DNA of 64,000 nt from Aulosira sp. ZfuVER01 (lineage in GTDB: Bacteria; Cyanobacteriota; Cyanobacteriia; Cyanobacteriales; Nostocaceae): the NCBI GenBank assembly GCA_034530615.2, contig JAVRCV020000032.1:32001-96000 (forward strand). Direction: 5' to 3'. Shown here in pieces: positions 1 to 64,000 of this stretch. The translations under genes were made by a program, and so were the position numbers. A model generated the notes under the pieces. That model searched no databases. It was not told the origin of the DNA and saw only the letters and a program-made list of their open reading frames with translations. The first letter of the stretch is position 1, and the number at the start of each line of letters is the position of its first letter.

Positions 1-949
1 GCCGTCCCGTATCTCTGTAGAGGTTGCCAAGTTGCTTGCCAGTTTCTTCCCGATCCAATAACTGATAAATTGCTTGAGCTTCGGCTTCGGGAAGCAGTTC
101 GGCTAAGTTATCTCGCAATGCTTCTAAGCCGTAAAATACTGGGTTGTAGCCGTCCTCTTCTAAAGTGAAGTCGATGAGAACAGAGCGATCGCATATTTTG
201 ACAAAATCGTCCTGAATTGCCTCAAAAGCTCGATTAACTTCTTCGTAATCTGGCGGGTAAGTTGGGTGATCGGCTGTACTTGAAGGATAAACCTCATGCA
301 AACAAGTAACAGCTAGTAAGCAGGGAATATCTGGATACTGCTGACGCAAATTCTGTGCAATTTGACGTAATGTGTCAGTAGCAAAATCGTTAATTTTCAC
401 AGTTAAAATCAACACTCTGGCGCTGCGAGTTGATTGTTCTAAATCTCCAACTAACTCTTTAATAATTGCCTGAGTATCCTGCTTGACATCTCCCAACCCT
501 ACAGTATCTGTAAAAATCAGCAAAGGTAGGTCAGCAGAAGGATAGGCGTAGCGCTGAGTATGTTGCGTGTGCGGGCGAAATCCTTGACCAACAATTTCCG
601 CCGAAACTCCTGTTAATCCCCGCACAATCGAACTTTTACCTGCTTGGGGTTTGCCAATTAACAGAGCTTCAGTTGTTGGCAATTCTGCTCGAACTGTCTC
701 TAAAATCTCCGCAATCTGAGTTTCGCTGACGCTAAACCATTTAACAACAGTTTGTGCTACTTGGTCTACAGGTAATAATTGCACTAGGCGAGGTGTTGCC
801 TTTTGCCAAACATCAGCAATCCGATTTTTCCAAGAATCATCAGCAGGTGGCGCAGTCGGCAAATTTTCCGACTCCAGGCGATCGCCTTGAGATTCATTTA
901 ACTGCTGAGAATTCGCTGACAATGAATCAGCATCACGTTGCTCAGTCAT
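1..949 (-). CDS. P-loop GTPase (YcjF/Era-like family), 3' end runs off the window
   Basis: Not in the ORF track. Manual translation from ATG at 949 gives MTEQRDADS...LLIGKPQAGKSSIVRGL (G1) and FTDTVGLG (G3). The frame is open to the window edge. Confidence 0.8.
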   Translation of the reverse strand, partial: MTEQRDADSLSANSQQLNESQGDRLESENLPTAPPADDSWKNRIADVWQKATPRLVQLLPVDQVAQTVVKWFSVSETQIAEILETVRAELPTTEALLIGKPQAGKSSIVRGLTGVSAEIVGQGFRPHTQHTQRYAYPSADLPLLIFTDTVGLGDVKQDTQAIIKELVGDLEQSTRSARVLILTVKINDFATDTLRQIAQNLRQQYPDIPCLLAVTCLHEVYPSSTADHPTYPPDYEEVNRAFEAIQDDFVKICDRSVLIDFTLEEDGYNPVFYGLEALRDNLAELLPEAEAQAIYQLLDREETGKQLGNLYRDTGR

Positions 950-1121
950 TGGTATAAAAACGGCAGATGGATGCCACAGAAACATACTCCCACGCTGATG
1001 CTAGCATACAGCGTGGGCTTCTCAACCAATCAGTCTAATGCTTAGGAAGCGTTGAGCTTTGTATGACTTAGGCATTCACAGAAAATACCAAATATAAATT
1101 ACTGAGAAAACTACATCTGTC

Positions 1122-1150
1122 GTAAGAGTTTAGCATTGCTAAACTCTTAC
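1122..1150. repeat. Perfect 29-bp palindrome (REP-like small dispersed repeat)
   Basis: GTAAGAGTTTAGCA-T-TGCTAAACTCTTAC. Confidence 0.8.
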
Positions 1151-1244
1151 AGCGCGGCTGTTTGAAATTGGGCTAATTTTTGCAACTTATGCCAAACTTC
1201 TGTAGTGCATAAACTTATGAGTCTTGATAGGCTACAACATTTAT

Positions 1245-2474
1245 ATGAAACAGATTCAATGGCTGGTGGTTTGGAGCCTTAGTCTTTGGACATTATCATC
1301 AACTAAGTTACAAGCTGCTCAAGTATATGAAAGCGGCAAATTGTTTACAGAATTAACAACACCAGTGATTTCTAGAGACAATTTAGAAAACTTCAACCTT
1401 GAAACTATAAAAATCAATAACAATAACTCAAAAGTCCTACCCTCTCGATTCGAGCAAAGTCCTTTTTTAATTGCTGCACCTGAAAATTTTAATCCTGGTC
1501 TGCAAGTACCGCCACCATTACCAAAACTGCCGCCAAATCCTAGCCCACCATCAACTTCTGCTGAAACAATTGAGCCATTCGCAGTTTTAGACAGCATCCA
1601 AACTGACTTTCGTAATGATACAGATAACTTCGGTCAACATAATTTGTTCATCGAACCAACATTTCAGTTTCGGTTGCCTAATGGCAATAAACTACTTTTC
1701 ACAACAGGCTTTGACTTTTTTAAGCAACGGGGTGTGGAATCAATTACTAATATTCCTTTTCAAATTGGTTGGCAAGGAAAACTTGGAGAAGTAACTCTGC
1801 AAACAGCCGCAGGAGTTGATATGTTCAACCGTTTACCTATAGCGATAAATTTCAATGCTAAAGTTGAAGTCCCTATTGTAGCGCCGAGAGTTTCTGATTC
1901 GGGAAAATTACTTTCGGCTGTAATCATATCAGCAAACTTAGACCACAGTCCTTATAAATTTAATGCCCGAACTTTAGATAATCAAATTACGGCTTGGCGC
2001 TTTGGGCCTGATTTATATTGGCAGATTGATCGAAATACTAGCTTGTTTTCTTCATTGCGCTTGGGTAACTACAACGACGGTAATTCAGAAATTCAATCTT
2101 TTAGCAGACTAGAACGCAAGTTTGGACAATTTTCTGTGGCGGCTAACTTGTTCACCTGGAGTTACGATCGCAATGTAGAACGCACCAGTGGCTATTTTTC
2201 TCCACCAGATTTTTTAGTATACAACGCTGAGGTGGCTTGGGAGGGAGATATTGCCAATTTCTTGCGCTGTCGATTAGCTGCAAATTTAGGACAGCAGCGA
2301 CTTAACGGTGAATTTGATAATGCTAATGCTTATCAAACTCGCTGTACAGCCAAGCTTTCACCGGAAATAGAGGCAGATTTAGGCTATAGCTTTAGTAATG
2401 TGCGGAATCAAGACACGGGGGGGAGTGCTTACGGTGGTAACTCTTTAACAGGACAATTGCGGGTCAAATTTTAA
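1245..2474 (+). CDS. Putative outer-membrane beta-barrel, polysaccharide export porin-like (BcsC C-terminal/PgaA-like)
   Basis: Signal peptide and Pro-rich linker, then alternating beta-strand pattern. GYFSP motif resembles BcsC/PgaA barrels. C-terminal Phe (GQLRVKF) fits a BAM signal. Heads the glucan locus. Confidence 0.6.
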   Translation: MKQIQWLVVWSLSLWTLSSTKLQAAQVYESGKLFTELTTPVISRDNLENFNLETIKINNNNSKVLPSRFEQSPFLIAAPENFNPGLQVPPPLPKLPPNPSPPSTSAETIEPFAVLDSIQTDFRNDTDNFGQHNLFIEPTFQFRLPNGNKLLFTTGFDFFKQRGVESITNIPFQIGWQGKLGEVTLQTAAGVDMFNRLPIAINFNAKVEVPIVAPRVSDSGKLLSAVIISANLDHSPYKFNARTLDNQITAWRFGPDLYWQIDRNTSLFSSLRLGNYNDGNSEIQSFSRLERKFGQFSVAANLFTWSYDRNVERTSGYFSPPDFLVYNAEVAWEGDIANFLRCRLAANLGQQRLNGEFDNANAYQTRCTAKLSPEIEADLGYSFSNVRNQDTGGSAYGGNSLTGQLRVKF

Positions 2475-2513
2475 GCAGTAGGGCGACGCAGATAAAGCTA
2501 ACTGGCGGGGATC

Positions 2514-2590
2514 GTCATTTGTCATTTGTCCTTTGTCATTTGTCATTTGTCCTTTGTCATTTGTCATTTGTCCTTTGTCATTTGTCATTT
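2514..2590. repeat. Heptamer tandem repeat (STRR-type), 11 units
   Basis: (GTCATTT GTCATTT GTCCTTT)x3 + GTCATTT x2. Confidence 0.9.
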
Positions 2591-2768
2591 GTAATTAAAA
2601 ATCTAGCCGATCTGAGAGTAAGCGAATGCATTTATAAAATAAATCTAAAATTTAAAATCCAAAAGCCGAAATTGACTCACTGTGTGTTATTTGCATTTGC
2701 AAGCTGGGAAAAATGAGATGTTAAGGCTTCCAAAGTAACAGTGACTTCAAAAAAAGGCTTTTTACAAC

Positions 2769-4226
2769 ATGAGTTCTGATTTTCAACCGCCACCAAAAGG
2801 CTTATCCATACTTGCTTCTGTAGGAGGGGTAGTTACTGCAATAATTGCGATCGCTCTTTTAAATTTTTGGTCTGGTCGTCTTTCGCAAAATACACAAACA
2901 TCTGCAATATCAACATCTCAAACTGTTACTCCTACTCCTACTCCTACGGCAAACTTGGAACAACAAGCGCAAAAGGTGGCAAAACTTGATGCTGACTCTA
3001 TAGTTTTACAAGGAACAGTCATTACTCCTAGCGAACTAATCGACAAAACGCCATTTATTACGGCTGGAGACCAAAAACTGGATGCAGTTGACATGGCTGC
3101 TGCGCGTCTAGCTTGGTCATATTTTCAACGCAACTGGAACGATCAAACAGGCTTAGTTAACTCTGCTGATGGCTTTGCGGCTGTGACTATGTGGGATCAA
3201 GCAGCTGCGATCGCCGCTTTAGTTAGTGCGAGAGAACTCGATATCATCCCCGCCGCAGAATTTGAGGCGAAGATGACTAAGATGTTGCAGACTCTAGCAT
3301 CACTGCCTTTATATAAAGGTGAATTGCCTAACAAAGTCTACAATGCCAAAACTCTTATACCTGTTAATTACGGACAATTAGAGAAAAAGGAAGAAGTTGG
3401 TTGGTCAGCCATTGATTTGGGACGGATGGCAATATGGCTGAAGATTGTCGAAGCCAAGTATCCCAAAATGCGATCGCCTGTACAAGCTGTGTGGAAGCAT
3501 TGGCAAGTCAAGCGCCTCACCAAAAACGGGCAAATGTACGGTACTGCCGTTGTTAAAGATAAAGAACAGTATAACCAAGAAGGTCGCTTGGGCTACGAGA
3601 ATTATGCTGCCTACGGTTTGAAACTGTGGGGTTTAGATGTCAAGCAAGCCTTAGATCATAAATCTAATACCGCCTTTGTTAATCTTTACGGACAGGGAGT
3701 TCCCTACGATCGCCGCGACGCTAAAAACTCAGGTGCAAATAACTACGTTCTCAGCGAACCTTATATACTCGATGGCATAGAAACAGGATTTAAAGCCTTG
3801 CCTAAAGCTTATGCTGACAGAATTTTAGCTGCTCAAGAAGCGCGTTATCAAGCAACAAACGAATTAACTGCCCTCACAGAAGATAACTTAGATCGTCCGC
3901 CGTATTTTGTGTACAACAGCTTGTTTGTTAACGGCAAACCTTGGGCAACAATTACCGATACCCAAGAACAGCATAACAATTTACGATTCCTCAGTGCTAA
4001 AGCTGCGATCGGCTGGAATGTACTTTACAACACTGCTTACACCCATTCCCTAGCTGATACAGTCTTCAACAAACTGAAATCTGATAAAGGTTGGTACAAC
4101 GGATTGTACGAATCTCTGCGTCAGCCAAATAAATCTCTCACCGCTAACAATAATGGTGTAATTCTGGAAAGCTTTCTTTATAAACAAGTTGGTAAACCTC
4201 TTACCGTCTGGGCGGGAGTAAATTGA
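2769..4226 (+). CDS. DUF3131 domain protein (putative beta-glucan-active glycoside hydrolase/transglycosylase), N-terminal membrane anchor
   Basis: Motifs AWSYF, TMWD, ELPNKVYN, GWSAIDLGR, EGRLGYE, SEPYIL, TEDNLDRPPYF and NNNG are typical of DUF3131. A TM helix and Thr/Pro linker precede the domain. Confidence 0.8.
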   Translation: MSSDFQPPPKGLSILASVGGVVTAIIAIALLNFWSGRLSQNTQTSAISTSQTVTPTPTPTANLEQQAQKVAKLDADSIVLQGTVITPSELIDKTPFITAGDQKLDAVDMAAARLAWSYFQRNWNDQTGLVNSADGFAAVTMWDQAAAIAALVSARELDIIPAAEFEAKMTKMLQTLASLPLYKGELPNKVYNAKTLIPVNYGQLEKKEEVGWSAIDLGRMAIWLKIVEAKYPKMRSPVQAVWKHWQVKRLTKNGQMYGTAVVKDKEQYNQEGRLGYENYAAYGLKLWGLDVKQALDHKSNTAFVNLYGQGVPYDRRDAKNSGANNYVLSEPYILDGIETGFKALPKAYADRILAAQEARYQATNELTALTEDNLDRPPYFVYNSLFVNGKPWATITDTQEQHNNLRFLSAKAAIGWNVLYNTAYTHSLADTVFNKLKSDKGWYNGLYESLRQPNKSLTANNNGVILESFLYKQVGKPLTVWAGVN

Positions 4227-4254
4227 GGCGGCTGTTGCATTTTTTGCGATATTG

Positions 4255-4298
4255 AACCACAGATAAACACCGATATTTATCTGTGTTCATCTGTGGTT
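4255..4298. repeat. Palindromic small dispersed repeat (second copy at 10607-10650); possible bidirectional terminator
   Basis: AACCACAGATAAACAC...GTGTTCATCTGTGGTT between convergent genes. Confidence 0.65.
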
Positions 4299-4319
4299 TT
4301 TTATTCTTGATCCCAACAA

Positions 4320-4688
4320 TCACTCAGTAGGTATTACTGTTTGCTTGACTGCTGGGCGTGCTTTCTTGCGATTTGACTTGCGCGTTCCCCCAGCCATCCC
4401 ATACTCATCACTATTTTTGCCATACTGAGATGCAACATTCAGCAGCATCTGTTCGGAATAACTATTTAACTCACGTTCGGCTTCTAGTAATGCATTCTGT
4501 GTTTTATCCACTATCGTTCGTGCTTGATTGTAAGTCGCTAGCTTCTCTCGGATATCCAGAATTTTGCTATTGTAACCAGCGATTGAGTATCCATTGCCAA
4601 AGTCTAACTGAGAATTAATCATCTGCATTCCTTCAATCCGTCGTTCAGCTTTGGTGAGTGCGGGGGAGTTGCGTTTGCGTTGCGCCAT
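4320..4688 (-). CDS. Conserved hypothetical helical protein with basic termini
   Basis: 122 aa with LDFGNGYS and YGKNSDEY..AGG.RKS motifs, which I recall from a widespread uncharacterised family. Confidence 0.75.
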   Translation of the reverse strand: MAQRKRNSPALTKAERRIEGMQMINSQLDFGNGYSIAGYNSKILDIREKLATYNQARTIVDKTQNALLEAERELNSYSEQMLLNVASQYGKNSDEYGMAGGTRKSNRKKARPAVKQTVIPTE

Positions 4689-4900
4689 AAAGTTTTCCTT
4701 TTGGGATTTGAAGATAAAGAACCTAAAAAACCATACTTAGTTCTTTGTATACAACTACAATACGCACTAAGCAGATGCAGTAGCCTGAGTGAAGCTACAG
4801 AATCTTTGAAAGCATAAAGAATAGCAAATTGGATAAATGCGGGTATTTTTGCGGAAATAAGTCTACAAAAACAGGTTTATGAGTTGTGAAGCTAAAATAC

Positions 4901-5041
4901 GAATCAAAAACTTAATTTGCGAATCAGAAACTTAATTTGCGAATCAAAAACTTAATTTGCGAATCAAAAACTTAATTTGCGAATCGCAAAACTTGATTTG
5001 CGAATCAGAAACTTAATTTGCGAATCAGAAACTTGATTTGC
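4901..5041. repeat. Tandem repeat, 7 x ~20 bp (GAATCARAAACTTRATTTGC), ending next to a HIP1 site
   Basis: Six 20-bp units and one 21-bp unit read directly. GCGATCGC lies at 5045-5052. Confidence 0.95.
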
Positions 5042-5096
5042 GAAGCGATCGCTATCATTGTTGTTATTCCACAGCAAATATCTTAAGCTTTGGCTC

Positions 5097-5447
5097 TCAC
5101 AAAGGTAAATACAACACAACTCCATTCCATTCTGCTTGTTCACTAAAATCGATCAGTAGTAACAACTCGTCAATTGCCTGTCGAATTGGCATCCGATCGT
5201 TGACCACAAACATCCCTGCCATCGCTTCTCCTCCAACCAAACGCTCATAAGCAAAATCTGGCATCATTGCACGATCGTGAGTCAGAAGGATACGCTGATT
5301 AATTGCTGCCCAAGCTAAAATTGCTGGATCGTCTACTTCTCGCAAACCAACATCTTGAACTCGAAGTAGATCGAGATTAGGTTGACGCAAAAACAGTCCT
5401 CGAACAATGTCACCGTTGAAGTTCTCATCGCTTAACAAACTCAGCAT
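5097..5447 (-). CDS. DUF5615 / VapC45-like PIN-domain toxin
   Basis: LSDENF, D..ILAWA...RILLTHD motifs; paired with the upstream DUF433 gene. Confidence 0.85.
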   Translation of the reverse strand: MLSLLSDENFNGDIVRGLFLRQPNLDLLRVQDVGLREVDDPAILAWAAINQRILLTHDRAMMPDFAYERLVGGEAMAGMFVVNDRMPIRQAIDELLLLIDFSEQAEWNGVVLYLPL

Positions 5448-5455
5448 AATCGGTG

Positions 5456-5785
5456 CTACTGATTCTGCTGAGATAGTAAACGAGTACGAATTAGGCTGAG
5501 ATCGGGTTGAATACTAGACAAACGTTGCTGCACTGATTCAGCTAACTGCTCTCTCTGATTTAAGTATGCTTGTACAGCATCTTGGTGTCGAAGATAGTAA
5601 CCAATTGTGTTGTAGACATCAGACAAAGATAGAGTTGAGTATCGATGAACAATAGACTCAGGGGATGCACCATCATGAAACGCTCGGATCACAGTCTCCA
5701 GCAAAACCCTTGAATTCCCAACTCGAATTGCTCCGGTTTCATCTTCCCATAGAGGCGGTGTCTCACGTTCCAAAACAAGGCTCAT
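5456..5785 (-). CDS. DUF433 domain antitoxin (VapB45-like)
   Basis: IRVGNSRV..ETVI..F..GASPE.I...Y.TL.L.DVY pattern. Confidence 0.85.
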   Translation of the reverse strand: MSLVLERETPPLWEDETGAIRVGNSRVLLETVIRAFHDGASPESIVHRYSTLSLSDVYNTIGYYLRHQDAVQAYLNQREQLAESVQQRLSSIQPDLSLIRTRLLSQQNQ

Positions 5786-5917
5786 GAATTAACTTTCCTA
5801 GATCCAGTACAAAACGATCGTAACTTAATGCAGAGCGCAATTGCTTTGTTGAGTGGCTGAAAGAGCCTTGCATAATAAAGTATGAATTGAGCGATCGCGC
5901 ATTCCTGCATTACAATT

Positions 5918-6124
5918 TTACTCCCCACGTCCTGGTTTGCAATCTGCAAAACCTAATGCCTCAGTATCAAGAAAACTGGCGATCGCCATCTCAATTACTG
6001 CTTCGATGGGATATTCAATTTCAGTAGCACGAGCAACCAAAGCTTCTCGAATTCTTTCAGGCAAACGTTCCAAGATAACTTCGGCATCAGAGGGAGAAAG
6101 TTGCTCTTGAAATTTAGCTTGCAT
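5918..6124 (-). CDS. Small conserved hypothetical protein (possible antitoxin/RHH-like)
   Basis: 68-aa ORF with an upstream GGAAGG RBS-like site; IEYPIEAVIEMAIASFL motif. Confidence 0.65.
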   Translation of the reverse strand: MQAKFQEQLSPSDAEVILERLPERIREALVARATEIEYPIEAVIEMAIASFLDTEALGFADCKPGRGE

Positions 6125-6262
6125 AACTTTACCTTCCCCTAAATTTTCTCACAGCCTAACATCATGGCTTGTTGTCAGTTGTTTTAATAACCTTTTTAGC
6201 CTATGCCTAAGCGATCGCCCATGACTGCTATCGCTAGCTGTATCCTAATTTCGCTAAACTTT

Positions 6263-6349
6263 TGGTAACGTTCCCCATCAGCGGCGACAGAATATAACTG
6301 AAACGAAGTGAGAATACTCTGTAAGTCCACTGCATTAGGGTTGTTATGC
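6263..6349 (-). mobile_element. attC-like integron cassette recombination site (87 bp)
   Basis: Minus strand reads GCATAAC-AACCC-TAATGCAGTGGAC...ACAGAGTAT..ATATTCTGT...GCCGCTGATGGG-GAAC-GTTACCA. This gives AAC/GTT core boxes, complementary L-like boxes and an inner stem, just downstream of vapC. Confidence 0.6.
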
Positions 6350-6381
6350 CGCAATTAACACGACTTATTTCTATTGACGCT

Positions 6382-6810
6382 TCAAACCGTCCAATCTTCA
6401 GTCACTAACCCCTCCACTTTACTAAAATCTCGAAGATTACGGGTTAACAAAATCAATCCACGGGATAGCGTAATGGCTGCGATCCTAGCATCCATCTTTG
6501 CAAGTTGAATCCGTTGCGACTGTAATTGACTCAATGCCGTAGCTGCACCTGCATCAAACGAAACGAGGGGTAACACCTTGAAGTCGCGGACGAGTCGCGT
6601 CATCATTTCATACCCCTTCACGATGTCATTTAAGTAACGAGCGCGATTGATATAAGTGTGGCTGCCAAGCATCTGCTCGTGAAATGTTACTGTCGATACA
6701 GCAAAATCTGATAGTGGATAGTGAGCCATGCGTGTTGAAAGGTTAGTGTAATCCTGTCCTGCTTGTCGCTGAAGAATGCTCAGATGATCCGTATCTAATA
6801 AATACTTCAT
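6382..6810 (-). CDS. vapC: VapC family PIN-domain toxin
   Basis: YLLDTD start, D..IAA, LLTRN.RDF motifs. Confidence 0.9.
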   Translation of the reverse strand: MKYLLDTDHLSILQRQAGQDYTNLSTRMAHYPLSDFAVSTVTFHEQMLGSHTYINRARYLNDIVKGYEMMTRLVRDFKVLPLVSFDAGAATALSQLQSQRIQLAKMDARIAAITLSRGLILLTRNLRDFSKVEGLVTEDWTV

Positions 6811-7022
6811 GGCTCGTCTTGCGCTTCGAGAATAGATTCATCGCCTTGACGAATCGCTCGACCATAAGCAAGTACCTCTTCAAAAGCAGGTTCATCCTTA
6901 AAAGACCCTGTAATTTGTTGCAGCCAATTGGTTGCTTGAGGAGTCGCAACTTGCTTCTGCAATTCAGCAATCGCTGCTTCGACTGCTGCTAGCCGTTCCT
7001 CTAAAGAAGTGTTAGTTGCCAT
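6807..7022 (-). CDS. Putative antitoxin for the downstream VapC
   Basis: 71 aa, acidic, ATGA overlap with vapC; W...ITGSFKDEPAFEE motif. Confidence 0.75.
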   Translation of the reverse strand: MATNTSLEERLAAVEAAIAELQKQVATPQATNWLQQITGSFKDEPAFEEVLAYGRAIRQGDESILEAQDEP

Positions 7023-7211
7023 TTGATTTTCCTCATCATCACTTAATTAGTTGTTTTTGTCTGAAGAATAGCGCGTCTGGTTTTGTAATTTCTGCAACGT
7101 CATCGGCCTTTCTCCAAAGCTCTCTAGGCTCATTGTAAATTGCTGCTGAGGCTTTATCCTCTAGATTTTCTGCTAGCCTGTTGGTGCTATAACGCTCACC
7201 TATTATCACCT

Positions 7212-7580
7212 TCAAAGCGTTGCCTTATCATCGAAAGACAAAATGATCTGTCCGTCTTGCAGTGAAGCTCGAATCGTAATCTGTTCGTCATCACGTATCT
7301 CTATGTGGAGCGTATTCGACTCCATCCGGTCTGGCTTACTTACATTATGCTCTCGCAAGACTACGCTGTAATTTCCTGCTTTGAGACGGGTGTAAACGCT
7401 ATTCGGTGGTGCTAAATGGGCAAATCTTGCTCCTGTTCCATAAACATTGCGATTGATGTAAAGCTTGTAAGCACATATACCACCGACCAAAGAAGTATCG
7501 CCCTGCACAATCAATGTGGAGCGGTTTGCTGCGTCCCACTCTTTGTTAAATTTCTCCCAGAAACCGAAAATGGATCTCAT
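7212..7580 (-). CDS. Hypothetical protein (beta-rich)
   Basis: 122-aa ATG ORF co-oriented with the small-gene array; no recognised motif. Confidence 0.55.
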   Translation of the reverse strand: MRSIFGFWEKFNKEWDAANRSTLIVQGDTSLVGGICAYKLYINRNVYGTGARFAHLAPPNSVYTRLKAGNYSVVLREHNVSKPDRMESNTLHIEIRDDEQITIRASLQDGQIILSFDDKATL

Positions 7581-7660
7581 GCGTGCAATGTCATCAAAGC
7601 TCGATTTACGGATATAACTGTACAGACGGGCTACGACCCTCCTAACTCCTTCTGTGCATT

Positions 7661-10429
7661 ATGATATACAAGCACCATCAACAAAAGCTGTTGAGATGGA
7701 TTGCATTGTTCCTAGTTGGGACAGTGCTGCAATTGTTCTTTTACATCCCGACACCAGTCTTATCCCAAAATTCTAGTAGTTGTAGCAATATTACTGCCCC
7801 GCTCACGCCCGAAGAACAAACTTATGCTCGTGCGGCTTGGCAATATTTTGTCAAAAATTATCAGCCAGCGACAGGATTTACTAATTCTACTGGGGGTTAT
7901 CCTTCGGGTACGCTTTGGGATATGGGGAATTACTTGATGGCGTTGAATGCGGCGCGATCGCTAAATCTCACAGATCAAGCAGACTTTGATGGGCGTCTCA
8001 ACAAGTTTTTGACGACTCTCAGCAGCCTAAAGCTGTTTGAAGATGCCTTACCTAATAAAGTCTACAACGCAGCCACCGGACAAATGGTTGATTATGGTAA
8101 CAATCCCAACGAACGGGGGATTGGCTGGTCTGCTTTAGATGTAGGTCGGATACTAGCGGCGTTTGATGTGATTCGTACTTGTCACCCGCAATATAATGAT
8201 TGGCTCAAAGGAATTGTAGCCAAGTGGCAAGTAGGGCGATCGCTCAAAGATGAACAACTTTACGGTGCTATGGTTCTCCCAGATAAAAAAACATTACTAG
8301 TACAAGAAGGACGACTCGGCTACGAAGAATACGGCGCTAGAGGTTATCAACTTTGGGGTTTTTCTGCACCAAAAGCTCTTGCCTTGCAACCATATAAGAT
8401 GGTTGAAGTTAACGGTGTGCAAATTCCTGTTGATACTCGCGATTTCCAAAGCACCAACGCAAATAATTATGTTGTTAGTGAATCTTATATTCTTGATGGT
8501 ATTGAATTTGGCTTGCAAGGTGAGTTAGCAGATTTTGCAGCTAGAGTTTTAGATGTGCAGAAGCGGAGGTACGATGCTACAGGTCAGTTGACTGCGGTAA
8601 CAGAAGACAACATCGACCAACCACCTTATTTTCTTTACAATACTGTTTACTCTAACGGTAATGCCTGGGCGACAATTACAGACGAAAACAAACCTTACCC
8701 CCAGTTTCGCAGTCTTAGTACAAAAGCAGCTTTTGGCTGGCGTTATCTTTTTCCAGATAATGCTTATGCGCAAAAGATTTTTGATGCAGTTAAGGATCTT
8801 CGCAGTCCTAATAATGATGGTTACTACGCTGGCATTTATGAAGAATCGAAGCAGCCGAATAAAGCTTTAACTGGCAATACCAACGGGTTAATTTTAGAAA
8901 TTCTGTACTACAAAGCTAGAGGAAATCGGCCTTTAATTGCCTCTGCTGCTACCAGTACACCAACTAAACCGCCTAGCAATCATACTTCTGCAACTCCACC
9001 AAATTCTAGTGTTCCGGCTCCACCTCCTGCGGATACTTCTAAGGTTGATGAGGTGGCTGTCGCACCCATTCCACCAGTTGGTAATCCAGAGTCATCGTCT
9101 AACTTAAAACTAACTCGACCTTTAACAGTAGTTGAACGTCGCTATGCAGAAGCCGCATGGAGATATTTTCAAGCAAATTATCATTCTAAAAGTGGGCTGA
9201 TAGACGATCGCAGTGATTTTAAAGGTGCAACTCTTTGGGGATTAGGAGATTATTTAGCAGCATTACACGCAGCGCGATCGCTTGATATTATTTCTGCGAA
9301 AGAATTTGACCAGCGCACCCGCCATTTGTTAGCAGCTTTAGGTAAACTGCCGTTATTTGCAGGGGAGTTACCAAATCGAGGATACGATACGCGATCGCTC
9401 CAAGCAATAGATTATGGCGGAAATCCTGTTCCCGACGGTAACGGCTGGTCAGCTTTAGATTTAGGTAGGATGCTGGCAGCACTTTACAACTTAAAAAGCC
9501 ATCATCCAGAATACGCCGCAGCCGTCGATCGAGTTGTCTTAGATTGGTCATACCTGCGGGTAGTGCGGGATGGTATTTTATCCAGTACTACAACCGCCAA
9601 AGATCAAGAAGGACGTACCCTTACCCGCGTCAACCCGGAAACCCGCTTAGGGTATGAAGAATATGCCGCGCGTGCTTTTCAATTATGGGGTTTTGATGTT
9701 GAGGGTTCGGCTGTTGGCGGTGAATATAAAACTGCTTTGGTGGAGGGAGTGAAAGTACCAATCCAGCGTCAGCGAACTGATACGAATTCCCAAGTTAATC
9801 AATATACAGTCAGCAATCCTTTCTTACTTTATGCGTTGGAATTTGGCTTAGATCCAAAAATGCGATCGCTCTTTGAGCCAATTTTTCAAGCACAAGCCGA
9901 ACGTTACCGTCATACCGGAACCCTGACAGCCTCAGCTACTACCCTAATAGACCGCAAGCCTTACACTGTTCACAGCGCAATTACTGCCAAAGATGAACCT
10001 TGGATCGCTGTAGGAGATGATGGGCAAACTGTACCGAAAGCGCGAATGGTGAGTACAGCAGTAGCTTTTGCTTATCATGCCTTACTTCCAGAACATCAAT
10101 ATAGTCAGAAGTTATTCCCAGCAACGACTGATTTATATAACCCACTGACAGGTTATTATGAAGGCTTTTATGAAACCACAGGTAAAACAGCAGTTGGTTT
10201 CACAGGCAGCACCAACAGCATGATATTGCAATCGTTGCTATATACAGTCATGAATCGCCAACCTTTAATTCGTCCTACTGCAATGAAATCTCCCTGGTGG
10301 GAGGCTGTAGCGCAAGGAAATTCTGGTCGCGGTTTACCCAGAATTCCCCAGTCAACAGCTAAGTTAATTTCTGATAGTAATGGCAGTTACTGGGTTTCTA
10401 GTAGCGAAAATCGGAGAGTTGCAAAATAG
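7661..10429 (+). CDS. Secreted tandem double-DUF3131 protein
   Basis: Signal peptide and two DUF3131 repeats (AWQYF/AWRYF, WSALD.GR, RLGYEEY) joined by a Pro/Ser/Thr linker. Confidence 0.85.
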   Translation: MIYKHHQQKLLRWIALFLVGTVLQLFFYIPTPVLSQNSSSCSNITAPLTPEEQTYARAAWQYFVKNYQPATGFTNSTGGYPSGTLWDMGNYLMALNAARSLNLTDQADFDGRLNKFLTTLSSLKLFEDALPNKVYNAATGQMVDYGNNPNERGIGWSALDVGRILAAFDVIRTCHPQYNDWLKGIVAKWQVGRSLKDEQLYGAMVLPDKKTLLVQEGRLGYEEYGARGYQLWGFSAPKALALQPYKMVEVNGVQIPVDTRDFQSTNANNYVVSESYILDGIEFGLQGELADFAARVLDVQKRRYDATGQLTAVTEDNIDQPPYFLYNTVYSNGNAWATITDENKPYPQFRSLSTKAAFGWRYLFPDNAYAQKIFDAVKDLRSPNNDGYYAGIYEESKQPNKALTGNTNGLILEILYYKARGNRPLIASAATSTPTKPPSNHTSATPPNSSVPAPPPADTSKVDEVAVAPIPPVGNPESSSNLKLTRPLTVVERRYAEAAWRYFQANYHSKSGLIDDRSDFKGATLWGLGDYLAALHAARSLDIISAKEFDQRTRHLLAALGKLPLFAGELPNRGYDTRSLQAIDYGGNPVPDGNGWSALDLGRMLAALYNLKSHHPEYAAAVDRVVLDWSYLRVVRDGILSSTTTAKDQEGRTLTRVNPETRLGYEEYAARAFQLWGFDVEGSAVGGEYKTALVEGVKVPIQRQRTDTNSQVNQYTVSNPFLLYALEFGLDPKMRSLFEPIFQAQAERYRHTGTLTASATTLIDRKPYTVHSAITAKDEPWIAVGDDGQTVPKARMVSTAVAFAYHALLPEHQYSQKLFPATTDLYNPLTGYYEGFYETTGKTAVGFTGSTNSMILQSLLYTVMNRQPLIRPTAMKSPWWEAVAQGNSGRGLPRIPQSTAKLISDSNGSYWVSSSENRRVAK

Positions 10430-10453
10430 ATCTTGCAAAAATCTAAGTAAGAA

Positions 10454-10599
10454 TAGACCTTTTGCACGAATGCGAAATTTGCCCTCATCCCCCAACCCCT
10501 TCTCCCAAATTGGGAGAAGGGGAGTAAATTTCAAAGTCCCTCTCCCAATCATGGGAGAGGGATTTAGGGTGAGGGCGATTGATTTATGCAAGAAGTCTA
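10454..10599. mobile_element. MITE-like element with imperfect 18-bp TIRs and two internal GC-rich hairpins
   Basis: TAGACCTTTTGCACGAAT / ATTTATGCAAGAAGTCTA (14/18 complementary). Internal hairpins are CCCTTCTCCCA..TGGGAGAAGGG and TCCCTCTCCCA..TGGGAGAGGGA. Confidence 0.7.
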
Positions 10600-10606
10600 A
10601 TAAAAA

Positions 10607-10650
10607 AACCACAGATAAACATCAGTGTTCATCGGTGTTTATCTGTGGTT
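10607..10650. repeat. Palindromic small dispersed repeat (same family as 4255-4298)
   Basis: AACCACAGATAAACA...TGTTTATCTGTGGTT. Confidence 0.65.
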
Positions 10651-10674
10651 CAATATCCAAAATATTTACTAATG

Positions 10675-11319
10675 CTACTTTGCTAAACGCTGCTTCCGTT
10701 TCAACAGCATACCGCCGCCCAGTGCCACACCTATACCTAAGATGGTAGAGGGTTCGGGAACTTGGGCAACTTGAAAATCTAATTGATATTTTTCGATACC
10801 TTTGGTAGTTTCCTGAATCCAGAAAGTATACGTTCCTTCTGTCAGCACACCGCTAGGGAAGCCGACAAAAGAAAATCCCCGGATCGGATCTGCTTTACCC
10901 AAATCGTCTAAGACATTATCGCCAACACGTTTTCCTGGTTCTGCACCAATCGTAGCTGCACCAAGTAATGGAGGATTGTTATCGGTAACAGTGGTATTTT
11001 CAATCAGTGAACCTGCTTGTACTCCGAAAAATCCTTGATTGATCTGATCGTCATCTCGTCCCTGATAGTCAGCCAAAAGAATTTGGTTGAGTAGATAACC
11101 AGAGGGAATATTGATGGAAAAGAAATCTCGGTCAAGATTTGGGTTACCTGTTGTCGAGCCAATGATGAGGTTGGAACCAGTAGATAGGTTAAGTTTTGTT
11201 GGATTTAAGTTATCGCTAGAGAAGTCACCCTGAGAAGCTTCATTAAATGCAATGTTTGCTGCGTAGGCGTTCGGAGCAAATGCCAACATAGCCACTAACC
11301 CTAACACTAAGCTTTTCAT
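10675..11319 (-). CDS. PEP-CTERM sorting domain protein
   Basis: Signal peptide; C-terminal VPEPSTILG + TM helix + KRK. Confidence 0.9.
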   Translation of the reverse strand: MKSLVLGLVAMLAFAPNAYAANIAFNEASQGDFSSDNLNPTKLNLSTGSNLIIGSTTGNPNLDRDFFSINIPSGYLLNQILLADYQGRDDDQINQGFFGVQAGSLIENTTVTDNNPPLLGAATIGAEPGKRVGDNVLDDLGKADPIRGFSFVGFPSGVLTEGTYTFWIQETTKGIEKYQLDFQVAQVPEPSTILGIGVALGGGMLLKRKQRLAK

Positions 11320-11658
11320 CAATTTACCTCTGTTTTAGGGGAAATCAGGTAATCGATACTCACTAACATCGATTCTCATTAATTATCCAATGTTCTCTAC
11401 TCCTAATCTTTTTTTATGAGGACATACCATAGAAGATTACACCCTTAAACTCACTTATCCATAAAGCCATTTGCCCTAGGTTGTTAGTTATGAATTTCAC
11501 TAGGGAATACTTAATTTTGAGTCAACGTAGATGATGGCAATCGCGATCGCAGCAATAACAAGTGTGCAAGCTCAAAAACCAATAGTTGTAGGAGGTAAAA
11601 AATAGTATCTGTTTATGGTTATTAAGTTAACTACTATAAATTTATTATTGGTTACACA

Positions 11659-13629
11659 ATGGCTTCTATATTTATTGATAATTCCCCAAATTTTTCGGGC
11701 AACAGCCGTTCAATTTTAAAAAAAAGAACACTATTATTTCGCTACTTAGCAGAAATAAATTTAATTTTTGGGATCTGGTATTTACAATGGCGCATCACTC
11801 ATTCAATCAATTTTGATGCGCTGTGGCTCTCGATACCCTTGCTATTAGCAGAAATCTATAGCTATTTTGGTGGTGTAATGTTTGTTATCGGGTTGTGGCG
11901 GCCTTTAGTTAGGCAGATTAAGTCACTCGATCTGATGACTCCACCTTTGCCAAAATCCGACTGGCCTAGTGTAGATGTATTTATCACTTGTTACAACGAA
12001 CCGCCGGAAATAGTAGAACAAACTGCTCAGGCGGCTCTAGCAATAGATTACCCTGCCAACAAATTGCGCGTTTATGTGCTAGATGATGGTAATTCTGCGG
12101 CTATGAGAGCCATGACAGAGAAGTTGTGTATTGCAGATTTGCAAACACCACTACTACAGCAAGAAGTTCATCGAATAGATGCAGAACGCTCTTTATTAGT
12201 AGAACGCCTGCAACAATTAGAAAATCTGACATCTAATACTCAAGCGGCCGAACAGTGGTTGCAAGAAAGTTTGGAAGAAAATACTGTCGGCTCGTTTGTC
12301 CAAAGTCTGCGAGAGTTGATTCTTTGGCTACCTCCCACTCATCAAAGTATAAGCGATCGCCTCAAAACTGAAAGGCAAGCTTTAGAAGCAGCTATTCATC
12401 AAAAAGAATTGGAATTAGTTGAACTGGCTCGATTCCGTTACATTGCTCGTCCCAAACCTGCTGGCGTACCCCACCACGCTAAAGCAGGCAATCTCAATTA
12501 TGCAATGTTCTCTGGCGAAACTTCTGGAGAATTTATTTTAACTTTAGACGCAGACCATATACCCAAACCACAATTTCTCAAACGAGTTTTGCCATATTTC
12601 TACAACTACAATCTGTTCACAGGTAAATATGAGCAAAATCGTATTGCTTTTGTCCAGACACCCCAAGATTTTTATAATATTCCTGCGGGCGATCCTTTTG
12701 GACATCGAGCAAGTTTATTTTATGGGCCGCTGCAACAAGGCAAAGATGGCATGAATGCCGCTTTTTATACAGGAACAAATGCGATTCTTCGCCGAGAAGC
12801 ATTAATTAATGTTGGATTACAATATTTTGCTGATGATTTTGCCAAAGATGAAAAACGCTTAGATGAATTTCAGTTAGTAGGTGGCGTATCCAGCAACAGT
12901 ATTACAGAAGATATGAATACAGCCATGCGTCTACATGGTGCTGGTTGGAAATCTATTTATCACAACGAACTTTTGGCAGAAGGTTTAGCACCGGATGACC
13001 TCAGTTCTACTTTGAAACAACGATTACGTTGGGCGCAAGGAACTATCCAAGTACTACTGCGAGAAAATCCCCTCACAAAATCAGGGCTAACATTTTGGCA
13101 ACGTCTGCAATATTTTAAGACGATGTATAGTTATTTTTCTGGTTTTGCTACTCTAATTTTTATTGCTTGCCCAATTATTTACTTTTTTACAGAAATTGTT
13201 CCAGTTAAAACCTATGGCTCTGATTTTGCTCTACACTTTTTCCCAGCATTTATTATTAATCGCCTGACATTTTTAGCAGCTACTTGGGGAATTCCTGCTA
13301 GTGAAGTTTGGCGCTCTGAACAATATGCGATCGCATTATTTCCTTTGTTAATCCAAGCTGTTTGGAGTGTATTTACAGGACAAAAAATAAACTTTCAAGT
13401 TACACCCAAACAAAGGCAAGCGGGAATTTATTTGCGGCTAGTTTGGCCGCAACTAGTTATATTTAGCTTGACAATATTAGGAATACTTTGGAGCGTTTAC
13501 CGCTTTGCCATTGGTCATCTTCACAATCCTTGGGTTCACTTACTCAATAGTGCTTGGGCTGTTTATAATTTACTGCTTTTGTGGGCTATTATTCGTGCAT
13601 CTGTTTGGCAGCCTGCAAAGGAGTCATAA
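11659..13629 (+). CDS. cesA: Cellulose-synthase-like processive GT2 glucan synthase, no PilZ domain
   Basis: DDG, HAKAGNLN, DAD, QTPQ, TED, QRLRW (QxxRW) and FQVTPK motifs plus N- and C-terminal TM helices. The protein ends right after the last TM. Confidence 0.85.
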   Translation: MASIFIDNSPNFSGNSRSILKKRTLLFRYLAEINLIFGIWYLQWRITHSINFDALWLSIPLLLAEIYSYFGGVMFVIGLWRPLVRQIKSLDLMTPPLPKSDWPSVDVFITCYNEPPEIVEQTAQAALAIDYPANKLRVYVLDDGNSAAMRAMTEKLCIADLQTPLLQQEVHRIDAERSLLVERLQQLENLTSNTQAAEQWLQESLEENTVGSFVQSLRELILWLPPTHQSISDRLKTERQALEAAIHQKELELVELARFRYIARPKPAGVPHHAKAGNLNYAMFSGETSGEFILTLDADHIPKPQFLKRVLPYFYNYNLFTGKYEQNRIAFVQTPQDFYNIPAGDPFGHRASLFYGPLQQGKDGMNAAFYTGTNAILRREALINVGLQYFADDFAKDEKRLDEFQLVGGVSSNSITEDMNTAMRLHGAGWKSIYHNELLAEGLAPDDLSSTLKQRLRWAQGTIQVLLRENPLTKSGLTFWQRLQYFKTMYSYFSGFATLIFIACPIIYFFTEIVPVKTYGSDFALHFFPAFIINRLTFLAATWGIPASEVWRSEQYAIALFPLLIQAVWSVFTGQKINFQVTPKQRQAGIYLRLVWPQLVIFSLTILGILWSVYRFAIGHLHNPWVHLLNSAWAVYNLLLLWAIIRASVWQPAKES

Positions 13630-13636
13630 AATATAC

Positions 13637-13669
13637 AGATCTCCGACTTCTTAAAGAGGTCGAGGATCT
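13637..13669. repeat. REP-like palindrome / possible terminator after the GT2 gene
   Basis: AGATCTCCGACTTCTT-A-AAGAGGTCGAGGATCT. Confidence 0.6.
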
Positions 13670-13769
13670 AATAGCACCTTATTTCCGAATTAAGATAACT
13701 TGCCGTTTCAATTTACAAATGCCAAAATATAAAGTATAAATTTTGACGTACTAATAAGGTAAATAATTT

Positions 13770-14099
13770 ATGCCTGCAAACATGAGAACAATTGAATTGA
13801 CTGGAATATTAGATGGAATTAAAGGTAATGAATTACGTCGTGAAATTAACGATAGTTTAGCTGACGGGATTGATATTTTATTAATAGATATGAAAGCAGT
13901 TAGCTTTGTCAATAGTTCAGGTTTAGGTTCTTTAGTATCAGCAATGCAAGTAGTACGTAATGCTAATGCTAAACTTTTCCTCTGTTCTATTAATGACCAA
14001 GTTAGGATGTTATTTGAGCTTACAAAACTGGACAGAATTTTTCAAACATTTGTCGATAAAGATGACTTCAATCGTCAGTTTTTAGCTGCAACAGAGTAA
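13770..14099 (+). CDS. STAS domain anti-sigma-factor antagonist (RsbV/SpoIIAA-like)
   Basis: 109 aa; V.FVNSSGLG phospho-Ser motif; LFELTKLDRIF. Confidence 0.9.
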   Translation: MPANMRTIELTGILDGIKGNELRREINDSLADGIDILLIDMKAVSFVNSSGLGSLVSAMQVVRNANAKLFLCSINDQVRMLFELTKLDRIFQTFVDKDDFNRQFLAATE

Positions 14100-14105
14100 G
14101 TGAGT

Positions 14106-15296
14106 TTAATTAAAGAATATTTTTAACAACGAAAAATCATCTTCCAGATTTTGTTGGTGATTTAATGCCATAATCTGTTCTAAAACAAGATTTAGATAAC
14201 AGTTATTGACATTGCTATATTTGATTAGTAAATCAATAAAAGCATCAACTCCCCAAATCTTTCCATCTGGCTGACTTATTTCATAAACTCCATCACTAAA
14301 GATGTAGAGAGTGCTGTCTTGTTCAATATCAAATACAGCATCCTCAAAATCAACATCAGGTAAAAAGCCTATTGGTAAATCTAGAGAACTGAGTTTTCTA
14401 ACTTGAAAGCTGGTTGCAGATGTACCAGATAAAAGTAAAGCTGGAGGATGTCCGGCGTTAGCGTAAACAAGTTGGCGTTTGACGCGGTGATAAACTCCAT
14501 ACCAAATTGTGAAGTATTTATCACCGTGATTTTTCATTTGAAAAGCATGATTAAGTGCTTTGAGAACTTCGCTAGGTTGGTAAAAGTTAGTGTTGGATAG
14601 GGATTGCGATCGCAAAATATTTAATACAGATACAGATAGCAAAGCAGAACCTACCCCATGTCCTGATACATCTAACAAATAAATTGCTAAATGCTCGTTA
14701 TCCAACCAGTAATAGTCGAAGCAATCACCGCCTAACTGTGCTGAGGGAACAAACAATGCTTCTGTAGTTACTGTTCCTTGAAGGGGCGAAGGTAAAAGCG
14801 ATCGCACATAATCAGCCGCCTCAGCCAATTCTGCCTCTAAAATTTGCTTTTGGGTTTGCAAATTCTGATTGAGTATTTCTAAAGCTTGTTTTTTACTTTG
14901 TAAATCTTGATTTAGTTGATATAACCTTAACCCTGCTCTTACTCTCGCCTTTAATTCACTCATTTGGATTGGCTTAGAAACAAACTCATCTGCTCCCGCA
15001 TCTAATCCTCTTACTCTATCTTCCTCCTCACCCGGAGCCGCGCCTTTAGCAGTCAGCAGAATAAAAAAAGTAGTAGCTAACTCTGGATCTGCCTTAATTT
15101 GACGACATACTTCTAATCCATCTAACTGTGACATCACCCAATCACAGATAATTAAAGCCGGACGTAGCAATCGAGCTTGTGCAATTCCTTCCTCTCCATT
15201 ACTAGCAACAGTAGTCTCATAACCCTGTTTTTGGAGAGTTCTATTTAGTGCGGCTCTAACAATCGGATCGTCATCAATAACTAAAATTTTTACCAT
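14106..15296 (-). CDS. Response regulator with PP2C (SpoIIE/RsbU-like) phosphatase output
   Basis: N-terminal REC (VIDDD, ICDW, SKP), coiled coil, then GGDCFDY, DVSGHG, NAGHPP, SDG and DD motifs. Confidence 0.92.
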   Translation of the reverse strand: MVKILVIDDDPIVRAALNRTLQKQGYETTVASNGEEGIAQARLLRPALIICDWVMSQLDGLEVCRQIKADPELATTFFILLTAKGAAPGEEEDRVRGLDAGADEFVSKPIQMSELKARVRAGLRLYQLNQDLQSKKQALEILNQNLQTQKQILEAELAEAADYVRSLLPSPLQGTVTTEALFVPSAQLGGDCFDYYWLDNEHLAIYLLDVSGHGVGSALLSVSVLNILRSQSLSNTNFYQPSEVLKALNHAFQMKNHGDKYFTIWYGVYHRVKRQLVYANAGHPPALLLSGTSATSFQVRKLSSLDLPIGFLPDVDFEDAVFDIEQDSTLYIFSDGVYEISQPDGKIWGVDAFIDLLIKYSNVNNCYLNLVLEQIMALNHQQNLEDDFSLLKIFFN

Positions 15297-15447
15297 AAAT
15301 CAGAAAGGTATCTAATACAATGAGAATTAAATAATTTCTTTATTTCAAATTACATATATTTTTGTGAATAATATATAGTAAAAATACGTAAATTAAATGA
15401 ATTAGTTTTCGATTATGATAAAACTAAATTTTTGAATACTTAATCAA

Positions 15448-15864
15448 GTGGATAATAAAATTTCTTTAAAAATCAATACAGATATTACAGCTTTATCTTC
15501 TGTTTTATCTTGGTTTGAGCAAATAAATCAACCGCCCATAACTAAACCAGAAATTTGGTGGCAATGCCAAACCTTACTGGCAGAAGGTTTTACTAATATT
15601 GTTGAACACGCCCACAAAAATTTATCAGCACAAACCCCTATTACTATAGAAGTTTGCCGTTATGCTCAATCTATAGAAATACGTATATTTTCTCAAGGTA
15701 AACCTTTCAATTTAGAAGAAAAATTACAAGAAGTATCTGAATTTGAAGAAAACAATCGAGAACGTGGACGTGGTTTAAAAATAATGTCAAGTCTCGCTGA
15801 CAAGTTAAGTTATGAACAGATAGCAGAAAATAGCTACTGTTTATTTATAAGTAAATTATATTAA
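15448..15864 (+). CDS. RsbW/SpoIIAB-like anti-sigma factor Ser kinase
   Basis: EGFTNIVEHAH N-box, GKPF, ERGRGL.IM. Confidence 0.88.
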   Translation: MDNKISLKINTDITALSSVLSWFEQINQPPITKPEIWWQCQTLLAEGFTNIVEHAHKNLSAQTPITIEVCRYAQSIEIRIFSQGKPFNLEEKLQEVSEFEENNRERGRGLKIMSSLADKLSYEQIAENSYCLFISKLY

Positions 15865-16043
15865 TTTACTTGACTGTTTATTCGCATGAAAAATTAGACT
15901 AAACCATAAAATTATTAAAGTAAATAATAAGAAAAAATATATATTGTTAATGTTTGTTTACCATTAAAACAAAAATTTTAAAGCTAAAAATCTCTTGCCA
16001 TATCTATCTACTTAATTATTTTTTCTATAGATAAATCCTAAAA

Positions 16044-19000
16044 ATGACAGCACCATTACCTGATAACGAAGCACAGAGAATTGAAGCTCTTTTAGAATAC
16101 AAAGTTCTCGATACTCCATCTGAAGCAGCATTTGACGATCTCACACGTTTAGCATCATATATTTGTGGAACTCCCATTGCTTTAGTCAGTTTAGTTGAAA
16201 AAAATCGTCAGTGGTTTAAATCAAAAATTGGGCTAGATGCGCTAGAAACACCTAGAGATATAGCATTTTGCGCCCATGCAATTGTGCAATCTGATGTTTT
16301 TACTGTACCCGACGCTACAGCCGACGAAAGGTTTGCGGCAAATCCATTAGTTACCTCTGACCCTAATATTCGCTTTTATGCTGGTGTACCTTTAACTAAC
16401 CCTGAAGGCTATGCTTTAGGAACACTTTGCGTCATTGACTACGTACCGAGAAACCTCACCCCAGAACAAGTTGAAGCTTTAAAAATTCTCGGTCGCCAAG
16501 TTATTAAACAAATGGAACTACGACGTAATTTAGCAAATTTGGTACTTGTAACTAATCGACGTAAACAGGTAGAAAAGATACGTAAGCATTTTTTTAAAAG
16601 AGTTGCGGGTGGCTTTGGATTAGCATCAGTAATTTTAGTATTGATTGGCTTAGTTTCTTATCGCAGCACGACAGTTTTAATTAATAGCAATAACCAAGTT
16701 AAAACAACTCAAGAAACAATCAATAGTTTAGAAGCATTGCTATCCCATATCCAAGATGCTGAAACTGGGCAACGCGGTTACATCTTGACGGGACAAGAGC
16801 GTTATCTTAAACCTTATCAGGCTACACTTGCAGAAGTGGAGCAAGAAATTGAAAATCTGAGAAATTTAACAGCCGATAAATATCAACAACAACAAATTGA
16901 AGTACTCAAACCACTATTAGCCGCTAAACTTAACGAACTCAAGCAAACTATCGAGTTGCGTCAGCAAAAAGGATTTGATGCAGCATTGCAACTAATCCTC
17001 ACAGATCGGGGGAAAAACCTGATGGATGATATCCGCAAGGTTATCTCTGATATGGAACAGCAAGAAAGGAAGCTACTGCAACAGCGATCGCTAATTGTCA
17101 AAGCCAGTGCTAATAATACAATCTCGATCATAGCGATCGCTATCTGCTCAAGTTTTCTCACTCTGGGCGTAATTTACTATTTAATTTATCGTGAGTTCAC
17201 CCAGCGCAAGGTTGTAGAAGATACACTGCACGAAGAGCGGAACTTTATCTCAGCAGTGCTAGATACAGTCAGTGCTTTAGTTATAGTTCTCAACCCACAA
17301 GGACAAATTGTTCGCTTCAATCAAGCTTGCGAGCAAATAACTGGTTACTCCTTCGATGAAGTCAGGGATAGATATTTCTGGAATTTGTTTTTAGTTCCTG
17401 AAGAAGTAGAGCCAGTCAAAGCAATTTTTGAGAAATTAAGAGCAGGGCACATAACTCCCAACTCTCAAAACTATGAAAACTATTGGAAAACTAAAGATGG
17501 TAGCCTACGGCTGATTTCTTGGTCAAATACCATTCTTCAAGACTACGAAGGCTCTGTAGAATACCTTATTGGTACAGGTATAGACATCACCGAGAGCAAA
17601 CAAGCAGAAGTTGCATTGCGTGAAAGTAAACGTTTTGCTGAGAGTGTCACAGAAAACACCACCAGCATGATCTATGTATTAGACTTAGACACCTTAACAG
17701 GGGTTTATGCAAATAAAAACCTGGCCGAATTTGTAGGTTATAACCCAGAAGATGCTGCGAAAATAGGTGCAAACCTTTTACCGACTATTATTCATCCTGA
17801 CGATCTACAGATTAGGATGGTTTATTACCAGCAGTTCCCGAATATCCCAGACGGTGAAATAGTAGAATTTGAGCAACGAGTCAAGCACATCAATGGTGAG
17901 TGGCGTTGGCTTTGGCATCGTGAAACTGTTTTTAAACGTCGAGCAGATGGTACACCACATCAAGTTATGGGAACTGCTCAGGATATTACTGAGCGCAAAC
18001 GCGCCCAAAAACATCTCACAGCACAATATGCTATTACTCGCGTTTTAGCAGAATCTAATTCAATCTCCGAAGCCACTCCCCAAATACTCCAAGCAATTTG
18101 TGAAAGTTTGGGATGGGATGTGAGCGAAATTTGGATGGTAAACCAGCAAGCAAATGTACTTGATTTTCTTGATTTGTGGCATCGTGCATCTTTGGAAATG
18201 CAAGTGTTTAAAACACTGAGTCAAGAAATCACGTTTGCACCAGGAATCGGATTACCTGGCCATGTTTGGGCTAGTGGTGAACCTGTTTGGCTAATTGATG
18301 TCGTTAGCGATATTAACTTTTTGCGAAACCAGATTGCTCAACAAATAGGATTACATGGTGCTTTTGGTTTCCCAATTCGTAGCGAAAAGAAAATTCTTGG
18401 CGTAATTACCTGCTTCAGCCATCAGATTCAGCAATATGACCAAGATTTGGCAAAAATCATGAATTCTATTGGCGAATTAGTAGGGCAGTTTATTCAGCGC
18501 AAGCAGGCAAAAGAAGAATTGCAACGCCAAAACTTGCGATCGCAATTATTTACAGAAATCACCCTCAAAATTCGCCAATCTTTGCAAATTGAAGAAATTC
18601 TGCAAATCACTGTTACAGAAGTTCAAAAAATTCTTCAAACTGACCGAGTTTTAATTTATCAGCTGTCGCCAGATGGATGCGGAAGTATTTTGATTGAGGC
18701 AGTAGTTGCTGACTGGCCAGCAATTAAAGCACAAAATAGCGCTGACTCTTATCTGCAAACAGAATATCAGCAACAATACAGTCTACAACAGTACCGACAA
18801 AAGCAAATTGACGCGATCGCTGATTTGGATGCGATCGTTATTCAACAAAGTCATCTAGAATTCCTGCAAAAGCTTGGGGTTAAAGCCAATTTAGTCATCC
18901 CCATACTCGTCAAAGAAGAACTCTGCGGTTTGTTAATTGTCCATCAGTGTGCCTCTCCCCGCCAATGGTCAAGTTTTGAAACTCATCTTTTACGCCAAAT

Positions 19001-21101
19001 CGCCGATCAAGTAGGCATTGCGATCGCCCAAGCCCAATTATTAGAAGTAGAAACTCAACAGCGACAAGAATTAGAAGTGGCTCGTCGTCAAGCAGAGTTG
19101 GCTTCTCAAGCCAAAAGTGCTTTTTTAGCCAATATGAGTCATGAAATCCGAACTCCCATGAATGCTGTATTGGGGATGACTGGCTTGATGTTGGAAACTC
19201 CCCTCAACCAAGAACAGCGAGATTTCATGGAGACAATTCGCATTAGCGGCGATGCTCTTTTAAGCCTGATTAACGAGATTTTGGATCTATCCAAACTTGA
19301 AGCTGGGGAAATGGCTTTAGAAACTCTGAATTTTGATTTATCAACTTGTGTGGAAGAGGTGTTAGATTTATTAGCCCCCCAAGCTCATAAGAAGGGATTA
19401 GAAATTGCCGCGTTGATTTATCGCAACGTTCCGACTCACCTGCAAGGCGATGCTACCCGTCTCCGACAAATTTTGATGAACCTGATTAGTAATGCGATCA
19501 AGTTCACCAGTAATGGAGAGGTAGTAGTACGAGCCGAATTGCGATCGGAAACTACCACTACAGCTAATATCCGCTTTACCATCACCGATACTGGTCTTGG
19601 CATTACCACCAAAGACCAAAGCAAACTGTTTACCCCATTTACCCAGGTAGATGCTTCTACTACTCGCAAGTATGGTGGCACTGGTTTGGGATTGGCTATC
19701 TGTAAACAATTAGTAACTTTGATGGGAGGAGAAATTGGAGTAGAAAGTCAGTTAGGCGAAGGCTCGAAGTTTTGGTTTGAGATTCCTTTTGCCAAGCAAC
19801 AAGAGCCTGTTACTACGATAGATGACTGTGGAATACTGAGCGATCGCCGTTTGTTAGTGGTTGATGACAATGCCACTAATCGCAAAATTATTTACCATCA
19901 AGCTACCCGTTGGGGAATGCAAGTAGATAAAGCTGATAGTGCTGAGGCTGCCTTGAGCGCTATGCTAACAGCTTGCCAGCAAAACAAACCTTATGATGTT
20001 GTCTTAATTGATATGCAGATGCCCCGAATAAATGGTCTGGAATTGGGAGAACAAATTAAGGCCAATTTTGCTATTGCTAAAACACCTTTAATTATGCTTA
20101 CTTCTACTAATCAACGAGATGAAGTACATCGGGCGCTCAACATAGGATTTGCTGCTTATTTAGTCAAACCCATTAAAGCATCACGACTCCTCGATACGAT
20201 TATGAATGTTTTAGAAACTAAAGGTGAACTGGTACAAGAGGAATTGAAAGTTATAATTCAGGAGTGTGGAATGAAAAATTTAGACAAAAAAAATGAGCCT
20301 TTTGCTAGCTCGCCTAAGTTAAGAATCTTACTAGCTGAAGATAATTTAGTAAATCAAAAAGTAGCATTAAAGCAACTACAAAGTCTTGGCTATACTGCTG
20401 ATGTAGCTGCCAATGGTCAAGAAGTTCTGCAACTATTAGAAATAGTTCCTTACGATTTGATTTTAATGGATTGCCAAATGCCAGTCCTCGACGGTTTGGA
20501 AACTACAAAAGAAATTCATCGTCGGCAAGAGAGCTTCTTTGCCAACCATCGTCGTCCTATAGTAATTGCGATGACTGCTAATGCCATGAAAGAAGACAGA
20601 CAAATGTGCCTAGATGCAGGAATGGATGACTATATAAGTAAGCCTGTCATCAAAGAAAATTTGGCAATAAAATTAGAACATTGGAACCAGTTTCTCCTAG
20701 AGACACGAGAGGTAATTACGTTAGAGAATCCAGTTTCTCCGATAGAAGAAATTGATATACACAATCTACCAATTGATTGGCAACACTTACATCAAATTTC
20801 CGAAAATGATGCCGAATTTGAATTACATTTGTTGCAATTATTTGTAGAAGATGTTACATCTCGTTTGGACTTAATTAAAGTGGCGATCGCTGCTCGTGAT
20901 TTTCCGCAAATGGCGAAAGAAGCCCATCAGATTAAAGGTGCTAGCGCCAATATAGGGGCTACAACTATGTATCTAGCTGCTGACAAACTAGAACAATTAG
21001 CTCACAAGCAAGAGCGTAGAGGCACTACCGAATTAATCACAGAGATAGAAGAAGTTTTTAATCATATTCAAAGCTTTGTCATAGCAAGCCAGAAGCTGTA
21101 A
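16044..21101 (+). CDS. Hybrid histidine kinase GAF-CHASE3-PAS-PAS-GAF-GAF-HisKA-HATPase-REC-REC-Hpt
   Basis: [23 protein letters not shown]3 between TMs; PAS/PAC motifs; [17 protein letters not shown]; two REC domains; AHQIKGAS Hpt. Confidence 0.92.
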
Positions 21102-21154
21102 GTTACATATTGAATTAAGGTATTAGTGACAAGTTAAGAATTACTAGAAATAAT

Positions 21155-23764
21155 CTACAGCCAGTTCCCAACTAAAATATAAGGTGCCCAGTAAACTGGA
21201 TGCTCATATTGGGGATCTTTTAAAAGAGCTATTTGGGAACGGCGTAAAGCTTCTGCTTTGGTTTGTTGGCTGCTGCTTAAATTCTTATAAAAATAACGCA
21301 TCAAATTGGCTGTGGCCTCATCATTGACAGACCATAATGTTGCTAAGGTGCTATTAGCTCCTGCTCTGACAGCTATTCCAGCTAATCCTAAAGCAGCTCG
21401 TTTATCTCCTGTTGCAGTTTCACAAGCACTAAGAACCAGCAGTTCGACTGTTTGCCGCTTTTTCTGTTCAGGTATTTGTAGTAGGTTATCTAATTCATTA
21501 ATCCTGATTCGTTCATCCCAAGCCAAAATAAATGTTTCCATTGCCTTCGAGCTAAACTTTCCATGAGTAGCAATGTGAACAATGGGGAAAAAAGAAGATT
21601 TCAGAGAATTTTTGAGATTATTGCTAGTAAATTCCTCATTTAATAGCACCGTGCTGGGTACTTCCGATTTGATTTCCTTGAGTTCCTCTTCCACATAATC
21701 TAAGGGAGAAAAGCCTTGTCGTGCTTCAGTTAAGCCAGCACTAAGTACTTTAAAGTTGCGCTGTTGCAACCTTTTAGGCGGTAGTAACTGTAGACTTGGT
21801 GTTAAAGCGATACTATATTTTTCAATCAAATATTGCTTTCCGTCGTGCAAAGCTGCAATCGGAATATTTCGTAATACACCGTCTGGTACAAACACTAAGG
21901 TTTTAATGCCACTTTTTGCTAGCTCGGTTTCTACTGGACGAATCAGCCAATCATATACTTGTTGAGATAACGGCAGAAAGTCTTGTTTGGAGCGAATGAC
22001 TAAATTTTTACGTAGTTTTTCTACAATGGTCTCTAGCTGATCTTCAGGCAAAATAGTCGCATAATGGCGTAGCGGTTGTTGCGGCAAGCTGAGAATTACT
22101 TCTAATCGATCTGCCAAAATGATGGGATAGATCACTCCTGCTAAAGGATCTAAGCGATCGATTTGAGTGTATTTTCTATCTAAACAAGCTTCACGAAGAA
22201 AATCATCCAGTTCTGCTAATTGTAAAGACTCAATAACTTGACGGGCTTGGGTGAGAGATTGTTGGCTGGGTTGTGAGTTGTCAGTTTTGAGAAGCAAACT
22301 GACTAGTTCCCGGTAAACAGGTTCTACACTATCCCGAAAACTAAATTGAATGTCTGGATCGATCGCAACCAGATCGCTACGCAAGGATTGTAGAGTATTT
22401 ACAGCTTGAGTATAAGCAGCGATTGCTCCTGGCATATCTCCTTGAACTTGCAAAAGTCGTCCTAACTGCCATTGCCAACGATAGGCAATTTCTGGTGTAT
22501 TAATAGCTTGGGCAAGTACAAGCGCTTGCTCAGTAAGTTCTTGGGCAATTTTCCACTGCTGATTTTGTTCGTAAAGCCTACCAAGTTTACCCAGTGCGTA
22601 AGCTTCTGCTTGCTTGTCTCCCAAACTTTTTGCTTGTTGTAGGTTATTTGCTACTAATTGGGCAATACTTGCTGCGGTGGGAACATCGGGAAGATTTGCT
22701 TGTTTGAGGCGAATTAGACTCTGGGCTAAGTTAAGTTGAGCATAAATCGCCCCACGACTTGGAGGTAAATTAGCTAATTGAGGTTGAATTTGATTCCAGA
22801 TTGTCTGAGCAGATGCCCATTTTTCTCGATCCAGTAAAATGCTCAGTTGATTCAATTGCGATCGCATTTTTAAGATTGGGGAAGGTGCAATCGCTGTAGC
22901 TTGTTGATAAAAAGCCAAAGCCGAATCGGAATCTTGGTTTGCACGGGCGACATTTCCCAAATCGATCAATGCCGCACTAATCTCTACTGGTAATTGTAAC
23001 TTTTGCGCGATCGCCAAGCTTTGTTGCAAAACCTGCTGTGCTTGTTCTAAATTTCCTACTAAGCGCAGGCTAGAACCCAAACTGCGTAAGCCAGCAGTTT
23101 TGAGTGCCGAATCAGGTTGTTTCTGGAGAATTTGATTTACCTGAGTCAAGGTAGATAAAGCTCGACGGTATAACCCTAAAGCCTTCAAAGCCTGAGATTG
23201 GTTAATCAGACTGCGAATCACGCCTGTTTCATTCTCTGCTTTAGTATATGTAGCAGTAGCTTTTTGCCAAGTGGCTAACGCTGCTTCAGATTTGCCAGTA
23301 GCTAACTCTAGACTTCCTTGATTGTTCAAGGTTTGAGCTAAGACGTTTAACTCTGCTTGTGTACTGCCACCTTTTGCGGGTAACAATTTTAGACTGGTAG
23401 AAATTGCTTGAGTAGCTTCCAACCACTGCCCTAATTGTTGATAACTTAACGAAAGATTATTTAGTACTCTAGCTTGGTTGAGCCAATTTCCTTGTGACTG
23501 ATAAATCTGTAAAACCTGTTGCCAGATTTTAATTGCTGCCAAAAACTGCCCAGCTTCGTAGTATTGTCTACCCTGCTGCTCTTGCTGTGCTGTATTGGAT
23601 AATTCCTCAACCATCAATGATGGTACAGAATCATGGGCAGCAACAGGAACTAATGTTCCTACTAAGGTAAACAGGCTGAAAACTAACCCTAAAAATATAC
23701 CAAGTAAAAATCCTATTAAACGAATGTGTATTCGTCTTAAATATCTTCGGAAATTAATGTGCAT
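21155..23764 (-). CDS. TPR + CHAT (caspase-like) domain protein
   Basis: TPR repeats, HIATHG and LSACETA His/Cys dyad, HPVYWAPYILVGNWL end. Confidence 0.92.
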   Translation of the reverse strand: MHINFRRYLRRIHIRLIGFLLGIFLGLVFSLFTLVGTLVPVAAHDSVPSLMVEELSNTAQQEQQGRQYYEAGQFLAAIKIWQQVLQIYQSQGNWLNQARVLNNLSLSYQQLGQWLEATQAISTSLKLLPAKGGSTQAELNVLAQTLNNQGSLELATGKSEAALATWQKATATYTKAENETGVIRSLINQSQALKALGLYRRALSTLTQVNQILQKQPDSALKTAGLRSLGSSLRLVGNLEQAQQVLQQSLAIAQKLQLPVEISAALIDLGNVARANQDSDSALAFYQQATAIAPSPILKMRSQLNQLSILLDREKWASAQTIWNQIQPQLANLPPSRGAIYAQLNLAQSLIRLKQANLPDVPTAASIAQLVANNLQQAKSLGDKQAEAYALGKLGRLYEQNQQWKIAQELTEQALVLAQAINTPEIAYRWQWQLGRLLQVQGDMPGAIAAYTQAVNTLQSLRSDLVAIDPDIQFSFRDSVEPVYRELVSLLLKTDNSQPSQQSLTQARQVIESLQLAELDDFLREACLDRKYTQIDRLDPLAGVIYPIILADRLEVILSLPQQPLRHYATILPEDQLETIVEKLRKNLVIRSKQDFLPLSQQVYDWLIRPVETELAKSGIKTLVFVPDGVLRNIPIAALHDGKQYLIEKYSIALTPSLQLLPPKRLQQRNFKVLSAGLTEARQGFSPLDYVEEELKEIKSEVPSTVLLNEEFTSNNLKNSLKSSFFPIVHIATHGKFSSKAMETFILAWDERIRINELDNLLQIPEQKKRQTVELLVLSACETATGDKRAALGLAGIAVRAGANSTLATLWSVNDEATANLMRYFYKNLSSSQQTKAEALRRSQIALLKDPQYEHPVYWAPYILVGNWL

Positions 23765-23845
23765 AAATAGTTAATATGGATAGGCAGCAGGAGAGAATAA
23801 TTTGTTTGTAGTCAGGACTTTAGCACTTACTACATAATCCTCCCC

Positions 23846-23931
23846 TTATACCAATTCGCCAAAATCAAGCAACAGATGCAAACCGTAAAACCCGATTGCA
23901 CCTAATGCCTCGTAATTTTGAATTGGTATTA
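23846..23931. mobile_element. MITE-like small element (TIR ATACCAATTC...GAATTGGTAT); related copy at 46683-46799
   Basis: TTATACCAATTC / GAATTGGTATTA (11/12 complementary). Internal CAGATGCAAACC is shared with the second copy. Confidence 0.6.
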
Positions 23932-24480
23932 CCCTCTTTGATTATGTGGATGTTTCTCCCAATCAAAGATTTCTTTATCTGGAATACCAGACTTGCGCCA
24001 CGTTATCCTTCCCCGCAACGTATCGAGCAATGTTTGTTCGATCGCATTAGGTAAGTTTTCCCAGCACAAATCTGCATCTTGGAGTAAGATTTTAAGTTCT
24101 TGTAAAGCAGCTAGCGCTGCATTTTCTTCCTGAAAATCAAGAAAATCTTCTGCACGCAAGGGATCTTGTTGTACAGCGATAAGTGCCTGCCGTACAGCCG
24201 TGGCAACTTTCTGCTGAAACTCGGTTTTACCACGATGTAATTGTCGCTGCCAACCTCTTTTGCTAGTAGCATACAAAGCAGGAAGACGATTTAATGCGTA
24301 GGCAGTCACCTCAGATGGGTTGATGTATTTGGCAGTTTTAGCGGGTAAAGATTGGATCTGCAACTCCACCTCTGTAACCACTAACACTTCCATCACATTG
24401 CGAGAGTTTTTTAAGAATGCATGTCGTTTGGATGGCTGAATTGCAGAATCCACTGAAGAATCATCAAAGAAACTCCTCAT
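23929..24480 (-). CDS. ComFB-family (late competence development) protein, putative cyclic dinucleotide receptor
   Basis: NVME.LV..EV...AYALNRLPALYATS..GW motif. Confidence 0.85.
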   Translation of the reverse strand: MRSFFDDSSVDSAIQPSKRHAFLKNSRNVMEVLVVTEVELQIQSLPAKTAKYINPSEVTAYALNRLPALYATSKRGWQRQLHRGKTEFQQKVATAVRQALIAVQQDPLRAEDFLDFQEENAALAALQELKILLQDADLCWENLPNAIEQTLLDTLRGRITWRKSGIPDKEIFDWEKHPHNQRG

Positions 24481-24944
24481 AGAATCAAGATCGTTGAAAC
24501 TAAAGCTTATGGCTCTATATTGCCCGTTGTTTGCATTTAGCTAACACGTTGGCTTACTTTTTTTCAAGCTGGAAACCTGCCCACGATCCATTACAGTGTG
24601 TACACACATCTCAAAGCCTATCAGCCTAAAAGAATATCGTGGATAGGATTTGTATTTACACAATAGATGCATCCTCCGGGAACAAAATTACATAGGTGTA
24701 CATCTAAAAAATTGATTGATATAAATTTAATACGTGTATATACTGAAAACACGCATTTTCTCGCTAATAAATATCAAAATAAGGTTCGTATATTTGATAT
24801 GTAAAGTGCATATTTAAGTAGTTTAACTGGACTATTTAAAACTATGATGAATTAAACTAATTAAATGTACTATTTAGCTAAGATTTAGGCTATTTATTGA
24901 ATAAGGAAACTTACATTTTAGTTGTTCAATTACCTATTTGGCTG

Positions 24945-25673
24945 ATGCTAGATAAAAATCTGAAAAACCAGGCATTTACGGCTATTTGCTTAACATCGCT
25001 ATTGACATTCTCATGGGCAGTTCCCCAAACAGTTCTGGCATCTGAAGATAAGCCAAGAGAGGGTTTACCTGGACGCAGAATTGGAGGGGGAACACGTGGA
25101 GAATGTTTTAGTAATGTGGGGCGATTAATGGCATTAATCCCAGAAACTAATGTGGGATTTACCAAAAAAGCATATCCCAACTTTTTGTTCTATTTACCAC
25201 AAACCTCCGCACCAACAATGGTGGAGTTTGTTTTGCAAGATGAGAATCGTCATTCAGTTTATGAGACAACTTTCACCAAAACTAATGCTGGTGGAGTCAT
25301 AAATTTTAGCTTACCTGGTTCTAAGTCTTTACCGCCTCTTGCTACTGGTAAGAAATACAATTGGTATGTGTCAATGATTTGCGATCCTGAAAACAGAGCA
25401 AACGATATTGTCGTGCATGGTTGGGTTCAAAGAGTAGAACTAGACTCGAACCTGACTAAAAAGCTAGAGCAAACATCGCCTGTAGAGCGTGTTAATTTAT
25501 ATGCCAAAGCCGGACTTTGGCAAGATGCACTAGGGACACTAGCAGAACTCAGAACAACTCAACCTAATAATTTTAGGCTCACTGCTAATTGGACAGAGCT
25601 ATTAAAGTCAGAGAAATTAGATGCGATCGCACAAGAGCCTTTTTTGAATATTAAAGTCCAACCCAGCCCTTAA
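24945..25673 (+). CDS. DUF928 domain protein (secreted)
   Basis: Signal peptide; P.RR.GGGTRG.C, P.FLFY.P, Y.W...CD and YA..GLWQDAL motifs. Confidence 0.88.
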   Translation: MLDKNLKNQAFTAICLTSLLTFSWAVPQTVLASEDKPREGLPGRRIGGGTRGECFSNVGRLMALIPETNVGFTKKAYPNFLFYLPQTSAPTMVEFVLQDENRHSVYETTFTKTNAGGVINFSLPGSKSLPPLATGKKYNWYVSMICDPENRANDIVVHGWVQRVELDSNLTKKLEQTSPVERVNLYAKAGLWQDALGTLAELRTTQPNNFRLTANWTELLKSEKLDAIAQEPFLNIKVQPSP

Positions 25674-25801
25674 TTATCAATAAACTAGGTTTTTTGAGAG
25701 TTCCTAATCTACTAAAAAATCTTTTTTGCTAGACCATCCAAAACCTAGATATCAGTTTTTAATCAATTTCAAACAATCCATTCTATGAATCTAATGTTTT
25801 T

Positions 25802-28369
25802 GTGATTGCTAAATATTCCCAAAAGTTCCGGTCATTAGTATACTTAGCGACTCAACACGGTAAGCGTCAAATTAATCTATCACTTACCACACTGAGTTTG
25901 AGGCAATCAGTTGTCATCGCTAGTATTCTCATTACAGGGCTGGTAATGGGTATGAGACAAGTTGGTTGGTTGCAGTTCCTAGAATTGGTCGCCTTTGACC
26001 AAATGGTACGCCTCCAAACTGATGCTGACCCTAACCCAAGACTATTATTAGTCACAATCACAGAAGCCGATCTTAAAGAACTGAAATGGCCAATTAACGA
26101 TCAAACTTTGTCTCAAGTACTAGCAAAGCTACAACAGGCCAAGCCCAAAGCTATTGGTTTAGACATTTATCGTAATCTTCCCCAACCTCCAGGTCATGAA
26201 GCACTGTTTGAGCAACTCCAGGCTCCCAATGTTGTGACCATTACGAAACTTGCAGATCCTGATGGAGAAGGAGTTTCCCCCATTCCCGGACTGCCAGCAG
26301 AACAAATCGGCTTCAACGACCTTGTGGTCGATCCAGATGGAGTTGTGCGTCGGAATTGGATGTATGCCCAAGCAGGGAAGGACAAGTTCTACTCTTTCTC
26401 TTTACAGTTGAGCCTCAAATATCTTGGAAAGTCGAGAGACGATCTAAAAGTTAAGTCAAATGCGCTGCTATTAGGTAACACTGTATTCCCGGCTTTAAGT
26501 ACTGATGCGGGTGGGTATCAAAATATTGATAATGCAGGCTATCAGGTGATGATTTCCTACCGTTCACCTGAAACATTGGCGCGAAAAGTGTCATTGACGC
26601 AAGTCCTGCGAGGTCAGTTTGACCCTAATTGGGTGAAAGACAAGGTAGTGCTAATTGGCACAACTGCTCCTAGTTTAAAGGATCTGTTTTTTACTCCTTA
26701 CAGTGCAGGTAAGACTACAAACCCAGGTATCCCTGGAGTGCTGCTTCATGCTCAACTGGTTAGCCAAATCTTAAACACAACCTTAGATCGACAATCCATA
26801 TTTTGGTTTTGGCCGGAATGGGCAGAATTTCTTTGGATATGGACATGGGCTTTGATTGGGGGTGTATTTGCATGGCGACTTCGCCATCCTCTGTTACTAG
26901 GAGTAGCTGGCGCAATTTCTGCGGTAATTCTATTTGGTATTTGCTTTGGTATATTTACGCAAGCGGGGTGGATACCTTTAGTAGCACCAACACTAGCCTT
27001 AGCGATCGCATCTGGAACTGTTCTAGGCTATAAGCTATTACACCATACATTGCGCGATACTCTAACCGATCTCCCGAATCGCAATCTATTTTTGCAACAA
27101 TTAGAATGGGTAATCGCTGACACGAAGCTTCAGAAAAACTCACGATTTGCCCTGCTATTTTTAGGTATTGACCGCTTTAAGGTAATTAACGAGGGTTTTG
27201 GGCATCAATTTGGCGATCTATTTTTACTCAATGTCAGTCAAAGATTAAAAGCCTGTCTAGGAAATAAAGGCATACTAGCGCGGGTTGGCGGAGATGAATT
27301 TGCTATTTTGCTGAAAAATATTACTGATACTAGCGAAGTAACTTTTATAGCCGACCAGTTACAAAAGGAAATGTCCTTACCCTTCAAGAACAACGGACAA
27401 GAAATATTTACTAGTATCAGCATTGGTATAGCTTTCAATCAAACTGAACTCGACTATCAACCAATAGCTTTGCTGCGAGATGCGCACACAGCTATGTATC
27501 GGGCTAAAGACTTAGGTAAAGGCCGTCATGAAGTCTTTGCCACAGGTATGCATACTCAAGTTGTGAAGCGGTTTCAGTTGGAGATAGATTTGCATCGTGC
27601 CATTGAACAGCAAGAATTTTTTCTCTGCTATCAACCAATTGTCTGCTTAAAAACTAGCAAAATTGTTGGGTTTGAAGCACTTGTGAGATGGCAACATCCT
27701 CAGCATAAATTTGTCTCACCAGCAGAATTTATTCCAGTTACAGAAGAAACGGGACTAATTATTCCTTTAGGGAAGTGGATTTTAAAAGAAGCTTGTCATC
27801 AGTTGTCTGTTTGGCAAGCTCAATTTCCGACAAATCCTCCACTAATGATGAGTATTAACCTATCTGGATATCAGTTGTCGGACGCTAATTTGGTGGAGTA
27901 TATTGAGCAGACTTTCAAGGAAACAGGAATAAATGGACACAGCTTAAAATTAGAAATTACCGAAACTGTAGCCATGAATGATGTTGAAGCTGCAATTAGC
28001 ATCATGCTACAACTGAGAACTTTAAATCTACAACTAAGTATTGATGATTTTGGTACAGGATACTCATCTTTAAGTTATTTGCATCGTTTTCCTGTAAATA
28101 CATTGAAGGTAGATCGCTCTTTTGTCAGTCGAATGGAAGAAACCGATGAAGATGCGTCGATTGTTCAAACCATTATCATGCTCAGTCATGCATTAGGTAT
28201 GAATGTAGTTGCAGAAGGTGTAGAAACTGCTGCACAGCAAGCTAAATTGCAAATTTTGGGTTGTGAGTATGGGCAAGGATATTTCTTTTCTAAGCCTCTA
28301 GATAGCAAAAGTGCAACCGCATTACTAGATAGCAAATTTACACAAAGTTTTCAAGAGGAAGCAGCTTAA
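25802..28369 (+). CDS. CHASE2-GGDEF-EAL diguanylate cyclase/phosphodiesterase
   Basis: CHASE2 (IGLDIYR, DPDGVVRR, KVVLIG, PGV..HA), 3 TMs, GGDEF, EAL, DDFGTGYSS. Confidence 0.93.
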   Translation: MIAKYSQKFRSLVYLATQHGKRQINLSLTTLSLRQSVVIASILITGLVMGMRQVGWLQFLELVAFDQMVRLQTDADPNPRLLLVTITEADLKELKWPINDQTLSQVLAKLQQAKPKAIGLDIYRNLPQPPGHEALFEQLQAPNVVTITKLADPDGEGVSPIPGLPAEQIGFNDLVVDPDGVVRRNWMYAQAGKDKFYSFSLQLSLKYLGKSRDDLKVKSNALLLGNTVFPALSTDAGGYQNIDNAGYQVMISYRSPETLARKVSLTQVLRGQFDPNWVKDKVVLIGTTAPSLKDLFFTPYSAGKTTNPGIPGVLLHAQLVSQILNTTLDRQSIFWFWPEWAEFLWIWTWALIGGVFAWRLRHPLLLGVAGAISAVILFGICFGIFTQAGWIPLVAPTLALAIASGTVLGYKLLHHTLRDTLTDLPNRNLFLQQLEWVIADTKLQKNSRFALLFLGIDRFKVINEGFGHQFGDLFLLNVSQRLKACLGNKGILARVGGDEFAILLKNITDTSEVTFIADQLQKEMSLPFKNNGQEIFTSISIGIAFNQTELDYQPIALLRDAHTAMYRAKDLGKGRHEVFATGMHTQVVKRFQLEIDLHRAIEQQEFFLCYQPIVCLKTSKIVGFEALVRWQHPQHKFVSPAEFIPVTEETGLIIPLGKWILKEACHQLSVWQAQFPTNPPLMMSINLSGYQLSDANLVEYIEQTFKETGINGHSLKLEITETVAMNDVEAAISIMLQLRTLNLQLSIDDFGTGYSSLSYLHRFPVNTLKVDRSFVSRMEETDEDASIVQTIIMLSHALGMNVVAEGVETAAQQAKLQILGCEYGQGYFFSKPLDSKSATALLDSKFTQSFQEEAA

Positions 28370-28389
28370 TTTTAGGGATTTTTGCCTTT

Positions 28390-31300
28390 CTAAAACGAAT
28401 GCCAAACCCGATAAAACGCTAAATAATCCATATTCTCTGCACAGTGCCAGAGTAATTTATAACATTCACGACATAGTTCTAATTTAGAGTCTTGAGATTT
28501 ATCAAAACAGCAATTCTTCAAAGATGCAATTACTTTTGGTAACTGTTCATTTAACAGAATTTCTTTTAAATTATCTGCTGTTCGTTTGCGCAGGTTTAGA
28601 CTTTGGGTTGACTTAATTAGCTGCAATAAAGTGGTGAATGCTACTAAATTGCCTGGCTCAAGTTGTGCTAATTTATAAGCCTTGCGTCTTTTGGTATCTT
28701 CATCCTCTGTTGAGGCGATACCTCGGAGTAATTCGGCAATTTTGGTGTTGATAGAGTAATGAGTTGAGGGAGTAGATTGTTCTTTACCCTTACTTCTTAG
28801 ATTCCGGTTTGAAGGGAGAGAAGTAGTTTTGGAACTGCTTTTTAGCTTCCTATCAAAGTGAGATTCTTCACCATCAAGCGTGGCTAAATTTTCTAATGCT
28901 TGTCGTTTTTGGGATAAATCGATTGCAGATTCAGCGATTTTTTTGAGTGTGGAGATTGCAATTACATTATTAGCATCGATTTTTCCTAAACTATAAGCGG
29001 CTTTACGACGGGTAGATTCATTCTTGCTAGACTCGATAATTTCAATCAAAGCGGCGATCGCAATTTTGTTACCTGGATCGACTCTGCCTAAACTATATGC
29101 CGCCTGCCAGCGAATTGATTCGTAGCGGAGAGTGTTGGCGATTTGTTCTAATGCGGCGATCGCAATTTTGTTACCCGGCTCAAAAACCTTTCCCAAACTG
29201 TAAGCTGCATTCCAGGTGTCGAAGTCGTTTTGGCTAGATTTGATGAATTTTTCTAAAGCTGCGATCGCTTTTGGGCGATCGGTTTTTAATAATGCTACTC
29301 GCGCACATTCAACAATTGGTGGTGGATATCTCAATGGCTTTTGGTTTTTATCTTGGTCTTGAAACTCGCAATAGCCAAAACGCCACTCTACTAATTGTTC
29401 AACAATTTCATCGGCTTTTTGGCAATCTGCAAACTCGGCAATTCCTTGTGCAGCAATAAAATAAGCTTGATGGCGATAATATCCCCCACATTCGTCAGGA
29501 AAATCAATTAATGCTTGGATAAATTCTTCTTTGTGCGCCTGTGGGATGTCATCTCTACCCAACCACAGCAAAATTACTTCTCGCCACTCGGATGCAAAAA
29601 TGCGGTAACTGAGGTTATCTAATGTGTAATTTAAGAAAAAATGCCAATCACTAACAGCTTGTGCGGCAAAATATTCTTGAAACGTGGGATGGTAAAAAGC
29701 ATAAACTTTTTCCCCTTGAGTTTCTGATATACCAACTTGATTGAGCCAACCTAACTGTAATGCCAATTGAAATAAGCCATCATCAGGATGTCCCAAAACC
29801 TGACAAACAAAGCGATGTCGCAAACGAAACTTAGTTTTTTCTTGGGTTATGGCTAACAGTGCTAATTCTCCCAGTCCCCTATTTAACTGCTGTCGCTGGC
29901 TTAAAGTCGTAGGGAAGCGATCCTGTTTCCATTCGTAAATTGACTCTACAAACTGTTCATACAGCATTGCTTTGGTGTTAGGCAAATTGCCCCGTGCTAG
30001 CCCCCAAGTACGGCACAATAGAGCTAATCGCAGGGGATTTTTCACCGCATCCTTCAGCCGTCGCCGTTCCGGTTGATCTAACTCTGCTTGTAAACTCTCT
30101 CCACAAGCGGGATTATCTTGAAACCACCGCCGAATAAACTCTCCGACTTGATTGTATAAACTTTGGGAACGCCAGGAAAATTCTTTGCCATAACTAAAAT
30201 TTAGGTTGCGATAGGTGTTAAAAGATTGCAGCGCATTTTTACCCCCATCCCAAACATTCAGCCGACAAGTCAAAATTATCCTTGCATCTGCTACCCAACC
30301 TGTTAAATAACTAGCAATTTTACTTAAGGCTTGGCTAAATTCCAAAGCCATTTCATCCACTGCATCTAATAGCAGCCAAACCCGTCCTTGATTAAACTGT
30401 TCGCAGAATGCTTCCTCGATTTCTTCAGAAACACGTAGCTTGCGAAAAGCTGTAGGTAGCCAATCTTGAATTAAGTACTGTTCCAAAGTTTTACTTTGTA
30501 AGTCTGCCAAATCAATCCATACGGCTAAATCTTCAGTATTATCTAAAACCCATGCAGCAATTTTTTGTAGTAAAGTAGTTTTTCCGGCTCCTGGTTCTCC
30601 GACTATTGCAATGCGATGATTTTGTTGTTCCCCTAATAGTTGTTGGAGAAATTGCTCATGGTTGAAAGTCTCAGTAATTTCCGCATCTTCTGGTTCATAT
30701 AACCGCGAACCTTCTTGCGGAGTTACATCACCACGCTGACGCAGCCGATGTTTGCGTTCAACCAATCCCAAAGGCACATAAACTTGATCTAACTCAAAAC
30801 TGACACCATCAGCGCTAGTGAGAGGATTGGTTGTAAGTCGTTGGTGATTTTGCGCTTTTAAAGCATTACAGCAAAGCTTTTGCCAATCAAGTTGCGAAGA
30901 TGAGTCTCCCCCTTGTCCCCCTTGTCCCCCTTGTCCCCCTTGTCCCCCTTGTCCTCCCTGTCCCCTTGTCCCCCCATCATCCCCCGCCACCTGCTTCGAC
31001 TTCTCCGGCCTGCGGCGTTCCCATTCAAGATCGAATTTTTGTAAATTGGCTTCTATATCTTGGCGTTTATGCCAGATGTTGAGGGTAAAGTGCCAAGTTT
31101 CCGAACCGCCGCGAGATGGACGATTATCTTCGAGAATTTCTAAGAAATCTGCGAACCGCTTTAAAGCTTCTTTAATTTGTTCAGCGTTTAATTGCTCCTC
31201 CCTTAACGCTAAAGTTGTCAATGCTTGTAAAAATCGCACTTTTGTTCTGACAACCAGCCGATTTTCAGATAACCAACGAGTTTGGATTTGGGGACGCAAT

Positions 31301-31416
31301 GCATCTAAAGTTGCTTCATCCCTAGAGGCGATCGCATCATTAGCGTAAGCTAACAATACCTCTAATAAGCGCCGCGATCGCTTTTTTGCTTCTGGGCCAT
31401 AACTCGGTCTTGCCAT
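28390..31416 (-). CDS. NACHT-family STAND NTPase with C-terminal HEAT repeats
   Basis: GEPGAGKTT Walker A, LLLDAVDE Walker B, NPLRL, FYHPTFQEYFAA; repeated R..AAYSLG.I.PGN..AI. Confidence 0.9.
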   Translation of the reverse strand: MARPSYGPEAKKRSRRLLEVLLAYANDAIASRDEATLDALRPQIQTRWLSENRLVVRTKVRFLQALTTLALREEQLNAEQIKEALKRFADFLEILEDNRPSRGGSETWHFTLNIWHKRQDIEANLQKFDLEWERRRPEKSKQVAGDDGGTRGQGGQGGQGGQGGQGGQGGDSSSQLDWQKLCCNALKAQNHQRLTTNPLTSADGVSFELDQVYVPLGLVERKHRLRQRGDVTPQEGSRLYEPEDAEITETFNHEQFLQQLLGEQQNHRIAIVGEPGAGKTTLLQKIAAWVLDNTEDLAVWIDLADLQSKTLEQYLIQDWLPTAFRKLRVSEEIEEAFCEQFNQGRVWLLLDAVDEMALEFSQALSKIASYLTGWVADARIILTCRLNVWDGGKNALQSFNTYRNLNFSYGKEFSWRSQSLYNQVGEFIRRWFQDNPACGESLQAELDQPERRRLKDAVKNPLRLALLCRTWGLARGNLPNTKAMLYEQFVESIYEWKQDRFPTTLSQRQQLNRGLGELALLAITQEKTKFRLRHRFVCQVLGHPDDGLFQLALQLGWLNQVGISETQGEKVYAFYHPTFQEYFAAQAVSDWHFFLNYTLDNLSYRIFASEWREVILLWLGRDDIPQAHKEEFIQALIDFPDECGGYYRHQAYFIAAQGIAEFADCQKADEIVEQLVEWRFGYCEFQDQDKNQKPLRYPPPIVECARVALLKTDRPKAIAALEKFIKSSQNDFDTWNAAYSLGKVFEPGNKIAIAALEQIANTLRYESIRWQAAYSLGRVDPGNKIAIAALIEIIESSKNESTRRKAAYSLGKIDANNVIAISTLKKIAESAIDLSQKRQALENLATLDGEESHFDRKLKSSSKTTSLPSNRNLRSKGKEQSTPSTHYSINTKIAELLRGIASTEDEDTKRRKAYKLAQLEPGNLVAFTTLLQLIKSTQSLNLRKRTADNLKEILLNEQLPKVIASLKNCCFDKSQDSKLELCRECYKLLWHCAENMDYLAFYRVWHSF
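30908..30975. repeat. In-frame 9-bp tandem repeat (GGACAAGGG) inside the NACHT gene, encoding (GQG)n
   Basis: CCCCCTTGT repeats. Similar units occur intergenically near 57200 and 63045. Confidence 0.85.
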
Positions 31417-31500
31417 CGCTGTATTTCTAGGACTGGAAGAAGTTCGCTTAATTATCCAAGTTTAGCAACTTCCCTGAAAGTCTCAACGCAGTCTGGTGCA

Positions 31501-31700
31501 TTGTTAATACATGGCGTCGTCTTGTTAATGCATCGGGTCGCATTGTTAATACATGGCGTCGTCTTGTTAATACATGGCGTCGTCTTGTTAATGCATCGGG
31601 TCGCATTGTTAATGCATGGCGTCGTTTTGTTAATGCATGGCGTCGTCTTGTTAATGCATCGGGTCGCATTGTTAATGCATCGGGTCGCATTGTTAATGTA
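31501..31700. repeat. 21-bp tandem array, 9 full units of two variants plus a partial unit
   Basis: A=TTGTTAATRCATGGCGTCGTY, B=TTGTTAATGCATCGGGTCGCA, order A B A A B A A B B. Confidence 0.95.
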
Positions 31701-31754
31701 TTGTTTGTAGCGGAGACTAAGAGCCAATTTTCCTGGCGGATAATCTCAACAACG

Positions 31755-32672
31755 CTAAATTCCCTCACAAACGCTTTTAAGCATCTGTCGTAACCAACAA
31801 TTTGCTTGATCCCGATCTGTAAGTTTGCTCCACAGCATTGAAATCATCCACGGTTGTGTTTGTACAGGAAGTTCAAAAATTTTTAATGTGCCTTGACATA
31901 CAAACGGTGCTACTAATCGTGAAGGAACAGCAGCAACCAAGTCACTCGCAGAAATGATTGCAGGTAGCACTAGTAAATGAGGAGTCGTCAAAACAACTCG
32001 ACGTTGGAAATTGTACTCAGCCAGCACCTTATCGATTTCGCCTACTTCATCTTGTCTGATAGTAAAAAGAGCATGGTGAAGATTAGCAAAGATTTCTGGT
32101 GCGATAGTATCCTGAGTAATAAGCGGATGTTTAGGGCGACAGATGCCGACAAAGTGTTCTGAAAATAATGGCATCTGCATTGTTTGTCTGGGTGGGTTTT
32201 GGAAAACACCCAAAGCTAAATCTATCTCTCGTTGTTCTAAGAGTTCTCCCACATCGTCTTTGGCAAAACCAATCAATCGAAAATTAATGTTTGGTGCAAT
32301 TCGGTGACAAACTTCCAGAAGCTTAGGCATTACAACAAAGCTAGCGTAATCTGAAGTGCCAATTGTAAAAGTAGTTTTAGAAGTTGTTGAGTCAAATGTT
32401 TGACTCACTTCCAATGTCTGCCGAATTTGTTGTAGGGCAGCTTTTATACCTGGAGCAATTGCCATAGCTTTGGCTGTGGGCTGCATTTCTCTGCCCAGCC
32501 GGATAAATAACTCATCTTGGAATAGTGTACGTAATCTTCCCAAAGCCGCACTCATAGCTGGTTGCCCTAAATACAATCGTGTTGCGGCATCTGTGACGCT
32601 CCTTTCTTCAAAAAGCGCTTCAAAGGCGACAAGAAGATTTAGATCAATAGCAGATAAATCTATTAATCCCAT
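31755..32672 (-). CDS. LysR-family transcriptional regulator
   Basis: DLNLL..F.AL.EERSVT.AA.RL...QPAMS.AL.RLR HTH; substrate-binding domain. Confidence 0.95.
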   Translation of the reverse strand: MGLIDLSAIDLNLLVAFEALFEERSVTDAATRLYLGQPAMSAALGRLRTLFQDELFIRLGREMQPTAKAMAIAPGIKAALQQIRQTLEVSQTFDSTTSKTTFTIGTSDYASFVVMPKLLEVCHRIAPNINFRLIGFAKDDVGELLEQREIDLALGVFQNPPRQTMQMPLFSEHFVGICRPKHPLITQDTIAPEIFANLHHALFTIRQDEVGEIDKVLAEYNFQRRVVLTTPHLLVLPAIISASDLVAAVPSRLVAPFVCQGTLKIFELPVQTQPWMISMLWSKLTDRDQANCWLRQMLKSVCEGI

Positions 32673-32757
32673 TGATTAAATGTATTATTCCAATCAATTT
32701 GATTAATTTACTACATCTCAGTAAAGTGAAACTAAAAGTTGTTGAAAATTTATCAAA

Positions 32758-33504
32758 ATGACAACCCTAAGAAAGATTGCTGTAGTTACAGGTAGCAATC
32801 GCGGGCTAGGATATGCAATATCGCGTAAATTATCTCAAATTGGCATTCATGTTGTTCTAACAAGCCGGAATGAAACAAATGGTCTTGCTGTCAAGCAGCA
32901 ACTATCTAGTGAAGGGCTTGATGTGAACTATCACATACTAGATGTCACTAGTGATACGAGTGTGGCACAGTTTACTCAATGGCTTCAGGAAATCTACGGT
33001 AGGATAGATATTTTAGTGAACAATGCCGGCATTAATCCCACAATCAAGCCGGAAGAATCTAGTTTATTAACTGTTCAACTAGAAACGCTGCGCTCTACAT
33101 TTGACACTAATGTCATAGCGCTCCTGAGAGTTTCTCAAGCATTAATTCCGTTGATGAAGATTCACAATTATGGGCGCATTGTTAATGTTTCAACCGAAAT
33201 GGCATCTCTGGGTACAATTCCTAGTGACTTCTACCCTTTAGCGCCTTCCTATCGACTGTCTAAATTAGGGGTGAACGGGCTAACTGTCCTGCTAGCTAAG
33301 GAACTGCTTGGTGCTAATATTCTCGTTAATGCCTATTCTCCAGGTTGGATGAAAACCGATATGGGAGGTGAGAATGCGCCGTTTACCGCAGAAGAAGGAG
33401 CAAAAACTGCTGTCTATTTAGCAACGCTTCCAGATGGGGGAGCGCAAGGACAATTTTTTGCAGAGATACGGAAGTTTGGCGGGCCGATTCAATTACATTG
33501 GTAG
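32758..33504 (+). CDS. SDR family oxidoreductase (carbonyl-reductase-like)
   Basis: TGSNRGLG, NNAG, YRLSK, PGW.KTDM. Confidence 0.93.
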   Translation: MTTLRKIAVVTGSNRGLGYAISRKLSQIGIHVVLTSRNETNGLAVKQQLSSEGLDVNYHILDVTSDTSVAQFTQWLQEIYGRIDILVNNAGINPTIKPEESSLLTVQLETLRSTFDTNVIALLRVSQALIPLMKIHNYGRIVNVSTEMASLGTIPSDFYPLAPSYRLSKLGVNGLTVLLAKELLGANILVNAYSPGWMKTDMGGENAPFTAEEGAKTAVYLATLPDGGAQGQFFAEIRKFGGPIQLHW

Positions 33505-33510
33505 GTTTTT

Positions 33511-34425
33511 ATGGGAAATTCAGCAATGTTACCTCCGATTTACGCGGATACGCCGATAGAATTGGCTCCTGCCAAAATTATTACCTCGTTTCCAGTCAAT
33601 ACTTTCTTAGAAAATTTGGCGATCGCTCCAGATGGCACAATATTTGTGACTAATCATGAGGTGGGCGAGATTGTACGCATTACTCCAGATGGCAATCAGC
33701 AGATTTATGCCAGTGTTGAAGGTAAAGTCAGCGGTTTGGCTTTCACTAGTAATGGCGATTTAGTGGCAACTGGATGGAATGCTGATTCTATACCAGTAGT
33801 CTCATTAATTACCGCAGATGGCACAGTAGAAACGTTGCTAAAACTGCCAGATGCAACATTTCTCAATGGGATTACGCCACTTTCTCACACTCAGTATTTA
33901 GCCGCAGATTCTTACCGAGGTGTAATTTGGTTAATTGATATTGCCCAACGCCATAGCTCAATTTGGCTAGAACATTCTTTACTGGCTCGTAGCAATCCAG
34001 AAAACGTCATTCCTGCTGCTAATGGTTTGAAGCGTTTTGGTAACTTCCTTTACGTTTCCAACACGGAAAAGATGTTGCTGTTACGGATTCCTCTTAGCCT
34101 GACAAATGAACCCAGTGAGCCAGAAATCTTTTTGGAGCTAACCAATATTGATGACTTTGCATTTGACGTAGAAGGCAACCTTTACGGAGCAACGCACATT
34201 TATAACAGCGTTGTGAAGATTACACCAGATGGCAAAACAACTATTATTGCTCAAGCCGAACAAGGTGTAATTGGCAGTACAGCAGTTGCTTTTGGTCAAA
34301 CTCAAAGCGAACGCACCGCTATCTATGTTGTGATGAATGGGGGAATGTTTTTACCGCCTCCTACAGGTGTAGTTCCTGCTAACGTTGTGCGAATTGAGGT
34401 CGGAAAAGCTGGGTACGTCTTTTAG
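33511..34425 (+). CDS. SMP-30/gluconolactonase-like beta-propeller protein
   Basis: FLENLA, FLNG, AANG and DDFAFD.EGNLY motifs. Confidence 0.7.
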
Positions 34426-34447
34426 TAGCTTGATGGTGAAATAACCG

Positions 34448-35002
34448 ATGGAAATGGAACAAGAAGATCAAATTGTCACCGTGGTCATTTCACAAATTGT
34501 CAAACCAGGATGCGAAATTGCTTATGAGGCGTGGTTAAAAGAAATTACCAGTGTTTCTAGAACATATCTTGGTCATTTAGGGACAAATGTGATTCGACCA
34601 CAACCAGGTGTGCAACTAGAATATGTAATTATTTTTCGGTTTGACAGCTATGAAAATTTAAAGGCGTGGATGACATCACGCGATCGCGAATATTGGCTCG
34701 CTCAAGGTCAACATTTGGTTCAATCTGACCCTCATGTTCAACAAATTAGTGGATTAGAAGCTTGGTTTTCTCATCCTGGTAAACCATTAAAGACTCCACC
34801 ACGTTATAAAACAGCATTACTAACTTGGGCAGTTGTATATGTCTTAATTAACTTGTTAAATCGGCTTCTAGTACCCCTGCTTGGCAATTTACCTCCTTTA
34901 ATTACTTCATTGATCGTTTCCGTTATTATGGTTGTACTGTTGACCTATGTTGTCATGCCAAAGGTGACTCGTCTGTTTAGCCCTTGGCTATATGGGAAAT
35001 GA
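34448..35002 (+). CDS. Antibiotic-biosynthesis-monooxygenase-like domain + two TM helices
   Basis: VKPG.E..YE.W, FRFD...L.AW..S, GLE.WF, PPRYK, MP..TRL...WL. Confidence 0.8.
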   Translation: MEMEQEDQIVTVVISQIVKPGCEIAYEAWLKEITSVSRTYLGHLGTNVIRPQPGVQLEYVIIFRFDSYENLKAWMTSRDREYWLAQGQHLVQSDPHVQQISGLEAWFSHPGKPLKTPPRYKTALLTWAVVYVLINLLNRLLVPLLGNLPPLITSLIVSVIMVVLLTYVVMPKVTRLFSPWLYGK

Positions 35003-35186
35003 TGGTAAGTTGCAAAAGTTAAATCAGTTGAAACTAAACTAGTGGACTGACACGGCTAATTTAGTGTATTAGCGAAGAGAAAATAAACCGCCCATGTACG
35101 CCGATAAACACCGATGAAATGGATTTTTGTTATTGCACTATATTGATCTGTGTCAGTCCACTACAATCCTAATTGCAGTGAGGAAT

Positions 35187-36788
35187 TTATTTTTCAGGTG
35201 TCAAATCTACACTGTAAAGAGTTTCCCCTTTCAAGTTAAGCAATGCCACTGTCATCACATTTGTATAACTATTGATTTTGACTGTACCAAAGAATTGCAA
35301 ACCTTCACTTGGGGGTCGATTTGCTTTTGTACCTGCGGGAATACTCACAAATTTCACTTGCGGCCCAAAAGTATTTTCCAATTGGTTCGGCCCGAATGTG
35401 CCTGAATTCAGAGGCCCGGCGACAAATTCCCAAAAGGGCTTGAAGTCAGTACACTGTGCTTTAGCCGGATCGTAATAGTGGGCTGCGGCATAATGCACAT
35501 CAGCAGTTAACCAAACTACATTTTTGATATAGTTGCGTTTAATAAAACGTAGTAAGCCAGCGAGTTCGAGTTCCCTACCTAAAGCTGGGCCATCTCCATT
35601 CGCCCAAGCTTCAAAGTTGGTACTACCATCTCGAATTATCAATCCTAAAGGCATATCACTAGCAATTACTTTCCAGGTAGCTTTTGATTTGAGCAATTGC
35701 TGTTTCAACCAGCGTATTTGTTTGCTACCTAAAAATTCTGTGTCTTGACTTTTTACTGTTTGGCGATTTTCAGTGTTCGGCCCGCGGTAGCTACGCTCAT
35801 CAAGCATAAAAATTTCTAGTAATGGCCCGTAGCTAAAAGAGCGATAAATTTTCGCTTTGTCGGTTTTATCATCTTTATACCGAATGGGCATATATTCTAA
35901 AAATGCTTGCCTTGCTCTTTGGGCTAGCAAAGAAACATCTTTAACTGTATAGCGATCGTCGTTTGAAATAATCTGCCCAGGATACCAATTATTCCTCACT
36001 TCATGATCGTCCCACTGCGCAATTATAGGAACTTCAGCATTAAAGCGCCTGATATTTTCATCAAGTAAATTGTATATATAGTTACCTCTAAATTCTCTAA
36101 GAGTTTCTGCAACTTTTAATTTTTCTGGAGTGGTAATGTTTTTCCAGATAGTGCCGTCGTCCAGCGTTACTTGTGATTGAATAGGCCCATCAGCGTAAAC
36201 ATTGTCGCCGGAATGGATGAAAAAGTCAGGATTAAGTTTGCGGATGGTTTCGTAAATTTTCATCCCACCAAAATCAGGATTAATACCCCAGCCTTGTCCG
36301 GCGGTATCTCCTCCCCAAGCAAAGAAGATATCTCGCCGCTGTTTGGCGGGAGTTCGGAAAGTACCTGTAACAGGAGCGCTGTATATGTTTGGATCGGATA
36401 AATTTTGAAAGATTACCCGATAAAATATTTGCTGACCTGGGGGTAAATTTTCAAGATTCAACCGGGCTGTAAAGTCGCTATCTTCCAAAGCATTTGGCCC
36501 AAAAACACGTTGCACACGCCGGAAAGATTCGTTGGTAGAGTATTCTACAATCATCCGAGCCGGGCGATCGCTCCGACTCCAAATCAGAGCGCTATCATTG
36601 CTGATATCTCCGCAGGCTATGCCATAGGGTATGCTAGGACGCATCTTTTCAGATGTAATGATGGCAGGTGCTTGAGCAAAAACCCTTGATTTTGATAACA
36701 GATTGCTAGCTATGATGCTGCTACTTGTGAGGGCGGAACTTAGCAAAAACTGGCGACGGTTGAATTTAACTGGCGGTTGGGATTGCAT
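35187..36788 (-). CDS. phoD: Alkaline phosphatase D, Tat-exported
   Basis: NRRQFL Tat motif; SGD.VYAD, WDDHE, LDERSYR, TADVHY. Confidence 0.93.
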   Translation of the reverse strand: MQSQPPVKFNRRQFLLSSALTSSSIIASNLLSKSRVFAQAPAIITSEKMRPSIPYGIACGDISNDSALIWSRSDRPARMIVEYSTNESFRRVQRVFGPNALEDSDFTARLNLENLPPGQQIFYRVIFQNLSDPNIYSAPVTGTFRTPAKQRRDIFFAWGGDTAGQGWGINPDFGGMKIYETIRKLNPDFFIHSGDNVYADGPIQSQVTLDDGTIWKNITTPEKLKVAETLREFRGNYIYNLLDENIRRFNAEVPIIAQWDDHEVRNNWYPGQIISNDDRYTVKDVSLLAQRARQAFLEYMPIRYKDDKTDKAKIYRSFSYGPLLEIFMLDERSYRGPNTENRQTVKSQDTEFLGSKQIRWLKQQLLKSKATWKVIASDMPLGLIIRDGSTNFEAWANGDGPALGRELELAGLLRFIKRNYIKNVVWLTADVHYAAAHYYDPAKAQCTDFKPFWEFVAGPLNSGTFGPNQLENTFGPQVKFVSIPAGTKANRPPSEGLQFFGTVKINSYTNVMTVALLNLKGETLYSVDLTPEK

Positions 36789-37010
36789 AAAGTTGATGAG
36801 TTGGATTGAAGCTACAAAGAATACAAAGAAATTTGCAACTCATGTCTCACAAAAAAAGTTACAAATCTACAAAGCTTTTGTAGAGCAAAGTTAAAACACT
36901 CGCTAGGGTGAAAGTAATAAAAAAACGTAGCAATTACAAAGCAGGAATTTATCATATTCTGGTGAGATTAGTAGTAAATACCCAGTTATCAAAAAGTTAA
37001 GAAATCTTAG

Positions 37011-37205
37011 GTAGTTGGACAAAAATATTTACAGTCATTGCGAGCGAAGCGTTCGCTGAAAGCGTTCTCGTTCGACGAAGTCGTTCCCCAAGGGTAGAGT
37101 AGCAATCCCAATCCTTGCGATTGCTACCCTTCGGGAAGCCGCTTCGCGTCTACATTTCGCTTCGCTTCATTCGCAATGACGTTGTGTAATTAATTCTGTC
37201 AGACT
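37011..37205. mobile_element. Nested composite of small palindromic repeats
   Basis: Outer imperfect IR GTAGTTGGACAAAAATATTTACA / TGTAATTAATTCTGTCAGACT; inner perfect GTCATTGCGA / TCGCAATGAC; GTAGCAATC/GATTGCTAC; GC-rich inserts. Confidence 0.6.
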
Positions 37206-37238
37206 GAATGCAAGATGTGAAATTACAGTAGAAAAAAT

Positions 37239-37341
37239 TAGGGGATTCCCCTAGCTTCACTATCCTCCCCTAGCTGCCTAAGCCAGATTTTACAAGCTTT
37301 TCCACTTTTTGACACTGTGTTGGCTTAGGGGAAATTCCCTG
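37239..37341. promoter_or_regulatory. Two related palindromes upstream of the alr0857-like gene (candidate operators)
   Basis: TAGGGGATTCCCCTA (37239-37253) and TAGGGGAAATTCCCTG (37326-37341). Confidence 0.4.
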
Positions 37342-37396
37342 GAATATTCTCAAGATATAGATGAAGTAACTAAAAATTAATTATCACTCAGCCAAT

Positions 37397-37765
37397 ATGT
37401 TAAAACTTACCTACACCGAAAACAGCTTTAACTTAGAATATCTCGAAGAATCTTTAGAAGATTGGGTAAATCAAAGAGTCATTCTCACTTTGCATTCTGG
37501 GACTAATATCTACATCGAATCGAGTCAGGCTGCATTTCTTGTGTCGGCTGAATCGTCCCATCTGGCAGATCTAAAGAAACTCAATCAAGCAAATATTTTA
37601 GAAATTTGTCCTTGCGATGCCTCTGCTGTGGAAGTTATTCTTAAAGGTACTTGGATAACATCCAATTCAGAAAGCGCAACAGGTATCTTTGTCACTGTAC
37701 TAAGTAAATCTGCGGAGTTATTACTGGAAACACTCTCGCAAACCGAACAATTTTGTTACGCTTGA
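37397..37765 (+). CDS. alr0857-family conserved cyanobacterial protein
   Basis: MLKLTYTE.SF.LE.L..SLEDWV..RVIL start and EV.LKGTW....G.FV, recalled as this family. Confidence 0.75.
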   Translation: MLKLTYTENSFNLEYLEESLEDWVNQRVILTLHSGTNIYIESSQAAFLVSAESSHLADLKKLNQANILEICPCDASAVEVILKGTWITSNSESATGIFVTVLSKSAELLLETLSQTEQFCYA

Positions 37766-37790
37766 GTTACATCTTAAAGTTATTCAGTCT

Positions 37791-37875
37791 TGCTGTTCGC
37801 GGGACTCTGGTGCGACTTCCGAACCCGATCTGTGAAATCGTCCTAGCCAGTCGTGCCGCCTTTCCCCGAACAGCA
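37791..37875 (+). ncRNA. Candidate structured ncRNA / cis-element (85 nt, three nested stems, GNRA loop)
   Basis: TGCTGTTCGCGGGA/TTCCCCGAACAGCA; GGTGCGACT/AGTCGTGCC (G-U pairs form only on the + strand); CGATCT-GTGA-AATCG. GC-rich in an AT-rich intergenic region. Confidence 0.45.
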
Positions 37876-38150
37876 TCCCCATAAATCTAGAGACTTAATA
37901 CTAATTGATGAAGTGAAAATTATAAATCATTCTTAGGGTGAATTAACTTTTTAGCTTGAATTAGCCAATTATTGAAGAGTTGGTTTTTCTAAAAGCATGA
38001 TGTGTGTATGAGAGTTTAAAATCAGGGCTAATCGATGGCCATAAGATGCAATCTACAAGTAGCTAAAGATAAAGCAGCAAAATTTTACTCTCAGACTTTA
38101 GGTTCAATCCCGCTAGATTGAATAAAACTTCTTATTGGAGCAAATTAATC

Positions 38151-40574
38151 ATGGATAGATTAAAGCAAATCCAATTAAAATTAAAGTTTTTTTTTGGTTC
38201 ACTTTTCTATGCGAGTTATGCTCCAAAAGCATTCTTATACACTCGTCAGCGAGATAAAATAGAACGCCAGTTTCTGATAACACCAACAGAGGAAGGTTTT
38301 GGCAAACCAGGAAAGTTACTGCGTGCTGAACAAACAGCAAGAGGTGCTAATTTCTATTTCGAGCTTGCAGAATTGGAAGTTTGTTTTCTGGCTGAAGATT
38401 TAGTCCGAATTGACTGGAAACCAGGTATACCGCCTATCCCTTACGCAATTGCTCAAAATGAATGGCAAGATGTAGAAACTAAGTTGGCACAGACAGATAA
38501 TAACTGCTTTGTGTCCAGTAATAGTCTCAAAGTAATTGTTGAAGTGGATGGTAGTTTAAAATTTTGCGATCGCTCTGGTCAAGTCATCCGCGAAGAACTA
38601 CCGCCCCAGAGCAAAAACCAAGGATGGATTCATCAAGCACAACTGCGCCCAGAAGAACGCATTTATGGATTAGGAGAACGGGCTTCTTCACTCAATCTCC
38701 GAGCCGCTAAAGATGAACAGCAACAAAGTAAAACCTATCGGATGTGGAACTATGATGCTGCTGGGATGTATCCTCCAGGTTCAGACCCGATGTATCTCTG
38801 CATTCCTCTCTATTTAGGTTTGCACTCACTTGGCAGTTATTTAATTTTTTATGAAAATTCTTTTGATGCTAATTTTACATTTGCGGAAACTGCCAAAGCT
38901 GACTTTACTGGGGGATCGCTGCGTTATTATTTTACCTCTGGTTCGCCGAGACAATTACTAGAGCGCTACACCGAATTAACTGGACGTGCGCCTCTACCTC
39001 CGCGATGGGCGTTAGGCTATCACCAATCTAAATGGGGGTATCGTACAGAAGATGCGGTGAGGGAGGAAGCGAGAGCTTTTCAATATCACAAGCTACCTTT
39101 AAGCGCTATACATCTAGATATTGACTGTCAAGTTGGATACCGAGCCTTCACTATCGACCCAGAACGCTTTCCGAAATTGGCGAGTTTTACACAAGAACTG
39201 GGCGAACTGGGAGTGCAATTTATTGCCATTCTCAACCCAGGAATTAAATACAGTCGCCACAGTAACTTATTTTTAGAAGGTCAAATATTAGATGGATTTT
39301 GCAAACTCCCCAATGGCAAACTTGTAGTTGCGCCTGTGTGGCCTGGTTGGTGCGTATTTCCAGATTTTACCAATCCTAAGGTTCGCAGTTGGTGGAGTCG
39401 GCAGTATGCATATTTGCTGGATGTGGGTGTGGCAGGTTTTTGGCATGATATGAATGAACCTGCTGCTTTTATTACTTCTGGCGATCGCTCTTTACCAAAA
39501 GTCACTCAACATTATATGGAAGGTAGAGGTGGCGATCACCGCGAAGCTCATAATATTTACGGATTATTGCAAGCAGAAGCAGGCTATGAAAGTTTGCGTC
39601 AATACCGCCAAGAAAAACGACCTTTCATAGTTTCCCGTGCAGGTTGGGCAGGACTTCAGCGCTATGCTTGGACTTGGACAGGTGATGTTGAATGTACTTG
39701 GAGTGCGTTACGCCAAACAATATCAACAATTGTTGGCTTAGGGCTTTCTGGGATTCCCTACAGCGGCCCGGATATCGGTGGTTTCCAGGGTAATCCAAGT
39801 GCAGAACTATACTTACGTTGGTTCCAAATGGCAACGTTCTTCACGTTTTACCGAACTCACTCGTCTAATAACGTGGAACACCGCACGCCCTGGACTTATG
39901 GCGAACCTTACCTGAGTATCATTCGCTCCTTCTTGCAATTGCGCTATCGCCTACTGCCCTATTTTTATACTTTATCCTGGGAAGCAACACAAAAAGGTTA
40001 TCCCCCCGTGCGTCCGCTGTTTTGGGCTGCTGATGATAACACGACACTTTGGGATGTGGAAGACGCTTTCTTGTTAGGTGATGCTTTACTAGTTTGTCCC
40101 ATTGTCGAAGAGGGAGGGCGAGCGCGACAAGTGATTTTACTGCCAGGACGTTGGTATAGTTTTTGGGATGACACAGTATTTGCGGGTGGACAACAGGTAA
40201 ATCTTTCAGCACCGCTAGAAACTATTCCTGTGTTGGTGAAAGCTGGAAGTATTTTGCCTATGGAAGAAAATAAACAACTGACTCTCCACCTTTACCCACC
40301 TGTAGAAGGTGAAAGTTTTACTCAGCTATACAGCGATGCAGGTGATGGTTATGGAGCATCGAGACTGGATAAATTCCATCTGGTGAGATCGGCAAATGGT
40401 TTAGAACTTACTTGGCAAGAACAAGGAGATTATTCTTTCCCTTACACTAGCGTACAGTTGCATGTGCATGGGATGAAACTTCAACAAGCTTGGGTAGATG
40501 ATGCAGAAGTGAATTTTCAGGGACAACAGTTAAAGTGCGATCGCTTTTTAAAGGTTCGCTTGCAAGCAGAGTAA
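38151..40574 (+). CDS. GH31 alpha-glucosidase/xylosidase
   Basis: YGLGE, PP.WALGYHQS.W, FWHDMNEP nucleophile motif, WTGD, DIGGF. Confidence 0.93.
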   Translation: MDRLKQIQLKLKFFFGSLFYASYAPKAFLYTRQRDKIERQFLITPTEEGFGKPGKLLRAEQTARGANFYFELAELEVCFLAEDLVRIDWKPGIPPIPYAIAQNEWQDVETKLAQTDNNCFVSSNSLKVIVEVDGSLKFCDRSGQVIREELPPQSKNQGWIHQAQLRPEERIYGLGERASSLNLRAAKDEQQQSKTYRMWNYDAAGMYPPGSDPMYLCIPLYLGLHSLGSYLIFYENSFDANFTFAETAKADFTGGSLRYYFTSGSPRQLLERYTELTGRAPLPPRWALGYHQSKWGYRTEDAVREEARAFQYHKLPLSAIHLDIDCQVGYRAFTIDPERFPKLASFTQELGELGVQFIAILNPGIKYSRHSNLFLEGQILDGFCKLPNGKLVVAPVWPGWCVFPDFTNPKVRSWWSRQYAYLLDVGVAGFWHDMNEPAAFITSGDRSLPKVTQHYMEGRGGDHREAHNIYGLLQAEAGYESLRQYRQEKRPFIVSRAGWAGLQRYAWTWTGDVECTWSALRQTISTIVGLGLSGIPYSGPDIGGFQGNPSAELYLRWFQMATFFTFYRTHSSNNVEHRTPWTYGEPYLSIIRSFLQLRYRLLPYFYTLSWEATQKGYPPVRPLFWAADDNTTLWDVEDAFLLGDALLVCPIVEEGGRARQVILLPGRWYSFWDDTVFAGGQQVNLSAPLETIPVLVKAGSILPMEENKQLTLHLYPPVEGESFTQLYSDAGDGYGASRLDKFHLVRSANGLELTWQEQGDYSFPYTSVQLHVHGMKLQQAWVDDAEVNFQGQQLKCDRFLKVRLQAE

Positions 40575-40721
40575 TACTAATTCCAAGACAATAGCGATCG
40601 CACCTTACCCTACCAGTATCTAAATTACCAAGCACTCGGGTTCTGATGGGAGAAGATAGACTTTTTATAGAAGGATTCTTACAGGTTGTATAAAAAGTTT
40701 AATCCAGGTAGGTATCAGGTC

Positions 40722-42653
40722 ATGGTGCGTTTAAAAATTTGGCAGTGGGTTGTCCTAGCAACACCGATCGCTTTCATCATCATTTTCTTACTGATAGCCG
40801 CAGGTTCCCAGATTCATACATGGGGGATTAATTGGATTTGGGCGGTGTTTACGCTGTTATTTGTGGGCTGGCGTTGGTTGCTAGTGAAATGGACTCGACC
40901 AGAGGTAGAACAACTAGAAGCAGCTTTAGCACAAGTCAGCGAAGAATTAGCAGCAACGGCGGACACGGAACAGTTACCCACCGGGAATGGTGCTACCAAT
41001 CAAGCTCAAGCAGTCTTAAATGAAGTTTTGCAAGCAGCACAAAACGATCGCCCGATTTGGGAAGATTGGCCAACTTTCTGGACGCGATGCCAAAATCTTG
41101 TTGTAGCGATCGCGCATATCTACCATCCTGAAGTTAAATATCCCCTGCTGAATATTTACGTTACCCAAGCCTACGGGTTAATACGGGGGACAGTTGATGA
41201 CCTCGATCAATGGATGCAGAAGCTATCACCTGCTTTAAATCAAGTTACAGTTGGGCAAGCTTACCAAGCTTATGAAGTCTACCGCAAGTTAGAACCATCC
41301 GCCCGCAAACTCTTTCAAGCTTGGAACTGGGCACAGTGGCTATTAAATCCAGCCGCAGCTTTAGCGAAAAAAGCCAGTCAAAGCTACACAAGCCAAGCAA
41401 ATCAGCAATTGCTGGTAAATTTAAGCCAAATGCTGCGAGAAGCTGCTTTGCGGAATTTGTGTCGGCAAGCGATCGCTCTTTATAGTGGTAGTACTTTACC
41501 AACTGCTGAGTTTTCTTCCCCAACGCCGACGCTACCTAAAGCTAAAACCCAAACCCTCAAAGAAATACTAGCCCAAGCAGAACCTGCGGAAAGCGTTGCG
41601 CAAAAACCTGTGAATATTCTGCTTGTAGGGCGCACAGGTTCGGGAAAAAGCAGTTTAATTAACACATTATTTCAGTCAGAACTAGCAGCCGTTGATGTGT
41701 TACCTAGTACCGATCAAATTCAGAGTTACCAATGGCAGACTTCCAGTAAAGAAACACTGGAGCTTTGGGATACTCCTGGTTATGAGCAAGTCAACCGTTC
41801 TGATTTTCGGGAATTAGTTTTAGACTATGCCACCAAAGCAGATTTACTATTGTTAGTCACACCCGCCCTCGATCCGGCGCTGCAAATGGATGTAGACTTC
41901 CTCAAAGATATGAAGGCGGAAGTTACAGATTTACCTGTAATTACGATAGTTACCCAAGTAGATCGTCTGCGTCCCATCCGAGAATGGCAACCTCCTTATA
42001 ACTGGGAATGGGGCGATCGCCCGAAGGAAATCTCTATTCGGGAAGCTACACAGTATCGGGTGCAATTGCTGGGGGATTTTTCTAAGTTAGTTTTACCTGT
42101 AGTGACAGGGGACAGCAAAACTAATCGCTCTGCTTGGGGAATAGAAGCTTTATCTTTAGGATTAGTAGATGCGATCGCCCCGGCTAAACAACTGCGCCTA
42201 GCTCGTTTTTTACGCAATCTGGAAGCGCGTACTGTGGCGGCGGCGAAAATTATCGACAACTACACCTTCCAGATGGCGACAACTCAAGGACTGACATCGC
42301 TACTCAAAAGTCCAGTTCTCCAGTTTATTTCTACACTATCAACCGGCTCTCCTACTCTGGCATACTTGCTAGCAGAAAAAATTCCCGTGGAACAGTTACC
42401 GATTGTAATTGGTAAGCTGCAAATGGCTTATGAGCTTTTCTCTTTATTAAATACAGGTGATTCTAGTAAACCCAACTTTGATTTACTAGCTTTGTGGCCG
42501 TTGCTGCTGGAAAATACTGGCACAAGCGATCGCAACGCTTGGGCGTTTGGTCATGCTGTAGTTGAGTACTGGACTCAAAACCTCACAGTTGAACAACTTC
42601 AAGAACGGTTTAATTACTATTTATCTACCAACCCCTTAGGGGGTAGGAAATAG
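40722..42653 (+). CDS. Membrane-anchored GTPase family protein
   Basis: Two N-terminal TMs; GRTGSGKSS, WDTPG, TQVD. Confidence 0.85.
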   Translation: MVRLKIWQWVVLATPIAFIIIFLLIAAGSQIHTWGINWIWAVFTLLFVGWRWLLVKWTRPEVEQLEAALAQVSEELAATADTEQLPTGNGATNQAQAVLNEVLQAAQNDRPIWEDWPTFWTRCQNLVVAIAHIYHPEVKYPLLNIYVTQAYGLIRGTVDDLDQWMQKLSPALNQVTVGQAYQAYEVYRKLEPSARKLFQAWNWAQWLLNPAAALAKKASQSYTSQANQQLLVNLSQMLREAALRNLCRQAIALYSGSTLPTAEFSSPTPTLPKAKTQTLKEILAQAEPAESVAQKPVNILLVGRTGSGKSSLINTLFQSELAAVDVLPSTDQIQSYQWQTSSKETLELWDTPGYEQVNRSDFRELVLDYATKADLLLLVTPALDPALQMDVDFLKDMKAEVTDLPVITIVTQVDRLRPIREWQPPYNWEWGDRPKEISIREATQYRVQLLGDFSKLVLPVVTGDSKTNRSAWGIEALSLGLVDAIAPAKQLRLARFLRNLEARTVAAAKIIDNYTFQMATTQGLTSLLKSPVLQFISTLSTGSPTLAYLLAEKIPVEQLPIVIGKLQMAYELFSLLNTGDSSKPNFDLLALWPLLLENTGTSDRNAWAFGHAVVEYWTQNLTVEQLQERFNYYLSTNPLGGRK

Positions 42654-42661
42654 GATTTGCT

Positions 42662-43717
42662 TCAAACCAAAGCGAAGCTAGATTCTGTATCTGCTTCTGG
42701 TTCATAACCATGAGCTAATTGTTCAATTGCTCGATCGATCAAATCTAAACCTTGATTCACAGTTTCTACTAAACTGAGTTGTCCGCGCAAATCAGCAGCA
42801 CCGACAAAGCCTTTAGCATACCAAGTCATGTGCTTCCGGGCTTGACGGACACCGCGATCGCCTTTATATTCCCACAAAGCCTGTAAATGTTCTCGCGCGC
42901 ATTCCAAGCGTTGAATTGGTGTTGGTGGCGGTAACAGTTCCCCAGTTTTTAAGAAGTAATCAACTTCTCCCACCAAAAACGGATAACCTAAAGTCCCACG
43001 AGAACACATTACCCCGTCAGCGCCAGTTTGCTCCAAGCATTTCACCGCCGCCTCCACGGAGAAAATATCTCCATTACCAATTACTGGAATCGAAAGTATT
43101 TCTTTGACACGTCCAATCCATTCCCAGCGAGCATTGCCATTGTATCCTTGGGCACGGGTGCGTCCATGCACTGTAATCATTTGTGCCCCTGCATCTTCCA
43201 TGCGCTTGGCAAAATCGAGAATGGTAATTTCTTTATCATTCCAGCCAATCCGGGTTTTTACTGTTACTGGTACATCAACTGCCTTCACCACTTCCCGAAC
43301 AATTGCTTCGGCTACTTCTGGTTGGCGTAACAGCGAAGAACCACCACCATTTTTAGTAATTTTATTTACCGGACAGCCCATATTGATATCAACAGTATCA
43401 GCACCTTCCGCAACTGCTTTTACTGCTGCTTCCGCCAAAAAATCGGGACGACAATCAAATAATTGGATGCTAATTGGTCGTTCATTAGGATCGACCTCCA
43501 TAATTTTGGGTAACTCTTTAACATAGTGCAACCCCGTAGCATTCACCATTTCCGTGTACATCATCGAATCTGGTGCATAGCGACGTACCAAACGGCGAAA
43601 CACCATATCCGTCACCCCAGATAAAGGCGACTGCAAAACCCGGCTGTTAACTTCAAGCGATCCAATTTTCAGGGGTTGGGAGAGTCTAGCTTTGAGGCTA
43701 AGAGAGAGAGTTAGCAT
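42662..43717 (-). CDS. dusB: tRNA dihydrouridine synthase B
   Basis: PLSGVTD, DINMGCP, KTRIGW, VHGRT, GNGDI. Confidence 0.93.
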   Translation of the reverse strand: MLTLSLSLKARLSQPLKIGSLEVNSRVLQSPLSGVTDMVFRRLVRRYAPDSMMYTEMVNATGLHYVKELPKIMEVDPNERPISIQLFDCRPDFLAEAAVKAVAEGADTVDINMGCPVNKITKNGGGSSLLRQPEVAEAIVREVVKAVDVPVTVKTRIGWNDKEITILDFAKRMEDAGAQMITVHGRTRAQGYNGNARWEWIGRVKEILSIPVIGNGDIFSVEAAVKCLEQTGADGVMCSRGTLGYPFLVGEVDYFLKTGELLPPPTPIQRLECAREHLQALWEYKGDRGVRQARKHMTWYAKGFVGAADLRGQLSLVETVNQGLDLIDRAIEQLAHGYEPEADTESSFALV

Positions 43718-43930
43718 ATAAACAATTCAAAATGCAAAATTAATGATATCTCTTAAATCAAGATGCTTGTTGATGGAATTTACTTGTAATTGAAGCGATC
43801 GCCAAACATAACCCAAAATAGACTATTGATTTAATAGTAGCAATAAGCTCTGACGCTCAGGTTGTCACAAGTCAAAAGACAAACGCCAAGAATTCTACGG
43901 CTAGTTTTGACACAGTTTAGATTGGAAACT

Positions 43931-44911
43931 TTACTGTGTCTGAAATATATTTTGCACCATTTTTTTGTCTAAACTATCCGCAGCTCGATCCAGTGCTGCT
44001 ATCTCGCCAGAGTCCAAATGCCAACCTAAAGCACCAATATTCTCTTGTGCTTGTTTCAAAGACTTTGCGCCAGGGATGGGAATAGTTCCTTTACTGCTGC
44101 ACCAGTTAATCGCTACTTGTGACATAGTTTTATTTCTTGACTGAGCGATTTCTCGTAAACAAGCTAAAAGCGGGTCAATACCTGGCAATAACTGCCTAAA
44201 CAATAGACCCCGAATGCCTTTAGGAAGAGGCCCTGTCTTTGAGTATTTTCCTGTTAATAGCCCCAATCCCAAAGGGCTATAGGCAATCAGTTTAATTCCC
44301 ATTTCGTCGCAAACTTCTTTTAGCCCTAGTTGAGTAACAGGATATGTGGATAGTAGAGAGTATTGAACTTGCAAAGTTGCGATCGCCACACCGCGATCGC
44401 TAAATTTTTTATATACTCGTTGCAGACGCTTTGGCCCGTAATTGGATAAGCCTACAGCTTTGACTAATCCTTGCTCATAAAGATCAGCCAGTCCATCCAA
44501 AAGCCTCTCTTCTTGCCAAGGTGCATAGTTTGCTGTAGACCAATGCATTTGCACTAAGTCTACATTTCTGCCTAGGCGTTGGGCAGAAGCTTTACCAGCT
44601 TGTATCATTGATTGTCTCGTCCATCTCCAGGGGTAAGCAGCTAGCTTAGTGGCGATGCAAATTTTTTCGCTGTTGATACCTTGATATGCTCGAGAAAATT
44701 TTCCTAGAAGTATCTCACTGCGTCCCTTCAATTTGCCAGTACCGTAAGAATCTCCCGTGTCAAATAAAGTCACACCATTGCTGACACAAAGGTTAAAGAC
44801 GGCTTGTAACTCCTCATCCATGCTTTGATCGTATCCCCAGAGCAGCTGGTTTCCCCATGCCCAAGTTCCACAGCCCATAGTTGGAAGCGATAGTTCCTGG
44901 CTAATCTGCAT
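43931..44911 (-). CDS. Aldo/keto reductase
   Basis: GCGTWAWG, FDTGDSYG, ATK, GLSNY, AYSPL, IPIPG. Confidence 0.92.
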   Translation of the reverse strand: MQISQELSLPTMGCGTWAWGNQLLWGYDQSMDEELQAVFNLCVSNGVTLFDTGDSYGTGKLKGRSEILLGKFSRAYQGINSEKICIATKLAAYPWRWTRQSMIQAGKASAQRLGRNVDLVQMHWSTANYAPWQEERLLDGLADLYEQGLVKAVGLSNYGPKRLQRVYKKFSDRGVAIATLQVQYSLLSTYPVTQLGLKEVCDEMGIKLIAYSPLGLGLLTGKYSKTGPLPKGIRGLLFRQLLPGIDPLLACLREIAQSRNKTMSQVAINWCSSKGTIPIPGAKSLKQAQENIGALGWHLDSGEIAALDRAADSLDKKMVQNIFQTQ

Positions 44912-45186
44912 ATTTATCCCTGAAAACAAAGTTTCTCAAAGTTCATTATCAGATAATTTCTGCGAACTATTGTTAGCAATTGAGAGGAGGGTGTAGCTGT
45001 TTGACAATGATGCGTGCTACATTTGTATTACAAATTCTCCTAACCTTGAGATTTAGGTGTTGTCTATCAACCTATTTGCGGCATATTTAAGCGATCGCAG
45101 CAGCATTAAATTCTCAATTTTGTGTAGTACGATGCTCCAAGCTCAAAATAAAGATAATTATTCGTATATTTTTTTACTTTCTGTTT

Positions 45187-46617
45187 ATGAATGCTAACTC
45201 TCCCAACCGCGTTGAACAGGTAGCGCGAGAAGATTTAGTTATGTTTATCAATGCTTGTCTCGCTTGCACTGGACAGCGTGAGTTTTATGATGATGCTTAT
45301 GGTCAACGAGTATCAATTGACTTTTTACATGATTATATTCTCGGTAATTACCGCTTGCTTTATGCTCGTTCCTTAGCAGCCGGGATTAACCATTTCAATC
45401 AAGCGCAAATTATTCTCAAGCTATTGGCAACGGGAAAGTATACACTCCCAGAACATAAGCAAGAGGAAGGTGCATTAATTGCCCATGCACTCAATACTTT
45501 ACCTCCACAACGCGCCTGGGCTGTGTTGCAGCAGTTGCGTCACCAAAGAATTAACAATCGCCGCAGCCGGGCGATCGCGCGTGACTACTTACAGCAACGG
45601 CGCGATATGAGTTTTGATGCTGTGAAGTATCGCCCAAAAGTGCGGGCGATCGCAGCTCATGCGCACCTGAAACTGCAAGGTGAATTAGGTACTTTTCTCT
45701 TCCGTAACTGGAAACAAAAGATTTACACAACTGAATTATTTGAGAAATTTCGCCAAGCCCACTACAGTGCAGAAGCGATTTACAATTTGCCTTTCACTGT
45801 AGCGGAAGGTTTAGCAACTAAGCACAATATTAAGCGCGATGTATTTTTAACCCGAATTCAACAGCAAATGACTATCGGTGAAAAGTTGCGTTTGCAAGGT
45901 GCAGCAGAACGTACTGAGAAGGTGGAAATTGACCTAGATTTCGGACGTTTGCCGTTAACTAAATTGGCATTGTATATCCTGTCTTTACCTTTAGAAACTA
46001 GAAAACAGCAACGGGAGATTTTTACTCAAGCTTTAGAGCGATCGGCGCGTTTCGTGCTAAAAAAAGCACCATTAAAACTCGGGAAAGTTGCAGCGGTTTT
46101 AGATTGTAGCTACTCCAGTTCTGGCTCGAGCGAAAAGCGCCGTCGCCCTTTGGGTGTAGCACTAGCTACTCACTACTTATTACAAGCAGCATCAAAAGAA
46201 TATCGTCCTTTTTGGACAATACCTGTAGAAGATGCTTTGCAGGTACGCGCCCACGGACAAACTGACTTAGCAACACCATTATTAGCAGCCTTGGGTTCTG
46301 GTGCAGACTTAGTTGTAATTGTCTCTGATGGTTGCGAAAACTATCCGCCCAAAGGTGCGGCGGAAGTATTGCGGGTATTTCGGAATAAATTAGACCCTTG
46401 GCGACGGACTTCTATTATTCATTGCAATCCCGTGTTTAATTCCGAAGACTTTTCTTTGCGTAACCTCAGCCCATCCATCCCCACAGTGGGATTAAGAGAT
46501 GCGGAAGATTTACCCACAATGTTGGGCTTTGCCCGTTTTGCTGATGGTTCTGCACCCTTATCAGAATTAGAAGCATATTTGGCTGAACGAGTACAACAGA
46601 TGTTAACTGGAACATGA
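45187..46617 (+). CDS. Divergent TROVE/Ro60-like helical domain + vWA (MIDAS) protein
   Basis: AVKYR....AHAHLK recalls Ro60 AVTKYKQR...LSHLK. vWA motifs are VLDCSYSS (DxSxS), GQTDL and VIVSDG.EN. Confidence 0.65.
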   Translation: MNANSPNRVEQVAREDLVMFINACLACTGQREFYDDAYGQRVSIDFLHDYILGNYRLLYARSLAAGINHFNQAQIILKLLATGKYTLPEHKQEEGALIAHALNTLPPQRAWAVLQQLRHQRINNRRSRAIARDYLQQRRDMSFDAVKYRPKVRAIAAHAHLKLQGELGTFLFRNWKQKIYTTELFEKFRQAHYSAEAIYNLPFTVAEGLATKHNIKRDVFLTRIQQQMTIGEKLRLQGAAERTEKVEIDLDFGRLPLTKLALYILSLPLETRKQQREIFTQALERSARFVLKKAPLKLGKVAAVLDCSYSSSGSSEKRRRPLGVALATHYLLQAASKEYRPFWTIPVEDALQVRAHGQTDLATPLLAALGSGADLVVIVSDGCENYPPKGAAEVLRVFRNKLDPWRRTSIIHCNPVFNSEDFSLRNLSPSIPTVGLRDAEDLPTMLGFARFADGSAPLSELEAYLAERVQQMLTGT

Positions 46618-46682
46618 CAGTTGAGCCATTCATACCTTCGTAAACAATTCAATTGAGAAAACTCCGCGTACCTCTGCGCTAA

Positions 46683-46799
46683 CTCATACCATTTCACCAA
46701 AAATTATGATGCAGACGCAAACCCTGGAACCTTTGCTGAGTCTCAATTTCTTAATTTTTAATTTTGAATTTTGAATTTTGAATTTTGAATTGGTATAAG
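46683..46799. mobile_element. MITE-like element carrying an AATTTTG heptamer array, apparently inserted into another small repeat
   Basis: CTCATACCATTTC / GAATTGGTATAAG (11/13); about 5 AATTTTR units; flanks GCGTACCTCTGCG and GCGTCCCTTTGCG. Confidence 0.6.
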
Positions 46800-46831
46800 C
46801 GTCCCTTTGCGTTAAAAAACGCTCTTTAAAT

Positions 46832-48010
46832 ATGACAACCAAACAGAAATTACTAACAGATATATCCTTAAAAGGATTAGAAATTGCACCTTCCCAAATT
46901 CGAGGCGCAGTCCGCATTGTACCGCTACTGCGCCGTGAGGTGCGGGGAGATTTACGTTTAGTGCAACGTGGTTATAACGAAGATCTCACCATTGTTTCCT
47001 TGGAAGGGAAAATAACCGAACCAGGGATGAAATATTACTCTTATGTACCTCACGGTTTGGTAATTTCTTGGAGTGAGGATGGTAGCCCCATAGCAGCCTT
47101 TGGCGGACAAATGCTCAAGCCTGACGGTAAACGTTTGGATTGTGGTTGTGCAAGCGTGCGGTTAATGCATCGCATGGCCAAGCGGGAATCCAAGAATCAA
47201 CTCAGATTTCTTCCCTTACACTTGGCAATGGAAGGTTTTCTTTCGCTGTTTTTCTCAGGCCCAAATATTGCTTGGAATGAGTATTCTAAGTATGCTCTTT
47301 CTCAAGGACTGGGTTCACGCTACGAAATGTCTGTCAGTGGGCGTTATATTGCAGGATTAGAAGACGCTTTGCGTGTATTTGAGATTCATCCTAGACAGGT
47401 TGGGGTGTTGGTATTTGTGGCTGAGACTTTAGCCTCGGCTTTTGTGGTTCCGACTCCAGAGGATTACCGCGCTTTGCACACCAGTTTACTAGAGGACTTC
47501 TACGGTGAATTGATTTATGAGTACAGTCTGATGTTTGACACGCCTTTTCCTATGGATTTATCTGTGGATGACTCTAAAATTAATAGTTTGGCAGATTTGC
47601 GAAGTGCGATCGCAAAAATGCGATCTGATTGGGCATCTTTTCAAGGGTTTATGGCAGAAGGACTGTTGCAACGTCAATTACGTTCTCAAAGAGTTTACAC
47701 TGCTGGGCCGTTTGTATTGCAAAGATTTATTACTAACCTGCTTCCTAAAGAAGAAAACCATATCGGGGAAGCAATTGTTCGGGACAATGGAGAACTGGAG
47801 TATCTGAAAACTTATCGCCTCTCAGCCGCCCAAACCCGTCGAGTTTATTTACTTAGTCAACTAGATTTGTATAACTGGAACTTGGATGCTACGGCTAAAG
47901 CACTGGGGAACACCAGTGAAGAATTCGTACTACGGTTAGAAACTGCTGGCTTTGGTTATTTACTCAATCAACAAGTGCGAGATGCTGCTAGGAAAAAGTC
48001 TAAAAAATGA
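46832..48010 (+). CDS. ARPP-2-like domain protein with C-terminal Fis-type HTH
   Basis: Q.RG.VR.VPL start, FLPLHLAMEG, ALRVFEIHP.QVG and DY..LH.SL.ED.YGE motifs, recalled as the ARPP-2 family. C-terminus WNLDATAKALG looks like a Fis HTH. Confidence 0.6.
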   Translation: MTTKQKLLTDISLKGLEIAPSQIRGAVRIVPLLRREVRGDLRLVQRGYNEDLTIVSLEGKITEPGMKYYSYVPHGLVISWSEDGSPIAAFGGQMLKPDGKRLDCGCASVRLMHRMAKRESKNQLRFLPLHLAMEGFLSLFFSGPNIAWNEYSKYALSQGLGSRYEMSVSGRYIAGLEDALRVFEIHPRQVGVLVFVAETLASAFVVPTPEDYRALHTSLLEDFYGELIYEYSLMFDTPFPMDLSVDDSKINSLADLRSAIAKMRSDWASFQGFMAEGLLQRQLRSQRVYTAGPFVLQRFITNLLPKEENHIGEAIVRDNGELEYLKTYRLSAAQTRRVYLLSQLDLYNWNLDATAKALGNTSEEFVLRLETAGFGYLLNQQVRDAARKKSKK

Positions 48011-48039
48011 GTCAATGGGTATGGGGAATTGCTGATTTC

Positions 48040-48480
48040 TCAAGCAAATTGCCGAATTTGAGCTACATCCATAACTGCTTTAGCTAACTCATCTAAGTTA
48101 ATCGGCTTGTGCAGAAACTTTTGATAACCAGCTAAATATGCATATTTTCGATCGTCATCCATAACATACGCGCTCAGTGCGATCGCGGGAGTTCTTCTAC
48201 CTTGCGCTGAGTCAAGTTTTTTAACTTTCCGTAGCAGGGAGTAGCCATCTTCATCGGGTAAACAAATATCGCTAATTAAAACATCTGGTTGGAAGCATGA
48301 GATTATTTCTAGAGCTTCACTTGCTGAATTCACTGCCATAACCTCTGCGCCTTCGAGTTCAAACAGGATGGTGAGTAGCTTTCTTGTGTCAAGGTCATCA
48401 TCAACAACAAGTAAGCGTAGACCCTTAAATGAAATGGGTTTGTTAAGCATGATTTCGACCATAGTAAAAGTTTTACACAT
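48040..48480 (-). CDS. Single-domain response regulator
   Basis: LVVDDD, ISDI.LP..DGY, ALSA, HKP. Confidence 0.9.
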   Translation of the reverse strand: MCKTFTMVEIMLNKPISFKGLRLLVVDDDLDTRKLLTILFELEGAEVMAVNSASEALEIISCFQPDVLISDICLPDEDGYSLLRKVKKLDSAQGRRTPAIALSAYVMDDDRKYAYLAGYQKFLHKPINLDELAKAVMDVAQIRQFA

Positions 48481-48603
48481 GAAGTAGAGATGGCATCAAA
48501 ATGCACGCTCTCCCAATAGCATTAAAATGCACGCTCATATTTAATTTAGCCGTACTCAGTCGTAAAAGTCTGTCCGATTTCGTACATTCAACGGTAAAAG
48601 TAT

Positions 48604-49341
48604 TTATGTATGCTTCCGCACAGACAAATTGCCTAGTAAGCGAGTGAATTCGTCTTTTACTATACGATAACACTCACAAGAAGTTGCTTCCAAAGCTTCT
48701 CTGTCTAAGATGGTAATGTGACCGCGGTGGTATTTGATGATTCCTGATTGGCTGAAAATACCAGCAGCGACAGTAACACCAGAACGTCGTACACCCAGCA
48801 TTTGAGCCATAAATTCTTGAGTCAGAGGAAACTCTTGAGATCCTATACGGTCAGAAACTTTCAAAAGCCAACGGGCAAATCGCTTCTCTAAAGTATGACG
48901 GCTGTTACAAGCTACTCCCTGCGACAGTTCCATGAGTACAGCTTGTACGTAACGTAGCAGCAGGCTTTGCAGATATCCACCACGATCAAACTCAGTTTTG
49001 AGTACATCTGCATTTATTCGCATACCATCACCTGGAACCTGCACAATAGCTTGTATAGATGAAATATTGTCTCCCAATATTACCGGAATACCAGCCATGC
49101 CTTCATCACCAACTAAAGCTATTTCGACTGTTGAACCATCATTCATCATAGTAAGTAGAGAAATTATTGCCCGATTGGGGAAATAAACGTATGCGATCGC
49201 TTCCCCTACTTCGTAAATAACTTGTCGATTTGCAAGTGGAACTAAGTGCAAATGAGGCACAAGACGTTCATATTCTGCACATGGCAACGCAGCAAGCAGC
49301 TTATTTCTTGGATCTATTAACATTTGCTTATTGACTGACAT
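48604..49341 (-). CDS. Crp/Fnr family transcriptional regulator
   Basis: cNMP-like domain and LTQEFMAQMLGVRRSGVT HTH. Confidence 0.92.
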   Translation of the reverse strand: MSVNKQMLIDPRNKLLAALPCAEYERLVPHLHLVPLANRQVIYEVGEAIAYVYFPNRAIISLLTMMNDGSTVEIALVGDEGMAGIPVILGDNISSIQAIVQVPGDGMRINADVLKTEFDRGGYLQSLLLRYVQAVLMELSQGVACNSRHTLEKRFARWLLKVSDRIGSQEFPLTQEFMAQMLGVRRSGVTVAAGIFSQSGIIKYHRGHITILDREALEATSCECYRIVKDEFTRLLGNLSVRKHT

Positions 49342-49637
49342 TAAGAATCTCCATTAAAGGAATAGCCCTTTAGAAAATTTAGCTAAAGGCACAATTAGAA
49401 TAATTAAGAAATTAAGATTCTTTTCTCAATGTCAAAACAATGTGTCTTCTCAAGCAAAATTATCTATAAATGTTGGCTACATAGCAGCCTTCGATGCAGA
49501 GTATATTGCTACTCTACAATTCTATGTTCGACATTTTTTCAAAAAAAGTATATATTTCCTTTTTGATTTGTGGACTTATTTGTAGAGGTAGAAAACAGCT
49601 AAATTAGGTTAAGGTGTACGGCTGTTTATCAACAAAA

Positions 49638-49705
49638 TAAAGAGGATTTATATATAAAGAGTATTTATATATAAAGAGGATTTATATATAAAGAGGATTT
49701 ATATA
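49638..49705. repeat. 17-bp tandem repeat x4 (TAAAGAGKATTTATATA)
   Basis: Read directly in the AT-rich divergent intergenic region. Confidence 0.9.
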
Positions 49706-50201
49706 TATTATACCTTAATCATTACTTTATCATCATAAAATATGTAATGTGAAATCCAAAAAATATATAAAAAATCTATTAATGGCTTAGTATTATTTTT
49801 TTAGTTTAATGGTTTACTAATTCAAATTACTATAGTTATTTTAATATTAAAATTATGTGTGTATTAAATAACAATTAATTGTAAATATTGATCTTAAATC
49901 TTAATGAGAAGGCAGAAGTATAGCAATTAGATTTAATTCCTAAAATTACTTGCGTAGGGAGGTAGTAATTTATTGTAGGGTGGCACTACCCACCAAGACT
50001 TCAAATATCCATTAGGCTGACGTTGGGCGATGCCTACTGTAAATTATGAGGGGTAGTTAGGTTTTTTATAAAAAATTTTACGTATACAAACATACACAAC
50101 TAAATTTGGCAATAAACTGATATAAATTGGAAAAGTCCTTATCAGAAGAGTCAGCGCACCTTCTAGAATCAGCCGCAAGCTAAGTATTGCTTGTAATTTA
50201 T

Positions 50202-51689
50202 ATGACGATAAACCTGTTGAACGATCGCTATCAAGTTATTCGCACATTGGGTGCTGGTGGGTTTGGTGAAACCTTTCTAGCAGAGGATACTTATATGCCC
50301 TCAAAGCGCCGTTGTGTGGTTAAACAGCTAAGACCAATTCAAAACAATCCCCAGATTTACCAACTGGTGCAAGAACGTTTTCAACGGGAAGCGGCTATTT
50401 TAGAAACACTCGGCGGCGCAACTGACCAAATTCCGACTTTGTATGCTTACTTTGAAGCATCTGGGCAATTTTATTTGGTTCAGGAGTGGGTGGAAGGCGA
50501 TACCTTAACGGCGAAGGTGCAACAGCAAGGCTTATTTAGCGAAAGTGCTGTACAAGAATTGTTGCTAAATTTATTACCTGTTCTAGAATACGTCCACGGT
50601 AAGTATATCGTTCACCGCGATATCAAACCGGATAACATTATTGTGCGCTATCGTGACGGCAAACCTGTACTGATTGATTTTGGTGCAGTACGCGAATCTA
50701 TGGGAACGGTGGTAAATTCTCAAGGGAATCCTACCAGCTCAATTGTGATTGGGACACCGGGATTTATGCCCAGCGAACAAGCCGCAGGTAGACCAGTGTA
50801 TTCCAGCGATTTATATAGTGTAGGGATGACGGTAATTTATTTGCTGACTGGCAGACAACCACAGCAAATAGAAACAGATCCCCAAACAGCGGAAGTTATG
50901 TGGCGACAATATGCTAGCCATATTAGCCCGATGATGGCAGAGATAATTGAACGTGCGATCGCCTATCATCCACGCGATCGCTATCCTACAGCTAGAGCCA
51001 TGCTAGATGCTTTGCAGAGCATAGCAAATCCGATTCCGCCGACGCAACCAGTCTATCAACCACCTGTGGTATCTGTACCACCACTGCCAACTATTCCCGT
51101 CACTCCCCAACCTAGTAATGAAGGTAATAATCGTAACGGTTTTGTCATCGGCGGTTTAATAGCTGGTGGGTTAATTGGTGCATCTGTAATTATTAGTCAA
51201 GTATTACCAAAACCTTCGCAACCAATAGCACAGACACCCGCGACACCCACAGAAACCTCATCACCTGTAACATCTCAAATTACAGAAACGCCACCTATTT
51301 CACCATCTCCCATACAACAACCTATTTCAACACCTCAAGCAAGCATAACTCCTACATTGTCATCTTCAGTAAATACATACACAACACCAAATAACAACAC
51401 CACAACAGATAATTATTCTTGGCTTTCTCAAAGACCTGTTAGAGATGCAGATTTGGCAGGTAAAGATGGTTTTGAACTAGATATTATGCGAAATTGGATA
51501 TTTGCCATTCATGGTCGTCAGTTTGATACTCCAGGCTTACAAGATTACTTTAATAATCAACCTTGGTATCAAGGAATATATTCGCCAAAGGAATTTCCTA
51601 ATAAATTGCTATCAAAATTAGAGCAAAAAAATGTTGATTATATTGCCAAATATCAAGACCGTTATAACTTGAGATATTTTAAGAAATAG
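50202..51689 (+). CDS. Hanks-type Ser/Thr kinase with TM helix and C-terminal YARHG domain
   Basis: GAGGFG, HRDIKPDN, DFG, GTPGFM; MRNWIFAIHGRQF....Y F..QPWY. Confidence 0.92.
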   Translation: MTINLLNDRYQVIRTLGAGGFGETFLAEDTYMPSKRRCVVKQLRPIQNNPQIYQLVQERFQREAAILETLGGATDQIPTLYAYFEASGQFYLVQEWVEGDTLTAKVQQQGLFSESAVQELLLNLLPVLEYVHGKYIVHRDIKPDNIIVRYRDGKPVLIDFGAVRESMGTVVNSQGNPTSSIVIGTPGFMPSEQAAGRPVYSSDLYSVGMTVIYLLTGRQPQQIETDPQTAEVMWRQYASHISPMMAEIIERAIAYHPRDRYPTARAMLDALQSIANPIPPTQPVYQPPVVSVPPLPTIPVTPQPSNEGNNRNGFVIGGLIAGGLIGASVIISQVLPKPSQPIAQTPATPTETSSPVTSQITETPPISPSPIQQPISTPQASITPTLSSSVNTYTTPNNNTTTDNYSWLSQRPVRDADLAGKDGFELDIMRNWIFAIHGRQFDTPGLQDYFNNQPWYQGIYSPKEFPNKLLSKLEQKNVDYIAKYQDRYNLRYFKK

Positions 51690-51736
51690 AAATTGACAAT
51701 TTCCCACTTTCCATCACGGTAAATTAAGACTCAATC

Positions 51737-52300
51737 TCACTCCAACAACCAAGCAAACAAATCCTTGACTGTTAGTTGTAACTCACTCGCAAACGATGGT
51801 GTAGGTAAAAGTGCATCTGACCGATCAAATACCTCAGTTTCTTGCTTAGGGCGATAAACAAAAACAGTTTGCTCATCTGGATCAATTAACCAACCCATTT
51901 GAGTTTCATACTTGAGACAATGGAGAATATTTTTGGTAACCTTTGTTTGGCTTTGATCGGGAGATAAAATTTCAATTGTCCAATCGGGAGCGATGGGAAA
52001 TGTGTTAGCAACTTCCCCATTTTCATCACGGGGAATTCTGCTCCAAACAAAAACTGCGATATCAGGTACAATTGAACGCCCACCAAATGTACAACGCAAC
52101 TCAGGAAATGCACGAGCCAGACGCTTGGGCTTGACTACAAAATTGATTGCAGGTACAAGTTCTCCTTGCAGCGCACTATGCTTACCTTGTGGCATTGGTT
52201 TCTGGATAATTTGACCATCAATGTATTCACTGGCAGGTTTTGTTTCTGGTAGTTGCAGAAACTCTTCCAGTGTCAGAGTTTTGGATGCTGCTTTTAGCAT
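51737..52300 (-). CDS. Uma2 family (DUF820) restriction-endonuclease-like protein
   Basis: LEEFL.LPETKPASEY, VPDI, PDW.IEILSP, WLIDP. Confidence 0.92.
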   Translation of the reverse strand: MLKAASKTLTLEEFLQLPETKPASEYIDGQIIQKPMPQGKHSALQGELVPAINFVVKPKRLARAFPELRCTFGGRSIVPDIAVFVWSRIPRDENGEVANTFPIAPDWTIEILSPDQSQTKVTKNILHCLKYETQMGWLIDPDEQTVFVYRPKQETEVFDRSDALLPTPSFASELQLTVKDLFAWLLE

Positions 52301-52453
52301 TTGGGCATTGCCTCTAGAAATGCCAGAATAACTCAATTTTATATTGTACCTGTTGGTGATTCTAGTAGATGCCGATCGCTTGTTGTGTAGGTGGGGAAAG
52401 AGCGATCGCAAATGTATTAGCAACTTTCTCGATGTAATTTTGTGAGGCTATCA

Positions 52454-52692
52454 TTACTTCCACCAAGCAGGATGCTGAGCGGTCAGGATTTTGCAATTAG
52501 GAACAGTAATATCTCCACCTGCCCAAGCTCTCCTGAGTGTAGCTTGAAAGTCTTTCAGAAGATTTAAAGTCATCCCATGATTAGGAGTGCGATACCTTTT
52601 TGATCTTTTGAAGTAACCCCCAGCTGACATCTCATTACCGTCTGAACTATACCAATTTGATTCCTCTACCCTAAGTTGATATTCATCACTCT
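52454..52692 (-). pseudogene. Possible gene remnant
   Basis: Open stretch SESDEYQLRVEESNW...QHPAWWK* preceded by an in-frame TGA. The only ATG-led product would be 58 aa. Confidence 0.3.
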
Positions 52693-52725
52693 CACTTCAA
52701 CATTAAGTACAATCGCTCTTTGCAA

Positions 52726-53106
52726 TTAACGTGTGTATGGTTGTGCCATAACAAGACCAGGAATAACATGGTAATGTTTGACATTAAATGTACAAAGTGT
52801 TGCACCCCTACCAACAGCACAAGCAGCAATTAAAGCATCTAACAACCCTAAACTGTCTGACAAATGGTACGTGGCAAAGTCTGACAAGGCGCGATTTAAA
52901 TCAGCCTTAGTCGGCCAGACTAGAGGTAGTGGTGCAACCAGTCTTAAAGTATTACGCAGCTTTTGCTTGTTTTGAGCATCCTGGATTAATTCCATAACCA
53001 CGAAGCCAGGCACACTAGGTAACTCTGATAGGCTAGCAAACCAAGCGATCGCAGGAGCATGACCTCGTTGAATATCAATCAAAATGTCCGTATCTAGCAA
53101 ATACAT
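52726..53106 (-). CDS. vapC: VapC family PIN-domain toxin
   Basis: YLLDTDILID, DALIAA, T.N.KHY. Confidence 0.9.
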   Translation of the reverse strand: MYLLDTDILIDIQRGHAPAIAWFASLSELPSVPGFVVMELIQDAQNKQKLRNTLRLVAPLPLVWPTKADLNRALSDFATYHLSDSLGLLDALIAACAVGRGATLCTFNVKHYHVIPGLVMAQPYTR

Positions 53107-53115
53107 GAACTTAAC

Positions 53116-53376
53116 CTATGCTCGCTCACGGGTTTCAGCCTCGTGACGTAAGTTACGAGCATAGGCTTGACTATCTGTAATATCAGGCAGTGAATTGATG
53201 ACGCCTTCACTTTGCCAATAGGCAACAAGTTCTGCCCCTGTCTTTGGTGGATTTGGTAGAATCTGCCTGAGTGTGAGAACACGAAGAATGTATTCAGAAA
53301 GCGTTAAGTTAAGCTGAGAAGCTTCATAAAAAAGCTCTTTTTCTAGCTCTGGTGGCAAATCAAGATGAATACTCAC
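53116..53376 (-). CDS. Putative antitoxin upstream of vapC
   Basis: GTG start after AGGA; I.LDLPPELE..L..EA; KTGAELV.YW motif. Confidence 0.75.
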   Translation of the reverse strand: MSIHLDLPPELEKELFYEASQLNLTLSEYILRVLTLRQILPNPPKTGAELVAYWQSEGVINSLPDITDSQAYARNLRHEAETRERA

Positions 53377-53558
53377 TTTGGTTTTCCTGTTTAGCTTTGA
53401 TTCTAGATTGAGAGAAACTTGGTTGCAAACAACAAGCACTTCTGTAATTTGCAATCTTAGCCAATGGTAAATCCGCCTTCAAGTTGGGAGCAGTAACGGA
53501 TTTACTACAGTATCACGCAGTTGTCTTTTATTGACTCAATTGAAATGCTCCCAATTAC

Positions 53559-56500
53559 TTAAACCATAGCGGCTTCAGGAATTGCCCCCTGCATTCTCCC
53601 TAAAGCATCAATCAAACTTTGCAATTGCTGATCTGCTTTGAGAACTGCTAAACCCCGCACTGTCACCTTACCAGGAGAGTAAACAAAGCGTGTTTTCAGA
53701 TGATCTGGTAAGTTCGCCGCGAGTAAATTCCAAGCTGGTTCTTCCATTGGCGTTTCTAAAATGATGTGCTGTTTGTTTTCTGGTTTAATGCGGCTAAATC
53801 CTAATTTTTTCGCTAACTGTTTGAGTTCGATGACGCGCAATAATTGATTAGCTGGTACTGGAATTGCACCATAGCGATCGCTCCATTCGGCTCCAATCTG
53901 TGTTAGTTCTTCTTTCGATTTAGCCGCCGCTACTGCACGGTAAGCGCTCATCTTTTGATCTAAGTCGGGGATGTAATCGGCGGGAATAAATGCGGTGAGG
54001 TTGAGGTCAATCTGTGTATCGTCAACTTTGGGAATTTCCTGTCCGCGGATTTCGCGAATGGATTCTTCCAACATTTCCATATACAAATCAAAGCCGATCG
54101 CATCCATTTGACCAGATTGTTCTGCACCCAGCAAGTTACCTACACCGCGAATTTCCATATCGCGCATTGCAAGCTGATATCCAGAACCTAGTTGCGTAAA
54201 TTCCTGAATTGCTCGTAATCTCTGCCTTGCAGCATCAGATAATGCCCGTTGCTGGGGGTAAAATAGCCAGGCGTGAGCTTGAATTCCTGCACGTCCGACA
54301 CGACCGCGTAATTGATACAGCTGTGATAAACCAAAGCGGTGAGCATCTTCAATTAAGATGGTGTTAACTCTGGGAATATCTAAACCAGATTCAATAATTG
54401 TCGTACAAACGAGAATTTCTGCTTCACCATTGTTGAAGGTAAGCATAGTTGATTCCAACTGCCCTTCATCCATTTGACCGTGAGCAACGGCAAATCTCGC
54501 TGAGGGGATGATTTCCCGTAATTTGGCTGTTGTCTCTTCAATTCCCTCGACTCGCGGCACTACGTAAAATACCTGGCCGCCTCTGTCTAACTCTTGACGA
54601 ATAGCTGTACGGATACTTTCGTAATTCATCTGGGCGAGATGAGTTTTAATCGGTCGCCGGGAAGGGGGTGGTGTGGTAATTAAACTCATTTCCCGAATCC
54701 CGGACAATGACATATACAAAGTACGGGGAATGGGAGTAGCGGAGAGTGTCAGCACATCCACTTGAGTTTTTAAGCTTTTAATTTTCTCTTTTTGGTTAAC
54801 GCCAAAGCGTTGTTCTTCATCGACTACCAACAGCCCTAAATCGCGGAAGCTGACACCTTTGCCTAAAAGTTGGTGCGTACCAACGACTACATCTAATTCT
54901 CCCGTTGATAAGCGCTTTTGAATTTCACGGCGTTCTTCAGCTGTGCGGAAGCGGTTGAGTAAGCCAACGTTCACGGGGTAAGGGGCAAAGCGTTCTTTAA
55001 GGGTGTGGTAATGTTGCTGGGTGAGGATGGTAGTAGGCGCAAGTAAAGCGACTTGTTTACCTGCGGTGACAGCTTTAAAAATGGCGCGAATTGCTACTTC
55101 TGTTTTCCCAAAACCGACATCACCACAAACTAAGCGATCCATTGGGCGATCGCTTTCCATGTCGCGTTTCACATCTTGCACAGCTTTTAACTGATCGGTT
55201 GTCGGTTGGTAAGGGAAAGAATCTTCCATTTCCTCTTGCCAAGGCATATCTGCTGGGTAGTTAAAGCCTTGTTGTTGCGATCGCGCTGCATACAATTTCA
55301 GCAAGTCCACTGCCAATTTCTTGATGGCTTTGCGGACTTTGTTCTTGGTATTTTCCCAAGCTTTACCCGTCATTTTGTGCAGTTCGGGGGCTTTATCGGC
55401 GGTAGTCCGGAACCGCGATAAAGAACCTACTTGATCGGCTGCAACTCTCAATAAGCCGTCAGCATACTGCACCACAATATAATCACGGGTTTCATCGTTA
55501 ATTGTCAGACTTTCTAGCTTGACAAATTTACCAATCCCGTGGCTTCTGTGAACTACATAATCTCCCTGACGTAGCTTGTTGGGATCGACTTGCTTAGATG
55601 CAGCTTGGCGGCGTTTGCGGATATAACTAGGTGTAGCTAGGGAATGCTGACCGTAAAATTCCCTATCTGTAACTACTACCAAGCGGAAGGTCGGTAAAAT
55701 AAAACCTTCAAGTTCCGCCAAGCCAGAATATTTTAGTGCTACAGGTATATGGTTGATTTGTAGCTTGTCAATTGCTAAGTAATCGCGGGGATTAGGAATA
55801 AACTGAGCCGGACAATCGTGTTCTTGCAGTAAGGATACAGAACGTGAAGGTTGAGCCGAAATTAGCCAAGTAGAAAAATTGCGATCGCGTTCTTGGCGTA
55901 ATGTCTCGGCAAGTTTGGCAAACTGGTGTGGTGTAACTGGAACAGGTCTACAAGCTAGATTAATACCAGTGTTTTCTTCTGCCAGTTCCGATAAATATAA
56001 TTGTTTAAAATTCGCCGCTGCTGCCAAACATTCATCAAAAGACCGATGGATTTTCGGTAATTGTACAGAACCTAGCCCGATTTCCCCAGTTCCTAGCGAC
56101 CATTGCTCCTCAGCATTTTCTACCCAGCGATCGCTATGAGCATGACACTGTTCTGGCTCATCGATAGCAACTAAGGTATTGTCGCTTAAATAGTCCAAAA
56201 GTGATGCAGGTTGCTCAAAAGCTAACCCTAAAAAGCGACGGCTACCTTCAAATTTTTCTGAGTCTTGAATATCGAGTTCTGAGCCAGAATTTATCTCAGC
56301 ACTCAGCACTTGGTACTCAGCACTATCTTTGAGTGCTTCTAGAATAATCGGAGCAAAGCTAGTGGGAGTGAGAATGATTTGGTCAATTTTGTCAAGGGCA
56401 GAACGTTGAGTTGCGGGATCGAATTCTCGTATTTGTTCGATTTCATCGCCAAACCATTCCAACCTTACTGGTAACTCAGAAGCCACAGGAAAGATATCAA

Positions 56501-57068
56501 CAATATCACCACGCCGACTCCATTGCCCTTCTGTTTCCACCAAAGGTACTCGTTCATAGCCTAAAGTAGCAAGTTTAGTACTGAAGGTATTTAAGTCAAA
56601 TTCCATACCCTTCTTTAAAGTCAAAGAAAAAGGGATGAAAGCATTTGGTGGTGGTAAGTGGGGTTGTAGCGCCCCTGTAGTGGCTACAATCGCAATTTTT
56701 GATTGGTTGCCGTTGACCTTTGACTCTTGACTCTTGACCAAGTCAGCCAAAACCTGCATTTGCCCCCAAGTCATTTCCGTTTCGGGATCAAATGGTTCGT
56801 AGGGTGACGCTTCAGAAGTGGGATAAAAATACACATTCTTCCATCCCATTGCTTCTAATTGTGCATAAGCGCGTCCAGCTTCCTCTAAAGTGGCACATAC
56901 TACAAATAAATTCCTTTCAGAATTTTGTGCTAACGCGGAAGCGACTAAACCCTTAGGAAAGCGGGGAACACCATTTAGCCGCAAATCCTGTTGACGATTG
57001 AGTTTGGAAACTAGTTCTGTGGTTAGAGGCGATCGCGCCAAAGCACGCACAATAGAAGAAAAAGCCAT
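53559..57068 (-). CDS. mfd: Transcription-repair coupling factor
   Basis: UvrB-like N-terminus, CarD/RID domain, [30 protein letters not shown] motif. Confidence 0.97.
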
Positions 57069-57198
57069 AGATTTTAGTATAAATGCAAGTCGTTGTGAGG
57101 CAGCTTATGTCAACCATTTTAAAGACTGTTAACCGCCCCCTGATTGTTTGGGGAATAATTTGGGAATAAGGATGGTGTGGGAGAGGTTTGGGAGAAAT

Positions 57199-57290
57199 GG
57201 GACAAGGGAGACAAGGGAGACAAGGCAGAAATAATCAATGCCCAATGCCCCATGCCCCCTACCCTATACCCAATGCCCCATGCCCTATGA
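57199..57290. repeat. Cluster of short tandem repeats (GGGAGACAA 9-mers, CCCMATG heptamers)
   Basis: Read directly. Similar clusters lie at about 58720-58790, 62110-62225 and 63040-63150. Confidence 0.75.
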
Positions 57291-57389
57291 CTAGGAGTTT
57301 ATGTACAATTAAAGCGTTTATGGATGCACCTTTAATACTAGATACTAAGAGTTAAGCTAAGTTCGCTCTTGACGGCGGCAATTCTAAAC

Positions 57390-58715
57390 ATGTCCTCCAT
57401 GACTTTTGAAATTTTAATCATTTTGGTGCTAATTATTGCCAATGGTGTGTTTGCCATGTCCGAGATGGCGATTGTCTCGGCGCGGAAAGTAAGATTACAA
57501 CAGATGGCTAATCAAGGAGACCTTAAAGCACGGGCAGCATTGAAACTTGCCGAGTCTCCCAATCAATTTTTCTCTACGATTCAGATTGGCATTACCCTGA
57601 TTGGTATTTTGACTGGTGCTTTTGGCGGAGCGACTATTGCTGAAAAATTAGCGGTTTATTTAAAGTTAGTACCCTTTTTAGCAGCTTATAGTCAACCGCT
57701 TTCCTTTGGGTTAGTGGTTTTGGTCATCACCTATTTTTCGCTGGTTGTTGGTGAATTAGTACCGAAGCGTTTAGCATTAAACAATCCAGAAGCCATTGCG
57801 GCGTTTGTGGCAATCCCGATGCGAGCTTTAGCTGCGATCGCTTCTCCAGCCGTTTATCTTTTAAGTGCTTCTACAGAATTGGTACTGCGGGTATTGGGGA
57901 TTAGAGCCTCTACCGAGCCGCAAGTCACGGAAGAAGAAATTAAAATCTTAATTGAGCAAGGTACTGAAGCGGGAACCTTTGAGGAAGCCGAACAGGATAT
58001 GGTAGAGCGAGTCTTTCGCTTAGGCGATCGCCCTGTCAGTGCTTTTATGACACCACGCCCTGATATTGTCTGGCTGGACTTGGACGACACTCCAGAAGAA
58101 AATCGCCAGAAAATGGTTGACAGTGCCTATTCCCGGTATCCCGTTTGTCAAGAAGGACTAGATAATGTGCTGGGTGTGATCCCCGTGACAGACTTATTAG
58201 CTAGAAGTTTTAAAGGTGAATCTCTAGATTTGACAGTGGGATTGCGACAACCTGTATTTGTCCCAGAAAGTACCCGTGGCTTAAAAGTTTTGGAGTTATT
58301 TAAGCAAACAATTACCCACATGGCGCTGGTAGTTGATGAATACGGCGTGATTCAAGGATTAGTAACCCTCAACGATATTATGAGTGAAATTGTGGGTGAT
58401 GTTCCGGCGGAACCTGGACAGGATCAACCGCAAGCCGTGCAAAGAGAAGATGGTTCTTGGCTTTTGGATGGAATGTTACCTGTAGAAGAGTTTTTAGAAA
58501 TCTTCGAGATGGAGGAGTGGGAATCCGAAGAGCGAGGTAGCTATCAAACCTTGGGCGGGTTTGTGATCACTCATTTAGGCCGCATCCCCGCCGCCGCAGA
58601 TCATTTTGAATGGCAAGGGATGCGGATTGAGGTGATGGATATGGATGGCAACCGAGTTGATAAGGTATTAGTAGTGCCAAAGGGTGATAAATCAACAGAT
58701 ACCGAGGAGTCTTAA
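57390..58715 (+). CDS. Hemolysin/CNNM family protein (DUF21-CBS-CorC)
   Basis: NGVFAMSE.A, IQIGIT, GELVPKR, MTPR, YSRYPV, VDEYG. Confidence 0.93.
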   Translation: MSSMTFEILIILVLIIANGVFAMSEMAIVSARKVRLQQMANQGDLKARAALKLAESPNQFFSTIQIGITLIGILTGAFGGATIAEKLAVYLKLVPFLAAYSQPLSFGLVVLVITYFSLVVGELVPKRLALNNPEAIAAFVAIPMRALAAIASPAVYLLSASTELVLRVLGIRASTEPQVTEEEIKILIEQGTEAGTFEEAEQDMVERVFRLGDRPVSAFMTPRPDIVWLDLDDTPEENRQKMVDSAYSRYPVCQEGLDNVLGVIPVTDLLARSFKGESLDLTVGLRQPVFVPESTRGLKVLELFKQTITHMALVVDEYGVIQGLVTLNDIMSEIVGDVPAEPGQDQPQAVQREDGSWLLDGMLPVEEFLEIFEMEEWESEERGSYQTLGGFVITHLGRIPAAADHFEWQGMRIEVMDMDGNRVDKVLVVPKGDKSTDTEES

Positions 58716-58789
58716 GTCTGAGGCATGGGGCATTGGTTATTTCTCCCTTGTCTCCCCACACTCCCCACCCTCCCCACACTCTCTTCCAT

Positions 58790-59971
58790 CTAACTCTGAG
58801 ATAACCGTCTAACCTCCTCACCCCCCAAAAGCTGATGTGCTTGTGTCAGAATTTGGGGGATTTTATTTGCTTGGGGGCTATGAGCAAGGCATGAGCGCAA
58901 GTCTAGTTCGTCTATTCGGTCGGCTTGTTTGCCAGGAAACCAGTGGCTACCATTACCGAGGAGGTTGTAGCGCATTTTGGCGTAGTCCATCATGTCGTAG
59001 GCGATCGCTAAATTCCACAGCCACAAAATCACTCGCATATTCACTTCGCCTGGTGTTTGTTCAAAGCTGGGTAAGTTCACTTCCCAGGTTTTCACCCAGT
59101 CTTCTCCCAAGGTGGCGATCGCTTCTGCTTCTAATCGTGCCAAAATTGGCGGTAAAATTTCCTCTGCGCTATCTAGCAAGTCTAAAGTTTTTAGGTGTTC
59201 ATCAAAATCTTGGGGTTTGGCTGCTCCCAAACTCAAAGTATGCACCTGTGGATGACTGAGGCAAAATAAATCGTTAAATACCATCGGACTCAAAGGCGCA
59301 CACAAATTGACTAATTTTTGTGGTGGTTCGTACAGCATCCCGCCTTTATTCGATGGGCTAATGATAAATACCCCCATATCATGGCGTGTAGCCGCTTCAA
59401 TTGCTGCCCAATTCCATTGATTAATGTAGTACCAATGCAGGTTAACGTAATCAAATTGATTGGTATTAATTGCTTGCAAAATTAAATCAGTAGACCCGTG
59501 GGTAGAGAAACCGATAAATCTAACTTTACCTTCAGCTTGTAACTGCTGTGCCACTTCTAAACAGCCACCAGGACGAAGGCTGTAATCTAAAGATTCGTCA
59601 TGATTTACACCATGTAACCCCAATAAATCAACGTATTCTAACTGGAGATATTTGAGCGATCGCTCAAATGTCTCGCGGAATTCTTTAGCATCTGCGACTG
59701 GGCCAACTTTAGTCTGAACAATCAATTTTTCGCGGGGAATTTTGGGTAAGATTTGCCCCAATTGCATTTCCGAGGTTCCGTAACCACGAGCCGTCTCAAT
59801 ATGATTAATGCCTAATTCAATCGCCCGCCGAATAGTTGCTTCGAGATTTTCCTGGGTATCTTTAGGAATCTCACTCGGGGAAACATCCTGCCATTTGAAC
59901 TGGTATCTCATACCGCCGCAGGAAAATACCGGCATTTGTAATTCTGTACGTCCAAATCTTCTGTATAGCAT
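58790..59971 (-). CDS. Aldo/keto reductase family protein
   Basis: YRRFGRT, ETARGYG.SE, QTK, GFSTHG. Confidence 0.9.
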   Translation of the reverse strand: MLYRRFGRTELQMPVFSCGGMRYQFKWQDVSPSEIPKDTQENLEATIRRAIELGINHIETARGYGTSEMQLGQILPKIPREKLIVQTKVGPVADAKEFRETFERSLKYLQLEYVDLLGLHGVNHDESLDYSLRPGGCLEVAQQLQAEGKVRFIGFSTHGSTDLILQAINTNQFDYVNLHWYYINQWNWAAIEAATRHDMGVFIISPSNKGGMLYEPPQKLVNLCAPLSPMVFNDLFCLSHPQVHTLSLGAAKPQDFDEHLKTLDLLDSAEEILPPILARLEAEAIATLGEDWVKTWEVNLPSFEQTPGEVNMRVILWLWNLAIAYDMMDYAKMRYNLLGNGSHWFPGKQADRIDELDLRSCLAHSPQANKIPQILTQAHQLLGGEEVRRLSQS

Positions 59972-60235
59972 CAATAGATTTTAGATGAATTGCCAAGTTG
60001 AAATCTCAAATTTTTCACAGGCGTAGGTTTTAGGTACTTACCATTTTAGATTTTGGTGCAGCTGCACGCTGGCTCACCTGTCCCGTTTTAAGAAAAAAAC
60101 CAGATTGCAATCAACATAATTTTTGTTGTTCTGAGTGAAGAGTATTTACTCCAGCTAGGAACGAACGATCAACAATCAGCGCGATTGTTCACATTTTTTT
60201 ATACCAGGCTTATTACCATATTTTCGGAGTAATTT

Positions 60236-60436
60236 ATGCGGAGCAATACTAATAATCAAATAGCAACGAACTCTGATTCTGTCGGCTTTATGAGTCATAA
60301 TGATGCATCATTTAACACTGCTGTGGGATTTTCCAGCATTATGATTGCCATTATCTTACTTACAAGTATTAATGCTTATAAAAAATACCGTGCTGCTGTT
60401 CTCCGTAGAGAAATTGCCTCTTTAGAGAAAGTATGA
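60236..60436 (+). CDS. Small single-TM hypothetical protein
   Basis: 66 aa; TM helix then YKKYRAAVLRREIASLEK. Confidence 0.55.
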   Translation: MRSNTNNQIATNSDSVGFMSHNDASFNTAVGFSSIMIAIILLTSINAYKKYRAAVLRREIASLEKV

Positions 60437-60484
60437 CATTTAGATATCACAAAGAAGAATGTTTGAAAAACCGGAATTTTGAGA

Positions 60485-62110
60485 ATGAGATACTTAATTT
60501 TAGTTTGGGTGCTTATATTCTCGTTGGTTGTTCCTAGCAACGCTTTAGCTCAAACACTACAGCCCTATACTTTAATTTCTGGGCTGGGAACCCACCAGCA
60601 TCTAGTTTCTACCCAAAATCCGCAAGCGCAACAGTTTTTCGATCAAGGGTTAAATTTGATTTATGCCTTTAACCACGATGAAGCGGCGCGTTCCTTTAAA
60701 TATGCGGCGGAACTCGATCCGCAATTAGCAATGGCATATTGGGGTATTGCGCTGGCGCTTGGGCCTAATATTAACCTGGATGTAGATAGCGATCGCGAAC
60801 AAGCAGCTTATCAAGCAATCCAGCAAGCTGTGGCTTTATCCAACAAAGCATCCCAGCAGGAACAAGACTACATTAACGCCCTCGCAAAGCGCTATTCTAA
60901 CGATTCTCACGCATATCTGTACAAGCTGGCGGTGGATTACAAAAACGCAATGTCAGATTTAGTCAAGCGTTATCCCCAAGACTTAGATGCAAAAACACTA
61001 TACGCTGAAAGTTTAATGGATTTGCACCCTTGGCAACTCTGGACTAAAGATGGCAAACCAGGAGAAGATACTGAAGAGATTGTAGCTGTTTTAGAATCAG
61101 TACTCAAAAGCGAGCCGAACCATCCCGGAGCCAACCACTACTATATTCATACAGTAGAAGCCTCGCTAAACCCAGAACGTGCCCTAGAAAGTGCCAAGCG
61201 GCTAGAAACCTTAGTTCCCTCAGCCGGACACCTGGTACACATGCCTTCCCATATCTATTTCCGTGTAGGAGATTATATAGGGGCGATGCGGTCAAATGCG
61301 CTAGCGATCGCTCAAGATGAAGCTTACATCCAAAAAAATCATGTCGAAGGCTTTTATCCGCTGATGTACTATAGCCACAATGTACATTTCTTGGCAGTAG
61401 CCGCAGCGATGGCAGGGAGGTATCAAGAAGCTATTCAAGCAGCAGATAAATTAGTAACTAATGCTACTCCTTTTGCCGCTAAAGAACCCATGATTGAAGG
61501 CTACCTTGGTACTAAAATCATGGTTCAGGTACGCTTTAGCGACTGGGATAATATACTTAAATCTACTGTTACCAACGATCAATTAGTCACTACTAAAGCA
61601 TTGTGGTATTTTGCGCATGGTATGGCTAATGCTGCCAAAGGTAACATTGAAGATGCCGCCAGCGATCGCGCTGCACTGCTAACTGCTCAACAAACAATTC
61701 CTGAAACCGCAACTATTGGCATGAGTCCTGCTAGTAGTATTTTAAATATTGCCAGCAACCAGCTAGACGCCAAAATTGCCAAAGCCAAGCAGGACTATGA
61801 ATCTGCAATTAAATTACTAGAAACAGCAGTAGCCCAAGAAGACGCCCTCAACTACATGGAACCACCAGACTGGTACATACCTACACGAGAAGCATTAGGT
61901 AGTGTGCTGCTAGCTAAGGGTGATTATGCCGCCGCAGAAAAAGTATTTCGTGCAGATTTGCAAAAATATCCCTTGAATGGGCGTTCGTTATTTGGTTTGC
62001 AAGCTAGTTTGCAAGCACTAGGCAAAGATAAAGACGCTAAAGTTGTGCAAGCTCAATTCGTTAAAGCGTGGAATAATAACAATACACAGCTATTGGTAGA
62101 GAATTTTTAA
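60485..62110 (+). CDS. Secreted TPR-repeat protein with His-rich motifs
   Basis: Signal peptide; FNH.EA.RSF, HPGANHYYIH, GHLVHMPSHI; TPR-like helices. Confidence 0.8.
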   Translation: MRYLILVWVLIFSLVVPSNALAQTLQPYTLISGLGTHQHLVSTQNPQAQQFFDQGLNLIYAFNHDEAARSFKYAAELDPQLAMAYWGIALALGPNINLDVDSDREQAAYQAIQQAVALSNKASQQEQDYINALAKRYSNDSHAYLYKLAVDYKNAMSDLVKRYPQDLDAKTLYAESLMDLHPWQLWTKDGKPGEDTEEIVAVLESVLKSEPNHPGANHYYIHTVEASLNPERALESAKRLETLVPSAGHLVHMPSHIYFRVGDYIGAMRSNALAIAQDEAYIQKNHVEGFYPLMYYSHNVHFLAVAAAMAGRYQEAIQAADKLVTNATPFAAKEPMIEGYLGTKIMVQVRFSDWDNILKSTVTNDQLVTTKALWYFAHGMANAAKGNIEDAASDRAALLTAQQTIPETATIGMSPASSILNIASNQLDAKIAKAKQDYESAIKLLETAVAQEDALNYMEPPDWYIPTREALGSVLLAKGDYAAAEKVFRADLQKYPLNGRSLFGLQASLQALGKDKDAKVVQAQFVKAWNNNNTQLLVENF

Positions 62111-62233
62111 GATTGGGGAATGGGGCATGGAGTATGGGGCAAAAATCAAGAGTCATTGCTCATTTCCCCGCGTCACCGCGTCTCCGCCTCTCCTTGTCAT
62201 CCTTCCCTCATCCCCCAATCCCTAGCCTCTTAT

Positions 62234-62944
62234 CTAAAATTGCCTCACCACTGGTTGACCGTCTTTAACTTCGCCCACTAAAACTAAATTGACGCAATTA
62301 ACGAAAATACCATTTTCTAGAACACCGGGAATGTTATTCAGTGTTTTTTCTAGGTTTACGGGGTCGTCAATAGAGTCAAATCTCACATCTAAAACGAAGT
62401 TACCTTGGTCGGTGATGACTGGGCCAGCTTTTTTAACACCCATACGGAGTTCTGGTTTACCACCAAGTTTCTTGATAGCATCAGTCACCGGAGTTATTGC
62501 CATTGGTATGACTTCTACTGGTACAGCAAAAGTAGAACCCAAACGATCTACTAACTTGCCGCTATCCACCACAACGATGAACTGATTTGCCAAGTAATCA
62601 ACAACTTTTTCACGGGTATGGGCTGCACCACCACCTTTAATCAAATTCTTCTGGGGATCGACTTCATCAGCCCCATCAATAGCAATATCAATGTGGTCAA
62701 TAGCGTCTAAGGTAGTAAGAGGAACACCGTATTGCTTTGCTAGAACTTCTGATTGAAACGAAGTAGGAACACCAACGATATCCTTGAGTTCACCAGACTG
62801 GAGGCGTTCTCCGAGAAACTGAATTGTGTACGCCGTGGTTGAACCCGTACCCAACCCGACAATCGAACCTGATTTGACTAAGGCGGCGGCGGCTTTGCCA
62901 ACTTCTTGCTTCATCAACTTCACGGGGTCTGCTGCTACGGTCAT
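62234..62944 (-). CDS. rpiA: Ribose-5-phosphate isomerase A
   Basis: GLGTGST, DGADEVD, KGGGAAH.REK. Confidence 0.97.
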
Positions 62945-63271
62945 TCCCAAAAATGCTCCATAAAACTTATCTAAAATGAACATAACCCAAAGTTACATAC
63001 ATTTTGCGCTTTACTTGCCGCGTTAACGTGGGATATCGAGGATAAGAGGGACAAGGAAGATAGGGGAGACAAGGAGGACAGGGAGGACAAATAACTATAT
63101 GACTGTTGACTCTTGGCTTTTAACAATTGACAAATGACAAATGACAATATTTACCTACGCAACATTGTTATGTGTAAATTCGTCATGAGATAATCCAGTT
63201 CTACTAAAAGTAGATTTAACAACGGTGACGTTGTTTTTTAATCAAATTTGTGGCTAAAATCGGTTATAATC

Positions 63272-63952
63272 ATGCGTCAGATTATCGGTGTTTTATCCTT
63301 AGTAGCTTTGCTACAAAACTTACCTACAATTCATCTGTTACAAGTAGCAGAAGCAGCTTCTAGCCAGGAGTCTGAAGCAATTCAACAAGTAGTTAATGCT
63401 AAATGGATGACAAACTCTGCCGATGGCAATTTTTATCCAGAAAGGTTAATTAATCGAGCAGAATTAGCTGCGATTATGGTAAAAGTATTTCGACTGGATA
63501 AACGTCAGGCTGTTAGTAAAGAAAATGTAGTAACTCCAGATGTACCCTCTTCTCATTGGGCATTTAATGATATTCAAATAGCCTTAAAGACTGATATTAT
63601 GAAAGGCTATCGGGGTAATTTGTTTTTCCCTAACCAAAAGGTGACAAAAGCAGAAGCCCTAGCAATTTTTGCCCAAGCTTACGGTGTATTTCAGTTTCCT
63701 GATGAAACTGTCAAGGAAATTCTAGCTTCTCATCCAGATGCAACTTCCATCCCATCTTGGGCTAGACAAGCGATCGCTACAGTAATTTCCGAAGGATTTA
63801 TTAATACAGATGCTCAAGGAAATATCTTCCCATTACGTCCCATGACTCGTGGTGATATGGCTTATGTATTGAGTAGATATTTGCAACGGCAACAAAAACA
63901 ACCTGATACACCAGAAGTTCCCAGTGTTCCTGGTAGCCCGCAATCACCATAG
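63272..63952 (+). CDS. S-layer homology (SLH) domain protein
   Basis: Signal peptide; three SLH repeats (INRAE, DVP.SHWA...VTKAEA, MTRGD). Confidence 0.9.
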   Translation: MRQIIGVLSLVALLQNLPTIHLLQVAEAASSQESEAIQQVVNAKWMTNSADGNFYPERLINRAELAAIMVKVFRLDKRQAVSKENVVTPDVPSSHWAFNDIQIALKTDIMKGYRGNLFFPNQKVTKAEALAIFAQAYGVFQFPDETVKEILASHPDATSIPSWARQAIATVISEGFINTDAQGNIFPLRPMTRGDMAYVLSRYLQRQQKQPDTPEVPSVPGSPQSP

Positions 63953-64000
63953 AATTAATTTTGTCTAATGCATTGATTCTGTATCACAGCATTTATACTA

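Follow-up and report, generated by a model that had tools for sequence, protein, structure and literature searches.

What does a cellulose synthase-like glycosyltransferase do, and with which partners, when neither a PilZ domain nor BcsB nor a GH8 hydrolase accompanies it? This question is raised by a locus of the cyanobacterium Aulosira sp. ZfuVER01, which lies at the start of the 64,000-nucleotide stretch of DNA that we analyzed (hereafter the window). By combining open reading frames (ORFs) with a Pfam scan, we found four genes on the plus strand at the coordinates listed in Table 1, whose products are an outer-membrane β-barrel, two DUF3131 proteins (one anchored in the membrane, the other with the domain in tandem), and a family-2 glycosyltransferase (GT2) with a QxxRW motif. 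This is the co-oriented set that a first-pass annotation, made from the letters of the DNA, had described. The four genes are not contiguous, since two stretches of minus-strand genes interrupt them, both of which are insertions relative to the nearest named relative (locus L015). The toxin–antitoxin block was rejected as part of the cluster because it is a local insertion. So was the PEP-CTERM gene, which the first-pass annotation had listed as adjacent: it sits in DNA that is extra when compared to L015, and a homolog was detected in 0 of 80 related loci.

Table 1. Features of the locus, with positions in the window.
Feature	Position	Strand	Evidence or remark
Outer-membrane β-barrel without TPR	1224/1245-2474	+	416 aa from TTG 1224; likely start ATG 1245
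Inner-membrane-anchored single DUF3131 protein	2769-4226	+	485 aa; PF11329 E 1.4e-157
DUF433/DUF5615 pair, PIN protein, two unknowns	4320-7580	-	Insertion (toxin–antitoxin block)
Secreted tandem DUF3131 protein	7661-10429	+	922 aa; two PF11329 stretches (1071 bits)
Tandem protein, first domain	7778-8995	+	Clade B; 'TEDN' kept
Tandem protein, second domain	9158-10375	+	Clade C; 'ATTL' where 'TEDN' stands elsewhere
PEP-CTERM gene	10675-11322	-	TIGR04155 E 1.2e-11
Processive GT2, 'PCR-type' CesA kind	11659-13629	+	656 aa; PF03552 142.7 bits
Single-domain STAS, anti-sigma-antagonist type	13770-14099	+	PF01740 E 8.4e-19; 'NSSGLG' serine motif
REC fused to SpoIIE/PP2C phosphatase	14106-15296	-	PF00072 E 5e-26; PF07228 E 4.5e-42
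RsbW-like serine kinase (HATPase_c_2)	15448-15864	+	PF13581 E 1.5e-17
Hybrid sensor kinase (CHASE3, PAS, 3x GAF, HisKA, HATPase, 2x REC, Hpt)	16044-21101	+	Pfam

When the whole genome (completeness 99.99%) was searched in six frames for these families, no PilZ, BcsB, or GH8 was found on the contig that holds the window (C32), in agreement with what had been noted for the window itself. The only matches in the genome, three for PilZ and one each for BcsB and GH8, are on contigs C52 and C8. Contig C52 carries a complete canonical operon encoding a porin, a TPR protein, GH8, BcsB, and BcsA-PilZ. Since a complete cellulose operon is thus present elsewhere in the genome, the PilZ-less locus is a second, separate system.

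Judged from its sequence, the GT2 is a PCR-type CesA, i.e., the known kind to which Anabaena alr3757 and Synechococcus PCC 7002 A2118 belong. Plant CesA is usually traced back to this PilZ-less type of bacterial synthase. The motifs of the enzyme are intact (DDG142, HAKAGN273, DADH297, FYTG369, TED416, QRLRW454, and FQVTPK579), comprising the D, D, D, QxxRW core and the FxVTxK gating loop of BcsA, and Pfam detects no PilZ in it at E ≤0.01. Its matches in the Protein Data Bank (PDB) are BcsA (7lby, E 2.7e-51; 4hg6, E 8.5e-48), plant CesA (8vi0, E 1.3e-36), and CslF6 (8dqk, E 3.4e-25). Against the TIGR03030 (CelA) profile, it scores 337.1 bits, under the curated cut-off of 699.1, and against the OpgH profile NF003959 it scores 21.8 bits, below the cut-off of 550. 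A helical and charged insert of ~110 aa (residues ~150-265) separates DDG142 from HAKAGN273 and precedes DADH. The lack of PilZ and the additional module that separates the first catalytic motif from the second both fit the PCR type, to which a review attributes these two features and seven transmembrane helices (2 + 5). A simple hydropathy scan picks up a single strong segment near the N terminus and three to four toward the C terminus. Within Nostocaceae, the GT2 orthologs are 77-93% identical.

We then asked how far the gene set is conserved. In 301 cyanobacterial genomes, which are related and hence not independent samples, full-length DUF3131, a GT2 ortholog (at least 59% identity), and the barrel were each detected in 18, and all three together in the same 17. 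Of the 17 other genomes holding both GT2 and DUF3131, 16 have the two separated by 59-1,817 bp. In Nostocaceae, DUF3131 is upstream on the same strand in all 77 loci with at least 3 kb of upstream DNA, and STAS lies downstream of GT2 in 74 of 76 loci, with PP2C present in 73 and RsbW in 72 of them. Related loci have the tandem DUF3131 gene immediately upstream of GT2, and in other orders and classes the genes form a compact, co-oriented series: barrel, DUF3131, DUF3131 (two to three times), GT2, STAS. Even distant metagenome contigs, with a GC content of 0.28-0.67, repeat the core made of GT2, DUF3131, and the partner switch. There, GT2 adjoins DUF3131 in 15 of 22 cases, the remaining seven being cut or short, and in the 15 GT2-bearing loci PP2C is present in 10 and HATPase_c_2 directly upstream of GT2 in nine, with STAS nearby. 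Distant loci also carry genes for phosphoglucose isomerase (two loci) and sugar-1-phosphate nucleotidyltransferase (four loci), which is consistent with a glucose polymer. Two exceptions, one genome with GT2, STAS, and PP2C without DUF3131 or barrel (G197) and one in which the genes are split between two places (G289), show that adjacency of the partners is not strictly required. Nevertheless, genes that co-occur in 17 of 301 genomes and adjoin one another are not linked by chance. The gene order around Anabaena PCC 7120 cesA, which the first-pass annotation had cited as similar, is backed by published work in which alr3756 ('unknown protein') and alr3757 are listed as one operon, with alr3758 encoding an anti-sigma factor antagonist.

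What the DUF3131 proteins might do is best approached through their architecture and fold. The single-domain protein has a transmembrane anchor (residues 12-30), a Thr/Pro/Gln-rich linker, and a periplasmic (α/α)6 domain, while the tandem protein starts with a hydrophobic segment (residues 11-29). In a FastTree phylogeny, the paralogs form four clades (A-D), the single domain belonging to clade A and carrying the 'TEDN' motif. A fourth paralog (clade D) lies just upstream of GT2 in many relatives; no remnant of it was found between positions 10300 and 11800. Some relatives have triple fusions of 1,350-1,415 aa, arranged as beads on Pro-rich linkers. Across all four clades, acidic residues are conserved, either invariantly (D122 and E244, present in all 30 domains) or nearly so (E183 in 27, E177 and E354 in 28). 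In contrast, column analysis shows that E277/D278 are absent from seven of seven second tandem domains.

Single-sequence PDB searches returned nothing useful for either DUF3131 (8wy1, E 0.84) or the barrel, and profiles and folds were required. The three DUF3131 domains match only PF11329, with no match to the GH144 family PF10091 in them or anywhere in the genome. The AlphaFold2 (AF2) model of the single domain (pLDDT 94.1) has a VIA Z score of 36.7 to the GH189 cyclization domain 8wy1 (rmsd 2.8, 348 aa) and of about 32 to GH144. The top 15 rows all belong to the β-1,2-glucanase clan or to cyclic glucan synthase (Cgs; Z 25.1-36.7), the next row being at 22.2, and the structural order is GH189, then Cgs, GH144, GH192, GH194, and GH162. 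Likewise, ranks 1-19 among the Foldseek matches listed are from the same clan, with BcsZ at rank 36-37. A sequence profile of DUF3131 matches 8wy1 with E 1.4e-5, and D122 lines up with the position of the GH144 base (hhalign probability 68%, in an alignment spanning only the first ~120 residues). E183 and E277 fall on the GH189 acid/base and nucleophile by spacing rather than by superposed coordinates. Enzymes of the clan conserve a general-acid Glu, a Tyr at subsite -3, and a Phe near the catalytic water (E239, Y367, and F286 in XcSGL), for which E183 and Y285 and F286 of a 'PPYF' motif are candidates in DUF3131 by spacing only. These findings agree with the earlier proposal that DUF3131 is a fold relative of β-1,2-glucan enzymes and of the cyclization domain of cyclic glucan synthase, far nearer to them than to GH8 BcsZ. 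In gene order, it holds the BcsZ position seen in the canonical operon of this very genome, as had also been suggested.

The first gene of the set encodes a protein whose 'SGYFSPPDF' segment and 'LRVKF' end contain the 'GYFSP' motif and terminal Phe noted earlier. Its residues 1-112 comprise a signal peptide and a disordered Pro-rich linker (AF2 pLDDT <50), and Pfam finds no TPR. The barrel blocks are modeled with pLDDT of 84-96 (10 orthologs), and we counted 16 strands in the model, the number also found in the reference barrels of PgaA, BcsC, and PelB. VIA Z scores are 27.5 for PgaA (4y25, rmsd 2.1, 268 aa), 25.4 for BcsC (6tzk), and 24.3 for PelB (9h80), with the next porins at 17.7 or less, while the BCSC_C profile matches with E 2.6e-4 and 20.7 bits, under its cut-off of 23.5. 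The protein is likely a TPR-less exopolysaccharide exporter of the PgaA/BcsC type.

Downstream of GT2, the trio of a partner switch of the RsbV/RsbW/RsbU type is complete, with STAS, HATPase_c_2 kinase, and PP2C all present. The 'NSSGLG' of the STAS protein is what we take to be the phosphorylated motif. The hybrid kinase is likely the input to REC-PP2C. A homolog adjoins the module, frequently in inverted orientation, in most loci of Nostocaceae, and one adjoins it also in genomes G299 and G086. The module had been mentioned by the first-pass annotation merely as adjacent, which underrated it: it is a core conserved part of the locus, and in two genomes (G157 and G197) HATPase_c_2 is built into the GT2 itself, at residues 204-329.

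Taken together, these findings make it probable that the PilZ-less PCR-type CesA and its conserved partners are one synthase-dependent β-glucan secretion system. What the analysis shows is which genes make up the set, how well they are conserved, which folds their products resemble, and that the motifs of GT2 are intact; the functional steps are what we infer. The earlier interpretation survives as to one conserved system, the fold kinship of DUF3131, and its BcsZ-like position, whereas the PEP-CTERM gene that it named as adjacent does not belong to the system. In our model, GT2 would polymerize UDP-glucose and thread the chain through its own membrane channel. The tethered DUF3131 domain and the first tandem domain, both of which keep all conserved acidic residues, would then cut or transglycosylate the periplasmic chain, while the second tandem domain, in which the acidic pair of 'TEDN' is lost in every genome examined, would only bind or guide it. 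The 16-stranded barrel would pass the polymer across the outer membrane. As for control, the hybrid kinase would set REC-PP2C, which together with the RsbW-like kinase would set the phosphorylation state of STAS. The likely target of this switch is the synthase itself, with the insert, which takes the place of PilZ/c-di-GMP control, as the point of action. This would give the synthase a parts list, with two kinds of periplasmic DUF3131 domain, an exporter barrel, and a partner switch in c-di-GMP's stead, which is relevant for engineering cyanobacteria for cellulose production.

Which polymer is made is a finer question, for which the first-pass annotation had suggested a β-1,2 or mixed-linkage glucan. 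On balance, we lean toward a glucan with β-1,4 linkages (cellulose-like), by analogy to what has been published for the PCC 7002 ortholog type. According to the accessible part of that work, a periplasmic layer, sensitive to cellulase and labeled by a cellulose-binding domain, is missing from the A2118 null mutant, and a Gluconacetobacter cellulose operon restores it. Cellulase sensitivity and labeling speak for β-1,4 linkages, although those passages hold no linkage analysis of the native polymer. What agrees poorly with a cellulose substrate for DUF3131 is that all six characterized families of the fold group are active on β-1,2-glucan only. There is a minority chance, not a negligible one, that GT2 makes a β-1,2-linked, perhaps cyclic or short, periplasmic glucan acting as an osmoprotectant of the OPG/cyclic-glucan kind, with DUF3131 proteins that, as transglycosylases or glucanases resembling GH189, would determine how long the chain is or close it into a ring. 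The GH189 cyclization domain being the nearest structure (unrelated (α/α)6 proteins have Z of about 22 or less), the profile match to 8wy1, and the D122 alignment all favor this. So does the cellulose operon on another contig, which brings a GH8 of its own. Since searches of the genome found no GH144-type, GH94, or MdoG (PF04349) family, there is no other known source or user of β-1,2-glucan. In addition, OpgC genes directly follow DUF3131 in three of 22 distant loci, and the accessible PCC 7002 text describes a mutant that grows slowly only at low salinity and a polymer that is periplasmic. However, the cellulase digestion, labeling, and restoration described in that same text argue against β-1,2 linkages, as do the much greater proximity of GT2 to BcsA/CesA than to OpgH, the GH16 and GH2 genes of some distant loci, which suggest other linkages, and one group of the fold clan whose substrate is not established. 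Furthermore, we know of no BcsA-like enzyme that forms β-1,2 links. A broader version, in which the PCR-type clade and its DUF3131-accompanied relatives in other phyla are a third, undescribed route to β-1,2 periplasmic glucan gated by a phosphorylation switch, seems slightly more doubtful still; if true, the low-salt defect of PCC 7002 would be an OPG-type phenotype. If the linkages are β-1,4, DUF3131 would be a new glucan-processing family using the fold of β-1,2-glucan enzymes. The outcome would be either a new glycoside hydrolase-like family on cellulose or a misnamed synthase making another glucan.

Other readings concern single components. It is rather unlikely that STAS, the RsbW-like kinase, and PP2C work as a conventional partner switch, releasing a sigma factor and regulating how the cluster is transcribed rather than the synthase protein. 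All three parts match classical families, and Anabaena alr3758, which depends on HetR and is up-regulated in heterocysts, has been interpreted as regulating a sigma factor. Yet, no sigma-factor domain was found in any of 19 ORFs scanned across positions 1-28,369, the kinase domain is inside the synthase in two genomes, the module stays beside GT2 in contigs of widely different GC content, and there is precedent in Anabaena, in the accessible portion of the source, for a partner switch-like module that directly controls a glycosyltransferase. That DUF3131 proteins are glucan-binding periplasmic scaffolds rather than enzymes, guiding the chain to the barrel in place of BcsB and the missing TPR, we regard as improbable. 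This would account for the lack of BcsB and TPR in the cluster, for BcsB not being found in genomes G157, G197, G291, and G016, for the BcsB-like membrane tether of one copy, for the multidomain beads, and for the loss of the 'TEDN' pair from all seven second tandem domains, but the conserved acidic residues are typical of catalytic pockets and the fold relatives are all enzymes. Hardly credible is that the DUF3131 genes are there to take up or degrade foreign β-1,2-glucans and are near the synthase by accident. Although the characterized fold relatives are degradative glucanases, searches of the genome found neither a transporter nor a GH94 phosphorylase or GH144, and the genes occur together and side by side almost without exception in different orders and classes and on distant contigs, with 4-bp gene overlaps.

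How does this putative secretion system compare to known ones? Like proteobacterial Bcs (BcsA-BcsB-BcsC-BcsZ), it has a processive GT2, a periplasmic (α/α)6 protein, and a 16-strand exporter barrel, but it has no PilZ, BcsB, TPR, or GH8, with DUF3131 replacing BcsZ and a partner switch replacing c-di-GMP. With the β-1,2-glucan clan and cyclic glucan synthase, DUF3131 shares a fold (Z 25-37), a weak sequence signal, and acids at or near catalytic positions, but it is a separate Pfam family, does not sit within a cytoplasmic megasynthase but is exported or periplasmic, and has a BcsA-like GT2 rather than GT84 as partner. The OPG system (OpgH GT2 with OpgG/OpgD of GH186, and OpgC) similarly pairs a GT2 with periplasmic glucan-processing proteins, here putative, and both the low-osmolarity phenotype in the accessible PCC 7002 text and the few distant OpgC genes fit, but GT2 is not OpgH-like, MdoG is missing from the genome, and an outer-membrane exporter is present. 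In the accessible accounts of Anabaena HenR-All4160-Alr3423 and Vibrio fischeri SypA/SypE, REC-SpoIIE, STAS, and an RsbW-type kinase are likewise tied to an exopolysaccharide enzyme. However, STAS is fused to the glycosyltransferase there, whereas here it is free and in some genomes the kinase is fused into the synthase. A 2025 review names a 'cyanobacteria-specific protein BcsW', for which nothing relevant was among the literature matches listed, and the word is absent from Abidi 2021. The closest relatives are the cyanobacterial PCR-domain CesA proteins (Anabaena alr3757, N. punctiforme Npun_F1469, and PCC 7002 A2118), which are orthologous in sequence and likewise lack PilZ and have an insert separating the first catalytic motif from the second. 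In Anabaena, the order alr3756-alr3757-alr3758 matches DUF3131-GT2-STAS. The PCR-type CesA is thus already known, but its conserved partners appear new to the literature: the 2025 review names none, and our literature search found no paper describing any. Where the published accounts, in their accessible parts, have the synthase alone ('no other ces genes'), the locus studied here surrounds it with seven conserved partners.

The locus contains the genes that the first-pass annotation had described, and its negative observations also held: a six-frame search of the whole genome (99.99% complete) found PilZ, BcsB and GH8 matches solely on other contigs and none on the contig of the window. The four plus-strand genes are indeed co-oriented, as had been claimed, but they are not contiguous, because minus-strand genes interrupt them.

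Features of the synthase locus, the DNA inserted into it and its neighbours (positions in the window)
Feature	Position	Strand	Remarks
Outer-membrane protein, 416 aa	1224/1245-2474	+	
DUF3131 protein, 485 aa	2769-4226	+	one N-terminal membrane helix
First inserted block	4320-7580	-	
ORF	4320-4688	-	first block; no family
DUF433/DUF5615 pair	5456-5785, 5097-5447	-	first block
PIN-domain protein	6382-6810	-	first block
ORF	7212-7580	-	first block; no family
Tandem DUF3131 protein, 922 aa	7661-10429	+	hydrophobic leader
Cyanobacterial PEP-CTERM protein	10675-11322	-	second inserted block; TIGR04155, E 1.2e-11
Family-2 glycosyltransferase (GT2), 656 aa	11659-13629	+	
STAS protein	13770-14099		downstream of GT2
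Receiver-SpoIIE phosphatase	14106-15296	-	strand opposite to GT2
RsbW-type kinase	15448-15864		downstream of GT2
Hybrid sensor kinase, 1,685 aa	16044-21101		downstream of GT2
TPR-CHAT protein	21155-23764	-	beyond the locus (21155-28369)
ComFB protein	23929-24480	-	beyond the locus
DUF928 protein	24897-25673	+	beyond the locus
CHASE2-GGDEF-EAL protein	25802-28369	+	beyond the locus

The GT2 displays the motifs DDG142, HAKAGN273, DADH297, FYTG369, TED416 and QRLRW454 together with a gating loop, FQVTPK579. Among solved structures it comes closest to E. coli BcsA (E 2.7e-51), Rhodobacter BcsA, plant CesA and barley CslF6. It lacks a PilZ domain, scores 337 bits with the NCBI CelA model (cut-off 699), and carries an insert of ~110 residues, mostly helical and charged, between catalytic motifs one and two. 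This synthase is already known as a "PCR-type" CesA, and a review also names a cyanobacterial protein BcsW. In the open-access literature, we found no link between PCR-type CesA and DUF3131, barrel or switch, and nothing on this subject for DUF3131 itself; SYNPCC7002_A2117 appears there only as "conserved hypothetical," and among the matches listed for partner switching and cellulose synthase, none contains "cellulose synthase."

Set against L015, the closest relative with a name, the window has ~2.7 kb of additional DNA separating the two DUF3131 genes and ~1 kb of additional DNA ahead of the GT2 gene. Both blocks are insertions into an older operon. The first, missing from L015, looks like toxin-antitoxin cargo. 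The PEP-CTERM gene was ruled out as a member of the system since it sits in DNA additional to that of L015 and has a homologue in 0 of 80 related loci. It occupies the place where many relatives have a fourth DUF3131 gene, a remnant of which was sought at 10300-11800 and not found.

We searched an identical set of 301 cyanobacterial genomes for DUF3131, GT2 and the barrel. Full-length DUF3131 was detected in 18 genomes (with fragments only in two more), a GT2 orthologue (at least 59% identity) in 18 and the barrel in 18, and the three occur together in the same 17 genomes, which bears out the proposal that they travel together; since the genomes counted are kin (seven families, several orders and classes), this count is no statistical test. 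Three genomes depart from the pattern: in G016, DUF3131 adjoins a 38%-identical GT2 and there is no barrel match, G285 has only a weaker barrel match, and G197 has GT2 alone of the three. In G197, which shows no DUF3131 or barrel match, an open frame of 2,926 aa gives a match of GH144 type, which suggests a cyclic-glucan-synthase-like gene. Seventeen other genomes hold both GT2 and DUF3131; the two matches are 59-1,817 bp apart in 16 of them and 3.08 Mb apart in the remaining one, G289. Among 80 named Nostocaceae loci, DUF3131 lies upstream of GT2 on the same strand in all 77 with at least 3 kb upstream (no more than 1.5 kb away in 75), while the 76 with at least 4 kb downstream have STAS (74/76), phosphatase (73/76) and kinase (72/76) genes on that side. 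In genomes from other orders and classes (G080, G291, G299 and G011), the genes form a compact, co-oriented series that starts with the barrel and continues with the anchored DUF3131 protein, a DUF3131 protein of two or three domains, GT2 and STAS.

The DUF3131 family is large, with 1,007 clusters at E ≤1e-3 in a 50%-identity library, and its alignment recovered 75 loci from metagenome contigs, 22 of which share at most 50% identity (L160-L181, GC 0.28-0.67) and were inspected. A GT2 of 584-632 aa, 28-36% identical to that of the window, adjoins DUF3131 in 15 of these 22, and the stop codon of one gene often overlaps the start codon of the next; the remaining seven contigs are 1.2-5.1 kb long or cut at the gene. 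An RsbW-type kinase gene lies immediately upstream of GT2 in 9 of the 15 (six via Pfam, three via BLAST), a receiver-PP2C is found in 10 of the 15 and a STAS gene in 8 of the 22. Other neighbours vary: sugar-1-phosphate nucleotidyltransferase (four loci), OpgC (three), GH2 (three), phosphoglucose isomerase (two) and GH16 (two). In L165, L171 and L178, H-NOX (haem-NO-binding) genes stand beside a sensor kinase flanking the GT2-DUF3131 module, a hint that these organisms may use gas sensing as an input.

The switch probably belongs to the synthase. Two GT2 orthologues, of 788 aa in G157 (L095 12619-14985) and 784 aa in G197 (L101 8583-10937), contain an internal HATPase_c_2 domain (E 1.4e-15 and 1.1e-16, respectively) at residues ~204-329, the site of the helical insert in the GT2 of the window. 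The accessible text of Zhao et al. describes A2118, the PCC 7002 relative, as a 788-aa protein with "an insertion of ~90 amino acids," and that of a 2026 preprint states that in Anabaena a receiver-SpoIIE phosphatase, a STAS domain and RsbW-type kinases directly control a glycosyltransferase. Taken together, this fusion and the Anabaena precedent lead us to propose that the RsbW-like kinase would dock on the GT2 insert, a predicted contact, and that the STAS protein, according to its phosphorylation, may alter synthase activity.

Structure searches upheld the suggested kinship of DUF3131 to beta-1,2-glucan enzymes. The domain of the anchored protein, modeled from a 30-sequence alignment (mean pLDDT 94.1), is an (alpha/alpha)6 barrel. 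Among the Foldseek matches listed, ranks 1-19 (E 1e-10 to 5e-7) consist entirely of beta-1,2-glucan enzymes and Cgs, with BcsZ first appearing at ranks 36-37 (E 4e-4, TM 0.47). VIA-align places the GH189 cyclisation domain 8wy1 at the top (Z 36.7, rmsd 2.8 over 348 aa), followed by Agrobacterium Cgs (Z 33.4), GH144 (about 32), GH192 and GH194 (about 29.7) and GH162 (25), vs 22 for the next, unrelated structure. The sequence profile also matches 8wy1 over the first 100 residues (E 1.4e-5). Profile-profile comparison with GH144-like proteins from other genomes (probability 68%) aligns the invariant D122 ("SAIDLGR") with the aspartate of "IDTALL," where the GH144 base has been proposed to lie. 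D122 and E244 are conserved in 30/30 domains, E177 and E354 each in 28/30 and E183 in 27/30. By spacing, and thus approximately, E183 and E277 would be candidate counterparts of the GH189 acid/base E1356 and nucleophile E1442. A tree resolves four old paralogue clades (anchored single, first tandem, second tandem and a fourth type absent from the window). All seven second tandem domains, that of the window included, have lost the "TEDN" pair (E277, D278) and show "ATTL" or "NTAA" there. If the GH189 mapping is true, the tandem protein would combine one active and one binding-only domain.

What the GT2 makes has two readings. A beta-1,4-containing, cellulose-like glucan is the product we would lean towards, since the GT2 is far nearer BcsA/CesA than OpgH and since, in the accessible text of Zhao et al., PCC 7002 cells with a null mutation in A2118 are without a layer, located between the peptidoglycan and the outer membrane, that is stripped by cellulase plus EDTA, is labelled by a cellulose-binding domain and is brought back by a Gluconacetobacter cellulose operon. 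Simple cellulose is nevertheless hard to square with the DUF3131 fold, whose characterised families are all beta-1,2-glucan-specific bar one group without known substrate; no other known beta-1,2-glucan enzyme was found in the genome, whose true Bcs operon has a GH8 of its own, and OpgC accompanies the GT2-DUF3131 pair in 3 of the 22 distant loci. The same text reports a mutant impaired at low salinity only and describes no analysis of the linkages in the native polymer. A beta-1,2-type glucan, towards which these points tilt, seems to us rather unlikely.

For the outer-membrane protein, AlphaFold (10 orthologues) confidently predicts a barrel at residues 121-415, the first 112 residues being disordered. 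VIA-align matches it to PgaA 4y25 (Z 27.5, rmsd 2.1, 268 aa aligned), BcsC 6tzk (Z 25.4, rmsd 3.2, 274 aa) and PelB 9h80 (Z 24.3, rmsd 3.3, 271 aa), with the next structures (CymA, OmpG) at Z ≤17.7, and Foldseek agrees. The model therefore places the protein among the exporter barrels of synthase-dependent systems, though it lacks the usual TPR arm.

The genome also has a fourth DUF3131 gene on contig C52 (177632-178975, minus strand), among unrelated genes between ruvC and a kinase/LdpA cluster; the tree shows it to be a recent duplicate of the membrane-anchored type, and it has K277 where "TEDN" has its conserved Glu. Two PilZ matches at C8:119447-123543, each within a very long ORF (2,327 and 1,279 aa), are unrelated to either synthase locus. 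C52:262064-272302 encodes a complete canonical operon, with a BcsC split in two genes (an OprB-like porin, then a 785-aa TPR protein), after which come GH8, BcsB and an 868-aa BcsA that has PilZ and, at 711 bits, exceeds the CelA cut-off. Each of the two synthases is thus served by a separate pore and a separate periplasmic (alpha/alpha)6 protein. The window system is a second system and not a variant copy of this canonical Bcs operon.
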